From the NCBI GenBank assembly GCA_964016885.1, contig OZ024754.1, positions 806,001 through 870,000 on the forward strand: a stretch of DNA of 64,000 nucleotides, read 5' to 3'. Shown here piece after piece: positions 1 to 64,000 of the stretch. The position numbers and the translations under genes were made by a program. Source of the stretch: Eledone cirrhosa. Taxonomy: Eukaryota. The number at the start of each line of letters is the position of its first letter. Within the stretch, counting starts at the first letter, position 1. The notes beneath the pieces were generated by a model, which saw only the letters and a list, made by a program, of their open reading frames with translations, did not search any database and was not told the DNA's origin.

Positions 1-525
1 ACTGCCCAGATGGTTCTATAGAAATAATAGGCACTTCCCGTTACCTGGGTGACAAAATCAGCGGAGGAGGAAGGTGCCCTGAAAATACAGTAGCCAGAGT
101 TAGAACGGGATGGAAAAAGTTCAGAGAGCAATGTTACATGGCAGTGTGACATGGGCATTGTGTGCAGAAGACCTGCGCAGATTGGAAAGGAACGAAGCAT
201 GCATGCTCCATTGGATGTGTAATAGTAATATACACGAACGGCAAAACATAAACAAACTAAGTGAAAAATTAGGAATAAGAGGGATTAGATGCAGTTTACT
301 TGAGAGGTGATTATGTTGGTATGGTCATGTGATGCGCATGAAAGACAACAGCTGTACAAAAAAAGTGCAGGGCGATCAAAATTGATGGAAGCTACGTAGT
401 AGGCAGACCCAGAAAAACCTGGGACGGGATGATAAAATCTGACCTTACACACTTACACCTCTCTAAGACAATGTCACTGGATCGAGACCTTTGGCGCAAC
501 GCAGTGATACAGAAGACCCACCTTC
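1..525 (+). mobile_element. RTE-clade LINE 3' fragment (degenerate RT C-terminus)
   Basis: Translates to MLHGSVTWAL..LERNEACMLHWMC..LGIRGIRC..LCWYGHVMRM..GRPRKTW, typical of the RTE RT C-terminus; homologous to 41427-41985. Confidence 0.8.
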
Positions 526-679
526 CCTTACGCACAAAGTTAAACCTACAATCAGTAGGCACTTCTTAACCAAAGATACACCCCAACCCACTACCCCTAC
601 TCCATCCTCCCACTCCCACCAACATCACCCTTTCTCTGTAAAGTTATGTTGCTACCACATAATATCCAGTTTACACTAA

Positions 680-930
680 AGAGGTCCTGTAGGTGTCACA
701 ACAAAAAGCACCCAGTTCACACTGTAAAGTGGTCATATAGGAGACACGGTAAAAAGGGTCCCAGTCCATACTGTAAATGTGGTTGGTGTTAGGAAGGGCA
801 TCCAGCCGTAGAAAACCTGCCAAATACAGTCCTATACAAGCGAGACACGGTCACCCGATCAGTCTTGCCTCAAGTGGGACAATTCCCACCTAATCCATGT
901 TAGTATGGAAGATGGACGTTAAATGATGAA
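680..930 (+). mobile_element. SINE-like repeat with RTE-type tail (GGTGTTAGGAAGGGCATCCAGC...GGACGTTAAATGATGA) and 48-bp internal repeat
   Basis: Same family at 5225-5650, 15731-16045, 24160-24612, 29680-29920 and 45950-46490. Confidence 0.7.
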
Positions 931-999
931 AGATTCTCTGTTAAAATCCTTTTTATCACTATGATCTTGTTTGTTTTTTTTATTTTTTATTTATTATAG

Positions 1000-1087
1000 G
1001 TCTGCAGAAACTGTAAAGAAACTGCCGCCAATTCCTGGCTTTGGCTATGATTGGTCCACAGGGAAATCAGAACACAGTCCAAAATAA
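1000..1087 (+). CDS. Terminal coding exon of an upstream gene (..SAETVKKLPPIPGFGYDWSTGKSEHSPK*); weak resemblance to invertebrate NDUFA7 C-terminus
   Basis: Long T tract and TAG acceptor at 997-999; frame open to TAA 1085-1087; AATAAA at 1193 and 1342. The identity is from memory of a P-x-P-G-x-x-Y-x-W motif only. Confidence 0.55.
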
Positions 1088-2707
1088 TAGTTAGCTGCTA
1101 AAATAGTCTAATTTTACTGACTGCCATGCCTTGAATAAGAAGGCTTTTTGTTGACAGTTGAGAAGATTCAGAAGAGTTGTACGATTCAGAAAAATAAATT
1201 ATTTATAGAATTAAATACAAATTTGTAAATTAATGTGGTTATGTTCTTGATTTCGAGAGTGACAGATACTGGTTTTTGTTTTTTTGTAGGTGCAAAAATA
1301 TTGTATATATTGGATTTATTGATATCATCAAATATCTAGACAATAAAATCTAAGCTTTAAAGTATTATTTAGTAGATTGTGTTACTCAATTTTGGCTATC
1401 AGTTGTTGTACTTAGAGTGACCAATTTTGTAGATGAAAACTGTGTGAAAGCCTGTGATATGCATGTGTTTGTGTCAATTTGTGTGTTTATGTCCTGTAAC
1501 AGTTCAACAAGATCTTCACCCACTTATTCTTGATAGGGTCATGGGAACACAGTCCTCAAACACTTCTTCCAGCGAGTCCTGTCAGAAGCAAACATCTCTA
1601 ACTGATCTGGTTAGATCCCCAAGCGAAACCAGCCGAGTTTATGGATGTTATCCAACCATCTTGCTTAGGGTCTAACCCTGAGTCTCCTACTGGTTGGTTT
1701 TGCCTGTAAAATCCGTCTAGTGATTCTTTCCTGGGACATTTTAACCATATGCGCATAGTATCAATGCTGTGACCTCTCAATTCGGAGAAATTTGACATGA
1801 TCGATAAAATAAGTACCGGTGTTGATATGATGAACTAAATCCTCTTCTATACCTGCAGTCTAGGGACTGAAATCAATACAAACAAGTAATGAAATCATCA
1901 CTTCACTCAAGAAAAATAAATTCATTTAATATTTTCTTTTTAATACTCACAGTTGTCTCCCTTGCCTTTTTTTTTGTTGAAGGGCCGTTAAACAGTTTTT
2001 TTCTATAATCTTTAACTCGCCTCAATTACTAGTCATGGTTATCACCACAAAAGGTGGACCAGCACTTCACGGTTTATTAATCTATAGAAATTTATAAAGT
2101 GTCTGTAGAAGGTTTTTTCCCCCCAATAGCAAGACTGAATTATAGTAGCTAAATGTATGTATGGACCTGCAACTTCTGGTAGAGTTGTAGGAGCACTCTC
2201 ATGATATACGTTTTCTGTACTTCATTAACTTACCACTGTAATCCCTCACTGATTGCACTCCTGCACATAGCTTTTACAGCCTTCATAAGCTATTTATTTA
2301 TTCTTAGCTTCCTAAGGCCTATTCTAGATGACAAATCCTAAGTGTTGGTGCTTATACTTAGCTAAGTACTCCTGCTGTTGTATCACTATGAAGATGGCAT
2401 TGGTAATGCTTCTCCATGGTATAAGAACAAGCTGCATCTCATCAAGATTAATTCTGTCCCCAATCAATTCATCACTCTTGTCCCAACCAAACCAGGTTTC
2501 ATCAGTGTTCGAGCAGTATCAAAAGCCCTCTATATGGCTTTGATTAAGAATCGAATAGCTCTCCTCATATAAACAGAATGAGTGCCCTGCAAAGCCTCAA
2601 CTGACTACTTTATGGACTCGTGAATTTCCAGACTGTGCTATTTCCCCACCACTTCTTGGTATTTTGTACATTTGCTTTCATTAGCTACTTCAATGTGTTC
2701 CTCTTAA

Positions 2708-2889
2708 CCCTTTAGCATTTAAACTGGCTATATCTGGCCAGAATTCTCTCTACTATTTCTGTTCAAACTGGCTGTAACCGGCCACTCATACTGATGTTAA
2801 GGTATTGTTCTCAAAATAAATGATATCAAAATCTCATAGATTCATGAAAATGTAATAGTAAATATAGAGTAATGTAAATGCTAAAGTGT
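2708..2889 (+). mobile_element. piggyBac-type MITE (~200 bp)
   Basis: TTAA followed by CCCTTTAGCATTTA; degenerate TAAATGCTAAAG right end; family copies at 10513, 16859, 37607, 46787 and 48687. Confidence 0.7.
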
Positions 2890-3034
2890 GATGGTTATGT
2901 AATTAACAGCATAATAAGTTGTTTCATCACCTGAGCTGATGATCATGTCTAGTCAGAGTTATGCTGGTATAATGTGCTCAGGTTGCTTACACATACATGT
3001 ATATGTTCACACGCTAAAATAATCATTATAACAA

Positions 3035-3636
3035 CTAGCAGAAAAACCACCTTTTGGGTGGTTTTCTGCTAGCATGTGTAGTGTGTTATTATTCACAAAT
3101 ATATATGCATGTAAATAAAATCGTAATTGACAATATACACAGAAATTGAACGAAGACTGAGTTACACTGTCTTATGTAATCAGTAACATAATCCATGATA
3201 TATTTAAAAAAAGACGATATATATAAACTGCATTAGGAGAAAATTAGTGACGGAAATATATGCGATTATAAGTGTTGACATTTGACAATTTTAAAGAAGT
3301 GAATCTTTGAATAAGCTATAAAATATATTTAATCAACAGCCACCAAATTTAGTAGATAAATTATGTAATATTATCGGTAGAGGGTCGGACGCCATGCTTT
3401 GACGCATAGAGTTACGGCCCTTGTCATTCTGAGTTCAAATCCCGCCGAGGTTAACTTTGCCTTTCATCCTTACGGGGTTGATAAAATAAAGTACCAGTAA
3501 TCTACTGGGTAATTGCTGGCCTTGTGCCAAAAGTAGAAACAATTATTTATTCAAAGTAATCAACTTATTTTACAAACGGGGTATTAAAATATATTCTGGA
3601 TGCAGTCCTGCACTCCTTTCTTTATTATAGTTAAGA
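3035..3636 (-). mobile_element. Non-autonomous Helitron with nested SINE (3375-3545)
   Basis: Minus strand starts TCTTAACTATAATAAAG and ends in hairpin + CTAG; inverted homolog of 10707-11172. Confidence 0.75.
3375..3545 (+). mobile_element. tRNA-derived SINE (resembles octopus OK-type / Meta-domain SINE)
   Basis: B-box GAGTTCAAATCC; core GCCGAGGTTAACTTTGCCTTTCATCCTTACGGGGT.GATAAAATAAAGTACCAG; tail GCCTTGTGCCAAAAGTAGAAACAATTA; more than 15 copies in the window. Confidence 0.85.
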
Positions 3637-3824
3637 TGATATCTCATTTAGGCACAAGCCGAGTAATTTAGGGGAAAGGGAAGATCAATAAATCATCCAT
3701 AGGATGAAAGGCAAAGTTGATATTGGCAGGATTTCGACATAAAACATAAAGTAACTAAATATCAAAGCGTAATGCCCGATGCTCTAATGATCCTGCCAAA
3801 CTACTGCCCTTAGTTGTTATAGAT

Positions 3825-4045
3825 AATTGTTTCTACATTTGGCACAAGGCCAGCAATTTGAAGGGAAGCGGGAAAGTCGATTAAATCGACTCCAGTATGT
3901 TACTGTTACTTTATTTTTTTGACCCTGTAAGAATGAAAGGCAAAGCTAACCTCGGCAGGATTTGAACTCAGAATGTAAAGAGCCATAACTATATGCCACA
4001 AAGCATAATGCCGGACGCTCTACCAATTCTGCCAAACCACTGCTT
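3825..4045 (-). mobile_element. tRNA-derived SINE, longer subfamily
   Basis: Reverse complement of the same core and tail. Confidence 0.8.
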
Positions 4046-5224
4046 TTAATTGTTATAAATAATGATGATTATCTTTTCTTAGTAGCATTGCATTGAGACA
4101 GACTTCAACTGTTATATTCTTGCTATCGTCATCGTTTAACGTCTATCTTCCATGCTAGCATGTGTAGGCCCTATCATTGTAACTTATCACTGTTATGTAA
4201 TACTTAGACACATACATATATATATCATAGCTGGAACCATAAACCACATCTTGGCTTATAAAAGTTATCTTGGAAAGCATTTTTTCACTTTATATAATGT
4301 TGAAATAAAGTAAAGTTAATAGTTCATGATTTTTTAAACAATTTTCTATTCAATAGAAATAATATTGTAATAACACTATTCTTTATTTTTTGATAGTATT
4401 ACTATATGCTTTATACAAGCTACTTATTGAGGAAGAAAAATTTCTTGTTCAGTTTACAGAATTAAGTAGGCTGTAATCTGATAACATACAGTCTGCAGCA
4501 GTTAGTGCAATGTAGTTGGTGAAGCAGTTATAGTATTAATGGCGTGTTGAAATAACAATTCGCAGTCTACCAATCCCATGTGCAAACAATATTCCTGCTA
4601 TTATCAAACAGAGATATTTGAATCATCAGTGACAAGTTATATTATTCCTTTTTTCATACCAAAAGAATTTGCTTAAGGAAAGTTAGGACACCCATAAAGA
4701 CTAGAAAGAAAAGAGGGAGTGTGTCTGTTTATCATAATCAGCAGCCACATTGGCAGTTGAATCACAACCATCATAGTCAGCTTGTGCTTTTCTTTTTCCC
4801 AGTAAGAAACTCTAAGGAGAGCTAGACAGCAGAAAGTATTCAGAGAAGAGCCCCCTCCCTCTGCCTCAAATGAGAGTTTCAGCCCTGAACTTCTTACACT
4901 AGATTAAATGAAAAGAAAATTTTGCATAAATATATTTAATAATGTTGATGCAGAAAGAAAAAAAGTTATAAATAGTTTACCTAATTTAGGAACTTCTTGA
5001 TTAGCTGCCAGTTGAAATAAGTTAAGAATAAAATTATTTACTAGGATAATAGTTAATAGAAAATTCGATTGGTTTAAAAGATTTTTAGAGTAATAAATTA
5101 GTTTGGTGATTAAATTGAGATTTTCCTGCATTGTATTACTTGTAGTGTGGTTGTTACTTTAAATTCTTTTAAGTTATCAGATTTTTGTTGAATGTAGGCA
5201 AATATCTGTGTATGATGAATATGA

Positions 5225-5650
5225 TCATCATCACCATTTAATGGCCATTTTTCCACGCTAGCATGGGTTAAGTGAGTTGTCCTGTTGTGAAAATGACGGG
5301 TCAGGTGACCATGTCTTGCTCATACAGAACTGTTTCTGGCTTGGTTTCTACAGCTGGATGCCCTTCCTAATATCAACCACATTTACAGTGTATACTGGGT
5401 GCTTATTGTCTTAACACCTACATGACCACTTTGCAGTGAGGACTTGGTGCTTTTTATTGTGATACCTACACGACCACATTGCTGTGTGCGCTGGGTGATT
5501 TTTGTTATGACACCTACATGACCACTTTTCAGTGTGGGCTGGGTGCTTTTTGTCTTGACACCTACACGACCACTTTACTGTGTGGACTGGGTACGTTTTG
5601 TTTTGACACCTACATGACTACTTTACAGTGTGGACTGGGTGCGTTTTGTT
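5225..5650 (-). repeat. RTE-tail SINE with expanded 48-bp minisatellite
   Basis: About 5 tandem units of GACACCTACATGACCACTTTACAGTGTGGACTGGGTGCTTTTTGTTGT; explains the 16-aa periodic ORF 5479-5685. Confidence 0.8.
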
Positions 5651-6439
5651 GTTTGTATATAGGATTTCTATATGCCACAGTTTAGCTAAGAATGTCTTGG
5701 TTTGAAATTGACTCAGTTATAAGAGTTACATTTATCTAAACACCTTCCATCAATAAATTTCAAATACAAGCTTAATGATTAGGAAGTTATATAACTTAAT
5801 CTCTATAAAAGTCTTGATTACCCTAGAGAGAGGCCGACCTGCTGGCCCTTCCGGTCGAGCACCCTTCCGGTCAAGCACTCTTCCGGTCGAGCACCCCCCA
5901 GCCTCCGACCACACCATACAAACAATTATTATAATGAAAGGGTTTGAAAAAGAGAAATTATATCCTGAAATATTTAATTTCATACATTTACTTCAGAAAC
6001 AAACTAATAATAAAACTTTTATTATATAGTCCTAATTTTGATTTCAAAGACATCATCATTTTACATCCACTTTTTAATGTTTGCATCTGTATCAAATGAG
6101 TTCTCAAGTTAAAATTATTGTAACAAATTATTAACACTGTATTATGTCTTTTGCATAGCTTCCTTTCACTGTTATTAAAGTACCAGTAATACACTGGATA
6201 TTTGCTGGCCTTGTGCCAAAAGTAGAAACAGTTATTTAATATTTAGTTATCAAAGTTTCAAATAGTTTGTATACTGTACCATGACACTAAACTATTTCAT
6301 GCTTTCAGAAAAACATATCCTGCTAAATAGTAATTTTTACTCTTGGCTTAACATAAATATTTTTTATAAGACGATTATATTTTCTAGTATTTAAAAAAAA
6401 AATGCAGTGTCGATAAGATATGGCTTTTAACATAAGTAC

Positions 6440-6856
6440 GAAGATAAAAGTACATAGAAAAGGGGTAATGAGATGGAGAGAAAGTAAGAACGGAATGGAG
6501 GGGAGGGTGTCAGACATAGTAGCAGAGAGGGGGGAGGGACAGAGAGAGAGGAAAAAAGTGAGAAGCTGTTAGAGAGATAGAGGGAGGGGACATAAAGAGT
6601 TGGCAGAATATAAGAAGCAAAGAGGTTAGGAGACACAGAGAGAGAAAAGCATAAAGAAATAAGCAGAAGATAAGAAGTAATGAGGTTAGGAGAGAGAGAC
6701 ATAAAGAAGTAGGCAGAATATAAGAAGTTAAGAGAGAGTGAGAGAAATAGTGAGAGAGAAAGCCCCCATCTACGTAACCTAGTTAGTCTTTCAAGTACCA
6801 TAACTATTTCCTCCGAGTAACATCACATTTAAACCTATCTTTTTTTACCAACAACT
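6440..6856 (+). promoter_or_regulatory. Putative annexin promoter and 5' UTR (GA-rich tract, Inr-like TTAGTC at 6783)
   Basis: GA-rich purine tract followed by an Inr-like motif about 75 nt upstream of ATG|GTAAGT. Confidence 0.45.
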
Positions 6857-6859
6857 ATG
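6857..6859 (+). CDS. Annexin exon 1 (start codon only)
   Basis: ACAACT ATG|GTAAGT, a perfect phase-0 donor that matches the phase-0 acceptor at 19601 and gives MATVNPAPNF... Confidence 0.65.
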
Positions 6860-7879
6860 GTAAGTACTTGTCTGAACTTTAATATTTTATCATTATTTTG
6901 CAACTAGTAAACATATCGGAAAACTAATCACCAAAAGAAACTTATTCTTATAATATTGATTGATTTTCATCCGTTTAGTGAGTGTTGTAGTGCGACAATA
7001 ATTCATGTGTCGATTCAGTGCACGGCCTGTTTAGATTTACTGCTTTTTTTTGTAATTAATTGAATTAATCTGGAGGAAGGGGCCGAAATCATGGCCTTCG
7101 CAATGCTTTTGGGAAAGGCATGAACGTCATACAATCTATGTAATCTCGAAAAGAAAAGTGGTGGGTTGTTAGACTAAATACTATGCTGTAATTTAGTTTC
7201 GTCGTTAGGTGTTCGATCCCTGTTGGAGGCCACTTTTACTTTCATTTCTCTTCATTTAGTTATGTCTGGGGAAAAAAATAAGGCAATCACTACTCTGCGT
7301 GATGTTTAGTCGCAGGTAAGCGCTGGTTGAACCGAAGTATGAACAAAGGCATTCCAGAACTACATTTCCGTTTCATTCGCTTATACTTTATTGTTATTTT
7401 ATATACCTAAAGCGAATCATAAACTGCACCACTATGTTCAAGCACCAAATTGAAGGAAGGATACCTCACTTTAACACACTGGCCATTCACAGCCATCATA
7501 TAGACTTTTCTTTTTTTCTGCTTTTTAAAAAGAGAAAGACTAAGAATTATAGAGCAAGATCGCTAAATCGCCTAATTTGGTCCCTGGGGTATAGAAAATT
7601 TAAAATTTCTTTTGCTCAGAACACTCCCTGAAACATAAGTATTATATGTGTAAAGTTTGAAAACAGTCGGTTGGGTGGTTCTAGAGTTTTAGGGATTCGA
7701 ACTCACACACACACACACAGACAGACATCCTCAGTTTTATATATATAGACTAGCAGAAAACCGCCCACCGTGTGGTTTTCTGCTAGTATATATATATATT
7801 ACACACACAGAAATGTATATATATTTCTGTGTGTGTATATATATATATATATATACACACACACAGAAATATATATTAC

Positions 7880-8220
7880 GCTCGGAGTCTACCCCTGGGC
7901 CTCCTGCCGGTTGGTTTTGCCCGTAAAATCTGTTAAGCGATTCGTCCCTGAGGCATTCAATTCGGAGAAGTAGCGGCTCTACCTGGAGTGACTCTGATCT
8001 CCGGGCAACACACTCTAACGAGTAACGCTACTCCAAAGATCCTTTGAATGAACTCCCATTTCGGCCTCTTGTATTCGCGGTCGTATTCATTCGGTTGTTA
8101 CCCAAGATTCATGAGCATAGATAAAGGTTGGCACGAATACCAAATTCAAGATAGCGAGTTTCGCTTTTATATCTATCTCCCTGTTTCTGATTACCGAATG
8201 TTGAAGCTGGTGAATTCTTG
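7880..8220 (-). mobile_element. LINE RT fragment (RTE-like), degenerate
   Basis: Homologous to 1540-1790, 25130-25400 and 60785-60950. Confidence 0.55.
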
Positions 8221-9094
8221 TTTATTTGTTCATTTTGTAAATCATAAACATAGTTTCATTGTGAATTGATAAAAGTGAAAATGAATAATTTACAAACGTC
8301 ATTAGACAATAGCAATAAAAATAACGAATGAAAAAAAAAATGCAACAAATGAAAATCCTGTTATTTCCTTCTAAAATATTTAAGACAGCCCACTGACTAC
8401 ATTGCTGCAAATATTATAAGTTGGAAAATATACATAATTCACCAACAAATTACGTTATTTCAGTACCTTGTTCTGCTCTGCTACGAACACAATACCACCC
8501 ACCTCTACCACATTATATGGATATGTGTGTATTTATAGATGCACTTAATCGAGTATATCTAAATGGACAATATATTTTATGTGTGTTGTAACCTCGTTGT
8601 TTAACCTCGAGTTGGTTCTGATTGAGTAGATCTATAACCAAAAGCATTCCTATCTTTATTTCTCTTGTACTCTTAGCTATGCCATCCTTCATTATCAGAT
8701 CAACTGTCTTAATTTTTTTAACGGCATGGCGTGTAGTTTGAGGGGAGACTTGGTTGCTATTTTTTAGAGTCATCATCATTCATTCATATTTCATAGTTAT
8801 TTAGCTCAGGGTTAGCCCTTATCGAATATATTATATTTTATGGTGAAAGGTATTCCAGTCTTGACCCTATCGTATTTTTCCTGTGTGCAAGATACCGAGC
8901 ACCACTACCCAATATGTTTTAAAACTGTGGAGGTATGATTTGGCTTCGATTTCTCGCAGGATCCTTCATTGACTTATATTTCATGACATTTAGCTGTACA
9001 GTCATTTCAAGATATTTTTAAGAGTAACACAAACGTAACTAGGTATATGGTTTTGAGCACTGTACATAATAATTTTCATCATTATTATTATCAC

Positions 9095-9260
9095 GAGGGT
9101 TGGACGCCATGCTTTCTAGCATAATTACGTCCCTTTACAGTCTGAGTTCAAATCCCGTCGAGGTTAACTTTGCCTTTCATCCTTACAGGGTCGATAAAAT
9201 AAAGTACCAGTAATGTATTGCGTAATTGCTGGCCTTGTGCCAAAAAGTAGAAACAATTAT
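9095..9260 (+). mobile_element. tRNA-derived SINE
   Basis: Family core and tail. Confidence 0.85.
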
Positions 9261-9987
9261 TATCACTACAATGTCTAAATCCATATAGTTACTTGATATC
9301 AATCTGATTTAAGTAGTCATAGTTTTTTTTGTTTTTTTATTTATATTGAAAATAAAATTATACAAAATACTATCCAGGAATAAGTGGCACTAATGTTTTT
9401 TTTAAAATCCTTTTGTAGGTTTTTTTAATCCATAAAAACAACTGTTATTTAATCACAATAAATATACAACCATTAAAACATGCGTTGACATTACTTCCGG
9501 GTTTTTTTCAATATCATCAATAGTTTCTGTCATAATTTTAGTCAATACTCAATTATTTCCTCTGTATTGTGTCGAAAAAAGAAAAAATTCTCATCTTAAG
9601 CACAATTTAGTGCCACAGGGGCCTGCTGCAATAATATTATCCCCCCCCCCCACACACACATACAAGCATCGGATCCAACACTGAGTTCAATAGAGATGTG
9701 GTACTCATCCAGACTGAGTCGACCACCAATATTGGAGCAAATCATCAACCCAGTACCCCATAGATTTGTCACTTGCAGCACTGAAAATTGATCAGAGAGA
9801 GAGAGAGAAGGAGAGTTGAAAGTGTCTGTCGAGCAAATGTTGCCGCTGATTCTCTGCTTCAATCTATCCTGTTGTATATTGAAAACAACTGATATAGCCA
9901 GCTCCCTCCAATGTTGTAGGGCTTCAGCCACCTTCCTGTTGGAGCCTTATCTATGTTGGAAAGGAGAGGAGCTAACAACATCATCAC

Positions 9988-10245
9988 CAGAGTTGTATTT
10001 AGATTGGAGGGGGGGGGGGCTCATACACAAAATATAGAATACACAGCAAATCCCTTAATTTTGGCGCTAGTAATTGGAATTATATAAGTATTAAATTCAA
10101 AAATTCTAACCATCCTAAAACCAAAAAGCCCAACTGAGGGCACAAATAAATTGCTACAGCTGTTGCTGGTGGGGCTCCCTACTCCAAGGGGTCTGGGAAA
10201 ATTGCCCCATTTGCCCCCCCCCCCTCCCCATTAAATCCAGCCCTG
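9988..10245 (-). mobile_element. hAT-type MITE
   Basis: Ends CAGAGTTGTATTTA / TAAATCCAGCCCTG; flanks ATCATCAC / TTCATCAC (8-bp TSD, 7 of 8 match); family copies at 16075, 23514 and 31191. Confidence 0.7.
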
Positions 10246-10512
10246 TTCATCACTAATGCACCAGGAATGCATTCCTCAGATGAAGTTTAAAGTCAACCAT
10301 GGGTATTTCATATGCGAGAGACTTGCCAATTTTAATCCAACCTTTTTGTATTGAATGTTGTTAGTTGGAAGTAGGTGGCAGCTGTTCATTGCACACTTGT
10401 CTTAATTATAGTTTATACTACAATTACTATACTTTGTATTTTTGATTATACCTAACTAGTACAACATAGCAGTTATGACGTATATTTACTATTCACAAAA
10501 TAATTACATTAA

Positions 10513-11198
10513 CCCTTTAACATTTAAACCGGCTGTATGCGGCCAGAATTCTCTCACCCTTTTGTCTTCAAACCAGCTGTAACTAGCCATTCATACTGAT
10601 GTTAAGGTATTGTTTACAAAATAAATAATACCAAAATCTCATAGATTCGATATTATGCGAGATAATTTTGAGAGATTTAGCTTTACTGTGAAAATACAAT
10701 AGTAAATCTAAACTATAATAAAGTAAGGAATGCGGGACTGCGTCCAGAATATAATTTTTTTATCCCGTTTGTAAAATAAGTTGGATTACTTTGAATAAAT
10801 AATGAATATTACATAATTTATCTACCAAATTTCGTTATTCTTGATTAAATATAAATAGTTTTGTTGCTTATTTTAAAATTCACTTCTTTAAAATGTTCAA
10901 ATGTCCACACTTCCGGTTAGCGATCGCTTAAATAAACATATATTTATGTCACTAATTTTCTCCTAATGCAGTTTATATATAATATCGTTTTTTTTAATGC
11001 ATCATGGATTACTTTACTGATTACATAAGTCTTCGTTCAATTTCTGTGTGTATTGTCAATTACGACTTTATTTGATGTATCATATCTACATGCATATATA
11101 CTTGCGTATAATATCAATATGCACACTACATATGCTAGCAGAAAACCACCCGAAGGGTGGTTTCTCTGCTAGTATAGAATAATGTACTTGCTAAAGGG
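10513..11198 (+). mobile_element. piggyBac-type MITE interrupted by a Helitron
   Basis: TTAA at 10509-10512 and 11199-11202; ends CCCTTTA / GCTAAAGGG. Confidence 0.8.
10707..11172 (+). mobile_element. Non-autonomous Helitron
   Basis: 5' TC, 3' hairpin + CTAG; inserted between A and T of the host MITE consensus (AGTAAA^TATAGA) with no TSD. Confidence 0.85.
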
Positions 11199-11849
11199 TT
11201 AAGCAATATTTAAAACTGTATCTCTTTTAACACATACCAATGCAGATAAATTCCAGAGGCCACACAAGCTTCTATGATACAACAGCTGCCATTTTAAAAA
11301 GCTCAGTATCTAAATTTAACTTGCAATCATAATTTTATCTAAGAGCTTTTTCTTTCGTTATGTTTAAAACACCAGCAAAGTAAATATTATGCAAACGTGA
11401 TCAGTCAAAATCTGTTTACTGTATTTATTCTACCCAGTTGACAGATATGGTGAGCAGATATCTAATGTTTATATTTGCATATTAGAATACAATGAATATT
11501 TTTAAAAAATGGTATTTTACTCCATTCATTTCATTCCTCCCTTTTTCTTTTCAACTCACCATACCCTTTTTCTCAATCCCCCACCATCTATCTGTCTCTC
11601 ACTATAACTCTCTTTTTCTCTCTCTCCCTCTCTCTTCTTTTCAACATACCATACTCTTTTTCTCAACCCCTCTTCCATCTATCTGTCTGTCTCATTTTCT
11701 TTCCCTCCCTCACCCCCTCCCCTCCCCAACTCTCTCTAGATTTATATATCTTTCCTAAAATTCCCAAATACAATTTTTCCTTTTGTATTCTATTAATATT
11801 ATATCTTATTAATATTATGCAAATGTTTTCAGTTACCATCTGCTTTCTG

Positions 11850-11880
<31 letters not shown>

Positions 11881-12172
11881 CCCGTCTTTGATATCATTGT
11901 TACATTCATACTATTGTGGTGTTGAATACATGTTTGATATGTTATCAGACTAATTTATGGTAGGCCACTTGGATAACATCTTTCAACTACAATGCTCATT
12001 TATTACTACAGGCCATTGAATTTTTTAAAACATACTTAGAGGTGTATCAAAAGGAGGTGAAGACAGCTGCAGAAGTTTCCTCTTGTCTATCATGGCCTGT
12101 TACTCAAATTTGTGGAGAACACCTAAAAAGTCTTTGTCCCTGGTAGTTGAAACCCATGCTATACTATTTAAC

Positions 12173-12337
12173 CAGGTATGGGAAACCCTTTTTTGAACAG
12201 TTGGCTGCATAGGATGTGGCTCATCATAAGGTGGGCCACACTACTAAAAATTTCAAGGCAAGTTTGAAATCAGGCGTGCCATTCTGAAAGCCAAACTGGC
12301 CACATGTGGCTTGTAGGCTGCAATTTGGCCATGACTT
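12173..12337. mobile_element. hAT-type MITE
   Basis: Inverted homolog of 54847-54990. Confidence 0.6.
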
Positions 12338-13153
12338 CACTAAACTTAACATGTGTGTGACTTATGAAATAATTACATAAATCACATGACATTTTTATCA
12401 TGTTAATATTAACATTTATTTTTGACATTATTATCAATATAAAGCTTTTTGTAGGTGCCAAAAGTGGTTTTGTCCTCAGTTGTTGAGGACTCTTGCTTGA
12501 GATGTTACTGAACTTAGCATCCTGCTTATGTACTTATTGTATAAAACAACATATTTTAATAGTTATTTATGGGAACTTGTTTTAAAGAAATTGACCTAGA
12601 TTTGGTGCAGTTTTAATCATTAACCTTTTTGAGATAAAATTGCCTGAAACTGACCCTGATTCTCCCATACAAAACTGTTTATTTTAAAATGTATATACAT
12701 ATATGAGAAGAGATGCACATCAAATAATAAAATAAAATATGAATGATATAAACTAAGAAAATAATTTGTTTAGAATAATTTCTATGGAGAATTTTCTATG
12801 AAATGATTGAGACGATTCTTTTGGAATCACAAGTCCTTGGGTTCAATCACGTTACTTGGCAGCTTAGGCAATTGTCTTTTACCATAATTTTAGGTTGAGT
12901 TAAATTAGGGAGACAAAAGGTCGTCCATTGAATGGATTGTATTGTTATGCTGATTTTATCTAGGAATTACATAAAGGGTACATGTGCCTGTGGAACACTC
13001 AGCCACTTATGTGTCAATTTAAAAAGTAGGTTTTTCTGTTGATTCCATATTTGCATACTCATCATCAAAACTGACAGAGAATTTATCATTATCATTCCTT
13101 AACCCTTTCATGGCTGCATTTCTAATGAAATACATTCTATTTTAATTAATAAT

Positions 13154-13341
13154 TGTTTCTACTTTTGGCACAAGGCCAGCAATTATTCCAGTGAATTACT
13201 GGTACTTTATTTTATCGACCTCGTAAGGATGAAAGGCAAAGTTAACCTCGGCAGGATTTGAACTCAGACTGCAAAGGGCCGTAACTCTATGCTGCAAAGC
13301 ATGGTGTCCGACCCTCTACCGATACTGCCAATCCCCCGCCC
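13154..13341 (-). mobile_element. tRNA-derived SINE with 19-bp TSD
   Basis: TTCTATTTTAATTAATAAT at 13135-13153 and 13342-13360. Confidence 0.9.
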
Positions 13342-13872
13342 TTCTATTTTAATTAATAATGAAGAATTTTGAGGAATTTACTAAAATTATTAATTATTTT
13401 ATTACTAAGATAGTAACTTACTGTAAAGTTCTTATGCAAAATTATGTCGGAAGATTTTAATATAAATTGGAAACCCTTTTAGTAACTAAAGGTTTAAACA
13501 GATTGTGACTAAGTATGTTGAAATTTGAAAGATTGTTCTTTAGATAATGATAAAACATGCGTGTACTGTTTTTATTAGACAAAATTTGAAGATAGTATTG
13601 AAGTAGTTACAAAGAACAATGGGAATTTTGTTTAAGTTGAACAGTTATCTGAAAAGTATCTTCAAGATGTCTATCTAGATATTTGCTGTACTTCTTATGT
13701 ACTAATCTAGCTTCATCGGTGAATGCTGACTGTAGTATTTTATGTATTTTATTTAACACTTCCTTGCACAAGGTCTGACTGAGATCTTAATGCGTTATAC
13801 ATACATAGTATATAGAGAATATATTTTTATAATAGCTACTCTTGATTATGTTATACATACATACTACATAGA

Positions 13873-14147
13873 CAGAGGCATATCTAGGGTATGGCAAACA
13901 TGGCACGACATGAAGGGGGCGCCACTTGAACTAGGAGCATGTTCTATTAAAGTTAAATAAGCCTCGTTGGAAAGTGAAAAAAGAAACTCCTTCAGATGTA
14001 TGAGCTGTCTCTGATTATCATAGGTGAGAAACACTATCATTAAACCATTTACATGAATTATTAGGCCCATAGGTAAAAATACAGGGATGGGCAGGGGCAC
14101 AATTTCACTGCTTGCCATAGGCACTATTTTCCCTAGTTATGCCTCTG
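13873..14147. mobile_element. hAT-type MITE inserted in a ~63-bp minisatellite (13795-14310)
   Basis: TIRs CAGAGGCATATCTAGGG / CCCTAGTTATGCCTCTG; 8-bp TSD TACATAGA. Confidence 0.85.
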
Positions 14148-15730
14148 TACATAGAGAATATATTTTTTATAGTAGCTACTCTTGATTGTGTTATACATAA
14201 CATACATACTACATAGAGAATATGTTTTTATAATAGCTATTCTTGATTGTGTTATACATAACATACATACTACATAGAGAATGTTTTTATAATAGCTACT
14301 CTTGATTGTGATGAAGTGGGAAAGGAAGAGTAGATAAATGTGTATATATCTGGAGACACATTTGTACACAATTCACACGTGAAAAAATGTAAAAGTACAC
14401 ACATATATGGCCCCGTAACATCTGATGGCATTGTAGGGGTGTCATAAGTCTATGTCCAATAACTTTTGTATTGTAAAGAAATCCAATTTAGATTCAAATT
14501 TTCCGTCATAATTTTAAATAAGAACCTTTTAAGATATTTTCTTAACAGCAACTTAATAATAAAAGGGCAGTTTTATGAACTCTTTCCAAATTCTTGCTCA
14601 TTTTCAAAATTCATTGTAACACATAGTGTATTTCATTTGAAATATACAGGTTGAGCATGGAGTCTTTCCCTGGTTTTAAAATAACGTATCTTGGATACTA
14701 TTTGAGATTTTACTTTCTCATTGTTTTAATTTATAAATTTCAAGTTTAAAGTTTTTCTGAACATGTTTTACATTTTCTCATCTACAGGAAGTAGTTGTAA
14801 TTTTCAGTAACAAAATGGCATCATTGAAACAGTGTGTTTTGTGGTTTCACTATGTAATAATGAAGAGATTAATGCTGATTTTAATACAAAACTTTCTTTA
14901 ACCTCATTAAGCATTCTTGCTGAACCAACTAATTAACAAGTATAAGGTTAATACTATATATAAGTCATACAATATATCTAATTATATTTGATGGAGTTCA
15001 GAATGTATAGCTATATGCATTCTTCTCTATTAGTTTACCTTGTAGCAAGCAATGGCACTATTCCATAGCTGCAGAATAATTTGGTCGTACTTTGTCACTC
15101 GCCAGCCTTTAGGCTTGGTGGTGTATGAATACCAAAAGTCGCCTTCCGTGTATGAATACCAAAAGTGGTGGTGTATGAATACCAAAAGTTGCTTCGCGCC
15201 TTTTTTTACTTCTACCTATCAGTTGTGGCTTGCATTTCGTGGACTCAAGAAGTCACTAATTACGTTCCCGGTCTATACTAGCAAGATGTAGCACAAGGAA
15301 CTTTGGCCTTCTTGGTAAGGGCCCAACAACATTCTACACACTTTGTTTTCGTTCAACTTAATCATTCGGCATACTAGCAGCTTTTCCCTCTTTTAGTGCT
15401 TATATTATTGTATCGCAAGAAAATAAACTTTTGTTATTTCCTCGCTGTGTTTTCTGATTTGATCCTTCCACATGAACAAAAACATAAACACGCAGCCTAT
15501 CAATAAATCTCTCTATATATCTTCATTAAGGATCCTTTCCGCAACCAACAAGCTACTCAACCAAATATACAATTGTTAAAATCTTGATGATTTGGTGTGT
15601 TAGATGTGTTCTGTCAATCTGCCAACACCTCAGGGTTATGTTGTTATAATATTGTGATAACATACCATTTCTTTTTTTAATTTGGTTTCCCTTGATTACT
15701 TGTTAGATTAAAAAAAGAAAACTACTCCAT

Positions 15731-16045
15731 TCATCATCATCATCATCATCAGGTTTAGCGACCGTGTTCCATGCTTGCATGGGTTTGGACGTGGGGTTTT
15801 CCCACTTGAGGCAAGAGTGGTTGTCTTGCTCGCATAGGACTGTCTGGCGGGTTTTCTACAGTTGGATGCCCTTCCTAACACCAACCACATTTACAGTGTG
15901 GGGCTGGGAGGTTTTTACCGTGTTGCCTACACGGCCACATTACAGCGTGGACTGTCTGGCGGGTTTTCTACAGCTGGATGCCCTTCCTAACACCAACCAC
16001 ATTTACAGTGTGGGGCTGGGAGGTTTTTACCGTGTTGCCTATTAT
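15731..16045 (-). mobile_element. RTE-tail SINE with internal duplication
   Basis: (CAT)n tail, CTGGATGCCCTTCCTAACACCAACC core duplicated. Confidence 0.75.
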
Positions 16046-16074
16046 GTCCATTATATATTTTTATTATCAATATA

Positions 16075-16345
16075 CCTGAAGGGCAAAGGTGGGCAATTGT
16101 CCTGGGCCCCCTGCAATGGGGGCCCCACCAGCAACAGCCATAGCAATTTATTTGTGCCCTCAGCTAGGCTTTTCAGTTTTAAGATGGTTAGAATTTTTGA
16201 ATTTAATACCTGTATATATAACTTTTCAATTCCAATTACTTGCATCCAAGCTAACTTTGGAGGGTTTGCTGTGTATTCTAATTTTTTGTGTATAAGGATG
16301 CCCTCAAACTTGAAGTGCCCCAGGCAGCGTCTAAATTCAACCCTG
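16075..16345 (+). mobile_element. hAT-type MITE (partial)
   Basis: Homologous to 31191-31511; ends TAAATTCAACCCTG. Confidence 0.7.
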
Positions 16346-16858
16346 GGTTCACTAGACTTTATTTTATTAAAAATTATTTTAAGCTTCTTTCTCAAAATTA
16401 GGGTGTGAGTTACATGCCAATGCATGTTTATGCTGATAAATACAAACATTTTGAAAATAAACTATGACTTGAGTGATTTAGTAAAATAACTAATATTTTC
16501 ATTTTTAAGTTGGTGTTTGGGCTGTAGCTTAACAAAAGTTCTTATATAAAATTATAATGGAAGGTTTTTTTAGATAAATATAAACATTTTCAAATAAATA
16601 ACTTAGTATTGTAGAACTAAAGGCAATTTAGTATTAAAAGACATAATCTATTTTCCATCCATTTTCAGAAATAATTATGTTAATGTATTATTTGGATTAG
16701 AAGAAGAAAAATGTATTTGTTTGTAGTTGAATTATAATGGTTTGGTGTGTCCTATCAACAGTAGCAAGTGATATTGTAGAGGACTAAAGTTGGTTCTTGC
16801 TATCAGCTGAAAGAAATATATACTTTCTAACAAGTTTTGCATTGTTCTGTTCTTTTAA

Positions 16859-17072
16859 CCCATTAGCATTTAAACCAGCCATATCCGGCCAGAATTCTCT
16901 CATCTCTTTTTGTTCAAACCAGCTGTAACCAGCCACTCATACTGATGTTAAGGTATTGTTCTCAAAATAAATATCAAAATCTCATGGATTTGATATTATG
17001 TGAGATAATTGTGTGAGATAAAGCCTTTAGTGTGAAAATATGATAGTAAATATAGAGTAATGTAAATGCTAA
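16859..17072 (+). mobile_element. piggyBac-type MITE
   Basis: TTAA|CCCATTAGCATTTA, family homology. Confidence 0.75.
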
Positions 17073-18017
17073 TTCAATGTGTATGTAATGGGCCTAAACA
17101 TAGCTGTGTGATTAAGTTTGTTTCACAATTTCATGATTTTTTAGTTTGATTTCATTGAGTGACACCTTGGTAAGATATCTTATAGTATAAACTGTGTGGA
17201 ATCTGTTGAAGAGATCATTCCTGTTCTTGAAGGGGTAAACTTAATGTGCTGCTCAGTTGGACACTGCCTATTGCAAGCTTTTGGGTGAGGTCTCATATAG
17301 TTTTAGTATTGTATATATGCATGAAAGAAATTTATTATAAAATATAGTAGAATAAAATCTAGTTGTTATCCAATTAATGTTATCACAGGGATGATGTCCT
17401 GGTAGATTAAGAGAGATAGGTATGAAATATCAATATACAGCATTTTTATTAAATAATTTTTAAATGTCACAAAATAAAAAATTCATAAATTTATTGTAAA
17501 TAAATTTGCAATGAATTTCTCTTGGCATTTCATATCTTAACAGTTTTGCTGCTCACATTACCCCATTCATTACTATATTTTTAATAAAAGGCACTGCCTA
17601 TGTGTGGTTTTCAAATAATTTTGAAAATAATTAAAAATGTGTAGGAATTTAGTAATATAAATAACTTCCTTGTTGTTAATCTGGTAGTTGGAGCATAAGA
17701 ATGTTATGAAGGAAGGGTTTTTTTTAAATTAAATTTCTTTGTATTGTGAACGAGGGGTGGTCTCAGTAGGTTAGTATTAAAAAGACTAACATTTGAAAAT
17801 TTTATAATATAAGTAGGTTTAATTTTATAATATCATTGCAAGAATTTCGAGAAGCCTAGAGTGGTGGTCTGCCGGAGTATTAAAAAGACTAACATTTGAA
17901 TTGTTGCTTCTTCAGGCTGCAATACCAATCAACACTTGACATGCCACTATAAACATCAGAGAATGGGTGTTATGTTATATCTGTTATTATTACTTTAGCA
18001 TTTTCTTCAGATTACTT

Positions 18018-18410
18018 TTAACCCTTTACTTACCAACCCAGCCAAAACCCGCTCTGGTTCTATGAAATAAAACCTTTCATTTTAAAGGTTTCCAATTTAA
18101 ATTAAAATCTTCCAACATAATTTTATATAAGAACCTTACATTAAGTTACTATCTTAGTAATGAAATAATTAATAATTTTAGTAAATCCTTCAGAATTCTG
18201 CATTAATTAATTAGCCCTTTAGTTACTAACCCAGCTAAAACTGGCTCTGGTACTATGAAATAAAACCACCCATTTTAAAGGTTTCCAATTTAAATTAAAT
18301 TCTTTGAATATTATTTTATATAAGAACCTTATATTAACTTACTATCTTAGTAATGAAATAATTAATAATTTTTGTAAATCCCTCATTAATTTTGTAAATC
18401 TTCATTAATT
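18018..18410. mobile_element. Second TTAA-type MITE family, tandemly duplicated (~195 bp x2)
   Basis: TTAACCCTTTA start; two consecutive similar units; relatives at 13100-13495 and 59940-60068. Confidence 0.55.
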
Positions 18411-19600
18411 AAAGAGAGAACAATAGAGAGGAAACGAGAAAATGATATAAAGGAAGAATCGACCTCTTACTGCACTGGTACTTTATTATCAACCTCGGTG
18501 TGTGCAGAGAGCTAGAACAAATACCACAAAGCATTCTGTCTGACATTCTAATGACTTTACCAATTTGCCGCCTAGTTTATATTGAATAAATTAATTTATA
18601 GTATTGACATTAATGAAAGTAACCATGTCAGAGGCATCATTAAAGATAAAGAAATGCTACTATTTACACTTTCATGTATTAAGTCTAGTTTTGTCTTTCA
18701 TGGCTTAATGACAATATACTTCATCATCATTTAACGTCAACTTTCCTTACTAGCAAGAGTTGGATAGGTTTTCACAGACCAAGGCAGTACTGAAGCGGGG
18801 CTACTAACCTAGACAGACTCACATACGGTCTGCATCTCACATATGGTCCCACGTTCTACTGAATGCATTTTATCATGGCACTGACACAAAGGAAGTTCTC
18901 ATGTCTTTGACGCAACTAAAGATCCTCCAAACATTTTGTTTAAGCTTTCTACCTAGTGGTTAGGGCGTTGGACTAACAATCATAATGTCATGTGTTCGAT
19001 TCCTGGACTGGGTTGTGCTCCAGTACACTCAGCTGAAAACAAGTGCCAATAGTAGTTGGAGGTTAACCTTACAATTGACTGGCATCCTGTCCAGAGGAAG
19101 AAAGTCTTATATTCTCAGTCACTTAATGCCATTGAAAGTGGGTTAAAACTGGCGTGATGAGCCTCTGGGCTTGGTTAAAAAATAATTTGACTTGGTGTAT
19201 GAGTATTCTGAAGAGAATGTAAATATGAATCTAATGACAAGAGGAGCAGTGGGTTAAACAAAGATATATATAAAATAAAATGTGAATCTGAAGAAATGTA
19301 GCCTCTAAAGGTAATAATGAATAAAAACAAAGAAATAGTAAAGTAGTGGAGAATACATCAAAGAAAATAAACAATTTATTGTTAGCCCAAGCCCTAACCA
19401 CTAGGCCACATACTTTTTACACTATAATTGAACTATTATTGTCCAGTGTATTATTGTTTCTATTTGAGTGATTCTTAATTATCTTGAATCATTGTTTTTG
19501 TAACATCTTTAATCTGATGAAACTCAAAAGAAATATAAACATAGCTTATTGAATTATTCATTATAAGATTAAAACATTTAATTTTCTTTTTCATTGACAG

Positions 19601-19676
19601 GCAACTGTTAATCCAGCACCCAATTTCAATGCTGAATCTGCAGCTGAAGGTCTTAGAAAAGCCATGAAGGGTTTTG
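19601..19676 (+). CDS. Annexin exon 2 (ATVNPAPNFNAESAAEGLRKAMKGFG)
   Basis: CAG acceptor, GTAAG donor; repeat-1 MKGFG(T) motif. Confidence 0.93.
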
Positions 19677-19824
19677 GTAAGTTATTTTCATTGTAAAAGA
19701 TTTTATAAGTCCCACCAAACTAGTCTGGTGAAAATGGCTGATAGAAATCCAGAAGGACAAAAGCAATATCTGTTAAAAGGACAGCTAAACCAAGCAAAGA
19801 ATCTATGACACTCTTTCATATATA

Positions 19825-19982
19825 TCATCATCATCATCATCATCATTTTACGTCCGCTCTTCCCTGCTTGCAAGGGTGGGACGGGTCTTATTCAGCACAG
19901 CATCTCTCCACTCGTCACGGTCCTTCGTCATCTCCACCGTGAGCTTCAACGATCTGAGGTCTGTTCTCACCACCTCCGCCCA
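19825..19982 (-). mobile_element. RTE LINE 3'-end fragment with (GAT)n tail
   Basis: Matches the 3' end of 41427-41985; near-identical to 38555-38712. Confidence 0.8.
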
Positions 19983-22222
19983 TATATATATATAATTGAA
20001 AAAGTGGAAAATAACATGGTCAACAGTACAAAAAAAGGGGATTTATTTAGTCTAACAACTGTTTGACTGATAGAGTTGTCTAAAAATTGCAGAACACTAA
20101 AAGTAGTGCCACTCAATTTTAAATACGATGTTAACTCTACTAGATCATCGGAAACTGATCAAAACATATATGTGTAACCGGCAAATTTACAAATTCAAAT
20201 TACATCATCAATAATAATTGTTTCTACTTTAGGCACAAGGCCAGCAATTACCCAGTGCATTACTGGTACTTTATTTTATCGACCCCGTAAGGATGAAAGG
20301 CAAAGTCAATAAAGAAAGTGTAAGGTAGCTTAGTTTTTATAGAGGAGTTAAACATAGAATTGAACCATAAGTAGTTTCTATTTCTGCATCTTCTATAGTT
20401 ATTAGTGGTCTTTGTATTAGTATTCTGTTCCTTTAATTTACGTGCATGTTGCCAATTTTTATGTTTAGTTCTAGGTTTGTTGTTTCTATAGGTGTGGATG
20501 GTGCTATTAATATTGTGTTGTTATTTTTTGTATCTGGTATGTATTTGAGTATCTCTTTATGGCCTGCCTTAAGTAAAGCTATGTTGTAGTAGTTAGCGTG
20601 TTCGTTAAAAATTTCTAGGTTAAAAGATAGGCGCGACATTCTGAGGGATATACTATGTGCTATGGAGTTAATTATGGATCAAGGGTGATTAGAGTTATAG
20701 TCAATGTAAGCTAAATTTTCATTATTTTTATGGAAGGGTTCTATTAGTCCTGAGTTAAGGTTGAGCGATACATCTAAGAAATTAGCTTTTTTAGAGTTGG
20801 GTTCAAAAGTGATGTTAAGGCCTAAACTATTAAAGAATTTTCTAATCTTTTTCCTTAATCTTTCTAAGTTTAGATTATTTAAGTTTTTAGCTAAAAACTT
20901 AACTCCTCTATAAAAACTAAGCTACCTTACACTCTCTTCAAATTAGTTGACAAACATTTCCCTAAAATTCATAAATATCATAAAATCTTTAATAGAAAAA
21001 CTATCAAACTATCATACTCCACTGCCAACAACATAGAATTGCACATAAATAAAATTAACTAGAAAAGAATTTATAATACAAGTGGCCCACAAATAAGTAC
21101 CATAACACCTAATACAAAACATAAGCATATAACTTCATCACAACCAAACACACGTCAGAGCACATCACCACAATACATCAACAAACCCAATTCTCAGCCC
21201 ATGCATAACAACCTGCAAAACCATTTAGAAGAACCGGCGCATAGAAAAGCATCTAAATGTAACTGCCACCTACCTGACAAATGCCCTTTACAAAACAGTG
21301 GCCTAGAGACAAATATAGTATACCTATGTACTATAAATTCGGGTAGCTTAGCATGGCATTACATTGTGTCTACAGCTGGAGAGTTTAAGAAAAGGTGGTA
21401 CGTACACAGACACTCTATGACTAACAGGAATCTCTCAAAGACGACTCTCGCCAATAAAATCTGGCAACTTAAAGATGCAAACATAGAATATCAAATCAGC
21501 TGGACAAAGCCATCAAAAGCAAAGGCCTATCAAATTAGTATGTCCCACTGTGGTCTCTGTAATATGGAACTTTTTCAAATTTTAAATTACAAGATTTTTC
21601 TTAACAGTAAAATTGAAAAAAAACATTTTTTGTCGACATAAATCAGCAACTAAATTTAAGAACTTTAGACCAGCTTAATTCCATCTTATCTATTCCATAA
21701 CCCAGATTCTACCACTTGGATCTATTATATCACATTATCAACATCATCATCATTATAATTATAACTATAATTGTCATCATCTATCAAAGAACATCTTATT
21801 TTATATATATATATTTTCACTCTTTATCTTAATATGTCTCTCCCTAAATTTATCTCATATCTGTCATTCTATTTTATCATATAATATAACTTAAAACTAA
21901 TTAATTTATTTATTTATTAAAATAACCAATTCACACATAAACATATTTAACATTACCATATTTTCACCATTTTTTCATAAAAAAATGTTTACATATATAT
22001 TTTTATTTTTATTTACATTTATTTATGCATTAACGTTTATTCATCTATTTGTCCCTCTATCCTTCTCTTCTTATTTACGTTTGTCTCATCTATATACCAT
22101 CATATTCTATATATCTTCCTCTCTTTATATTTCTATCTATAATAATTTCTCCTTTTCTTCTTTTTCTTTTTCCTTTACTGTATCTATCTCCCTTTCTTCC
22201 TCCTTTTCTCTCTATATCTTTA

Positions 22223-22572
22223 TCTATATATATAAAAGCAAGTCGGTCTGTGTGTCTGTTTGTGTACAAATACTGGCTCCTTTTAACTGTTGAAGTACTA
22301 GGCCGATTTCAACCAAATTTGGCACACGTATTGCTTAGAATTTGAAAAAATTCGATACTGGAGCCGAAAATTCGATTTTTCTTTTGTACAAGCTACCCCA
22401 TGAATTGTTTTTATGTTGCCGTTTATTTCCCCTCAATCATGTCACTGTACACCCATTTTGTTAAACTTTTTTTTACAATTACATTTCAATTTGTGGCTCA
22501 ACCTTTGGCTCTCTTTATACGGACAAACAGGCTGTCATTCATTTCCCGAGCAACGCCGGGTACATCTGCTAG
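22223..22572 (+). mobile_element. Non-autonomous Helitron nested in the PLE
   Basis: A|TCTATATATATAAAAG start; hairpin CCCGAGCAACGCCGGG and CTAG|T end; inverted homolog at 27279-27655. Confidence 0.8.
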
Positions 22573-22641
22573 TTATTAATATTATTATTGATGATGTAAT
22601 TTGAATTTGTAAATTTGCCGGTTACACATATATGTTTTGAT

Positions 22642-22751
22642 CAGTTTCCGATGATCTAATAGAGTTAACATCGTATTTAAAATTGAGTGGCACTGCCTTT
22701 AGTGTTCAGCAATTTTTAGACAACTCTATCAGTGAAACAATTGTTAGATTG
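22642..22751 (+). ncRNA. Variant type I hammerhead ribozyme motif in the PLE terminal repeat
   Basis: Stem I CAGUUU/AGAUUG; core CCGAUGA (U4C) at 22648; long stem II closed by AUAGAGUU/AACUCUAU; GAAA at 22734; palindromic stem III CAAUUG; GUU site. Confidence 0.55.
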
Positions 22752-23059
22752 TAAATAAATCCCCTTTTTTGTACTGTTGTCCATGTTATTCTCCACTTTT
22801 TCAATTATATTACTCCAAGATAAACTTACATAGGAATACAAGTGAAATCATAAACTCGCCATCTACGTAAACCTCTTGTTGAGTCAAGCAACGCCGTACG
22901 CTAAAACTATCCATAATAAGAAGTATTCACAACCTCTAATTGGATTACCTATAACGATATTTTGTTATCCTTTTTATATATATATATATATATATATATA
23001 ATACATGTGTGTGTGTGTGTTTGCATGCATCTGGAAATGGGATAGGCAACTGGTGGTTG

Positions 23060-23390
23060 TGAATAATAATAATAATAATAATAATGAAATTATTGTGAAC
23101 AGTGCTCAGGTGCACTACAACTCATCAAAGGTGCATGTATAGTACATAGAATAATGTACAAATGTCAGGAAAATAAACAGTGTATGAGTCATGATATAAT
23201 AACAATAACAATAATGAAATTGTGTGTACAGTGCCCAGGTGCACCACAACTCATCAAAAAAGTGCATGTACAGTACATAGGGCAATGCACAAACATCAGT
23301 AAAATGAACAGTGCACGAGTCATGATACACACATGTGTGCATGTGTATGGAAGGGGTACATCAGGTGTAGTTTTGGCGTATTTCGAATAT
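23060..23390 (-). mobile_element. CR1 LINE 3' UTR fragment, terminal ~130 bp duplicated in tandem
   Basis: Matches 26210-26390; (ATT)n tail. Confidence 0.7.
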
Positions 23391-23513
23391 TAAATCTTTC
23401 TCTGGTAAAGAATGTCATGTCCACCACTATCATCACCATCTCAGCAACCATTTCCACCAACACCATCCCCTTAGTTTAGGCATGTGTGTATAAGAAGGGG
23501 GAGGAGGAAGAGG

Positions 23514-23760
23514 CAGGGCTGGATTTAATGGGGACAAAGGGGGCAATTAACCCTGATCCCCTGTAGTGAGGGGCTCCACCAGTGATGCTCATAGCAATTT
23601 ATTTGTGCTGTCAGCTGGGCTTTTTAGTTTTAGGATGGTTAGAATTTTTGACTTCAATACCTGCATGTATAACTTTTCAATTCCAATTACTTGTGCCAAG
23701 CTAACTTTGATATGTAAAATTGTGGGGTTTGCTGTGTATTCTAATTTTTTTTGTATGTTC
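23514..23760 (+). mobile_element. hAT-type MITE (partial)
   Basis: Starts CAGGGCTGGATTTA; family homology. Confidence 0.7.
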
Positions 23761-24159
23761 TGCAATGAGACATTCTGAGACATAATGCGTTCTTGATGTA
23801 TATCAAGATATCATTGGGGGAAAAGTGTGTGCAGATTGATATCAACACACTTGTTACTGTTGATGCTGAGAAGAATGAGTCATGGAAATATTACAATGAG
23901 AAGTTGTTGAATGTGTGGAAGAGAATGTTTACCCCACAAGAGGAGACTAACTATTGAAGTTGACAGCCATATGGTTGAATGCACAATTAAGGATATGAAA
24001 CCATAAAAAGCAGTTGGACCATCAAAGATAGTTGGACATGTACAAGTCATACCCGATTATTGTTGTAATAGTATCATCATCAACTGCTACAAAACAAAGG
24101 AGATCTTTTAGAAAGAAGCAACTATAGTCATCATCAAATGAATTGCTTACATCTATTCC

Positions 24160-24612
24160 ACATCATCATCATCGTTTAACATCCATTTTTCACTTTAGCA
24201 TGGGTTAGATGGGTTGTCCCATTAGAGGCAAGTTGGATCAGGTGACCATGTCTTGCTCATACAGAACTGTTTCTGGCTGGATACCCTTCCTAATGCCAAC
24301 CACATTTACAATGTGTGCTGGGTGTTTTTTGTCATGACATCTACATGATCATTTTACAGTGTGGGTTGGGTGCTTTTTGTTGTGACTCCTACACAACCAC
24401 TTTACAGTGTGGTCTGGGAGTTTTTGGTTGTGACACCCTTATGATCACTTTATAGTGTGGTCTTTTGTTGTGACAGCCACATGATCACTTTACAGTGTGT
24501 GCTGGCTGTTTTTTGTTGTGACACCCACATGATCACTTTACAGTGTGTGCTGGATGTTTTTTGTTGTGTCACCTACATGACCACTTTACAGTGTGGACTG
24601 GGTGCTTTTTTG
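24160..24612 (-). repeat. RTE-tail SINE with 48-bp minisatellite
   Basis: About 6 tandem units. Confidence 0.8.
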
Positions 24613-26209
24613 TTATCAGTGGTATTTGATATTCATCAATGTTTTCAGTTATATATTTTGACATGTATTTCATACAACCTACTAGTCTTTATTAGTATGG
24701 AAAAAAAATGAAACAACTTTGATATTGCTGCTGCTGTTACTACTATTACCACCACCAGCACTATTACTACTGCTGCAACCGCCACCGCTACTACTACTAC
24801 TACATCACCACTGCCACTACTACATCACTACTATTACTACTACTACCACCACCACCAATGCTACTGTTGCTACGTTACTATTACTACTACTACCTTATGT
24901 CTTTTACCTATCCCCTAGGCAACAAGGTGTAGTTATTGACTTAAATTAGCTAAACAACTGATCATATAATTGTCAGTTAGATAGTACTGCTGTAAATCTG
25001 TATTTATTGATTATTATGTCCACATAGAACTGTATAGCTAATATTACACTCTATAAAGACTACTTTGGGTTTACCATGATATAATGTAACTCTGATAATA
25101 TCTGTGTCAGTTGTCAGTATTCAACTATTTCGGTCATTGCTGTATTTCCCCTAAGACATTCTAATCACATCCCCATAGTATCGGAGCTGTGATCTCTCAA
25201 TTTGGAGAAGTAGTGGCTCTACTTGGAGTGACTCTGATCTCCAAGCTACACACTCTATCGAGTAACATTACTCTAATGGCCCTTCGGGGAAACCTCATTT
25301 TGGTTGCTTGTATTCAGAAGGGAGGTAGGTGTAAAAGCCAAACTCGCCATCTTCAATTCGGTATTTACACCAACCCTTACCTTTGGTCATGAATCTTGGG
25401 TAACAGTCAAAAAAATATATCATTATGGACATAATTGTGAAAAAGGAAAATTAGCAGAGTTGTTATGTCAGATAGAATGTCTTGCAGTATTTGTTCTGAC
25501 TCTCAGTATTCTGAGTTCCAATCTTGCTGAGGTCAACTTTGTGTGTCAGCCTTTTCAGCTCAATAAATAATATACCAGCCATGTATTGAGGTTGATTCTT
25601 CTATCTTTATGTCTGTCTGTATGTTTCTATCTCTTTCTACCTCTCTCTCTGAATCAGTTATTTGGCATCGTGGGAAGCGCTGTAGTATACTTGTGTTGAA
25701 GAATTCAGATCAAGACAGAACACAAGTTATTTACTGTATTGGAAAACATTCATTGTTAGTATGAACAATAGAATTATGTATATAGAAATGTATGCAAGTA
25801 TTTGGTCAGTTAGAGGAAATGACAGATATAAATAGCCTATCTTAGATCAAACAAAAAGGTAGTTCGAAGCAGTTCCTGAAAGAGTAACAATGTAAAACAT
25901 TTGCTTTTTACAGACCCCTTGGGATCTACAGACTATTACTCTCTCTCCGGGTCTTACAGACTCTCACCTTCTCTTGTCACTGGGCTTTGACTACTACCTT
26001 GCTGCTACGACTAACGAACGATCTCTTTCCACTCTCTATTTCAGCATAACGAAATAACAGCAAAAACATTGTCAACTTTTATGATTTGTAGTAATCTTAT
26101 TCTTTGTTCCTTTATTGGCTGAAGGAAAGTAAATTTTCTATTTAAATGAAGCCCTTTATTTTGTCATGTATCATCTCTAATAACACTTGCTAACTTTGCC
26201 TCACTTCAC

Positions 26210-26865
26210 TAATATGAATAATGAAAATATTGTGTACAGTGCTCAGGTGCACTACAACTCATCAAAAAGTGTATGTATAGTACATAGGGTAATGTACAAA
26301 CGTCAGGAAAATGAACAGTGCATGAGTCATGATATACACGTGTGCATGTGTATGGAAGGGGTACATCAGGTGTAGTTTTGGCGAATTTCGGGAAGGATGC
26401 AGTGTCTCGGTAGCTAACAAGTGATGCAGGCAGTTTGTTCCATGCTTCAGCAACTCTAAGTGTGAAAAATGTTTCCGAAAGTCATGCTGTTTTCTGATTT
26501 AGTAGGCATATCCACGTGTGTTAGACACATGGAGATCAAAAAGGTGCTCAGGGTTGTTGTTGGTGAGATGGTTAATAACTTTGTGGGTGTTTACCAAGTC
26601 TATTGCCATACGTCGGAGCTTCAATGAATCCCATGCCCAGGGAAGCAAGGCGTTCAGAGTATGGTAGGTGTCTGATGGAGGGTATGCGCTTGGTTGCACG
26701 TCTCTGAACAGTTTCCAGGAGGTCAATGTTCTGAGCTGATGATGCGAATTCCAAGTGTGGTCGTACCATAGCTGTATAGAGCTTTAAATAGATGGCTGGA
26801 GAGCGGCTAACAAAGGTCTTGCTGAGTGATGCCAAGACACCCTCGGCCTTCTTGACAATCTTATA
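26210..26865 (-). mobile_element. CR1-clade LINE 3' fragment
   Basis: LYTAMVRPHLEFASS..LLETVQRRATKRIP..LPYSERLASLG is the CR1 RT C-terminus, followed by 3' UTR. Confidence 0.88.
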
Positions 26866-27278
26866 TAATGCTGCCAATATATATAATGTTGCTAATATAT
26901 TTCATTTTCATTTTTTCATTTTACGTTCGCTTTTTCCCTGCTTGCAAGGGTGGGACGGGAACTGATTCTGGCTTGATTTCTACAGCTGGATGCCCTTCCT
27001 AACACCAACCTCATTTACAGTGAGTGCTGGGTGCTTTTTTGCCGTGGCACCTCCACGATGACGTTGCAGTGGAATGATATGGACCCCAGTCCCTATCATC
27101 TCATTTCTACAATTGAGTAAACTGGAGCAATGTGAAATAAAATGTTTTGCTCAAGGAAACAACACATCACCCGGTCTGAGAATTGAACTCACAACCTTTC
27201 AATTGCAAGGCCAATGCTCTAACCATATATATATATAAAATGTTGCTAATATATATAATGTTGCTAATATATATATAA

Positions 27279-27474
27279 CTAGCAGATGTACCCGGCGTTG
27301 CTTGGGAAATGAATTGTTCAAGGTCGTTTATGGCTTAGCTAGCAATTTCTGAGTGCATGTCAGCTAATTGGCTAGCCAATGAGAGGTCGCCTCAATAGCA
27401 CGTGCCAAATCGGCCTAGTACTTCAAAAGTTAAAAGGACCTAGTATTTATACACACAGATACACACACGAAATC

Positions 27475-27514
<40 letters not shown>

Positions 27515-27655
27515 CAAAACCTGCTCTGGCATATAAGCAATACGTGTGCCAAATTTGGTTGAAATCGGCCTAGTACTTCAAAAGTTAAAAGGAGCCTAGT
27601 ATTTGTAGACAGACAGACACACACACAGACCGACTTGCTTTTATATATATATAGA
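27279..27655 (-). mobile_element. Non-autonomous Helitron
   Basis: Reverse complement of the 22223-22572 family; internal duplication and long poly-T. Confidence 0.8.
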
Positions 27656-27829
27656 CAGGGCCAGCAATTACTCAGTACATTACTGGTACTTTATTTTATC
27701 GACCCCGTGAGGATGAAAGGCAAAGTTAACCTCGGCGGTATTTGAACTCGGACCGTAAAGGGACGTAACTCCATGCTATGAAGCATGGTGTCCGACTCTC
27801 TACAGATTCTGCCAATCCACCGCCCTAAT

Positions 27830-28094
27830 GTCTGTACGTAATGAGGGAGTGAGAGGGGAGAGAAAGAAAGGCAGAGGTGAAGTGACGAAGTGACTCTCTC
27901 CTCCTTTTCCTCCATCTCCCCATTCGTCACAGCGATAGAGGGGAGGAATGTTAGTGTGTTACAAAGAGAAAGAGTGAGAGAAACAGACTAAAAGAGAGGG
28001 ATAGCTGGAGAGAGAGAGATAGCAACAGATACAGTACAGTAGCTAAGGGATGTATATATATTTCTGTGTATATATATATACATTTCTGTGTGTA

Positions 28095-28129
<35 letters not shown>

Positions 28130-28155
28130 GAAATATATATACATTTCTGTATGTG

Positions 28156-28193
<38 letters not shown>

Positions 28194-28216
28194 CCACGGA
28201 AATATATATATATTTC

Positions 28217-28247
<31 letters not shown>

Positions 28248-28520
28248 TACACACACAGAAATGTATATATGTTTCTGTAGCACTCCTCAATTCCCCCCTC
28301 TCTCCTTCCCGCTATCCCCCTCTTGTAGTCTGTCTCTTTCTTTCACTCTCTCTCTCTCCCTCTCTCCCTCCCGCTATCCCCCTCTCGTAGTTGGTCTCTT
28401 TCTTTCACTCTCTCTCTCTCTACGCATGCACAAAAAACATTTGCACGCACACACGTGTTTCCACTGTCGGACAGACAGATAGACAAACAGAGAAATTGCT
28501 GGTTATATATTATAAGGAGA
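27830..28520 (-). repeat. Helitron-like element containing (TA)n / ACACACAGAAAT..ATTTCTGTGTGT palindromic minisatellite
   Basis: Minus-strand 5' end TCTCCTTATAATATATAACC; same minisatellite follows the CTAG hairpin at 7749-7880. Confidence 0.55.
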
Positions 28521-28540
28521 TGTTGCTAATATATATATAT

Positions 28541-28727
28541 ATTTGTTTCTACTTTTGGCACAAGGTCAGCAATTAACCAGTATATTACTGGTACTTTATT
28601 TTATCGACCCCATAAGGATGAAAGGCAAAGTTAACCTCGGCGGGATTTGAACTCAGAATGGCAAGGGCCATAATTCTATGCGTCAAAGCATGGCGCCCGA
28701 CCCTCTACCGATACTGCCAATCCACCG
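28541..28727 (-). mobile_element. tRNA-derived SINE
   Basis: Family consensus. Confidence 0.85.
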
Positions 28728-29100
28728 ATATATAATGTTGTTAATCATGATTAAATATGGTTTGGTTCTTTTCTCCTTAAATAAGAAAATATATTGAAAA
28801 TTCAGATAAAAATTCTGATAAAATTCTATGACAATTAAGTATTTATCCAATTTTTATGCTTGGCTTAGTTCTTTCCTCTAATTTTGGCAGCAGGCAGTGG
28901 ATTGGTAGAAGCAGTGTAGTGTCGGACAAAAAAGCTTGTGTTATTCCATTTCTTTGCATTTTGAGTAGAAATCTCACCAAAGTCCACTTTTATGTTTCTG
29001 CTCCACTTTCATGTTTCGGGGTTAATAATCTATCTATGAAAAAACATTTCAAATTTTTAACCAAGTTTCATATTATTGTCTTTTTTGTTATTTTTTACAG

Positions 29101-29195
29101 GTACTGATGAAGCAGCAATTATTAAAATTATGTCATCACATAGTAATCAACAACGACAAGAAATAGAAAAAGTATTCAAAACAATGTATGGAAAG
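29101..29195 (+). CDS. Annexin exon 3 (GTDEAAIIKIMSSHSNQQRQEIEKVFKTMYGK)
   Basis: CAG/GT boundaries, 95 nt, phase-compatible. Confidence 0.95.
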
Positions 29196-30278
29196 GTATG
29201 AACAATTAATTACTACTATTTATGGTTGGCTGATAAGGTGTTGGACTTACGATCATAATGTCGTGGGTTCAATTCACATTGCGCCAGTATACTCAACTGA
29301 AAATGAGTACCAGCAATAGCTGGGGGTTTAACCTTTTGATGGACTGGTGTCCTGTCCAGGAGTGAGTCTTGTACTCTCAGTCACTTCGTGCCATGGGAAC
29401 TGGGATAAGTACTCGTCTGATGAGCCTTCAGTCTCGAGACAGACTTTAGACTTAACTTTAACATGTTTGTGTAAGGGTTGGGGATTGGCTGATAAAATGT
29501 ACCAAGTACACTCTGTAAATAAAGTGGATGGTGTTAGAAAGGGCATCTATCCATAGAAATCATGCCAAAAAATGTAGTGGTGGTAGTGGAATCAATTAAC
29601 TATACCTGTCCCTTCAAAAACCCGTTATCATCATCATCATCATATGGGTTAGATGGGTTGTTATTGTCCAAGACAAGACATGATCATCATCATTGTTTAA
29701 CGTCTATCTTCCACGCTAGCATGGGTTAGACGGGAGTTGTCCCACTTGAGGTAAGATTGGTCGAGTGACCATGTCTCACTCGTATAGGACTACCTGGCAG
29801 GTTTTTTACGGCTGGATGCCCTTCCTCACACCAACCACATTTACAGTGTGGACTGGGAACTTTTTACCGTGTTACCTACACGACCACATTACAGCATTGA
29901 CTGTTTTTTTTTGTTGTGACACCTACACAATCTCATTAGTTTTGACTGGATGTTGTGGTACCAACGTAACTTTATAGAGAAAGGGTGGTGTTGCAGGAGT
30001 GGGAGGATGGAGTAGGGGTAGTGGGTTGGGGTGAATGTTTGGTTTTGAGGGCCCTACTGACTGTAGGTTAACTTTGCATGTAGGGAAGGTGGGTCTTCTG
30101 TATTACTGTGTGGCGCCAAAGATCTCGCAGATAACCATATCTTTTTATGTTTCTATGAGTTTTGCTATAACAGAATTCAGTGTTTTAATTGTTTACAAGA
30201 TTAAAAAAATTAATTTTCAGATGTTACCAAATAATTTAAATACTTAAAGCAATTTGTATTTTCTTTTCATTTTTGAAG

Positions 30279-30392
30279 GATCTTCGAAAGGAAATAAAAT
30301 CTGAGATTGGAGGACATTTTGAGGATGTTATTATTGCTCTTATGGATCCACCACGGGTCTATGATGCAAAAGAACTCAAACGTGCAATGAAG
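30279..30392 (+). CDS. Annexin exon 4 (DLRKEIKSEIGGHFEDVIIALMDPPRVYDAKELKRAMK)
   Basis: AG/GTAAG boundaries, 114 nt. Confidence 0.95.
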
Positions 30393-30909
30393 GTAAGATT
30401 CTTTATATTATTGCCGTTTTTCATGTATTATAGTTTGCTTGAAGAATTATGTAAAGTGGATGTGGGGCGAGGGGCCAGTGATCAGAGTTCACAGGCCTTT
30501 CACGCTCTCTTTGGTCAGGGCGCAGTACTATGTGGGCGTACATGTTCATGAGTGCGATGTTTGTGTGTGAGAGACTCCCTGTATTTTTTTGCCGGACATA
30601 AAACAAATGAATATCCACACAGGGAGATTCAGTCTGTACTCGAGAGGAGACGCAAAGGTAGGTCTCTATGCTTCCTTATGACACTGCTTTTTGTTGTGAC
30701 ACCTTCACGACCACTTTACAGTGTCGACTGGGTGCTTTTTGTCAGGACACCCACATGACCACTTTACAGTGTGGGCTGGGTGCTTCTTGTTATGACACCT
30801 ACACGACCACTTTACAGTATGGACTGCGTGCTTTTTGTCATGTGTATCTATTTGAGAAACGAGTATTAAATTTGAAAATCATTTTACTAAAACCAAATAA
30901 TTATTTCAG

Positions 30910-31000
30910 GGTGCTGGTACTGATGAAGAGGCTCTGATAGAGATTCTTCTTACTCGGGATAATTGTGAGATTGCAGAGATTAAACAACATTTCAAGAAAT
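30910..31000 (+). CDS. Annexin exon 5 (GAGTDEEALIEILLTRDNCEIAEIKQHFKK)
   Basis: CAG/GTAAGT boundaries, 91 nt, GAGTDE motif. Confidence 0.95.
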
Positions 31001-31190
31001 GTAAGTATACATATGTAAGAAACTTTGAGGAATTATATTTATTTGTTGGTGTCAAATTTTGTGCTGAACTGTCTAGGATCTGGTCACTGTTAACTTTACT
31101 GCATACATATCATTAAAGAATGAGGATGCAGAGTCATATAGTAGATTGGACCAAGCTCCAGTGTAAAACTTAAGATTATATGCTGATATC

Positions 31191-31419
31191 CTTGGCCAGA
31201 TTTAATGAGGTGCAAAGGGGGCAATTACCTGGGCACCCTGCAGTGGGGGGCCCTACCAGTGACGGCCGTAGCAATTTATTTGTACTCTCAGCTAGGCTTT
31301 TTAGTTTTAGGGTGGTTAGAATTTTTTTATTTAATACCTGTATGTATAACTTTTCAATTCCAATTACTTGCACCAAGCTAACTTTGATATGTAAAATTGA
31401 GGGTTTTGCTGTGTATGAG

Positions 31420-31455
<36 letters not shown>

Positions 31456-31511
31456 CCTGAAGTACTCCGGGCCCCCCAAGGTCTAAAATTTAGACTCTAA
31501 ATCCAACCCTG
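31191..31511 (+). mobile_element. hAT-type MITE
   Basis: 8-bp TSD CTGATATC at 31183-31190 and 31512-31519; imperfect TIRs. Confidence 0.8.
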
Positions 31512-31833
31512 CTGATATCTATGACTGAATATTTCTAGATCTGATTAAATTTCATAATTGAGATCTGATTTATTTTTTAAATTCTTAACATCCTGTAATG
31601 TTTTAGCAGAAAATATCTAAAACTGGATTTGTTAGTTCACATGAATTGGGTTGGGATCTTTACTAGTGGACAGATTGTTGGAAAATGTTCATGTGATGCA
31701 CTCATAGCGTTGTTTTGTATTTTTCTAGAATATCTTGCTAATGCAGATTCTTGTGTACAAGACGTTAAGAAGTAAACCAGGTTATTTGATTTCAACATAA
31801 ATGTAACTGTTTCATATTCTTTTAATATTTCAG

Positions 31834-31982
31834 TATATGGTGATGAACTGGAAGATGCCATTATTTCAGAGACTAGTGGTCATTTGAAACGTTTCCTTGT
31901 TTCTCAGACTACTTGCTCTCGCAGCACTGACATGAATGTTGATGGTGCCCTTGCTAACAAGGATGCACAAGAACTTTATGAT
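31834..31982 (+). CDS. Annexin exon 6 (LYGDELEDAIISETSGHLKRFLVSQ..DAQELYD)
   Basis: CAG/GTAAT boundaries, 149 nt. Confidence 0.95.
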
Positions 31983-32441
31983 GTAATTATGCTGTTTTTG
32001 TGTTCTTTTGAATCTATTATTTCTACATTTATTTGTTTATTGAATTAAAACGTCCGTATAGAGCTAGTAAGCCATGACAGACTAGATGAAGTATCAAGTA
32101 GTCCTTACAATTGATAATCAAAAAGAGTTAGTGAGACGATTAATCAACTGACCATCATGCCAAACAAAGAGTTGAGAGGATTCCTCAATTGTGCCAAGGA
32201 CATGACAACCTCCCTAGTGGTGGCACCATGGTAATATGTATTCAGGACATTCCTGCAGACATCTAAGAAAGATGTTTTGGGATTGGGATAGATGGAGGGT
32301 TGGGTGGTGTTGTGATGGTATTGATGGCAATAATTAATATGACACTTTTTATATGAAATCAATTATTTACTTAAAACAACAAAAAACAAAAACAAAAAAA
32401 AGAATTGATAATAATGTTTCCAAACTAATTTGTTTCTAAAG

Positions 32442-32619
32442 GCAGGAGAAGGTAAATTTGGAACCGATGAGTCTGTGTTTAATAAAGTATTGAGTATTCG
32501 AAGCAAACCACAGTTGATTGCTACTTTTGCTGCTTATGAAACAATTTCTAACAAAGATATTATGGATAGCATTCAGCGAGAATGTTCTGGAGATTTGAAG
32601 AAAGCATACTTAACCATTG
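32442..32619 (+). CDS. Annexin exon 7 (AGEGKFGTDESVFNKVL..RECSGDLKKAYLTI)
   Basis: AAG/GTAAG boundaries, 178 nt, repeat-3 motif. Confidence 0.95.
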
Positions 32620-33028
32620 GTAAGATATTTTTTTATTTATATTCATGATGGAGGTGGTGAATTGGCAGTGTCATTATAACATGAGATAGAATGCTTTGTG
32701 GTATTTGTTCTGACTCTCTACACTCTGAGTTCAAAACTTACCAAGGTTAATTTTGCTTGTCATCCTTTTGAAGTCGATAAAAAAAACTGGGGTCGATTCT
32801 TCCTCTATATTTCTTCCTCATTTTCTCTCTCTGGAAGAAATTGTCTGTGTTGCAACCTGGAGAAGGATAGGTTATGCCAAGTTTAAAATACACACTAGGG
32901 CACCCCTACAACTCCATTAAGAGTTATGGGATCATACAAACAACCATACATACATTTGGATAACATTCAACAAGATTTGAATCCAGAGTTACTAATTTAT
33001 TGACTATTTTCTCTTTATTTCATTGTAG

Positions 33029-33141
33029 TGAAAAGTATCAGAGAGATGCATACCTTCTTTTCTGAAAGTTTGTATTATTCCATGAAAGGCGCTGGTACTA
33101 ATGATAATACTTTGATCCGAATTATTGTTAGTCGTTCAGAG
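33029..33141 (+). CDS. Annexin exon 8 ([38 protein letters not shown])
   Basis: TAG/GTTGGT boundaries, 113 nt. Confidence 0.95.
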
Positions 33142-33229
33142 GTTGGTAGATTTTAAAATAAAACAAATACTTTGCTTGTTGTTTATATTTATTTTTCTAT
33201 TTTAGATTGTCATATGTGAAGCTTAGGAT

Positions 33230-33411
33230 CAGTGCCAGATTTAGGACAAAGGAGGCCATGTGCTAGTTAAGTTATGAGGCCTCTTATGTGGGCCCTGAAG
33301 AAGGTAGGCCTACACAGGCAGTCAGGCATACATGCTCAGGAAGATGGGTCCCTCTGGCCAACAGGGCTCTGTGCTTAAGCACATCTAAGCACAGTGGTAA
33401 ATCCAACACTA
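33230..33411. mobile_element. hAT-type MITE
   Basis: TIRs CAGTGCCAGATTTA / TAAATCCAACACTA; 8-bp TSD CTTAGGAT. Confidence 0.8.
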
Positions 33412-33601
33412 CTTAGGATGTCAAAATATATAAACTTCAAGAACAATTTATTTTAGTATTTGACAGTTTGCCTAGCTTGTTGATATATTAACCGTTTTGC
33501 TACCATATTTCTAATGAAATACACTGCCTATAATTTTCAAATATATTTGAAAATTATCAAGAATTTGGAAGGATTTAATAACATCATTTTCTCATTATTA
33601 A

Positions 33602-33795
33602 GGTGGTGGATTTGCAGTATCAATAGAGGCTTGGACGCCATGCTTTGCAGCATAGAGTTACGGCCCTTTACGATCTGAGTTCAAATCCTGCCGAGGTTAA
33701 CTTTGTCTTTCATCCTTACGGGGTTGATAAAATAAAGCACCAGTAATGCACTGGGGTAATTGCTGGCCTTATGCCAAAAAGTAGAAACACTTATT
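33602..33795 (+). mobile_element. tRNA-derived SINE
   Basis: Family consensus. Confidence 0.85.
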
Positions 33796-33981
33796 GTGCT
33801 GGTTTTTGGAACATAATTTGTAAACCAAACAATGCATCCAATATAATCATTTTCTCTTCTACCGGTCTTTTCTTATCTAGGCGAAGAAGCTGGGTACCTC
33901 AGTTAGTTGATAATAATAGAGCTTCTCTTTCATAGATGTCATTTATTACATATTTGTTTTGTCTTTATCTCTCTCTTGCAG

Positions 33982-34113
33982 ATTGACATGGTCCAGATTA
34001 AAGAGAAATTCAATGAAGTTTTAGGTAAAACATTAGGCAGCTTCATCAGAGGTGATTGTAGTGGTGATTACAAGAAAGTTCTTTTGGCTCTCGTTGGAGA
34101 ACCACTGAAGTAA
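33982..34113 (+). CDS. Annexin exon 9, terminal (IDMVQIKEKF..GDCSGDYKKVLLALVGEPLK*)
   Basis: CAG acceptor, TAA stop; AATAAA at 34115 and 34375; spliced CDS is 951 nt = 316 aa. Confidence 0.95.
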   Translation: MDMVQIKEKFNEVLGKTLGSFIRGDCSGDYKKVLLALVGEPLK

Positions 34114-37100
34114 AAATAAATCCAGCCTTTTATATCTCCATAAACTTATACTTAAGTTTTGTTTGTCAATATCTGCTGGTACTGGCTGTTTTCTTTTTTG
34201 TTTTGCAATTATTACTGCTCCTAATATATTAAAATCTTTCATATATATCTCTTATATATCCATCACATTCTCATTAAATAAATAACTTTTCTTTAAAATT
34301 CCTTATTTTTCTGAAAAACATTGCATTTATTGAATCTTAATTGAGCCATTATTAGAAATTTACAGTAATATTTCAATAAACTATTCCTTTAGCTTATTGT
34401 TTGGTGTTGAGTTGTTTTTACTTTTCTTTTGTGGTGGATTTAATCTGTTGTCACCTAGCCATTGGGTACCTTCAGCAGACTCCACTCTGTTGCATGCATT
34501 GGAAGACTTGCACCAAGTTTTGGAGTGTTGATAAACAATTATGCCCTTCCTCCTGATTAAGTGATAAAAAAAGATTAATTTGGTAAAGTGGGATAAAAAA
34601 ATTAAGAGATTTACCCTGCTTTTGAAACATATTGTACCAGGAAGTTTCTGAGTTACTTCAACTGATTATATTGCAGTGTAATCTTACCTCTTATATGTCT
34701 ATCTGGTTTTAATTGTTGCCACTAGTGCACTTGACACACATACATGTATAACATATCTCCTATCACCTTCTCACTTCATCACAGACTGAAGTAAATGATA
34801 GTGAAAGAGGATAACTGTTTGTGAGAGGGGGTGACAAGTAGTCTATATCTGTGTACCTGTAACAATGTGAGAGCAGGAAGGAATGATAGAATGTCTTTAT
34901 GGTAGAGATAGAGGGAAAGAGAGAATGAGAGACAAAGTGGTTGGTGATAAGAAGGGCATTCAGCTATAAAAATCTTGTCAAACAAAGGGTTGGGGGGACC
35001 CTCACTTGTGTCAAAGACACGACAACCTCTCCTGAGCAGTCGATTGAATGTAAGACCGTACATAAGAAAGACACAGATCTCTGACCTTACTGAGAGATCA
35101 GTGGCTCCACTTCAGTACTGACCTGGTGTGTATGGACCCAGCCAACCCTTGCTAGCAGGGAAAGATGTTAAAACGATGATGGTATATACGTCTGTGTGTC
35201 TGTTTTGCTGTTTACTGTTTTTGTTCTGTACATTAGCAGTTCAACAAAAAGAGATTGATAAAGTAAGTACGAGATTGAAAAAATAAGTACTGGGTTTAAT
35301 ATGATCAGCTAAATTCCTTTAAGACAGTGTCCCAGGATGGCCACAGTCTAATATCTGAAACCAGTAAAAGAGTAATTGCTAATAAGTAGTCGTGTCCTAT
35401 AACTTTTTAGGACATTGCTAATTAATTCATCGTCATGTTTATCATGTAGTATTATTTCAAGTGAAATTATTACACTTGGTTTCTCTTTTCTTGTTTCCTG
35501 GACCATGAAACAATGTCAACCAAGTGTTGCAAGTAAACAAGAATTTTTCTATCCCTGAGGTAACAAACAAATGCTCGATTTGTTTTGGTCGATCTCGTTA
35601 TAAAGAAATTTTCGTTATAACAAATTTTTTTTTTTATCCCTTGAATTTCATTATAATGGAATTTCATTGTATACACTGACTTATTGCTGGTGACGTAATA
35701 GTAAGTAGGTAGATAAATAGCCTTTAACTCTTATGTTGTGGGCATTTCAAACCTGGTGGAACCCCTCCTTTCAGAGAGGTGGGGTTCCAGGAACTTTATT
35801 TATCAATGGAGGGCAAAGTTGATTAGGGAGGGGTGGGGCACTGAAAGCGCAGTGAGCTGGAACAAATAATATAGCATATTTATTTCGATGCTCTAACAAC
35901 TCTACCAATTTACCACCTTAGAAAGTTAAAAATATTTCAAAATGTTATAAAGCTGTTAAACAAGATTCAGGGACCAAGTCCGAGAGAAAGACTAACATGG
36001 AGACAGTTACTGACCACTTCCTTCTTCTTTGGCGCCTGCTTATTCCTGAGAAGGTAGTGAGGGAAGACTTCTCAAACACTCCTTCCAGCTAATTTCTTCT
36101 GAAAGAGAGAGAGAATCAACTGCAGTACTTTATGGACGACAAAAGGTAAAGGTGACCATGGTGGGATTTGAACTCAGTGCCTAGGGGATCAGAACATATA
36201 CCACAAAACATTATATAATATTTTAATGACTGTCAATTGCTGTCTACATTAAACTATAGATGTAATTCAATTTATTCTGTCCAAACTCATGTTAGATAGT
36301 ACACTCTAAGTCAAGGATCTTTCCTCTTATTTTAAATAAACTAAATTTATATCTATATTTTTTTTTATGGTTGGTCAATCAATGATAAACATTGATTGCC
36401 AGCTGAATTAATTATAGAAATATAAAATATACTGAATCAATGCCAACCAAACAGTGAGTGTGTTTTACTATATATTTCTGGCAATATTATAACATGATCC
36501 TCCCAAAATATAACTAAATTTTACATTTAATGTAAATACATCTAGTTTGGTAAATAAATATTGTTATGAGTGACATAGAATTTCAGATTCTCAGAGGTTA
36601 ATCTGAAAGTAGAGGACATTTGAATCTAATTTGAAACAAGGGTACATTTAAACTGAGAAGATATAAAAGATATATTACCAAGGGTGAAAGAAAAGGTTAG
36701 AGTTCAAATGTTGGTGTGAAGGTCAGATAGAATTTGCTGAAATGTCTAAGAAAGAAATTTACTTGAAATAACAAAAGGAATAAAATGTAACTAATTTTTT
36801 TGTAGAGTGAACTGGGTAGAACAATTCCTAAATTGCTATCTAATCAGTTCATATCAACTCAAATTACAACCAATTATAAAAAGCTGTAATAGTTTCTACA
36901 GAGTTCTATCATATTGCTGGCAATGTAATATAAAGCAGTGTATAGAGAATTTCAGTATAAAAATATCCCACAAAAAAAGATAACGAAAAGAAAGGAAAAA
37001 AAAAAAAAAGGCATAATTTTGTTACTAGCTTGTCTGTCTACTTGGTAACTAGTTCAAGTAACCTTTTACAGAACAGAATAATTAGCGGAGTCATTTTAAA

Positions 37101-37606
37101 ATAAAACAACCAATGTTATTTCTCTCCAGCTGCTAACATAGTTTACATAAAGATATATATTTTGAATTACTGTTGACAGATTGCTAGCTAAATGGGTTCA
37201 TAGTTTATGCCAGCATCAGCTTTGTTGTATAGTCACAGCAGCAACATTTAATAAGAGAGTTCAAATTTGTAAAATCTAATATTTCAGCTCTTGACTTGAA
37301 GTAGCAGTGTCACTTCAGCTGTAATTGTAAATATGCAATGTAGGTTGCCACACATCACTGATACAAGCTTATATCAGCTTGAACTGCTGGGTTTAAAACT
37401 GTTGGGGGGCCCAAAAGAAACAATAAGAATTTGCTCCAGTACCATCTAGATCTGAATTGTTGAACAGGACATTTAGATCCAGGTTCTAGTTCTGATTACA
37501 AGTTATATGTGATAGCTGATGGGCAACAAACAACAATGGTACTGTCTTGGTAGAATTCTCACTTAACTATAAAGGATTCCATATGATGGTTTTGAAAGAT
37601 CATTAA

Positions 37607-37800
37607 CCCTTTAGCATTTAAACCAGTTGTGTCTGGCCAGAATTCTTTCACCTCTTTCTGTTCAAACCAGCCACTCATACTGATGTTAAGGTATTGTTCT
37701 CAAAATAAATATCAAATCTCATAGATTCAATATTATGCGTGATAAAGTCTTTACCACGAAAATACAATAGTATATATAGAGTAATGTAAATGCTAAAGGG
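37607..37800 (+). mobile_element. piggyBac-type MITE
   Basis: TIRs CCCTTTAGCATTTA / TAAATGCTAAAGGG. Confidence 0.8.
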
Positions 37801-38383
37801 TTGAGTCAAAATAGATCTGTATGAGGAAGACGTGGGTCATCTGACCTGACTTATAATGTGACAACCTGTCTAACCCATGCAAGTGTGGAAAATGGATGTT
37901 AAATGTTGATGATGATTTCGATTGACTGGTAATTCTTAAGTCTATTAAGCATTTTCTCAGTCACAAATTTGGTTGTTATTCTTGACTTACAAATAGGACA
38001 ACTCCAGATAAATCTTTTCTTTATTATAGACACAGAACCTTATCAAAGACAACCGCACAATAATTAGGATAAGCTCACATCACTGTCATCATCATTTTTT
38101 CATTTTACGTCCGCTTTTCCCTGCTTGCATATATAACTAAATGTAAAAGTTATAATACTAAACAGTGAGTGTTTTACTATATATTTCTGGCAATATTATA
38201 ACAACATGACCCTCCCTGAATATGACCATATTATAATACTAAATTCTAAATTTATTATTTTCAAAATTAACAGAAACACAATGTATTTCATTAGAAATAT
38301 AAAAGAGTTAATAATATAACTAACTATCAATATAATCTCACTGGAAGCTTAAGTGTGAAATTAATCTGATATTTTTATAATAA

Positions 38384-39678
38384 ATAGCAGTGTATCCTGG
38401 CGTTGCACGGGTAAGAAGATTGGTAATAGCACCTCCAATGAGAAACGTTTATTTGTGAGTGCCTGTTAAAAACTCACGAAAATATACCGACAGGAAACTT
38501 GTTTTATTTGAAGAAAATTAAGAAGTTGAAAGTACAGTTTAGCTGTCTACGTGCATTCATCATCATCATCATCATTTTACGTCCACTTTTCCCTGCTTGC
38601 AAGGGTGGGACGGGTCTTATTCAGCACAGCATCTCTCCACTCGTCACGGTCCTTCGTCATCTCCACCATGAGCTTCAATGATCTGAGGTCTGTTCTCACC
38701 ACCTCCGCCCATTGTTCATAGAAATATTGTTGAGCCCCTTCTTTTCATACTGTATTTTGGTCTTTTGGAGTAAATGTGAAAGTGAAAGTCACAGGTTAAG
38801 TTGGCAGAAGGTTCCAGTGCAATACCAGTAAGGCGTAGGCTACTTACCTCAAAAGTTCATTCACATGCTTTCCACTAAGTTACTCTTTCTCGCTATCCCT
38901 GTCGGTGCAGTCCCTTGCGAATTTCTCGCGTAGGCCTGGTGTAGATTTGCACCTGATCCATCTGCCCGATGCACATGTCCACTTTGTACGGCTTTTTGTG
39001 GAAGGAGTGACCAGCAGTACGTTGTTCAGTATTATTACGAAAAGGTGCAGCTCGGGAGGAAACTGCTTACCTTGAAGATTCATTCGCCGTCGTTCTTGTC
39101 AATGCTCCGTTTAGTTGGTATTTGTTGGTCTACAGTTAGATGAATTGTGCACAAAGGGTTAATGTTTATTGGCAAGAAGTGCAACTGGGCTCGCTTGCCT
39201 CGCTTATATTATATATTAAAATAACAGATTAAAGTTTAAGCAAAGAATCGCTGCTTTCACCCTTATCGGGATCTTCTGAAACTAAAAAACATCAATCTGT
39301 GAACGCAGAAGTAAATATTTCGAAAAACGTTGCAACCAAAGGAAAACAGGAAGACGATACTTTGGTTCATGAAGACGTTCCCAGGCAATGAACGGAAAAT
39401 AGTGAACATAATACGTCATCAATGTTTGTCAGAATGTCGTAATGCAGACAGCCAGGCATACAGACAGATATTATAAGGGCGCTACGGAGATGGATAACCG
39501 ACGCCTAACACCCCTTTGAAAATTGAAAAATAAAAGCTGCAGTTAACATCTTTAGACCGCAAGGAATATATAAATGCAAGTTTGAAGTCAATCGGAGTAG
39601 AAATGTGGATTTGTATAGACTTTGCAAAAATGAGGACACACACATACAGACAACTACAATTTTATATATAGGTATAGA
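38384..39678 (-). mobile_element. Non-autonomous Helitron with internal cargo and nested RTE fragment (38555-38712)
   Basis: Minus 5' TCTATACCTATATATAAAA; 3' hairpin CCCGTGCAACGCCAGG and degenerate CTA(T); shares blocks with 49536-50109. Confidence 0.65.
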
Positions 39679-39797
39679 TATTAAATTAGAATAACTGAGA
39701 AAGTCTTATAAACTGAAGAAAATATCTAAAGAATCTGTCCAGAGAGAAGCATGGCTATATCTAATTTCAAATATTCCTCAAACTGCAAATATTTATT

Positions 39798-39978
39798 TAA
39801 TTGTTTCTACTTTAGGCACAAGGCCAGCAATTACGCAGTACATTACTGGTACTTTATTTTATCGACCCCGTAAGGGTGAAAGGCAAAGTTAACCTCGGCG
39901 GGATTTGAACTCAGACTGTAAAGGGACGTAACTATGCTAGAAAGCATGGCGTCCAACTCTCTACCGATACTGCCAATT
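39798..39978 (-). mobile_element. tRNA-derived SINE
   Basis: Family consensus. Confidence 0.85.
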
Positions 39979-40189
39979 CATTAATGATAGTTAACTGTTT
40001 AATGAAACAAATTGAGCTCATATTACTGTTACATGTTCTAGCAGAGAGGCGGAGGCTATGCTGAGGCACCAGCATTCTATAAGATTATTACACATTTGAT
40101 GTTACATGGTTATATGAGAGAATTGGCAAAGCTATTAGGGCATAGAATCATCATCATCATCATTATTTAATATCCGCTTTTCCTGTTAG

Positions 40190-40610
40190 TACTTCTTTTT
40201 GTTGTATGACATATGCACAATGGATAGAGAGACAGATCAAAACCAGCAAGCCAGATTAAGGCATCATTTGTAGTATTAACGATAGCTTAGGCAGCCAGGA
40301 AAACGTCTGAGGGGGCAATCCCAAACATGCAGTACTGTCTGGTCAGGGTCCTCACAGTCACATGCTTGACTGTCTTTTATATCCCTCAATGGAGATGATG
40401 GGCTGTCCTGGCATTTGTTGTGTGGATCCGATTAAGGGACACCCATTACTTTCTATTTGGGGTAAGGTTCAGAAAGAGACATTGAGTTCTGTCCCAGCTT
40501 GTCTGGTGGTGAGATGGAAGGTTGTCACTGGTGTTGCTCAGGTTGGGCTGAAAGTGCCAGTAGGAGTAGTAGTCCTTCATCTTCTCCAGGACTTCTGTGA
40601 AGTGTAAAGT
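40190..40610 (-). mobile_element. Vingi/Ingi-like LINE 3' fragment
   Basis: Minus strand reads W..LNRIHT..ACDC..PDQT..H..DCPLRRFPG..DALIWL..DLSL (CCHC knuckle). Confidence 0.55.
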
Positions 40611-40740
40611 TAAGTTTGTCAAAATCAGTAAATTAGGTAGCTAAGTGAAGGTCATATCACTTACGTTAGATGTTAAAATGCATTGGTGCCAGGATAGTAT
40701 TTGTAATATAACTCAACAAAAAGTTCTTACATTAAATAAT

Positions 40741-40927
40741 TATTTCTACCTTTGGCACAAGGCCAGCAATTATCCAAGTGTATTACTGGTACTTTATTTT
40801 ATCGACCCCGTAAGGATGAAAGGCAAAGTTAACCTCGGCGGGATTTGAACTCAGAATGGCAAGGGCCGTAACTTTATGCGTCAAAGCATGGCGTCCGACC
40901 CTCTACCGATACTGCCAATCCACCGCC
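40741..40927 (-). mobile_element. tRNA-derived SINE with 15-bp TSD
   Basis: CTTACATTAAATAAT on both sides. Confidence 0.9.
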
Positions 40928-41096
40928 CTTACATTAAATAATGTTGGAAAATTTTAATTTAAAAAGACACCTTTTAAAATGGGTGCTATTTGTTTCATAG
41001 AACCAGAGGTAGTTTTGGGCTGGATAATGTCAAAATTACTTTTCATGCTTTAAAACAACAACAAAAACATGATTTTATAGAATTTTTTATATCAAG

Positions 41097-41102
41097 TTTA
41101 TT
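41097..41102 (-). terminator. RidA polyadenylation signal AATAAA
   Basis: About 60 nt downstream of the stop codon. Confidence 0.6.
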
Positions 41103-41163
41103 ATATCAAAAACTATTGTATAAAATCTCTCTGAATATTGAACTTTTGATGATTTGATTCAAG

Positions 41164-41217
41164 TTACAACTGGCTGTTAGCTAACACAGCAATAGCTTCT
41201 ATTTCAACACGAGCAAG
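41164..41217 (-). CDS. RIDA: RidA exon 6, terminal (LARVEIEAIAVLANSQL*)
   Basis: CAG acceptor, VEIEAIA motif, TAA stop. Confidence 0.93.
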   Translation of the reverse strand, partial: LARVEIEAIAVLANSQL

Positions 41218-41426
41218 CTGGAAAAATAAGGAAAAAGACAGAAAAAAATGTCAGTTTCTATTTTTCAGAGAAAAAAAACATTACATTGAGATTCAACTAT
41301 AAGTGTTATGAAAGGTAAATTAGATATAGCAGCAACTGAGTTCAACGAGCAGTTTTAAAAAAACGTTATATATATATAAAATGTAAACTGCTTGTTGACA
41401 CTCAGTTGTGTATATATATTTATATA

Positions 41427-41985
41427 GGTGATCAGATTAGCATGGGAGGGGGGAGGGATTCTGAGGCCATAGTATCTAGAATAAGGACGGGTTGGAAGAA
41501 GTTTAGGGAGCTGCTTCCTCTGCTGACGAAGAAGGGTTTCTCTCTGCGTACGAAAGGCCGGTTATATGATGCCTGTGTGAGGAGCACAATGCTGCATGGT
41601 AGTGAGACATGGGCAGCAACTGCAGAGGATAAGTGATGGCTAGAGTGAAATGAGGCAAGCATGCTCCATTGGATGTACAATGTCAATGTGTGTGAACGAC
41701 CGAGCATGGATGTGTTGAGAGAGAAACTATGTTTAAGAGGGATAAGTTGTAGTGTGCGGGAGAGAAGACTGCGATGGTATGGACATGTGAAGAAGTGCCA
41801 AGAAATGCCAGTTGCAGGAAGACCACGAAAAACATGGGCGAAGGTGGTGAGAGCTGACCTCAGATCGCTGAAGTTCATGGTGGAGATGACAAAGGACTGT
41901 GACAAGTGGAGAGATGCTGTGCTGAATAGGACCCATCCCACCCTTGCAAGCAGGAAAAAGCAGACGTAAAATGTTGATGATGATG
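41427..41985 (+). mobile_element. RTE-clade LINE 3' fragment
   Basis: RIRTGWKKFRELLPLL..LYDACVRSTMLHGSETW..RLRWYGHV..GRPRKTW; (GAT)n tail. Confidence 0.9.
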
Positions 41986-42469
41986 TGTATTTATGTATAT
42001 GTGTTAATATATACGTATTTATTTGTTTATTCATTCTTTTGTGTGTGTATACATATTTTTTGTGCGTCTATGTATGTGTGTATATATGTATATGTTTGTA
42101 TATGTGTATGCATGTAGTTGTGCGTATGCATGTATACGTATATTGTCCTTATATATCTATATATATATATATGTGTATATGAGCGGGTATATGTATATAT
42201 TTATATGTATGTGTACATATGTATATGGTCAGAAATATATACTCTTACAATAATACAGACCGACAAAATATGCATACTCCACTTTTCCCTTCACAGCTCT
42301 GTATACACACCCTTATATTAACATACTTTTGCTCGTAGCTTCGTACTTACAAGCACACACACACAAACATACGCATGCACAAGTATAGCTCTTTATACAA
42401 AACGTTTTTTTTCCTTCCATATACTGTACCGGTTTTTTTTTCCCTTCACAATAATTATTTATTTACAAT

Positions 42470-43381
42470 AGTTTATAACGTTGCCTATTAATCCGTATGG
42501 TGAGCAAATGGGGTCCCAGGTGTTGGCCTCCCCACAGCCCCGGCGGACAGGGTGGAGAAGACGTTTCCCCGGAGGATGGTAAGGGAGATGCGCTGGAAGT
42601 GCCATTCCAACTCACGAGGCTCACACCTGTGGCTGGCCAGCTCAGCGCCTATGGAGGTGAATAGAGAGTCAGCCTTAGGGCCAAGGACACCAGAAGTCTC
42701 CACTGCCAAGGGCACGACCGCGAACCTGTCGAAGAGTGACCGTTACTTGGAGAGTTTGGCCTCCTCAGCCCGACGTGCAGCAGTACCTAGGTTAGTCGCA
42801 GACTGCACCAGGTTGTGGCTGGAGAAAGTGTTGCTGCAAGTGGCATTCCAGATGAGGGGTTTGCCACTTCAGAAGATGGTCATACCGTCTGGCCTTTTAC
42901 CGCCATCCCCTCGGTCCAGCCCCCCTGACTCGAGCTGGGAGGGGAAGCCTGCTGCATCCAAGCCATGCTTTATAACCTCGTTGAGGGCAGCATGGCATGG
43001 AAGGCGGCGGGCACTGTGGCGACAGGAAAGTGGGTGGAGTCCGAAAGGTGCATCCACAGCGACATTTATGTGGCTGGCAGATCCAGAGTCCAAGCCTCAA
43101 GGAAATGATGATGTGCAGGCTATCATTATCCAGCTGTGTGCCAGTGGAGAAGGAGGGCAAGGCATGGAGTCAGGCACCACTGTGGGGTTTGGAGGCCGTG
43201 CGAAAACAGGCAAGGCGGTGCTGGTCGAGCTGACGCATGAGCTTGTCTGTGGCCAGGCTGCACTGGATGGCACCCCATTTGCTTTGGGGGGGGACTTGAC
43301 GTCAGCAGGGGGAGAAAGAGGAGGGACGTCTACCAAGCTAAGTACCAGCCTGTCCCACGTCTCACAGACGACCTCATGTTC
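42470..43381 (-). mobile_element. CRE-clade non-LTR retrotransposon 3' fragment (zinc knuckle + restriction-like endonuclease)
   Basis: LRLGL..CRCG..HPLSC..HAALN..KRPDG..PLAVETSGVLG..QRISLTILRGN, with frameshifts. Confidence 0.85.
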
Positions 43382-43685
43382 CCTGAAAGTTCTGTGATTA
43401 GTAGTTCTTGGAGTAGTAATAACAGGTAAAAGGATGATTAAAACAGATAAGTCATACAATAGGGTTTTATTCGAAGCATACCCTATTGTATGACTTATCT
43501 GTTTTAATCATCCTTTTACCTGTTATTACTACTCCAAGAGCTACTCATCACGGAACTTTCAGGAATCTACTCTCCGAAAAACCTAAATAAGTAAACATCT
43601 TGTTGAGTCAACTAACACTGTATGCTGAAATAATCCTCGATACAGATTACTCGTAACCTGAGCTTAGGTAACCTCGTTTACTTTG

Positions 43686-43690
<5 letters not shown>
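43382..43690. repeat. PLE-related segment with 84-bp inverted repeat (43382-43465 / 43480-43563)
   Basis: 81/84 complementary; downstream part shares TACTCCAAGA and GTAAAC.TCTTGTTGAGTCAA with 22810-22950; abuts (TA)n. Confidence 0.7.
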
Positions 43691-43725
<35 letters not shown>

Positions 43726-43729
43726 CCCA

Positions 43730-44040
43730 AAGTCTGCCTATGTCTTAACTATGGTCACTTTTACTGTCTCTGCTGTGACTTTTGCACCTGCTTGTACTGC
43801 AAGTGCAAGAAGGAGGACTTATTTCCAAGCCAAGCTTTGTAGGCCTCCTTTTTTGAATAGTAGAGTTTCCATCCTCCATCCAAATCAGAGCCACGGAACT
43901 TTGTTGAAGAAACCTCAACTATATCTAGTCGGTAGCATCTAGCCTCTTCCACTAGTTCCTGCTCCATACCTGTAAGGATTGTTTGAGATGTTCCAGGTTC
44001 CAATTGTTATGGTTTGCTCCTTTCATGTCTTGGAATATGC
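43730..44040 (-). mobile_element. LINE APE-endonuclease fragment (RTE-like)
   Basis: ELVEEARCYRLDIVEVSSTKFRGS..GGWKLYYS. Confidence 0.65.
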
Positions 44041-44192
44041 AGTCTTTGAGTGTCCATCCTATGCTTCCCAGGACAGGTCATGGACCTGTCACCAGTTTTC
44101 ATATAACAAATAAGTAAAAGAGAGAATCATTTAGGCAATAATAATGTAATCTCCTCCAAACATTAATTCTGACTAAAAAATCGAAAATTTAC

Positions 44193-44251
44193 CTTTGGTA
44201 AATTACCAACTTGATAAGCTGCTCTGGCAGGAAAATCAGTTCCAGCAAAAT
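44193..44251 (-). CDS. RIDA: RidA exon 5 (YFAGTDFPARAAYQVGNLPK)
   Basis: TAG/GTAAAT boundaries; catalytic Arg in PARA intact. Confidence 0.95.
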
Positions 44252-45104
44252 CTAAAAAAGACATTACATTTCAGAAAATCAGTTTCAGTTAACAATGTTA
44301 TATCATTTATTGATCTCTTCTCCCTCTTTGTTCTCCTGGTTGTTGTTGTTGTTATAGCTTAACCTCATATAAACAACTTTCTTGAGTGTGTTAAAGATAG
44401 GAATCTGGTCCTATCATGAAAAGACCACCCCTTCTCTAGGTAGGATGTTAACCTCCCCTATCCTACCCCTGCTGGTACTCTATTATTTTCAGCTGAGTGG
44501 ACAGGAACAATATGAAATAAAAGTATTCAAGAACATAATGTGCCACATTAGGCCATGTGACTTCATTTGTTTGGCTGGTAGGGAGGTTGTTTTCCCAACC
44601 CTTTCATCAACTGAATATTTCTGTAGGGTACAGCAGGATTTGAACTCAGAACACAGTGAGCTGGTATAAAAACCACAAGCTATTTTATTTTAATCTCTAA
44701 AGATTTTGTCAAATTTACTGTCTTTAGCTGCTTTAGACTAAAACATTAAATTTCAAGATTTATGATAAACTATTCCATAGACCATAAGTCTATTAAGTTG
44801 TATAGTAAGTTCTCACTGTTTTTCAAATTTTTATTGACTAAATCAAGGGTGGTGGATTTAGCAGTATCGGTGGAGCGTCGCACAACATGCTTCAAGGCAT
44901 AGAGTTATAACCCTTCATGATCTCAGTTAAAATCCTGCCGAAGTTAAGCTTTGCCTTTCATCCTTATGGGGTCGGTAAAATAAAGTACCAGTAATACACT
45001 GGGGTCGATTTAATCAACTTTATATAAAGCCTTTACCATGAATATATAATAGTATATATAGAGTAATGTAAATATTAAAGGGTTAAAGCAGTAAAAATAT
45101 TTAC

Positions 45105-45173
45105 ATTTTGAATAGATTTCATTAACTGCTTGGAAGTCATTGATGTCAGCCAACAACACTGTGGTTTTAACAA
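45105..45173 (-). CDS. RIDA: RidA exon 4 (VVKTTVLLADINDFQAVNEIYSK)
   Basis: CAG/GTAAAT boundaries, 69 nt. Confidence 0.95.
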
Positions 45174-45762
45174 CTGAAATGATAAAGAGAAATATATTAT
45201 AATTTTTTGATACCAAACCACCTGAAACTGCCATGCATTTAGAATATAAAACTGCTCGTTTTAAATTGTTTATACATATAGTAAATCCTTCCATCATAAT
45301 TTTATTTAAGAAGTTTTTGTTCAGTAATGTTCTAAATAGCTTACTAATGAAAAAAGTTAATTCATCATTATCATTTAACTTTCCCTGCTAGCAAGAGTTG
45401 TATGGGTCTTCACAGACTGAGTCTGTACTGAAGCAGGAGTTGAATTTACCAGGAGTTAGATTCTTGCCAGTATAGCCCTCTGAATCAAAAAGCACACAAG
45501 CCACTCCACCACAACAAGGTATTTAATCATATATCTACAAGCATATATACACACTATTGGATCATTGTTGACTCTCAGGAGCTCGACCCTTTGATGGCTA
45601 TTGTTTCTCATCTCACAGGGTGTGAAAAAATCCCCCTCCTCATCAAGTAGGCTTGGTGGGGTTTCCACTTGCCAGTTTAATCCCAGACAACCTAACCATG
45701 CAACTTGTTATACTGGGTTACATATCAAATAAAGTTGATTAGAAAAAAAAGCTTAAACTTAC

Positions 45763-45817
45763 CATTGTTTAATGAAGCACCAGCTTCTTTGAGGATTGCA
45801 CACATATTCTTGAGAGC
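45763..45817 (-). CDS. RIDA: RidA exon 3 (ALKNMCAILKEAGASLNN)
   Basis: CAG/GTAAGT boundaries, 55 nt. Confidence 0.95.
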
Positions 45818-45949
45818 CTGGAAAGAACCATTAAGGTAAATATTAATCACATTTATTTTAATGAAAACTACAGAAAAAAATAATACAAGCTTTGATAAAC
45901 ATCAGATTTATTTAAAAAAATTAACTTGTAGCTTTATAAATATGTTGTA

Positions 45950-46490
45950 ATGGTGACATGACAAAAAGCACCCAGTTCTCACTGTTAAGTGGTCTTGTTG
46001 GTAACATGACAATAAATGCCCAGTCCACACTGTAAAGCGATGGTCCTGTTGGTGACATGACCTAAAACATCCAGTCTACACAGTAGAGTGGTTGTTTTGA
46101 TGCTGCGACAAAAAGCATCCTGTCCACCTTGTTAGGTGGTCATGTTTGTATCATGACAAAAAGCACCCAGTTCATACTGTAAGGTGGTTGTGTTGGTGCC
46201 ACAAAAAAAAAGTTTCCTGTCCACACTGTAAAGTGATTGTGTTGGTGCCACAAAAAAAAAGTTCCCAGTCCATACTGTAAAGTGATTGTGTTGGTGCCAC
46301 AAAAAAAAAGTTTCCAGTCCATACTGTAAAGTGATTGTGTTGGTGCCACAACAAAAAACAGAAACCAGGCCAGAAACAGTTCTGTATGAGCAAGACATGG
46401 TCATCTGATCTGACTTGTTTCACAAACGGACAACTTGTCTAACCCATGCTAGCATGGAAAATGGACATTAAACGATGATGATGATGATAA
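45950..46490 (+). repeat. RTE-tail SINE with minisatellite expansion
   Basis: Tandem ~48-51-bp units, tail GGACATTAAACGATGATGATG. Confidence 0.8.
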
Positions 46491-46522
46491 CATCTCACTA
46501 ATTTATAAAAATGACAACATAC

Positions 46523-46628
46523 CTGATCAGCTTGTTCAGCAGCATTGTTGGAAGGAAACTCCATACTGCTAGGAATAAGACCAAGCTGTCCTGAGATGTA
46601 CATAGTCTTATCAACTACAACAGCTTGG
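46523..46628 (-). CDS. RIDA: RidA exon 2 (SQAVVVDKTMYISGQLGL..EQADQ)
   Basis: TAG/GTATGT boundaries, 106 nt, YISGQ motif. Confidence 0.95.
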
Positions 46629-46786
46629 CTAAAACAATAACATGTACATGTAATCACTAAACAGTAGAAAAAATAAGAATACAAATATCTAAATAGACAG
46701 ACACTAGGTTTAGAAACAATATATAGCTATACAGCATGATCAAAATATCCCCTTGAACAAGTTTCTTCTCTTCTACCATATCTTAA

Positions 46787-46993
46787 CCCTTTAGCATGTA
46801 CATTACTCTATATTACTATTGTATTTTTGTGGTGAAGGCTTTACCTCACATAATATTGAATCTACAAGATTTTGATATTATTTATTTTGAGAACAATACC
46901 TTAACATCAGTATGAGTGGCTGGTTACAGCTGGTTTGAATAGAAAGAGGTGAGAGAATTCTGGCTGGATACAGCCGGTTTAAATGCTAAAGGG
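46787..46993 (-). mobile_element. piggyBac-type MITE
   Basis: TTAA on both sides, TIRs intact. Confidence 0.85.
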
Positions 46994-48686
46994 TTAAGTT
47001 AGGCCAATATTTTGTTACTGGAATTTGGTAGATGGAAACTGTGTAGAAGACTGTTGATTTTGGGTCCTAGTTCGAAGTACTGTCAATGGCTATGAGGGTA
47101 AAAAATGTTTCTTTCTATACTGGTGCATGTCTTCATCACTTTCCTAATCCATGACGAGGAAGTACTGTAATTAATCCACTCCTCAGGTAGTTTAGTGACC
47201 AGATGGTAATTTAATGTAATGAGTTAGTTCCCTTACATTTTTACTCATCAACAGGAACATGTAAAAGGGCATAAGGGGATGCAACTCAATTACCATTAAT
47301 CTAGAAATTTACCCGCAAGATCCTAGGAATTATTCTGCCTTTGAGCAACAAAGCGTAAAAAAAGGGAGTGGTCAATTTTAAAGTTTGTTAAGCTATGGGG
47401 TTTGCTGGTAAAAATTTAAGTTACATGTGAAAATACCCTAATGCATATCGTGTCAACGTGGTAACTCCCATATGGTCGATGTGTGTTTATTAATTTATAT
47501 ATTTGTCGGTCACGCAGGTTGGTTTCAGTAATGGAGGGTGCACTTGAAAGGAAACGTCGTTTAGCAAGAGAAAGACAGAGGAATAGAAGAGCAAGCCTCT
47601 CAGTCAAAAGAGCTGCCATCAGAAACCGTCGCCGTGAAAATGAAACTGATGTTGAAACATGCATGGAGAGACTACCAGAGAACGTCACAGAGTCTAGCAA
47701 ATAAAATAGAACAAACGGCAACAAGGAGAAAAGATATGAGAGAAAGAGTTTTGTAAAGGATTGCAAACGAAACAATGTGGGCTGGGTGCATTTTATCATG
47801 GCACCAGCACTACCACCTTCCAGTGTGGGCTAAATACATCTTAATGTGGTACCAGTGCTACATTTCAACACTAGCACACTTGCATCCTTGGTTAGACAGG
47901 GAGAACATCTGGTACCACATACTCAGTGATAACTGAAATGAATCAAAACTGGTTACAATAATAAATATCATATTACAGCTTATTTCCTCTTAAAGAAGCA
48001 ATCATAATAGAGGGAAAAACAAAAGAGTGTAGAATTACTGGTCTTGCTTCCTTATTGGGAAAATGTTTAAAGTCAATATGGTTATAAATAGAAACAATGC
48101 AAATATAATTAGATTATATTGTGGTATATTGGGAGGAAATGAAAAAAAATCTAATAGGTTTTTTTTTAACAAAGTCCTTCATCTGAGAAATAAATGATTA
48201 TTATTTTATTTTGTCAAGTGTTTAAAGAATTATATATATAAAGAAAAAGAAAGTGAGACATAAAAGAGACTGTTAGAGAGAAAGAATGATATGAAAGAAA
48301 AATATTTAAAACATGGCATGGTAACATTTGAGGAAGATTTGACTGTGATTTCTTGCAGGTCAAATGACTACATAAAAGCTTCTTCAGTAGTTGGAGGTCA
48401 TAGGGTTATAGTTGATTGCAGACAGTACAAATAAGCCAAAGAAAACAGTGTTGGAACTGATAAAGAAGTTGGTTTGAAACTAGTTTTATAACCAGTTTAA
48501 CTGGATGTGATAAAGCAGGTATAAACTAATTTGTATTAACACAACAATGAATCAGAAGGCTTTTTATATAAAATAGCTCTCTTTTTTATTCATCGCTAAG
48601 TGTCAGGGTCTTCCAAGACTGGTGTGGAAATAGGAGGGAAGAAGATATCCTTAAATTACAGACCTGAACTGAATCATCCCTATTAA

Positions 48687-48894
48687 CCCTTTAGCATTTA
48701 AACCAGCTGTATTCGGCCAGAATTCTCGCACCTCTTTCTGTTCAAACCGAGTGTAACTGGCCACTCATTCTGTTGTTAAGGTATTGTTCTCAAAATAAAT
48801 AATATCAAAATCTCATAGATTCGATATTATGTGAGATAAAGCCTTTACTGTGAAAATACAATAGTAAATATAGAGTATTGTAAATGCTAAAGGG
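48687..48894 (+). mobile_element. piggyBac-type MITE
   Basis: TTAA on both sides, 14-bp TIR CCCTTTAGCATTTA. Confidence 0.88.
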
Positions 48895-49535
48895 TTAAAG
48901 GCACACAAGGGGCCAAGTGATGATATTAAACAAGGTGGAAAATTAAGCAGTGGGGAGGAGGAGAGAGGAAAAAATCTGAAAAATTTAATAAGCCAGGTGG
49001 AAAAGGGAGGGGACGATTATTTGAGAACCGGGAGTAGAGGGTCAAAGAAATTGAAAAAAGTGATATGAGGTGAGAAGGAATTCTAGAATTATATAAGATC
49101 ATGGATAGTGTTATGCATTGTGTAAACCAGGTGATTACTTAGGATACTAAAACCTGGAGTGCCACACCAATTCTGAACAATTTATAAAATTACTTAAGCC
49201 AAAAAAAATTAGGAACAGGCACAAAAACTTAGTAAAGAGAATAGGAGAGGTCACTCCCCACTCCCAGAAGAGAAGATAGGATAGGTATGAGGTAGGGTAG
49301 ATGAGAGGGGTGTTATGGACAGTTATGGGGTAGGGTAGATGAGAGGGTTGTGCTGTTTCATGAGATTTGTCATGAAGCATTTCAAATGTTGCCAGATAAC
49401 AGATTTACTCATTGATATTACTATATATTTATAGACACGTGACCACTGGCATTACATAGTGTCTCTGTCTATCTCACCCTGCTATTTGTATTGAATGTCT
49501 TTATATCAAATTATGTTGGAAGGTTTTAATTTAAA

Positions 49536-49681
49536 CTAGCAGAATGGCTCGGCATTGCTCAGGATTTGCTCTAGGGTTCTTATATATTTGATATATATTT
49601 ATCCTTATCGAGCCTCGTGAAATAAATATGTTTGTTTATATTTTGTTATTGTGTATGCAAAAATATCTGTACACGAATATA

Positions 49682-49721
<40 letters not shown>

Positions 49722-50109
49722 TATCAGATTAAAGTTTCAAGCAAAGAATCGGTGCTTTCACCCTTAACAGGATCTTCTGAAACTAAAAAAATCAATCTGT
49801 GAACGCAGAAGTAAATATTTCGAAAAACGTTACACACTATATATGCATATATATACAGACATATAGTGTCATAATGTCGTAATGCAGACAACTAGACAGA
49901 TATTATAAGGGCACAACGTTATATCTATGTATCTATCTAAAAAGAAAGATAATGCGGCCCCTAGGGCATTGAAAATTTGAAATATTTTTTGCTCAAAACA
50001 CTTACAGGACCATAAGTATTACATGTGTAAAGTTTGAAAACATCGGTTGGGTGGTTCCCGAGTTTTAGGGAGTCAGACAGTCAGACATTCTCTGTTTTAG
50101 ATATATAGA
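49536..50109 (-). mobile_element. Non-autonomous Helitron
   Basis: TC start and hairpin + CTAG end on minus; sits inside a TTAA-type MITE. Confidence 0.7.
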
Positions 50110-51726
50110 TAAAGATTCTTTAAAATAGGTGGTTTTGTTTGATAGAAAGAAGTGTTTTTGAGTGGGTTGCTATCAAAAGGGTTAAACCGGGGGATAGATT
50201 GCAGCATTCCTAGTTAATTTTCCTAGCAGTTGAGACCACTTGTGTTCTGGGTCCCTTATATTGGGATGGAGTTGGCCACCTGCATGGGTGAATCCTGTGA
50301 GTTGGAATGGCTTTTCCAGTGCATTTCTTGCTCTCCTCAGGAGTAATACAGTCTCTATTCTGTTTGCTGAGACCATGAGATAGCATATACCTCGAGTTCT
50401 GCACATCAAAGTGGCAGAGAAGATGAGCGGCCTGGCGACAACATTTTATCAACTGGTTTGTGTTGTTACTGTAAGCCATTATTGTGATATGTAGTCATAA
50501 ACTGGACAATCTTCTAACGCCCTCCTCCCCATACATATCAACGTAACACTACATGGGTTACAGGAGACAGACTAAAATAACATGACATTTTCTATGGAAT
50601 AACCTAGCTTGGTTTAAAAAGAATTTTTAATTTTAAAAAAAATGTCCCGTTGTGAAATAAAACAGAAGGTTGCAGGCACCACTTTTTAATACCATAATTT
50701 ATTGGAAAACTACATTTTTCAGGCTGTGGCATTCGAAACTTTTGATGGAGCTGAGCTGTCGAAACTTAGGTTTTTGACATGGTTGTCAGCGACCGAGCAC
50801 CTCCTACTGAAGGGTGTTTGACTATTCTAGAGCATTAGCAACGCTATCACTCGCGGTAATCCCTTGGGTGACTTAGCTTGGTCAAATGTTTTTAGAAAGG
50901 AAACACCAGCATTTTTTCTTGTGTAAAAGATTTTTTTATATATTTAACTAGCTGAATTACTCGGCGTTGCCCAGGTTACTGCTGTTCTTATTCAGATTAG
51001 TAAACAATAAATATGAAGATATCTTTTTTTTTCTCATAATTATTTCAAAATATCTATATTTTATTAAAAAAAAATATCAAAATTGTAATAATAGAATTTA
51101 GAAATTAAAATCTTGAAACACCTTAGGGTAAACAATATTCATTGTGTAATTTTTTGTTGGTGTCCAAATGAATAAATTGTTGCTACACACTCACACATAC
51201 ATATACTAAGACCGACACACACAGACATACATTCATGCAGACACACGCATAGCTTTTCACCTCATTTTTTTACAGTCGCTACATATGTGTAGATGTGTGT
51301 ATTTAATAACATACCTAATGAACACGCACACACTCATACATATTCATATACAAAATCTGATGTCGTGTTGTTTTCTATTGTTTTAATCCAAATGAAATAA
51401 AAATTCACACATACACTCACAGACTCACACATAGCCATACATTCAAGCACACCTATCTGTCATCACATATGTATCTGTATGTGTAGATGTGTGTGTGTGT
51501 GTGTGTGTGTGTGTTTAATTGTCTATATGTATGTGTAGATGTGTGTGTGTGTGTTTAATTTTCTGAGGTCTAATGTATGTAACAAACTCGCAAACAAACA
51601 CACACACACACACACACAATCACAGACACACTCATACAATGTGATTGGAAAAATTAAACTCAAAAGTGTAGTAACACGTATAAATAAAAAATCAAATATG
51701 ATTGTGAGTTGGGCACATGGAGCGGA

Positions 51727-51791
51727 TATTTTATTATATATATTTCAAGGGCAACCAAGGCAGTCTTGGTGCGCTTTCATCAGACAAAATA
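51727..51791 (-). ncRNA. Minimal type I hammerhead ribozyme (PLE type), minus-strand copy
   Basis: Exact reverse complement of 51902-51966. Confidence 0.8.
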
Positions 51792-51901
51792 CAAAATTTG
51801 TTTTATAAATAGTGACATAGCCATGGAAAACAACCTTGACGGTTGAAAATTCGTCAAGGTTGTTTTCCACGGCTATGTTACTATTTATAAAACAAATTTT
51901 G

Positions 51902-51966
51902 TATTTTGTCTGATGAAAGCGCACCAAGACTGCCTTGGTTGCCCTTGAAATATATATAATAAAATA
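51902..51966 (+). ncRNA. Minimal type I hammerhead ribozyme (PLE type), plus-strand copy
   Basis: Stem I UAUUUUGU/AUAAAAUA; CUGAUGA at 51910-51916; stem II AAG-C-GCA-CCAAG-ACUGC-CUUGG-U-UGC-C-CUU; GAAA at 51947-51950; palindromic UAUAUA stem III; AUA cleavage triplet at 51956-51958. Confidence 0.82.
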
Positions 51967-52004
51967 ATTATGGTTTTATAAATATAGTTTCCATTTATTA
52001 ATAT

Positions 52005-52040
<36 letters not shown>

Positions 52041-52207
52041 ATATTGTAACTTCTAATTGAGTTTGTTTGAGTGAATAATGACATATAATCAATATTAAAA
52101 CATCTTTTTAACTTTTAAACAGGCTCTTTATAGAAGTAGAAATAGAGAAAAAGTTTCTTTCAGCTAATATTTCACGTGTCTTTTATCCTTTTTTTATAAA
52201 TACCATT

Positions 52208-52402
52208 AATTGTTTCTATTTTAGGCTCAAGGCCAGCAATTACCCAGTACATTACTCGTACTTTATTTTATCGAAGAATGTTTCATCCGTAAAGATGAAA
52301 GGCAAAGTTAACCTCGGCCGGATTTGAACTCAGATCGTAAAGGGACGTAACTATGCTGGAAAGCATGTCCGACTCTCTACCGATACTGTCAACTCACCAC
52401 CC
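52208..52402 (-). mobile_element. tRNA-derived SINE
   Basis: Family consensus. Confidence 0.8.
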
Positions 52403-53031
52403 TTTAAATGCATTTACTTTATAACGAGATAGAAAATATGATTGCGTGAAGTTCGACTGTTTTTCAAGGAAAATAAGAGTAATCGAAACATTGTTTCAAA
52501 AGTTTTTTCTCTTCTCTGTTAAATGACTTTATTTTCCCCCGTGTGTTCTCACAGTAACGTTTACTATCGGCATGTTATGGATCAGCGAAGAATCTTTATG
52601 CGGTCGTTCGAATTACTAGTAATAGCACCCTACCATCTATAAAAATAAGACACATTAAATATAATAGTCCTCGGTACATTGTTTCTTGAAACACAGGCGG
52701 AATAGTCATGGCTGGAACGTTTAATTAAGGGCTTGCTGCTTATCAGCATATAATACACACATTCTTATATACACATAAGTAGGAATGTATTTGTTTGTAA
52801 ATAACATTAGAAATTGCTCACAATTCTTTTAAATACAATTAACTATTGCTAGGAACATCACAAATATAAAACACCAAAATCAGAGCGAGAGAAAGAAAAA
52901 AAAGGGGGAAGGACAAAAACGACACATGTTGAAAAAAAAATTGTCTAACCGTTTAACATTTTATATCCTGTGGGAATGCAAAAAACCAAAACAAAACAAA
53001 CAAAAGGCGAACTATATAAATTATATTATAC

Positions 53032-53096
53032 CTGTAAGCTCCGATGGCTTTTGGTGCATTGGCCGAGTTGATGATGCGTTTACAAATACTAGCCAT
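53032..53096 (-). CDS. RIDA: RidA (YjgF/YER057c/UK114 family 2-iminobutanoate/2-iminopropanoate deaminase) exon 1 (MASICKRIINSANAPKAIGAYS)
   Basis: AAC ATG G context, AP.AIG.YS motif, GT donor; spliced CDS is 408 nt = 135 aa. Confidence 0.95.
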
Positions 53097-53140
53097 GTTT
53101 TGTTGGATTCTCTAAGGGGTTTGGTACACAACACGGCTAC

Positions 53141-53181
53141 AACTGTAAGGTCGGCTATCTGACTGACTGCTGTTATATATA
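53141..53181 (-). promoter_or_regulatory. RidA core promoter: TATATAA (53173-53179) and Inr-like ACAGTT
   Basis: TATA about 30-35 nt upstream of the Inr-like motif and about 80 nt upstream of the ATG. Confidence 0.55.
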
Positions 53182-53208
53182 GTGTTGTTATCTAGTGGAA
53201 ATGTTACT

Positions 53209-53280
53209 GCACCACCCTCAGTCTCCTGTCACAGTCACCACCAGCACCACCCTCAGTCTCCTGTCACAGTCAGCACCACC
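53209..53280. repeat. 35-bp tandem duplication in the RidA proximal promoter
   Basis: GCACCACCCTCAGTCTCCTGTCACAGTCA at 53209 and 53244. Confidence 0.85.
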
Positions 53281-54178
53281 GCTATCGTAAACAGCTGGGG
53301 TTAACCAACAAGAAAGCATTTTACGTGGTCAATCGACCTGCTAAATATACCAGCAAAATTCTCGCAGATTACGACTTGCTTTATTAGAAAATTACCCGTT
53401 GGCTAATATGATCCTGGGTTCTCTGCATACAGGAAAAAGACAGGATGGTCACGACTGGAATATCTTTCATGATAGGTTTTCTTGATCAGAAGGGCTCACC
53501 TGGTGCTAAACAACGATATGAATAAGAACAACCAATAACAGACATCTAACCAAATTTATATCCTGCTACCAGCATGGTGTTGTATTTGTAATGAAGCCAC
53601 TTAGCTCTGAAATAGTTCAGTCTACCTAGCTGTAAGTAGGTACCACCAAGTAGAAACCAACTCGTTGCTATGAGTATAAGCAATAGGAAGCATTGTAAAA
53701 TGAACATTTTGTTGGCTTACAGTTTTGAATTCAACTACTGTATGTATAACTTTGAGAGATAAAGGATTCTATCAACTGCTCATCATAAATATACAGGTTG
53801 GTATCAAAATGGTTAAAATAAAATGCTTATTTGTATTGACTTTGAATAGTAATACAATGAAGATGCATATCTGACCACCAAACATCTGATTATGTAACAC
53901 TAGTGGTTTGTAGTTTAGTGTTTATGGTGCTGGGATCATGATTGTGAAGTTGGGAGTTTGATATCTGGTCAAGATTGTGTCCATGATATAAAGGACACTT
54001 TATTTCACATTGCTTCAATCCACTCAATGAGAAAAAATGAGATATACCTGTAAATTCAAAGGGCCAACCTTGTCACACACTGTATCATATTGAATCTCCC
54101 TGAGAACTACGTTAAAGGTGCATGTGTCGGTGGAATACTGAACCACGTGGTTCAGTATTCCACATTAATTTATATAAT

Positions 54179-54360
54179 TGTTTGTACTTTTGGTACAAGG
54201 CCAGCAATTACCCAGTGCATTACTGGTACTTTATTTTATCGACCCCGTAAGGATGAAAGGCAAAGTTAACCTCGGCGGGATTTGAACGCAGAATGGCAAG
54301 GGCCGTAACTCTATGCGTCAAAGCATGGCGTCCGATCCTCCACCGATACTGCCAATCCAC
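54179..54360 (-). mobile_element. tRNA-derived SINE with 18-bp TSD
   Basis: CACATTAATTTATATAAT at 54161-54178 and 54361-54378. Confidence 0.9.
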
Positions 54361-54846
54361 CACATTAATTTATATAATGTCTTATATATATATCAACAGT
54401 ATTTATTTACAGCTTGGTGAGCTGGGTTAACAAGTGATAAATGATTTTTCCCTAGTAAGGTAGCAGTAATGATGGGATAAGAGCTGTAAATGACCCTTCA
54501 GCTGATAACCCTATCAACTTATTCAACTACTTGTGGTTCCTACACAAAGAAAAGAAGTGTAGATTATTGCTACATGGGAAGATTGGCAGATGGTTTTCCA
54601 CAATTAAATCTAATCCCTCCTACGTTTAGCACAGGCTCTTATCAAATATACTCCCAACAGGCACCCTAGTGTGGAAGTAACTTCTTGATATGGACACAGA
54701 CATGGCTGAGTGGTTAAGAAGTTTGTTTGACAATCATAAGAGCTATGGTTTAATTCCACTGTGTAGCATCTTGGGAAAGTTTCTTTTACCATAGCTGCAT
54801 GTTGATCCAACCATATGAATAAAATTGGGTAACACACTGTATAGAA

Positions 54847-54990
54847 CAGTCACGGGCAAACTGCAGGCCATTTGGCTTTCTGAATGGCACGCCTAATTTC
54901 AAAATTGCCTTGAAGTTTTTAGTAGTGTGGCCCACCTTATGAGCCACATCCTATATGGCCCACTGCTAAAAAAAGATTGTCCATGCCCAA
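54847..54990. mobile_element. hAT-type MITE
   Basis: Flanked by TATAGAA repeats; homolog of 12173-12337. Confidence 0.6.
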
Positions 54991-56080
54991 TATAGAAGCT
55001 GATTGCATGGATAGTACTTTTAATTCGAAGGTCCAGCTTTGTGCACTGTGTCACACTGATTCTGCTTGGACTGGTACCTTATTTCATTGACCTTGAAGGG
55101 ATGAAAGCAAAGATGACCATGGTAGGGCTTGAACTTAGCCAGAACTGATACCACAAAATATTCTATCCACCACTCTAATGACCCCGACAACCATTTATCA
55201 ACTGCTTATTATGGTGATGGCATCTCAAAATACTTTAATTGAAATAATTATTATTTATAGAGCTGTTGACCATTTTGCAGAATTGTTAGAGCATTGGACA
55301 ACATGCTTTGTGGCATATAGTTACGGCCCTTTATGTTCTGAGTCCAGCCGAGATTAGCTAACGGCTTTCAATAAAATAAAGTACCAGTAACATCCTGGGG
55401 TCAATTTAATTGACTCTCCCCTTTCCTTCAAATTGCTGGCCTTGTGCCTAAATCAGAAACCATTATTAGTTTGTTAAGGGCGGTAGATTGGCAGAATCGT
55501 TAGAGCATGGACATAAAGTTACAGCCCTTTATGTTCTGAGTTCAAATCCTACTGACATTGGCTTTGCCTTTCATCCTTATGGGGTTGATAAAATAAAGTA
55601 CCAGTAATGCACTGGAGTCAATTTAATTGACTTTCTCCTGTTGACTTGTGCCTAAATCAGAAGTCATTACTAGTTTGTTATAAATTGTAAAATGCTTCGG
55701 ATGGATTACCATATTTCTAATAAAAGATATTGTCTATAATTTTCAATAGAATTATATTCATATAAGACTCTGGGATTGCAGTTGTGGGGAAAATTGACAT
55801 TTTGAAAAATGATTCCAAAATTTGTTATCAGTTAGAATCAGGTTTAAAAAAATATATATATATCAAACAACAAAATAACAAAAAGAAGATAACAATAAAA
55901 AAGAAACTAATAGATTGTCATTGAAAAGATATATTGTGACCTTTCTTGAGAGAGATTGGTGTGTGTGGGGGTGGGGTGGAGAAATAAAACAAAAACAAAG
56001 CTATTAGCTACATGAACCACTTACTGTGACCCAATATACATTGTTAACTGTGAGTATGCTATAAATTCACCAAGATTATT

Positions 56081-56240
56081 GGTGGATTGGCAGTATCGGT
56101 AGAGGGTTGGACGCCATGCTTTGACGCATGGAGTTACGCCGAGGTTAACTTTGCCTTTCATCCTTACGGGGTCGATAAAATAAAGTACCAGTAATACACT
56201 GGGTAATTTGCTGGCCTTGTGCCAAAAGTAGAAACAATTA
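56081..56240 (+). mobile_element. tRNA-derived SINE with internal deletion removing the B box
   Basis: Family consensus; GAGTTAC is joined directly to GCCGAGG. Confidence 0.8.
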
Positions 56241-56309
56241 TTATTATGTTCTAGATAAATCTAAATCTTAGAATAATTGGGCAGGATTAAAACAAGGATT
56301 ATGTTGTGC

Positions 56310-56700
56310 TGACTTTAACCCTTTTGGTAGTAACCATCCAAAAACTGTTTTTAGTCTATGTTAGAAATGATTAGAGAAGTATATAGGGCTGTCTTTAACC
56401 CTTTTGGTAGAAACCATCCCAAAACTGTCCCAAATCTATGTTAGAAATGGTTATGAAGAGAGAAGTATATAGGGTTGGTAGCAACCACCCCTAAACTGTC
56501 TCTAATCTATGTTAGAAATGGTTAGAGAAGTATATAGGGCTGTCTTTAACCCTATTGATAGTAACCATCCTAAAATTGTCTCTAAAGTATATTGGGGCTG
56601 TCTTTAACCCTTTTGGTAGCAACCATCCCCAAACTGTCTTTAAACTATGTTAGAAATGGTTAGAGAAGTATATATCGTAGGACTGTCTTTAACCCTTTTC
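56310..56700. repeat. ~80-bp minisatellite
   Basis: Units CTGTCTTTAACCCTTTTGGTAG..CTATGTTAGAAATGGTTAGAGAAGTATATAGGG, about 5-6 copies, some partial. Confidence 0.85.
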
Positions 56701-56900
56701 GGACCGGTCGCCGTCGAGACCTCAGGTGTCCTTTGTGCCCGCACTGCTGATTTCCTTCGAAAATCGGAAAAACAGAACCCGTTAGGTGGGGTGGCTATTG
56801 CAGAAGGTGTCACTGGCCATTCTCTGCGGCAAACCTTTACCATTTTGTCTGCAGGGGGCAGCTGTAACATCGCTCAGACTGGGGTGTAGAGTATGTCGCT
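56701..56900 (+). mobile_element. CRE-like retrotransposon 3' fragment
   Basis: PVAVETSGVL..LSAG, homologous to the 42488-42715 ORF. Confidence 0.65.
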
Positions 56901-56991
56901 CCCTTTCTTTGGTTGCTTCTTTCCTTTTTACTATTTTCCCTTTCTTTTTTGTTTCCTTATTGCCATGTATATTGTACCGTTATTTCATTAT

Positions 56992-57166
56992 TGGATTGGC
57001 AGTATCGGTAGAGGGTCGGATGCCATGCTTTGAATCATAGAGTTACCTCCCTGTATGATATGAGTTCAAATCCCGCCGCGGTTAACTTTCATCCTTCCGG
57101 GGTCGATAGAATAAAGTACCAGTAATACATTGGGTAATTGCTGGCCTTGTGCCAAAAGTAGAAACA
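56992..57166 (+). mobile_element. tRNA-derived SINE with 13-bp TSD
   Basis: GTTATTTCATTAT at 56979-56991 and 57167-57179. Confidence 0.88.
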
Positions 57167-57185
57167 GTTATTTCATTATCACATT

Positions 57186-58200
57186 GGCACTACAACGGAA
57201 TTGGCTATCAGAAGTGTAAGTAGAAGAATGTGACGTTAATCTGACGTCATTCGTCAACCTTCGTTTATTTCCGTATCACCACCACCACCATGTGTAAATA
57301 AATAAACTTTGAAATCACCACGTTGATGCAAAACTTGGTTTTTCACTTTGGGATAATACACCTATTTGCAACTTGAAAAATATGAATTCTACATTATACC
57401 CCAGCGTAAATGGAATTAATCATCGCGATATTTCCATCGCTACCGCTACTACAGCAGATACCATTAATTGGTTGAAAAAACATGGACTTACTCCTGTATG
57501 TTATTAAAAGGTTCCCGAGTAGTACAGTAAATTATAGCCTTTATGAACGGAACTATGCAATGAAAGTATTTTTAATAAGTGTATCTCATCGTAAACGTAT
57601 CTCTTAGAAATTCATAAATGGCTGTGTAAACCCTTACACTTTAAAACAAAATTACAAACCAATTATGTGGTCATTGAAGTTGCTAGAAATAGCAGGCAAA
57701 TCTTATACCCTCTACCACATGAAAGAACTCGTTAATATTTATTGAAATATTCGAAGGGTTGCTGCTTCGGACGTGATAAAAAGGAAATTATATAGAGAAT
57801 TTTAAATATTTCGAAAGCACAAGCAATCGTCAAGGACTTTATATACTAATTCCTTTCTTTCTGTGTTCGTGGCAGCTGAGTATCAACCATCCATAAATAA
57901 TTTTTACCCGCTAAGAATCTCAATGGGGGAAATTTTCTTCAATTTCTGCCAGTATTACAAATTGTAGTTACCCGCGTTAAATTGTTTTTCTCTAAAAGAA
58001 AGTCGGTAGTGTCGGCCCCATGAACTTCATTTGTTTTTTTAATTTGATAACTATGACTATGCATCAACGTGGTGATTTCAAAGTTTATTTATTTACACAT
58101 GGTGGTGGTGGGGATACGGAAATAAACGAAGGTTTGACGATTGAGAAGGTTGACGAATTCTTCTACTTTCACTTCTGACAGCCAATTCCGTTGTAGTGCC
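57186..58200. mobile_element. Non-autonomous DNA transposon with ~145-bp TIRs and 8-bp TSD (Mutator- or Merlin-like)
   Basis: Ends GGCACTACAACGGAATTGGC / GCCAATTCCGTTGTAGTGCC; TIRs 57186-57330 and 58060-58200; ATCACATT at 57178-57185 and 58201-58208. Confidence 0.85.
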
Positions 58201-58372
58201 ATCACATTTTCTGTATTCTTTGTAGCAGACGATACGATACAGTATGTCTGAAAATAAAATAAAAACGAGATGATCGCGGTTAGAACGTTCCCGCTTATAG
58301 TTAGTTCTACTGCATCGGGGCAATTTTTGTAGCAAAAAGAAATAACTGACACCGGTTACTGAGAAACCGGTG

Positions 58373-58434
58373 TTAGTTGTTCCTTTTTGCTCCAATTAAC
58401 AAGCAGCTTTCATTTGAAAATTACATCTTGCCAC
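58373..58434 (+). other. POP1: Putative non-coding first exon of POP1
   Basis: Inr-like TTAGTT at 58373 and GTGAGT donor at 58435; the ATG exon has an acceptor at 60480, so an upstream exon is needed. Confidence 0.5.
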
Positions 58435-58810
58435 GTGAGTTCAAACAAGTTTTGTAGAATTTTAATTATCTTACAAATTCCTCTCAGCAAATAATGAACG
58501 ATGAGCACTGTTAGTCTGAAGACAATATCAATTTTGGTTTTTAATTTTCGAAGTTTATCTCATATTTGTTTATATCTCTGACATTTGTTATAGTTTATTA
58601 AAAAAAGAACTACCTTATTTAATGTTTTGAAATAAAAGTTGTTTAGGGGTGACAATCAAGTCTTTTTATATACATTGTTCCTGGCGTCATGTTTTGTTTA
58701 AGACGGAATGTGATTTAAGGTAGATTTACGGACGATTTCTTGCAGGTTGACAGCCACCACGCACAGGCCCCTTTATTAGCTCGAGAATAAATATTTGTCG
58801 TTTTTGCTTA

Positions 58811-59866
58811 TCTTTATATATATAAAATCCTTTTCTCTCTGGCTGTCCATATGCATTCTCAAACTGCTGGACCAATACAAATCAAAATTTACAAGGTATT
58901 AGACCTCGGGTGTGTCAACATGTAATTTTTATTTTCATTTGGTCTCTTTATATATAAAATTCTTTGTCTGTCTGTTCCTATGCATTCTCAAACGGCTGGA
59001 CCAAAACAAATGAAATTATTAGTATTAGACCCTGGGAGTGTCAGCATGTAATTTTTTATTTTCATTTGGATTAAAACAATATGACATTTTAACTAAAATA
59101 ACCTTTCTATAGCGAACTATAGTAAACCACGACGACGAATCACATTTTGTATGAGTGTGCGAGTTCGTTACGTACGTTATGCCTCAGAATTAAACACACA
59201 CACACATCTACACAAGTAATAGGTGTGCGTGAATGTATGTCTGTGTGTGTCTGTACTAAGACATGTATGTGAGAGTATATGTGTGTGTATGTGTGATAAC
59301 TTTTATTTTAACATTAGGCTTGAGAGAATTAAACGCACACACACCTACACATACATATGTGATGACACACAGGTGTGCGTGAATGTATGTCAGTGTTTGT
59401 CTTAGTATATGTATGTGAGTGTATGTATGATCATTTTTATTTTCATTTGGATTAAAACACGTCACATTTTGTATATGAATATGTATGTGTCTGAGTGTGT
59501 TCGCGTTCATTAGGTACGTTATTAAATACATACATATACACGTATGTAGTGACTGACCGAAAATGAGGTGAAAAACTATACATGTCTGAGTATATGTAAA
59601 TGAGAGTGTGTAGCAACAATTTATTCATTTGGACACCAACAAAAAATTACACAATGAATATTGTTTACCCTAAGGTGCTTCAAGATTGACAGATTTTCAT
59701 TTTTAAATTCTGTTATTACAATTTTGATATTTTTTAATAAAATATAGATATTTTGAAATAATTATGAGGAAAAAAAAAGATATCTTCATATATATCTTCA
59801 TATTTATTGTTTACTAATCTAAATAAGAACAACAGTAACCCAGACAAGGCCGGGTAATTTAGCTAG
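58811..59866 (+). mobile_element. Non-autonomous Helitron with duplicated 5' end
   Basis: A|TCTTTATATATATAAAA start (repeated at ~58945); hairpin CCCAGACAAGGCCGGG and CTAG|T end. Confidence 0.8.
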
Positions 59867-60349
59867 TTTACTATATGTTACTGAGGAACTAAGCACCAGT
59901 GTGTGTTAGGTAATATGTAAACAACAAAAATACAAGCTTAAATGGAACCTTACATTACGTTACTATCTTAGTAATGAAATTAATAATTTTAATAAATCCT
60001 TCAAAATTCTTCATTAATTAATTAAAATAGAGTGTATTTCATTAGAAATATTGTCATGAAAGGGTTAAATAAATTGATTGGCTGCAGTTTTCCAATTAAT
60101 GGCTGATTCTCTTAGGTACATTGCTGTACATATTTCTTTTTGCAACATTCATCATCATTATTGTCGTTTTTACATCAACCTTTCCATGATGGCATGGGAT
60201 TTTTTAAGACAATGTTTTATAGTTGGATGTCTTTGACACCAACTCTTTTAGTTGCACCTTACAATATGCAGTGATACAGTGTATCTATTCTAAAAACTGT
60301 GACACATGGGATACATGTGGAAGGCATTTATATAATATAGTGCTAGTTA

Positions 60350-60396
60350 TCCCATGTGGTCTAGTGGTTAGGATTCCTGGCTTTCATCCAGGCGGC
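60350..60396 (+). pseudogene. 3'-truncated tRNA-Glu(TTC) pseudogene
   Basis: TCCCATGTGGTCTAGTGGTTAGGATTCCTGGCTTTCATCCAGGCGGC = acceptor 5' strand, D arm, anticodon arm (CCTGG/CCAGG, TTC) and variable loop; T arm and 3' acceptor strand are missing. Confidence 0.85.
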
Positions 60397-60497
60397 ATTT
60401 TAACACGGATTTTTTTATTTTTAGTTCTACTCATTCTAGCATGGAACTATAACATTTTCTTCATTTAAAGTTTATTTCAGACTTATAGCTGATCAAA

Positions 60498-60576
60498 ATG
60501 TGTGACAGGATTAATAAGAAAAGAAAGTTTTCTGAAATGGAATCAAGAAATCAATCAAATGATACATTGCCTTCAT
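60498..60576 (+). CDS. POP1: POP1 first coding exon (MCDRINKKRKFSEMESRNQSNDTLPS)
   Basis: Acceptor at 60479-60480, CAAA ATG, KKRK NLS-like motif, phase-1 GTAAGT donor compatible with the next exon. Confidence 0.8.
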
Positions 60577-61130
60577 GTAAGTATAAATAATATTGATCTC
60601 TAACATAGTTTCAAGACTTCAAATTTAGTAGAGGGATGTAATCAATTTTATTGATCCCAATACTAGACTGATACTTTATTTTATTGACCTCAGAAGGATG
60701 AAAGGCAAAGTTACTTCTTGCAGGATTTGAACTCAGAATGTAAATAATTACTGTGTCTGACACTACAGTTTCTACCACATGCCCATAGTACCGGAGTCGT
60801 GATTTCTCAATTCAGAGAAGTAGCAACTCTACCTGGAGTAACTCTCTGATCTCCAGGTTACGCAACTATCGAGTAACATTACTCCAAAGACCTTCCGGAA
60901 GAACCCCATTTCGTCCGCTTGTATTCGTGATCGTATTCTTTCGGTCAAAATTGCAATCTGAAAAAAATGCTTCTACTTTTGGCCTTTTATCTGTAGATAG
61001 TTTGTCTCAATTTCATTCAAATGTTACACTGTTATGTCTCATTTTAAACACTTTTCACACATTGGTGAACTACATTATTTTAAAACAAGACTTTATATAA
61101 AATGTTTTTCTCCAGCATTATTTATACCAG

Positions 61131-61313
61131 GTGGATTGGCAGTATTGGTAGAGGGTCGGACGCCATGCTTTGACGCATAGAGTTACAGCCTTTTATGATC
61201 TGAGTTCAAATCCCGCCGAGGTTAACTTTGCCTTTCATCCTTACGGGGTCGATAAAATAAAGTACCAGTAATGCACTGGGTAATTGGTGGCCTTGTGCCA
61301 AAAAGTAGAAACA
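61131..61313 (+). mobile_element. tRNA-derived SINE with TSD
   Basis: ATTATTTATACCAGG on both sides. Confidence 0.88.
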
Positions 61314-61663
61314 ATTATTTATACCAGGTCATTAAGATTGGCAGATATGATGTATGTCCACATCATTATCATTTCATGTTCATTTTCTACGCTGGAATGG
61401 GTTGTTACAGTCATAGTCTTATTTAGTTCTTATTTAGAGTTACTGCCCTCCTAAACAGATCAGGGGACCACACCATAGTCGTATGTTCCAATTTTGGCAT
61501 GCTTTCTGCAGCAGAGTTCTCTTCCTAACACCAATTTGCAGAGTGTACTGGGGGCATTTTAACAATGCCAACCCTTTCAGGAGTTTTTTTTACAATATTT
61601 CGAAATATCTGTTTTAAAACCTGGGATGCACATGTTTTATATTTACCTTTCATATTTTTTCAG

Positions 61664-61848
61664 CTATGAATATTGTCCGATATGCTGAGAGCCGGACACA
61701 AGAAATTGCAAGTTTAAGTCTTCATGTCCAAACTAGAACAGTTAACAAAATGGTGTTGGAGACTTTACCAAAACATATGAATAGACGAGCAATGAGTCAT
61801 GACATCAGACGCTGGCCACGTCGTCTCCGTCAGTTGGTGAAAAAGCAG
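61664..61848 (+). CDS. POP1: POP1 exon (..LPKHMNRRAMSHDIRRWPRRLR..)
   Basis: POP1 R-box-like LP.HM.RRAMSH...PRRL; CAG/GT boundaries. Confidence 0.93.
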
Positions 61849-62271
61849 GTTTGTATTTGCTATATATTTGCAGTAGATATTTCTGCTATTCATCATAGTT
61901 CTCCAGAGGAGTTTGAAACTGGCTGTCCATGGGAACTTCTTTATGTAGATGATAGGGCGGTGGAGTGTCGGACAACATGCTTTGTAGAATAGTTATGGCC
62001 CTTTATGTTCTGACTGCAAATCCCGCCAAGGCTAGCTTTGTCTTTCGTCACTACCATGCAGCATCATACTTTTCATGTAGGGATGAGAAAATCTCTTTGT
62101 CTCTCTGTCAACAGAGGTAGTAGCTTCCTAAACGTTTACCAGCCTGTTTTTCTAGCTAGTATACTTTCAGTGCCCCCCTCCTCCACTGCTAATTATGTTA
62201 CCTAAGTAACAGAAGCTATCAACTACTTTATTTTTCAATTTTTTTTTTTATACTGTTTATTTTCAACTTAG

Positions 62272-62514
62272 TATGAAAATCAAGGAAGCAAACGACAGCG
62301 TCGACCACCATCTAGAAAGCATCGCAGACGTCCAAACAATTTGTTGGCTGAATACAATCGACGTAAAAGAAAACAAGTTTGGCTTGAAACTCACATTTGG
62401 CATGCCAAACGCTTCCGTATGACCAAAAAATGGGGATATCACCTTGCTAAGGAACCAACCTGCAAAGCAAATCGAAGGACTTACAATTCTATTATGAAAT
62501 ATTGCTTATTACAG
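62272..62514 (+). CDS. POP1: POP1 exon (..[23 protein letters not shown])
   Basis: POP1 W-box signature; TAG/GT boundaries, 243 nt. Confidence 0.97.
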
Positions 62515-63057
62515 GTTTGTACATCACTTTGTGAAAGTCTATATTTTCTTGCTAGCCTCTGTTATAATTAATCATCCTCACCACTATATTTTACATCCAA
62601 ACATTAGGAAGATGTCATCATCATCATCATCATCATTATGTCAGCATCGTCATCATCATCATCATCATTTCATTGTAGATAACTTGCTGAACATCTAATA
62701 TGATTTTCTGTTATAATGATCTTTCAATTTAATTTTCCTTTCTGTAAGTTAACACTTTCATTACCATATTTTCAATTAAAAAAACACTGTGTTTCAATTA
62801 ATTTTGAAAATAATAAAAAATTTACAAGAATTTAGTAAAATGTCCAAATTACATTTAATAAAAAAAAGTTAGTTAAATTCACATTTTCTTTTATGTATTT
62901 ATATTTAAGAGTCGCAAATATTTTTTTAAAAGCTAAAAATGATTGAAAATGTTTGACTTCCTTGTCCTAGTTCTTAAAAACTATTGCCATCACTGGCTAT
63001 TAACAGCATTTATTCAAAGAAGTACCGGTCTTTATTTTAACCTCTCACCTATTTTAG

Positions 63058-63145
63058 GATGTGTCTTATCTGTGTTGTATTGAAATAAGTGGTTTACACA
63101 GTGAAATAACACTTGGCTTTTCTCATCTTTCAAACCCTTCCACAG
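63058..63145 (+). CDS. POP1: POP1 exon (DVSYLCCIEISG..NPSTG)
   Basis: D.SY..C.E..G motif; TAG/GTAAGT boundaries, 88 nt. Confidence 0.93.
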
Positions 63146-63485
63146 GTAAGTTGGATACATATATTTATTAGTTTAGAGTGTTTTAAACTTTACATCATTG
63201 TCATTATAATGATAATGATGATCATCATCACCACCATAATCGTTACCACCATGACTACAATTACCACTACCTCTTCCACCACCACTACCACCACCATGAT
63301 CATCACCAATACTTGTCTACTTTCCCATGCTTGCATGGGTTTCCTGAAGCAATATTGTACAACTAGATTCCCTTCCATTTAATTAATTGTAATATAATGA
63401 ATTTCATGAGAGATACTGTAATGAAAGGATTAGTCTATTGTAATTTATTTGTTTTACCATTCATAAGAATTAATTTTTTTTGTAG

Positions 63486-64000
63486 GTCCTGGTATTGGTG
63501 CTAAATGTTATTTGAATGGAAGCCGAGAAGGTAGTATTGTTTTATATAAATATGATCAATTCCCACATGATGCCATAGGTTTAGTAACATTTCTATGGAA
63601 GCCTGTCTCTACTGACTGCAGTAAATTAATTTCAAATACTGGAGAGTCTGAGAATATTCGATATCTCTGGCTGTGGTGCCATCCATCATGTTATAACCTA
63701 CTTTGGCAACAACTCATAAAGCTATTCCAAAATGTTATTTCTACACCAGAAGATAGCAAGGTCTTAACGAATAACACTGATGAAACATCAAATACAGCAA
63801 ATATTAAAACATCAAGTGGAACCACTGAAGCCACTCAGACATTTCATACTTCAAATACCAAAGAGACAACTTCTGCTAATCTTTCAAATGGTTGTTCATC
63901 TGGATCAACTAATAACAAGAGCGGTGTCTTCTTAAAATCTTTGAAAGACCAATTAGTACGGTTTCGTTTAACTGGTCCATTATCACTGAAAGTTCTAGGC
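63486..64000 (+). CDS. POP1: POP1 exon, runs off the window (..GSREG..FLWKP..LWLWCHPS..RFRLTGPLS..)
   Basis: TAG acceptor; frame open to the window end with conserved POP1 motifs. Confidence 0.93.

Follow-up and report, generated by a model that had tools for sequence, protein, structure and literature searches.

RidA is an imine/enamine deaminase that clears metabolic damage of the 2-aminoacrylate type, and POP1 is the scaffold protein of RNase P/MRP. The vertebrate pair formed by their genes is already known: human RIDA (HRSP12, UK114, p14.5) and POP1 are listed with a bidirectional promoter of 650 nt (PMC2871058, Table S5, citing Schmiedeknecht 1997), in agreement with the original prediction that they are adjacent and head-to-head, and gnathostome synteny of the pair is documented (PMC7311433). 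Conserved ancestral microsyntenic pairs (CAMPs) number 595, with 448-492 retained in amphioxus and Lottia, and 68.6% of those in Lottia are oriented 5'-5' (Irimia et al. 2012, PMC3514665). Since molluscs are known to carry such pairs by the hundred, most of them head-to-head, the original prediction overrated the surprise of this one.

The window analyzed here (the whole 64,000-nucleotide stretch of Eledone cirrhosa DNA) holds the orthologs of the vertebrate pair in the same divergent arrangement, with no intervening gene detected. Human RIDA and POP1 lie less than 1 kb apart, whereas the octopus ATGs are 7.4 kb apart, with putative start sites at a distance of about 5 kb. Our preferred reading, to which we assign a probability of roughly 0.6, is that these are unrelated housekeeping genes, head-to-head since the ancestor of bilaterians, which would have been kept together by cis-regulatory inertia and not by protein partnership, and whose start sites were split by transposons in the octopus lineage.

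Gene models, orthology and the interval between the genes

An intact open frame of 135 aa on the minus strand encodes RidA in six coding exons with five GT-AG introns, the exon lengths being presumably equal to the human ones. POP1, on the plus strand, has five exons and 370 codons without a stop in the window, and continues past the window end. Both genes sit where they had been predicted, diverging from ATG 53096 (RidA) and ATG 60498 (POP1), which are 7,402 bp apart.

41164..41217, minus strand: RidA exon 6, 54 nt including the stop codon
44193..44251, minus strand: RidA exon 5, 59 nt, with catalytic Arg108 (vertebrate Arg107)
45105..45173, minus strand: RidA exon 4, 69 nt
45763..45817, minus strand: RidA exon 3, 55 nt
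46523..46628, minus strand: RidA exon 2, 106 nt
53032..53096, minus strand: RidA coding exon 1, 65 nt, starting with the ATG
60481..60576, plus strand: POP1 first coding exon, with a splice acceptor 17 nt upstream of the ATG
61664..61848, plus strand: POP1 coding exon 2
62272..62514, plus strand: POP1 coding exon 3, encoding the POP1_N domain
63058..63145, plus strand: POP1 coding exon 4
63486..64000, plus strand: POP1 coding exon 5, truncated by the window end

The RidA protein is identical to that of O. sinensis at 127/135 positions (94%) and to that of Argonauta at 117/135, and carries all 17 of the conserved residues listed in PMC7311433, Arg108 among them. With the 94%-identical O. sinensis protein as the query, the Rid/L-PSP domain (PF01042) scored 138.9 bits (cut-off 27.3) and TIGR00004 166.9 bits (cut-off 106.25); the window's single-exon RidA ORF on its own reached 24.1 bits, under the cut-off. 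The top PDB matches of the same query are vertebrate RidAs (1oni, 160 bits), with plant (120 bits) and prokaryotic chains behind them. In a 42-row tree of the window protein and 41 named animal RidAs, built without an outgroup, it clusters with Octopus and Argonauta at a support of 100/100, and the molluscs are not recovered as a single group. Salmon ridA also has six exons (PMC7311433). Together, the PDB matches, tree grouping and exon number bear out the predicted orthology with vertebrate RIDA, and identify the protein by sequence as neither a paralog nor a bacterial Rid; it is predicted to be a trimeric imine deaminase. The other neighbor of RidA in the window is an annexin gene, and the vertebrate neighbors named in PMC7311433 differ. 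For POP1, the POP1_N domain scored 63 bits (cut-off 22.2), and identity to O. bimaculoides POP1 is 79% across 373 columns; the POPLD and POP1_C domains are both present in the O. bimaculoides protein, and the window sequence ends before them.

In line with the original prediction, scans of the interval detected no gene between the two. None of the 19 stop-to-stop ORFs of at least 60 aa lying wholly within the gap reached a curated Pfam cut-off (two gave sub-threshold matches), and Atlas searches with two gap ORFs returned leads that were all under 0.9. No tRNA was found in the gap, and 0/29 listed Rfam matches across 40000-64000 attained the gathering score; hidden RNA genes were rejected as candidates, the sub-gathering matches falling mostly over simple repeats and palindromes. 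A crude exon scan, which recovered just 5/8 known RidA and POP1 exons (the first coding ones being left out), yielded no candidate in the gap, where a gene made of tiny exons might still conceivably lie. RidA and POP1 belong to different Pfam families with no intervening gene detected, as the corresponding part of the CAMP definition has it (Irimia 2012).

Repeats, CpG profile and promoter anatomy

The features of the gap and its margins are as follows.

52000..53450, no strand assigned: CpG-retaining block over the RidA 5' end, putative RidA promoter (CpG o/e 0.85)
53451..56075, no strand assigned: CpG-depleted stretch with SINE-like copies (9 CpG observed against 52 expected, unmasked bases)
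56300..56699, no strand assigned: minisatellite, five copies of ~78 nt (family D1)
57186..58200, no strand assigned: Merlin-like non-autonomous DNA transposon with terminal inverted repeats (TIRs) and a target-site duplication
58209..58810, plus strand: CpG-retaining block, putative POP1 promoter and non-coding first exon (o/e 1.24; candidate donor 58435)

Self-BLAST matches within the window cover 43% of 53097-60497, confirming that transposable-element insertions separate the pair; the gap contains SINE-like copies, the minisatellite and the 1-kb transposon, and has accommodated ~3 kb of repeats. The transposon has ~145-bp TIRs starting with GG and is flanked by an identical 8-bp duplication (57178-57185 and 58201-58208). 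In all three respects it resembles the Merlin superfamily, with its TIRs of 24-462 bp, terminal GG and 8- or 9-bp target-site duplication (PMC8101967). Merlin elements have an IS1595-type DDE transposase, however, and the ORFs of this element gave no Pfam match to a transposase domain, while an Atlas search was uninformative; we therefore label it Merlin-like rather than a member, and at best it would be a non-autonomous element of that kind.

In octopus, DNA methylation is concentrated on gene bodies (PMC9476566), and this pattern is the basis for predicting promoters from CpG retention. Besides the young transposon, just three promoter-like CpG blocks occur in the 64 kb, one per presumed gene start, against a presumed intergenic background of o/e 0.32-0.38. 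The splice acceptor just 5' of the POP1 ATG implies a non-coding exon further upstream. The distribution of CpG points to two promoters, separated by ~5 kb, instead of one compact promoter, and so leans against the spacing of under 1 kb between transcription starts by which bidirectional promoter pairs are defined; the two blocks (52.0-53.45 and 58.2-58.8 kb) agree with the start-site separation of ~5.2 kb originally proposed, a distance that is itself estimated. The splice-donor scan placed neither 5' end, the scores of true donors ranging from -0.5 to 8.9. CpG depletion as proof that the gap is an intron was dropped, since the background is depleted too.

It is rather unlikely, in our estimation, that the octopus pair instead keeps one compact bidirectional promoter masked by a long 5'-UTR intron, with either a POP1 start near 53.2-53.4 kb or an upstream RidA exon near 58.3 kb. 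The opening of the POP1 ATG exon at a splice acceptor is compatible with this arrangement, as is the depletion of 53451-56075, the strongest among nine compared segments (o/e 0.17, TpG/CpA o/e 1.37), given that methylation is chiefly on gene bodies; moreover, the 58209-58810 block contains a 69-bp palindrome (58327-58395) and may be derived from a transposable element rather than a promoter. However, other stretches of the window that are presumed intergenic are likewise CpG-depleted, the RidA block ends at 53.45 kb without extending toward POP1, the gap has a T/A skew (-0.047) unlike that of the POP1 body (+0.065), and neither alternative first exon has a strong donor. A compact promoter would fit an ancestral age of the pair and would alter its promoter anatomy alone.

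Age of the linkage and its retention

The chance of this named pair being adjacent and divergent in a shuffled genome is p ~2e-5, and over the 5,855 human divergent pairs 0.10-0.15 chance recurrences are expected, rising to ~3.7 with full macrosynteny. A rough posterior for an ancestral pair is 0.87-0.999, on the assumption that 25-250 ancestral pairs are retained, its inputs being assumptions. Scaffold lengths of RidA and POP1 agree in both species for which the two were retrieved (34,844,033 bp in Argonauta hians and 60,359,117 bp in the chiton Liolophura sinensis), a shared scaffold not being the same as adjacency; adjacency is seen in one protostome, in this window. A 64-genome survey without spiralians gives the pair in five vertebrates only (PMC2871058), with Ciona, Nematostella, Trichoplax, Daphnia, three insects and two nematodes among the genomes covered, and its supplements contain no match to Lottia, amphioxus or sea urchin. 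The survey produces false negatives, since Xenopus tropicalis was among its genomes but is missing from the row, and the gene order is conserved in X. laevis (PMC7311433). According to Schmidbaur 2022 (Data 1), POP1 belongs to a block found only in cephalopods (Euprymna and Callistoctopus), alongside SPFH and Sir2 genes; the block has no RidA-domain annotation, and its listing leaves 2/6 Euprymna genes without annotation and passes over one Callistoctopus gene number. The gene names gave no matches in the supplements of Robert 2022 and of a 2026 chromosome-topology paper, where genes may be given by identifier only, and the passages searched in Grau-Bove 2017 contain no pair table.

The low expectation for chance recurrence makes an ancestral linkage probable, and we consider it likely, from gene order, that the head-to-head linkage is ancestral to bilaterians. 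The bilaterian age originally proposed is retained as probable on these grounds, the direct evidence comprising two lineages plus the same-scaffold hints from Argonauta and the chiton. If the two genes instead shared one ancestral linkage group, inversions or the coleoid genome reorganization could have rejoined them independently. The ~3.7 recurrences expected per genome under full macrosynteny are in keeping with such re-association, as are the cephalopod-specific neighborhood of POP1, the annexin beside RidA and the absence of any invertebrate from the 2010 survey row; nevertheless, retained ancestral pairs are expected to exceed chance recurrences many-fold and the octopus orientation equals the vertebrate one, so that we regard this origin as improbable. 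A rival account builds on the functional constraint invoked in the original prediction: an old linkage would have been retained through co-function, with RidA bridging YTHDF readers to POP1 and RNase P/MRP for m6A RNA cleavage in all bilaterians, and with co-transcription equalizing the amounts of the two proteins. Reviews report that human HRSP12 links YTHDF2 to POP1 (PMC7156397, PMC12016569), and the adjacency of reported partners, a coincidence in itself, also speaks for this account. The human pair is also among the 31/167 bidirectional pairs with strong mRNA co-regulation (mRNA r 0.54), with a protein correlation that is still positive (r 0.34), yet it belongs to the 28/31 that lose co-regulation at the protein level and not to the three that sustain it (PMC5572396). 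Furthermore, the complete deaminase residue set could explain the conservation of octopus RidA without a second role, the gap tolerates its ~3 kb of repeats, and the adaptor role is described in reviews of human work, a literature search having found no invertebrate report. A complex prediction for octopus POP1 residues 20-832 with one RidA chain scored 0.00, and counts neither way as alignments were unused and controls not folded; none of 215 POP1 matches carried a RidA domain (4/219 were set aside as vertebrate-like), a search that is uninformative because a head-to-head pair would not fuse. With human protein co-regulation weak and the octopus gap open to repeats, the proposed functional constraint is not supported: retention by co-function appears quite unlikely, and the stronger statement, in which the YTHDF-RidA-RNase P/MRP cleavage pathway, described so far in human cells, goes back to the bilaterian ancestor and has held the genes head-to-head ever since, is a little more doubtful again.

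Retention by cis-regulatory inertia, our preferred reading, would proceed as follows. RidA and POP1 were probably head-to-head already in the bilaterian ancestor and survived as many 5'-5' pairs have done: the DNA between two 5' ends is short, so few breakpoints would fall in it, and as it includes the promoters on which two widely required genes depend, breakpoints there would tend to harm. Shared open chromatin would coordinate the mRNAs as a by-product. In the octopus, transposon insertions would then have widened the distance between the 5' ends to ~5 kb and probably left two separate promoters, with the linkage intact.

Comparison with known conserved pairs

With an ancestral linkage, the bidirectional pair known from vertebrates would reach across the protostome-deuterostome split and through the coleoid genome reorganization, as one more example in a class that already counts several hundred. 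At the octopus locus, nature has provided a test of whether a shared promoter is still required by a head-to-head pair. Were the pair unusually well kept across phyla, evolution would supply independent grounds on which to test the reported HRSP12-POP1 adaptor role; and if the cleavage pathway were of bilaterian age, gene order would have foretold that a metabolic enzyme moonlights, with the octopus locus showing linkage that outlasts a shared promoter split by transposons. The octopus pair differs from the vertebrate one in the annexin that adjoins RidA on its other side. CAMPs are defined by presence in at least four major metazoan lineages, whereas adjacency of RidA and POP1 is seen in two, the vertebrates and this octopod (PMC3514665 for the definition). 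Like co-regulated 5'-5' CAMPs such as HSPE1-HSPD1 (PMC3514665), the pair joins unrelated housekeeping genes in distant phyla, and it is a probable new addition to the known class of 5'-5' conserved ancestral microsyntenic pairs.

RidA and its orthology

The RidA gene occupies six coding exons on the minus strand, with GT-AG borders at all five introns and an open frame of 135 aa.

Coding exons of RidA
53096-53032, minus strand, exon 1
46628-46523, minus strand, exon 2
45817-45763, minus strand, exon 3
45173-45105, minus strand, exon 4
44251-44193, minus strand, exon 5
41217-41164, minus strand, exon 6

The encoded protein is identical to RidA of Octopus sinensis at 127 of 135 positions and to that of Argonauta hians at 117 of 135, which places the window within the octopods. 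It retains all 17 conserved RidA positions listed in PMC7311433, including the catalytic arginine. It joins Octopus and Argonauta (support 100/100) in a 42-row tree that sets it beside 41 named animal RidAs; the tree was built without an outgroup and is poorly resolved in its deeper branches. The O. sinensis protein passes the PF01042 and TIGR00004 thresholds, and its closest solved structures are vertebrate RidAs, followed by plant and prokaryotic chains. The exon number matches that of salmon ridA, and we take the exon lengths to equal the human ones. In view of the octopod grouping, structural matches, family profiles and exon number, the objection that this RidA is not the ortholog of vertebrate RIDA fails. 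Tandem RidA duplicates were noted in the gastropods Nucella and Batillaria (consecutive locus tags; hits P0119/P0170 and P0128/P0166, respectively), and a multi-exon annexin gene (7260-34115, plus strand) lies tail-to-tail with RidA in the window.

The interval between RidA and POP1

POP1, the RNase P/MRP scaffold protein, is encoded on the plus strand from an ATG at 60498, 7,402 bp from that of RidA; five exons (370 codons, no stops) precede the window end, beyond which the 3′ part lies, and the product is 79% identical to O. bimaculoides POP1. The predicted divergent arrangement, with nothing gene-like in between, was confirmed: no Pfam family reached its cut-off in any of the 19 ORFs (≥60 aa) that the gap wholly contains, a tRNA search found none there, none of 29 listed Rfam matches reached the gathering score, and an exon scan that recovered just five of eight known RidA/POP1 exons returned no candidate.

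Repeats make up 43% of the gap, in agreement with the proposed transposon insertions. They include a minisatellite, copies of a ~190-bp, presumably SINE-like repeat (16 copies ≥100 bp across the window) and the following element.

57186-58200, 1,015-bp element whose near-identical inverted arms (~145 bp) open with GG, with an exact, intact 8-bp target-site duplication

Such arms and duplication are described as Merlin features (PMC8101967); no transposase was found in the element, which is therefore called Merlin-like only. It is non-autonomous and probably a recent insertion, immediately 5′ of the inferred POP1 promoter. Separately, GC-rich degenerate coding remnants at 42490-43400 and 56640-56890 share a short peptide motif, have no Pfam match and presumably correspond to the terminal part of a non-LTR retroelement. 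A ~590-bp repeat (77% identical, inverted) links 50938-51484 in RidA intron 1 with 59341-59876 upstream of the POP1 ATG exon, and three unrelated short palindromes (43429-43516, 51796-51897 and 58327-58395), with sub-threshold matches to Rfam microRNA models, are probably MITE-like remnants.

Promoters and CpG content

The POP1 ATG follows a splice acceptor by 17 nt, so the gene should begin with a non-coding exon, for which a candidate donor lies at 58435. After repeat masking, most of the window has a CpG o/e of 0.32-0.38, with peaks at the annexin 5′ end (0.86), at 52.0-53.45 kb (0.85) and at 58.2-58.8 kb (1.24); octopus methylation is reported on gene bodies, with promoters spared (PMC9476566). 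The annexin CpG-retaining block spans 7.0-8.9 kb, with a likely first-exon donor at 7315. Judged from sequence, the latter two peaks fit separate RidA and POP1 promoters ~5 kb apart, consistent with the predicted 5.2-kb spacing of start sites without proving their positions. A compact shared promoter masked by a long UTR intron appears rather unlikely against these two blocks. In its favor, 53451-56075, nominally intergenic, shows the strongest CpG depletion among nine compared segments (o/e 0.17; 9 observed vs 52 expected) and may be, or may once have been, a UTR intron, and the 58.2-58.8 kb block adjoins the young transposon and contains a palindrome.

Age and persistence of the linkage

The vertebrate head-to-head pair is documented: Table S5 of PMC2871058 lists UK114 (RIDA)-POP1 as divergent in human, mouse, chicken, medaka and Tetraodon, citing a 1997 report of a bidirectional promoter in human, and gene order at ridA is described as conserved from elephant shark to human (PMC7311433). 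The PMC2871058 survey (2010), which has false negatives (Xenopus is also missing from the row), does not list the pair in its sampled Ciona, Nematostella, Trichoplax, Daphnia, insects or nematodes, and its supplements gave no matches for Lottia, amphioxus or sea urchin. Schmidbaur 2022 Data 1 (blocks of at least three genes) assigns POP1 to a block confined to cephalopods, alongside SPFH and Sir2 genes. RidA-domain annotation is absent from this block, but two of its Euprymna genes lack annotation and its Callistoctopus numbering skips one gene, so it speaks clearly neither for nor against the pair.

In the two invertebrate species from which both proteins were retrieved, RidA and POP1 lie on scaffolds of equal length (Argonauta, 34.8 Mb; the chiton Liolophura, 60.4 Mb), a coincidence expected by chance at ~3% for Argonauta if its genome is near 1.1 Gb (the figure for A. 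argo). This hints at linkage, not adjacency, and is the only direct invertebrate hint beyond the window. Chance recurrence of one named adjacent divergent pair is about 2e-5; over 5,855 human divergent pairs, 0.10-0.15 recurrences are expected, or up to ~3.7 if both genomes retained ancestral linkage groups. Assuming 25-250 retained ancestral pairs, common ancestry is favored at ≥0.87, which we discount to roughly 0.8. The bilaterian age in the original prediction is probable on chance estimates, against a vertebrate-only survey row.

The functional constraint also proposed is unsupported. Reviews describe human HRSP12 (RIDA) as an adaptor that links YTHDF2 to POP1 (PMC7156397, PMC12016569). 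Given that the locus accommodates ~3 kb of repeats between the two presumed starts, retention through cis-regulatory inertia is the simpler and somewhat favored explanation, and co-function an improbable one. A literature search, with most subscription papers beyond its coverage, turned up no account of the pair in animals other than vertebrates. The octopod case is probably an addition to a known class and possibly already tabulated, most likely in Irimia 2012, Table S2. That survey (PMC3514665) reports 595 conserved non-paralogous pairs, 448-492 of them kept in amphioxus and Lottia, with 5′-5′ orientation in 68.6% of oriented Lottia pairs. On balance, the locus is best read as a further example of housekeeping genes that have stayed head-to-head since early in bilaterian history, a class of which many members are already described.

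Follow-up and report, generated by a model that had tools for sequence, protein, structure and literature searches.

The question raised by this locus is how a near-perfect palindrome, with a ribozyme motif on either strand, came to lie in an intron of the RidA gene, and what its ribozymes might do there. In the window (the whole 64-kb stretch of DNA that was analysed), inverted-repeat arms occupy positions 51727-51841 and 51852-51966. Alignment of the arms bore out the dimensions given in an initial annotation of this DNA: arms of 115 bp that are complementary at 113/115 positions, with mismatches at 51814 and 51823, around a loop of 10 nt. The same annotation had placed the palindrome in RidA intron 1, and this assignment also held. 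Comparison with solved RidA structures gives a match for exon 2, PF01042 is hit by exons 2 and 4 with scores under its curated cut-off, and one contig of sequencing run X4 joins position 46628 directly to 53032. X4 is not recorded as RNA, yet it contains this spliced contig, whose junction fixes the bounds of the minus-strand GT...AG intron at 53031 to 46629. The hairpin lies ~1 kb from the donor site of this transcribed intron.

The outer 65 nt of both arms are identical, and each strand carries one type I hammerhead motif, at 51902-51966 on the plus strand (predicted cut after 51958) and at 51727-51791 on the minus strand, which is that of the RidA pre-mRNA (predicted cut after 51735). Each motif comprises, in order, an 8-bp stem I with one G-U pair, CUGAUGA, an 11-bp stem II with one mismatch and one bulge, GAAA, stem III, an AUA site, and the closing strand of stem I. 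Stem III is the palindrome UAUAUA, AUAUAUAU. With the core and three helices in order, motif reading agrees with the two claims that there is one type I hammerhead per strand and that it is of the dimer type with a palindromic stem III. A search with hammerhead models, also proposed in the initial annotation, went the other way, as Rfam gave no hammerhead match at E up to 1 (6 kb) or at E up to 10 (101 bases), and returned microRNA-like hairpin matches only, below their gathering scores. The motif, known here from sequence, resembles the minimal hammerheads of metazoan Penelope-like elements (PLEs), which the available text of Cervera and de la Pena (2014; PMC4209133) describes as type I, with a long helix II, a palindromic helix III, and dispersed truncated copies. 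It differs from them in its stem I of 8 bp and in its first stem II pair, which is A-U with no extra base before it; the same text calls G-C highly conserved at this pair.

Copies elsewhere in the genome indicate what the palindrome is. Exact matches to a 20-mer spanning the core number 953 genome-wide, and those to its reversed control 0, so the palindrome cannot be put down to chance, and the copy-number search suggested by the initial annotation reveals an abundant family. A genome search returned 1493 candidates, of which the best 40, those that were scored, are all full palindromes of 229-257 bp. Rough capture-recapture from two motifs, assuming their independence (8/60 and 25/90), puts the number of arms genome-wide at ~4,700 to 7,100. 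In other copies, the arms pass the ribozyme by ~42 nt and then meet (TA)n, or add a 91-nt tail before (TA)n. The 3' ends of 277 arms accordingly form two groups, the first of 148 arms (+90 to +109 from the core) and the second of 110 (+170 to +189); the other 19 end elsewhere. The element family has two fixed 3' ends ~91 nt apart. Target-site duplications are unreadable within (TA)n.

The junction between the arms varies between copies, and the exact junction of the window copy occurs at 2 places in the 3.0 Gb genome. The second place, L002, is 98% identical and lacks a G found in stem I of the window copy; two further loci (L003 and L014) have near-identical junctions. L002 (G000:C2:70496664-70497246) is itself a 584-bp palindrome with tails on both arms, which are identical over 155 compared sites. 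Tandem arrays, another check that had been proposed, proved scarce, with tandem upstream copies at just 2/83 sites, and the 11 close pairs among the first 100 listed 20-mer matches, read by eye, are all minus-then-plus. Two other kinds of element were considered and set aside. A MITE or fold-back DNA transposon should have fixed terminal inverted repeats, a fixed interior and a target duplication, and here the ends are asymmetric and the centres vary; a non-LTR retrozyme should consist of head-to-tail units, and here the arms are divergent and the listed close pairs all minus-then-plus. Four loci (L125, L140, L232 and L020) carry younger repeats inserted into the AT-rich region between stem III and stem I. 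At others (among them L009, L016, L090, L099, L109, L126, L184, L189 and L224), different hammerhead families are nested in the same TA runs; in all, 224 distinct motifs of such families were seen in the fetched loci, mostly with a palindromic stem III of differing sequence.

Many copies extend upstream for at least 1.5 kb into frames with reverse transcriptase (RT) and nuclease motifs. One of them is L107, which runs from a ribozyme and tail through a 743-residue open frame and a 1.4-kb 3' UTR to a second, degenerate ribozyme that ends at the short site. Its ATG lies 243 nt after the core, with the two 3'-end sites 145 and 55 nt before the ATG, and over 128 nt its 5' arm shares 93.75% identity with the window arm; other copies with open reading frames (L109 and L116) match the window arm at 92-96%. 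The window sequence is thus continuous with ORF-bearing copies, which upholds the PLE origin proposed in the initial annotation, and the autonomous partner that it wished to see has a candidate in L107, with an RT and GIY-YIG frame by motif, albeit with changes in the RT motifs. Conversely, the suggestion of a distinct, small non-autonomous element was not sustained, since the same sequence forms the pLTR of long ORF-bearing copies and the exact junction occurs at 2 places only. We consider it almost certain that the window sequence is a ribozyme-bearing leader (pLTR) scrap of a Penelope-like retroelement.

Several features characteristic of EN+ PLEs were found. A single frame with RT followed by GIY-YIG is evident from motif reading and homology, and frames of 503-649 residues in L108, L109, L112 and L115 have RT motifs and a VY..YVG nuclease motif. 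L107 has a pLTR-ORF-pLTR arrangement with the hammerhead in the pLTR. An inverted, 5'-truncated copy with a tail on one side is present in 35/38 sampled pairs; the window copy lacks its tail side. The frame of L107 is 36% identical over 736 residues to a full-length unnamed database protein. Pfam returned no RT or GIY-YIG family for the element's own frames, and a sub-cut-off GIY-YIG match for a relative, P0004; a PDB search with the element frames yielded nothing relevant. Motifs described for the Hydra clade, a group of C-terminal EN+ PLEs, in the accessible part of Craig et al. (2021; PMC8557442) recur here. L107 and L110 have RWR, one residue off the RWK of the Hydra clade, and DKT instead of DKG, while the frames of L053, L113, L114 and L115 have the CxCX5C linker, no CCHH, and CxxC and CxH around E and N. 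The hammerhead, the inverted 5'-truncated copy with a tail at one end, and the preference for (TA)n targets are likewise shared with that clade, (TA)n being found at the 3' flanks of family copies and (TA)15 in the window. Based on these motifs and on the 36% identity to the unnamed relative, the element would be a PLE of the Hydra-clade type. It is longer than its clade mates, at ~4.1 kb with a 1.4-kb 3' UTR versus generally under 3 kb, and its tail is 91 nt versus the 30-40 nt described for PLEs in the same excerpts. Hydra-1_Obim of Octopus bimaculoides, from the supplement to PMC8557442 as far as it was available, is a different family, whose ribozyme and protein start differ from those of the element here. 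A protein query with the nuclease half gave 70,919 first-look candidates genome-wide, of which 142 were scored; by that number, Hydra-type elements may far outnumber what the published single octopus family suggests.

Conservation across the family was assessed in 130 arms, drawn from 121 loci in a way that took no account of the core but with a BLAST step that required motif-spanning arms. In this sample, a second allele reaches 10% in 0/35 columns belonging to the core, stem I or stem III, compared with 27/122 columns elsewhere (p 0.0007). Between subfamilies, one stem II pair switches from C-G to U-A. A set of 18 rows from the same and neighbouring families, mostly chosen by a pairing filter and therefore leaning toward structure, shows changes on both sides at 11/23 pairs and 88.9% pairing, against 38-52% in slid controls; among these rows stem III remains palindromic as AUGCGCAU. 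Free of that filter is the self-complementarity of stem III, where 156/205 positions pair over 33 distinct strings, which are not independent, versus 96 in shuffles, and 0/5000 shuffles reach 156. Core conservation and stem covariation among genomic copies, the lack of which the initial annotation would have counted against a ribozyme, are thus both present, with the covariation rows mostly pairing-filtered. From these comparisons we take the ribozyme to be selected in the element lineage, and a passenger at the RidA locus.

At the locus itself, the left arm is element leader on the minus strand at 51727-51851, which begins 68-70 nt before the ribozyme core and stops where stem I ends. The loop at 51842-51851 is natural element sequence on the minus strand that is present in the left arm only, and a 2-nt CG overlap flanks the junction. 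The right arm is element leader on the plus strand at 51852-52008, beginning 58 nt ahead of the core and finishing at the short 3' end of the element family, and adjoins (TA)15 at 52009-52038, the usual target of the family. The left side is different, as the arm is cut at 51727 and has neither the downstream 42 nt nor any tail. It abuts a piece of an unrelated dispersed repeat at 51639-51726 (54 candidates, of which the best 40 were scored and are 90-97% identical), and nine other copies of that repeat continue into one common sequence, which is not seen in 49500-53000. With the flanking repeat broken at the same point and its continuation absent, the neat left ending at stem I is probably a deletion breakpoint, and the left junction was likely made by deletion. 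A displaced left tail was not found in the whole 64-kb window. We rejected priming at a third site, where stem I ends, as the source of the left end, because the +50 to +59 bin holds the ends of only 3/277 arms and the break in the flanking repeat falls at that point too. The initial annotation had treated the ribozymes as the boundaries of the element; in fact, element sequence carries on past the right-hand ribozyme as far as 52008, and on the left the palindrome ends at a breakpoint that interrupts a different repeat.

The insertion appears comparatively young, since the window arms differ by 1.7%, compared with an average over pairs of 3.5-3.6%. Its private variant, the stem I G (an A to G change), is found in its 33-mer context only in the window's own two arms, genome-wide. 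It is also likely to be lineage-specific, since the family is scarce, at 85% likeness, in the contigs of three related organisms, in one of which the flanking intron is covered; among the contigs listed for these three organisms and X4, none bridges an empty insertion site. Nearby, at 52207-52400, there is a SINE-like repeat with many copies in the window, and a contig of one related organism spans both of its sides without it.

To learn how such pairs are built, we turned to sibling copies. Among the first 86 distinct chromosome-1 sites of 20-mer matches, 2 had no anchor and 4 ran off the fetched DNA, leaving 80, of which 58 had an adjacent inverted match; 13 of these were TA-run matches and were dropped. 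An adjacent inverted piece is thus present at 45/80 sites, so that head-to-head is the commonest form and the inverted termini presented by the initial annotation as typical of PLE insertions are indeed so here. Dropping 7 pairs with cut ends left 38, in which the tail is on exactly one arm in 35, on both in 2, and on neither in 1 (p 3e-8 against one half). In the 35 one-tail pairs, the arm that reaches further upstream is the tail-less one in 28 and the tailed one in 5, with 2 ties. Upstream reach has a recurrent limit at an A at position -79 before the core, which lies in an initiator-like TCACT. This 5' boundary is seen in 421 copies with a non-natural preceding base, and a further 873 have the natural C (of 30 such copies inspected, 21 scored as natural upstream under a simple identity cut); the boundary also occurs in copies joined straight to (TA)n (L059, L183 and L189). 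A G precedes -79 in 53/100 listed copies (counted by eye; p 2e-12 against 0.21). Among 15 G cases inspected in 30 loci (L179-L208), the partner arm or a local duplication accounts for 8, another 2 are ambiguous and 5 read as untemplated, and the G as the trace of a copied cap is suggestive only.

A comparison of arms began with 68 pairs, 8 of which were dropped by eye as nested independent insertions. Within the remaining 60, arms diverge by 3.6 per 100 nt, versus 8.5 for shuffled partners, and rare variants common to both arms occur at 0.33 per 100 nt, versus 0.012. The rate is similar for near arms (23/6595) and for arms more than 300 nt apart (4/1509), the distant class consisting of 4 events only. 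These figures indicate that the arms of one pair share one source, which could be a source locus, or the product of gene conversion, rather than a single molecule. The idea that variants common to both arms are fossil A-to-I edits of the template RNA found no support, since the 28 shared rare variants of 67 pairs include 6 A>G and 4 T>C (p 0.28).

In our reading, the palindrome very probably consists of two short leader copies placed head to head beside (TA)n and likely written by the enzyme of the element from two nicks on opposite strands, with the ribozymes predicted to be locked in the resulting hairpin. For the manner of writing, we favour, with somewhat less assurance, two primings on one sense RNA. 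The transcript would start at the initiator-like TCACT, as judged from the DNA. The element protein, probably a dimer, would nick both strands of (TA)n; the two 3' ends would prime within a single RNA, one of them at the short site and the other at the tail site. The resulting cDNAs would both extend toward the 5' end of that RNA, with the upstream-primed cDNA usually going further, and their ends would be joined via a few matching bases, CG in the window copy. A later or concurrent deletion likely took the outer part of the left arm in the window. Precedent for several steps comes from the Poseidon element PAc of Anolis, in which, according to the available portion of Frangieh et al. (2024; PMC11167929), nicking and extension take place on both strands, reverse transcription starts at two internal sites that bound the tail, and a dimer is predicted. 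The window copy is off the majority pattern, its shorter-reaching arm being tail-less and its other end lost, and because its left end is lost the two-primer reading rests on sibling copies. Even among these, 5/35 pairs show the reverse reach, counter to the pattern expected.

A single product folding back on itself strikes us as a rather unlikely origin. One cDNA, or an antisense RNA as proposed in the excerpted text of PMC3846280, would self-prime at its 3' end and copy itself, and a nuclease would trim the ends at different sites so as to leave the tail on one side; the part of PMC8557442 at hand does attribute the one-sided tail to nuclease resolution. Rare variants common to both arms sit well with such an origin, as do the short overlaps often found at junctions (CG in the window copy) and the 5/35 pairs with the tail on the further-reaching arm, which is what plain fold-back predicts. 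However, the further-reaching arm would then be the template and should hold all that its copy holds, yet it is tail-less in 28/35 pairs, and the -79 boundary falls at an initiator-like motif of the sense strand, also in copies joined straight to (TA)n. The one-sided tail, the reach of the tail-less arm, the shared variants and the stop at TCACT together lead us to favour two cDNAs on one sense RNA over fold-back. The arms might instead have become alike once inserted, through gene conversion or hairpin repair, which would be compatible with the same element identity. We regard this as unlikely, despite the identical arms and two-sided tails of L002, the 4 rare variants that the arms of L017 have in common, and the presence of the window's private G in both arms, given that arms differ at 3.6 but share rare variants at only 0.33 per 100 nt, with a similar rate more than 300 nt apart, and that 2 sites close to the loop still distinguish the window arms from each other.

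It is very improbable that a non-autonomous palindromic element copies as a unit and that the window copy came from a master such as L002: that locus has the same junction at 98% identity, and L003 and L014 have near-identical ones, but the exact junction is at 2 places in 3.0 Gb, with variation among the other junctions, the window's stem I G is absent from L002, and the sequence is continuous with ORF-bearing copies. We give almost no credence to the hairpin having been co-opted as an editing-controlled ribozyme switch in the RidA pre-mRNA, even though the intron that holds it is transcribed, the donor is ~1 kb away and both motifs are intact. On either strand, the antisense arm is transcribed before the ribozyme, and predicted folds confirm the masking of the ribozyme by its own antisense that had been proposed for it, with -189.5 kcal/mol for the hairpin against -94.4 kcal/mol for the best fold with the ribozyme forced, a gap of ~95 kcal/mol. 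The monomer ribozyme fold has a predicted probability of 1e-4 even without the antisense arm, and the dimer stem III duplex a predicted -3.2 kcal/mol. The ribozymes are thus predicted to be buried in the hairpin and silent at the RidA locus. Moreover, the hairpin is one of thousands of similar arms and its insertion is likely lineage-specific. Comparable PLE ribozymes are, in the texts as available, inactive as monomers, with weak cleavage by dimers (PMC4209133), or dependent on protein (PMC11167929).

The head-to-head layout of PLE copies is already published (PMC4209133, PMC8557442 and PMC3846280, as excerpted). In Schistosoma, such ribozyme pairs are described 100-700 bp apart on opposite strands (PMC4209133, in part). 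Penelope insertions of Adineta vaga (Arkhipova et al., 2013; PMC3846280) share with the element here the head-to-head inverted pLTR, the optional tail on one arm, and a TCACT initiator-like motif in the pLTR; the available text of that paper favours self-priming on an antisense template, whereas our counts favour two primings on sense RNA. Poseidon PAc likewise has a ribozyme near the ORF start, two internal start sites bounding the tail, and AT-rich targets, but belongs to another clade and has its start sites inside the ORF, where those of L107 lie before the ATG. Its ribozyme is described as dispensable for insertion in vitro, and inverted insertions are not treated in the part of PMC11167929 that was available. 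Metazoan non-LTR retrozymes (bioRxiv 10.64898/2026.07.22.740005, seen in excerpt) also carry a type I hammerhead in a short non-coding pLTR-related repeat, but are head-to-tail tandems, whereas the element here is head-to-head and has ORF-bearing parents.

Whether PLE head-to-head insertions in general arise via twin internal priming, with a dimer, both nicks, two sites 91 nt apart and one capped sense RNA of which mostly the leader is copied to the cap, seems to us an even question; most short copies would then represent the complete 5' leader rather than truncated 3' ends. We found no twin-priming model for PLE inverted insertions in the mainly open literature covered, with older Penelope work largely outside it, and such a model may be published. 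If it is true, the thousands of copies are a fossil record that can decide between fold-back and two primers and map the promoter. The abundant Hydra-clade family permits counts on how PLE inverted insertions are built, a step listed as unresolved in the accessible part of PMC8557442, and the counts make predictions, namely a start site at -79, two priming sites, and a tail on the shorter-reaching arm. The RidA intron locus itself is ordinary, a young retroelement scrap, and two-ribozyme palindromes would be routine in such genomes. More speculatively, hairpins of this kind, in their thousands, might together offer a bulk substrate to ADAR or Dicer.

Some long copies (L026, L028, L034 and others) carry, 40-110 nt upstream of -79, what we take to be an octamer-like motif, ATTTGCAT, and a pyrimidine tract ending in CAG. 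This tract, upstream of the leader, is presumably acceptor-like and may relate to the retained intron characteristic of EN+ PLEs. Elsewhere in the window, exon-like stretches on the plus strand at ~29090-29170 and 30905-30990 read, we assume, like annexin repeats.
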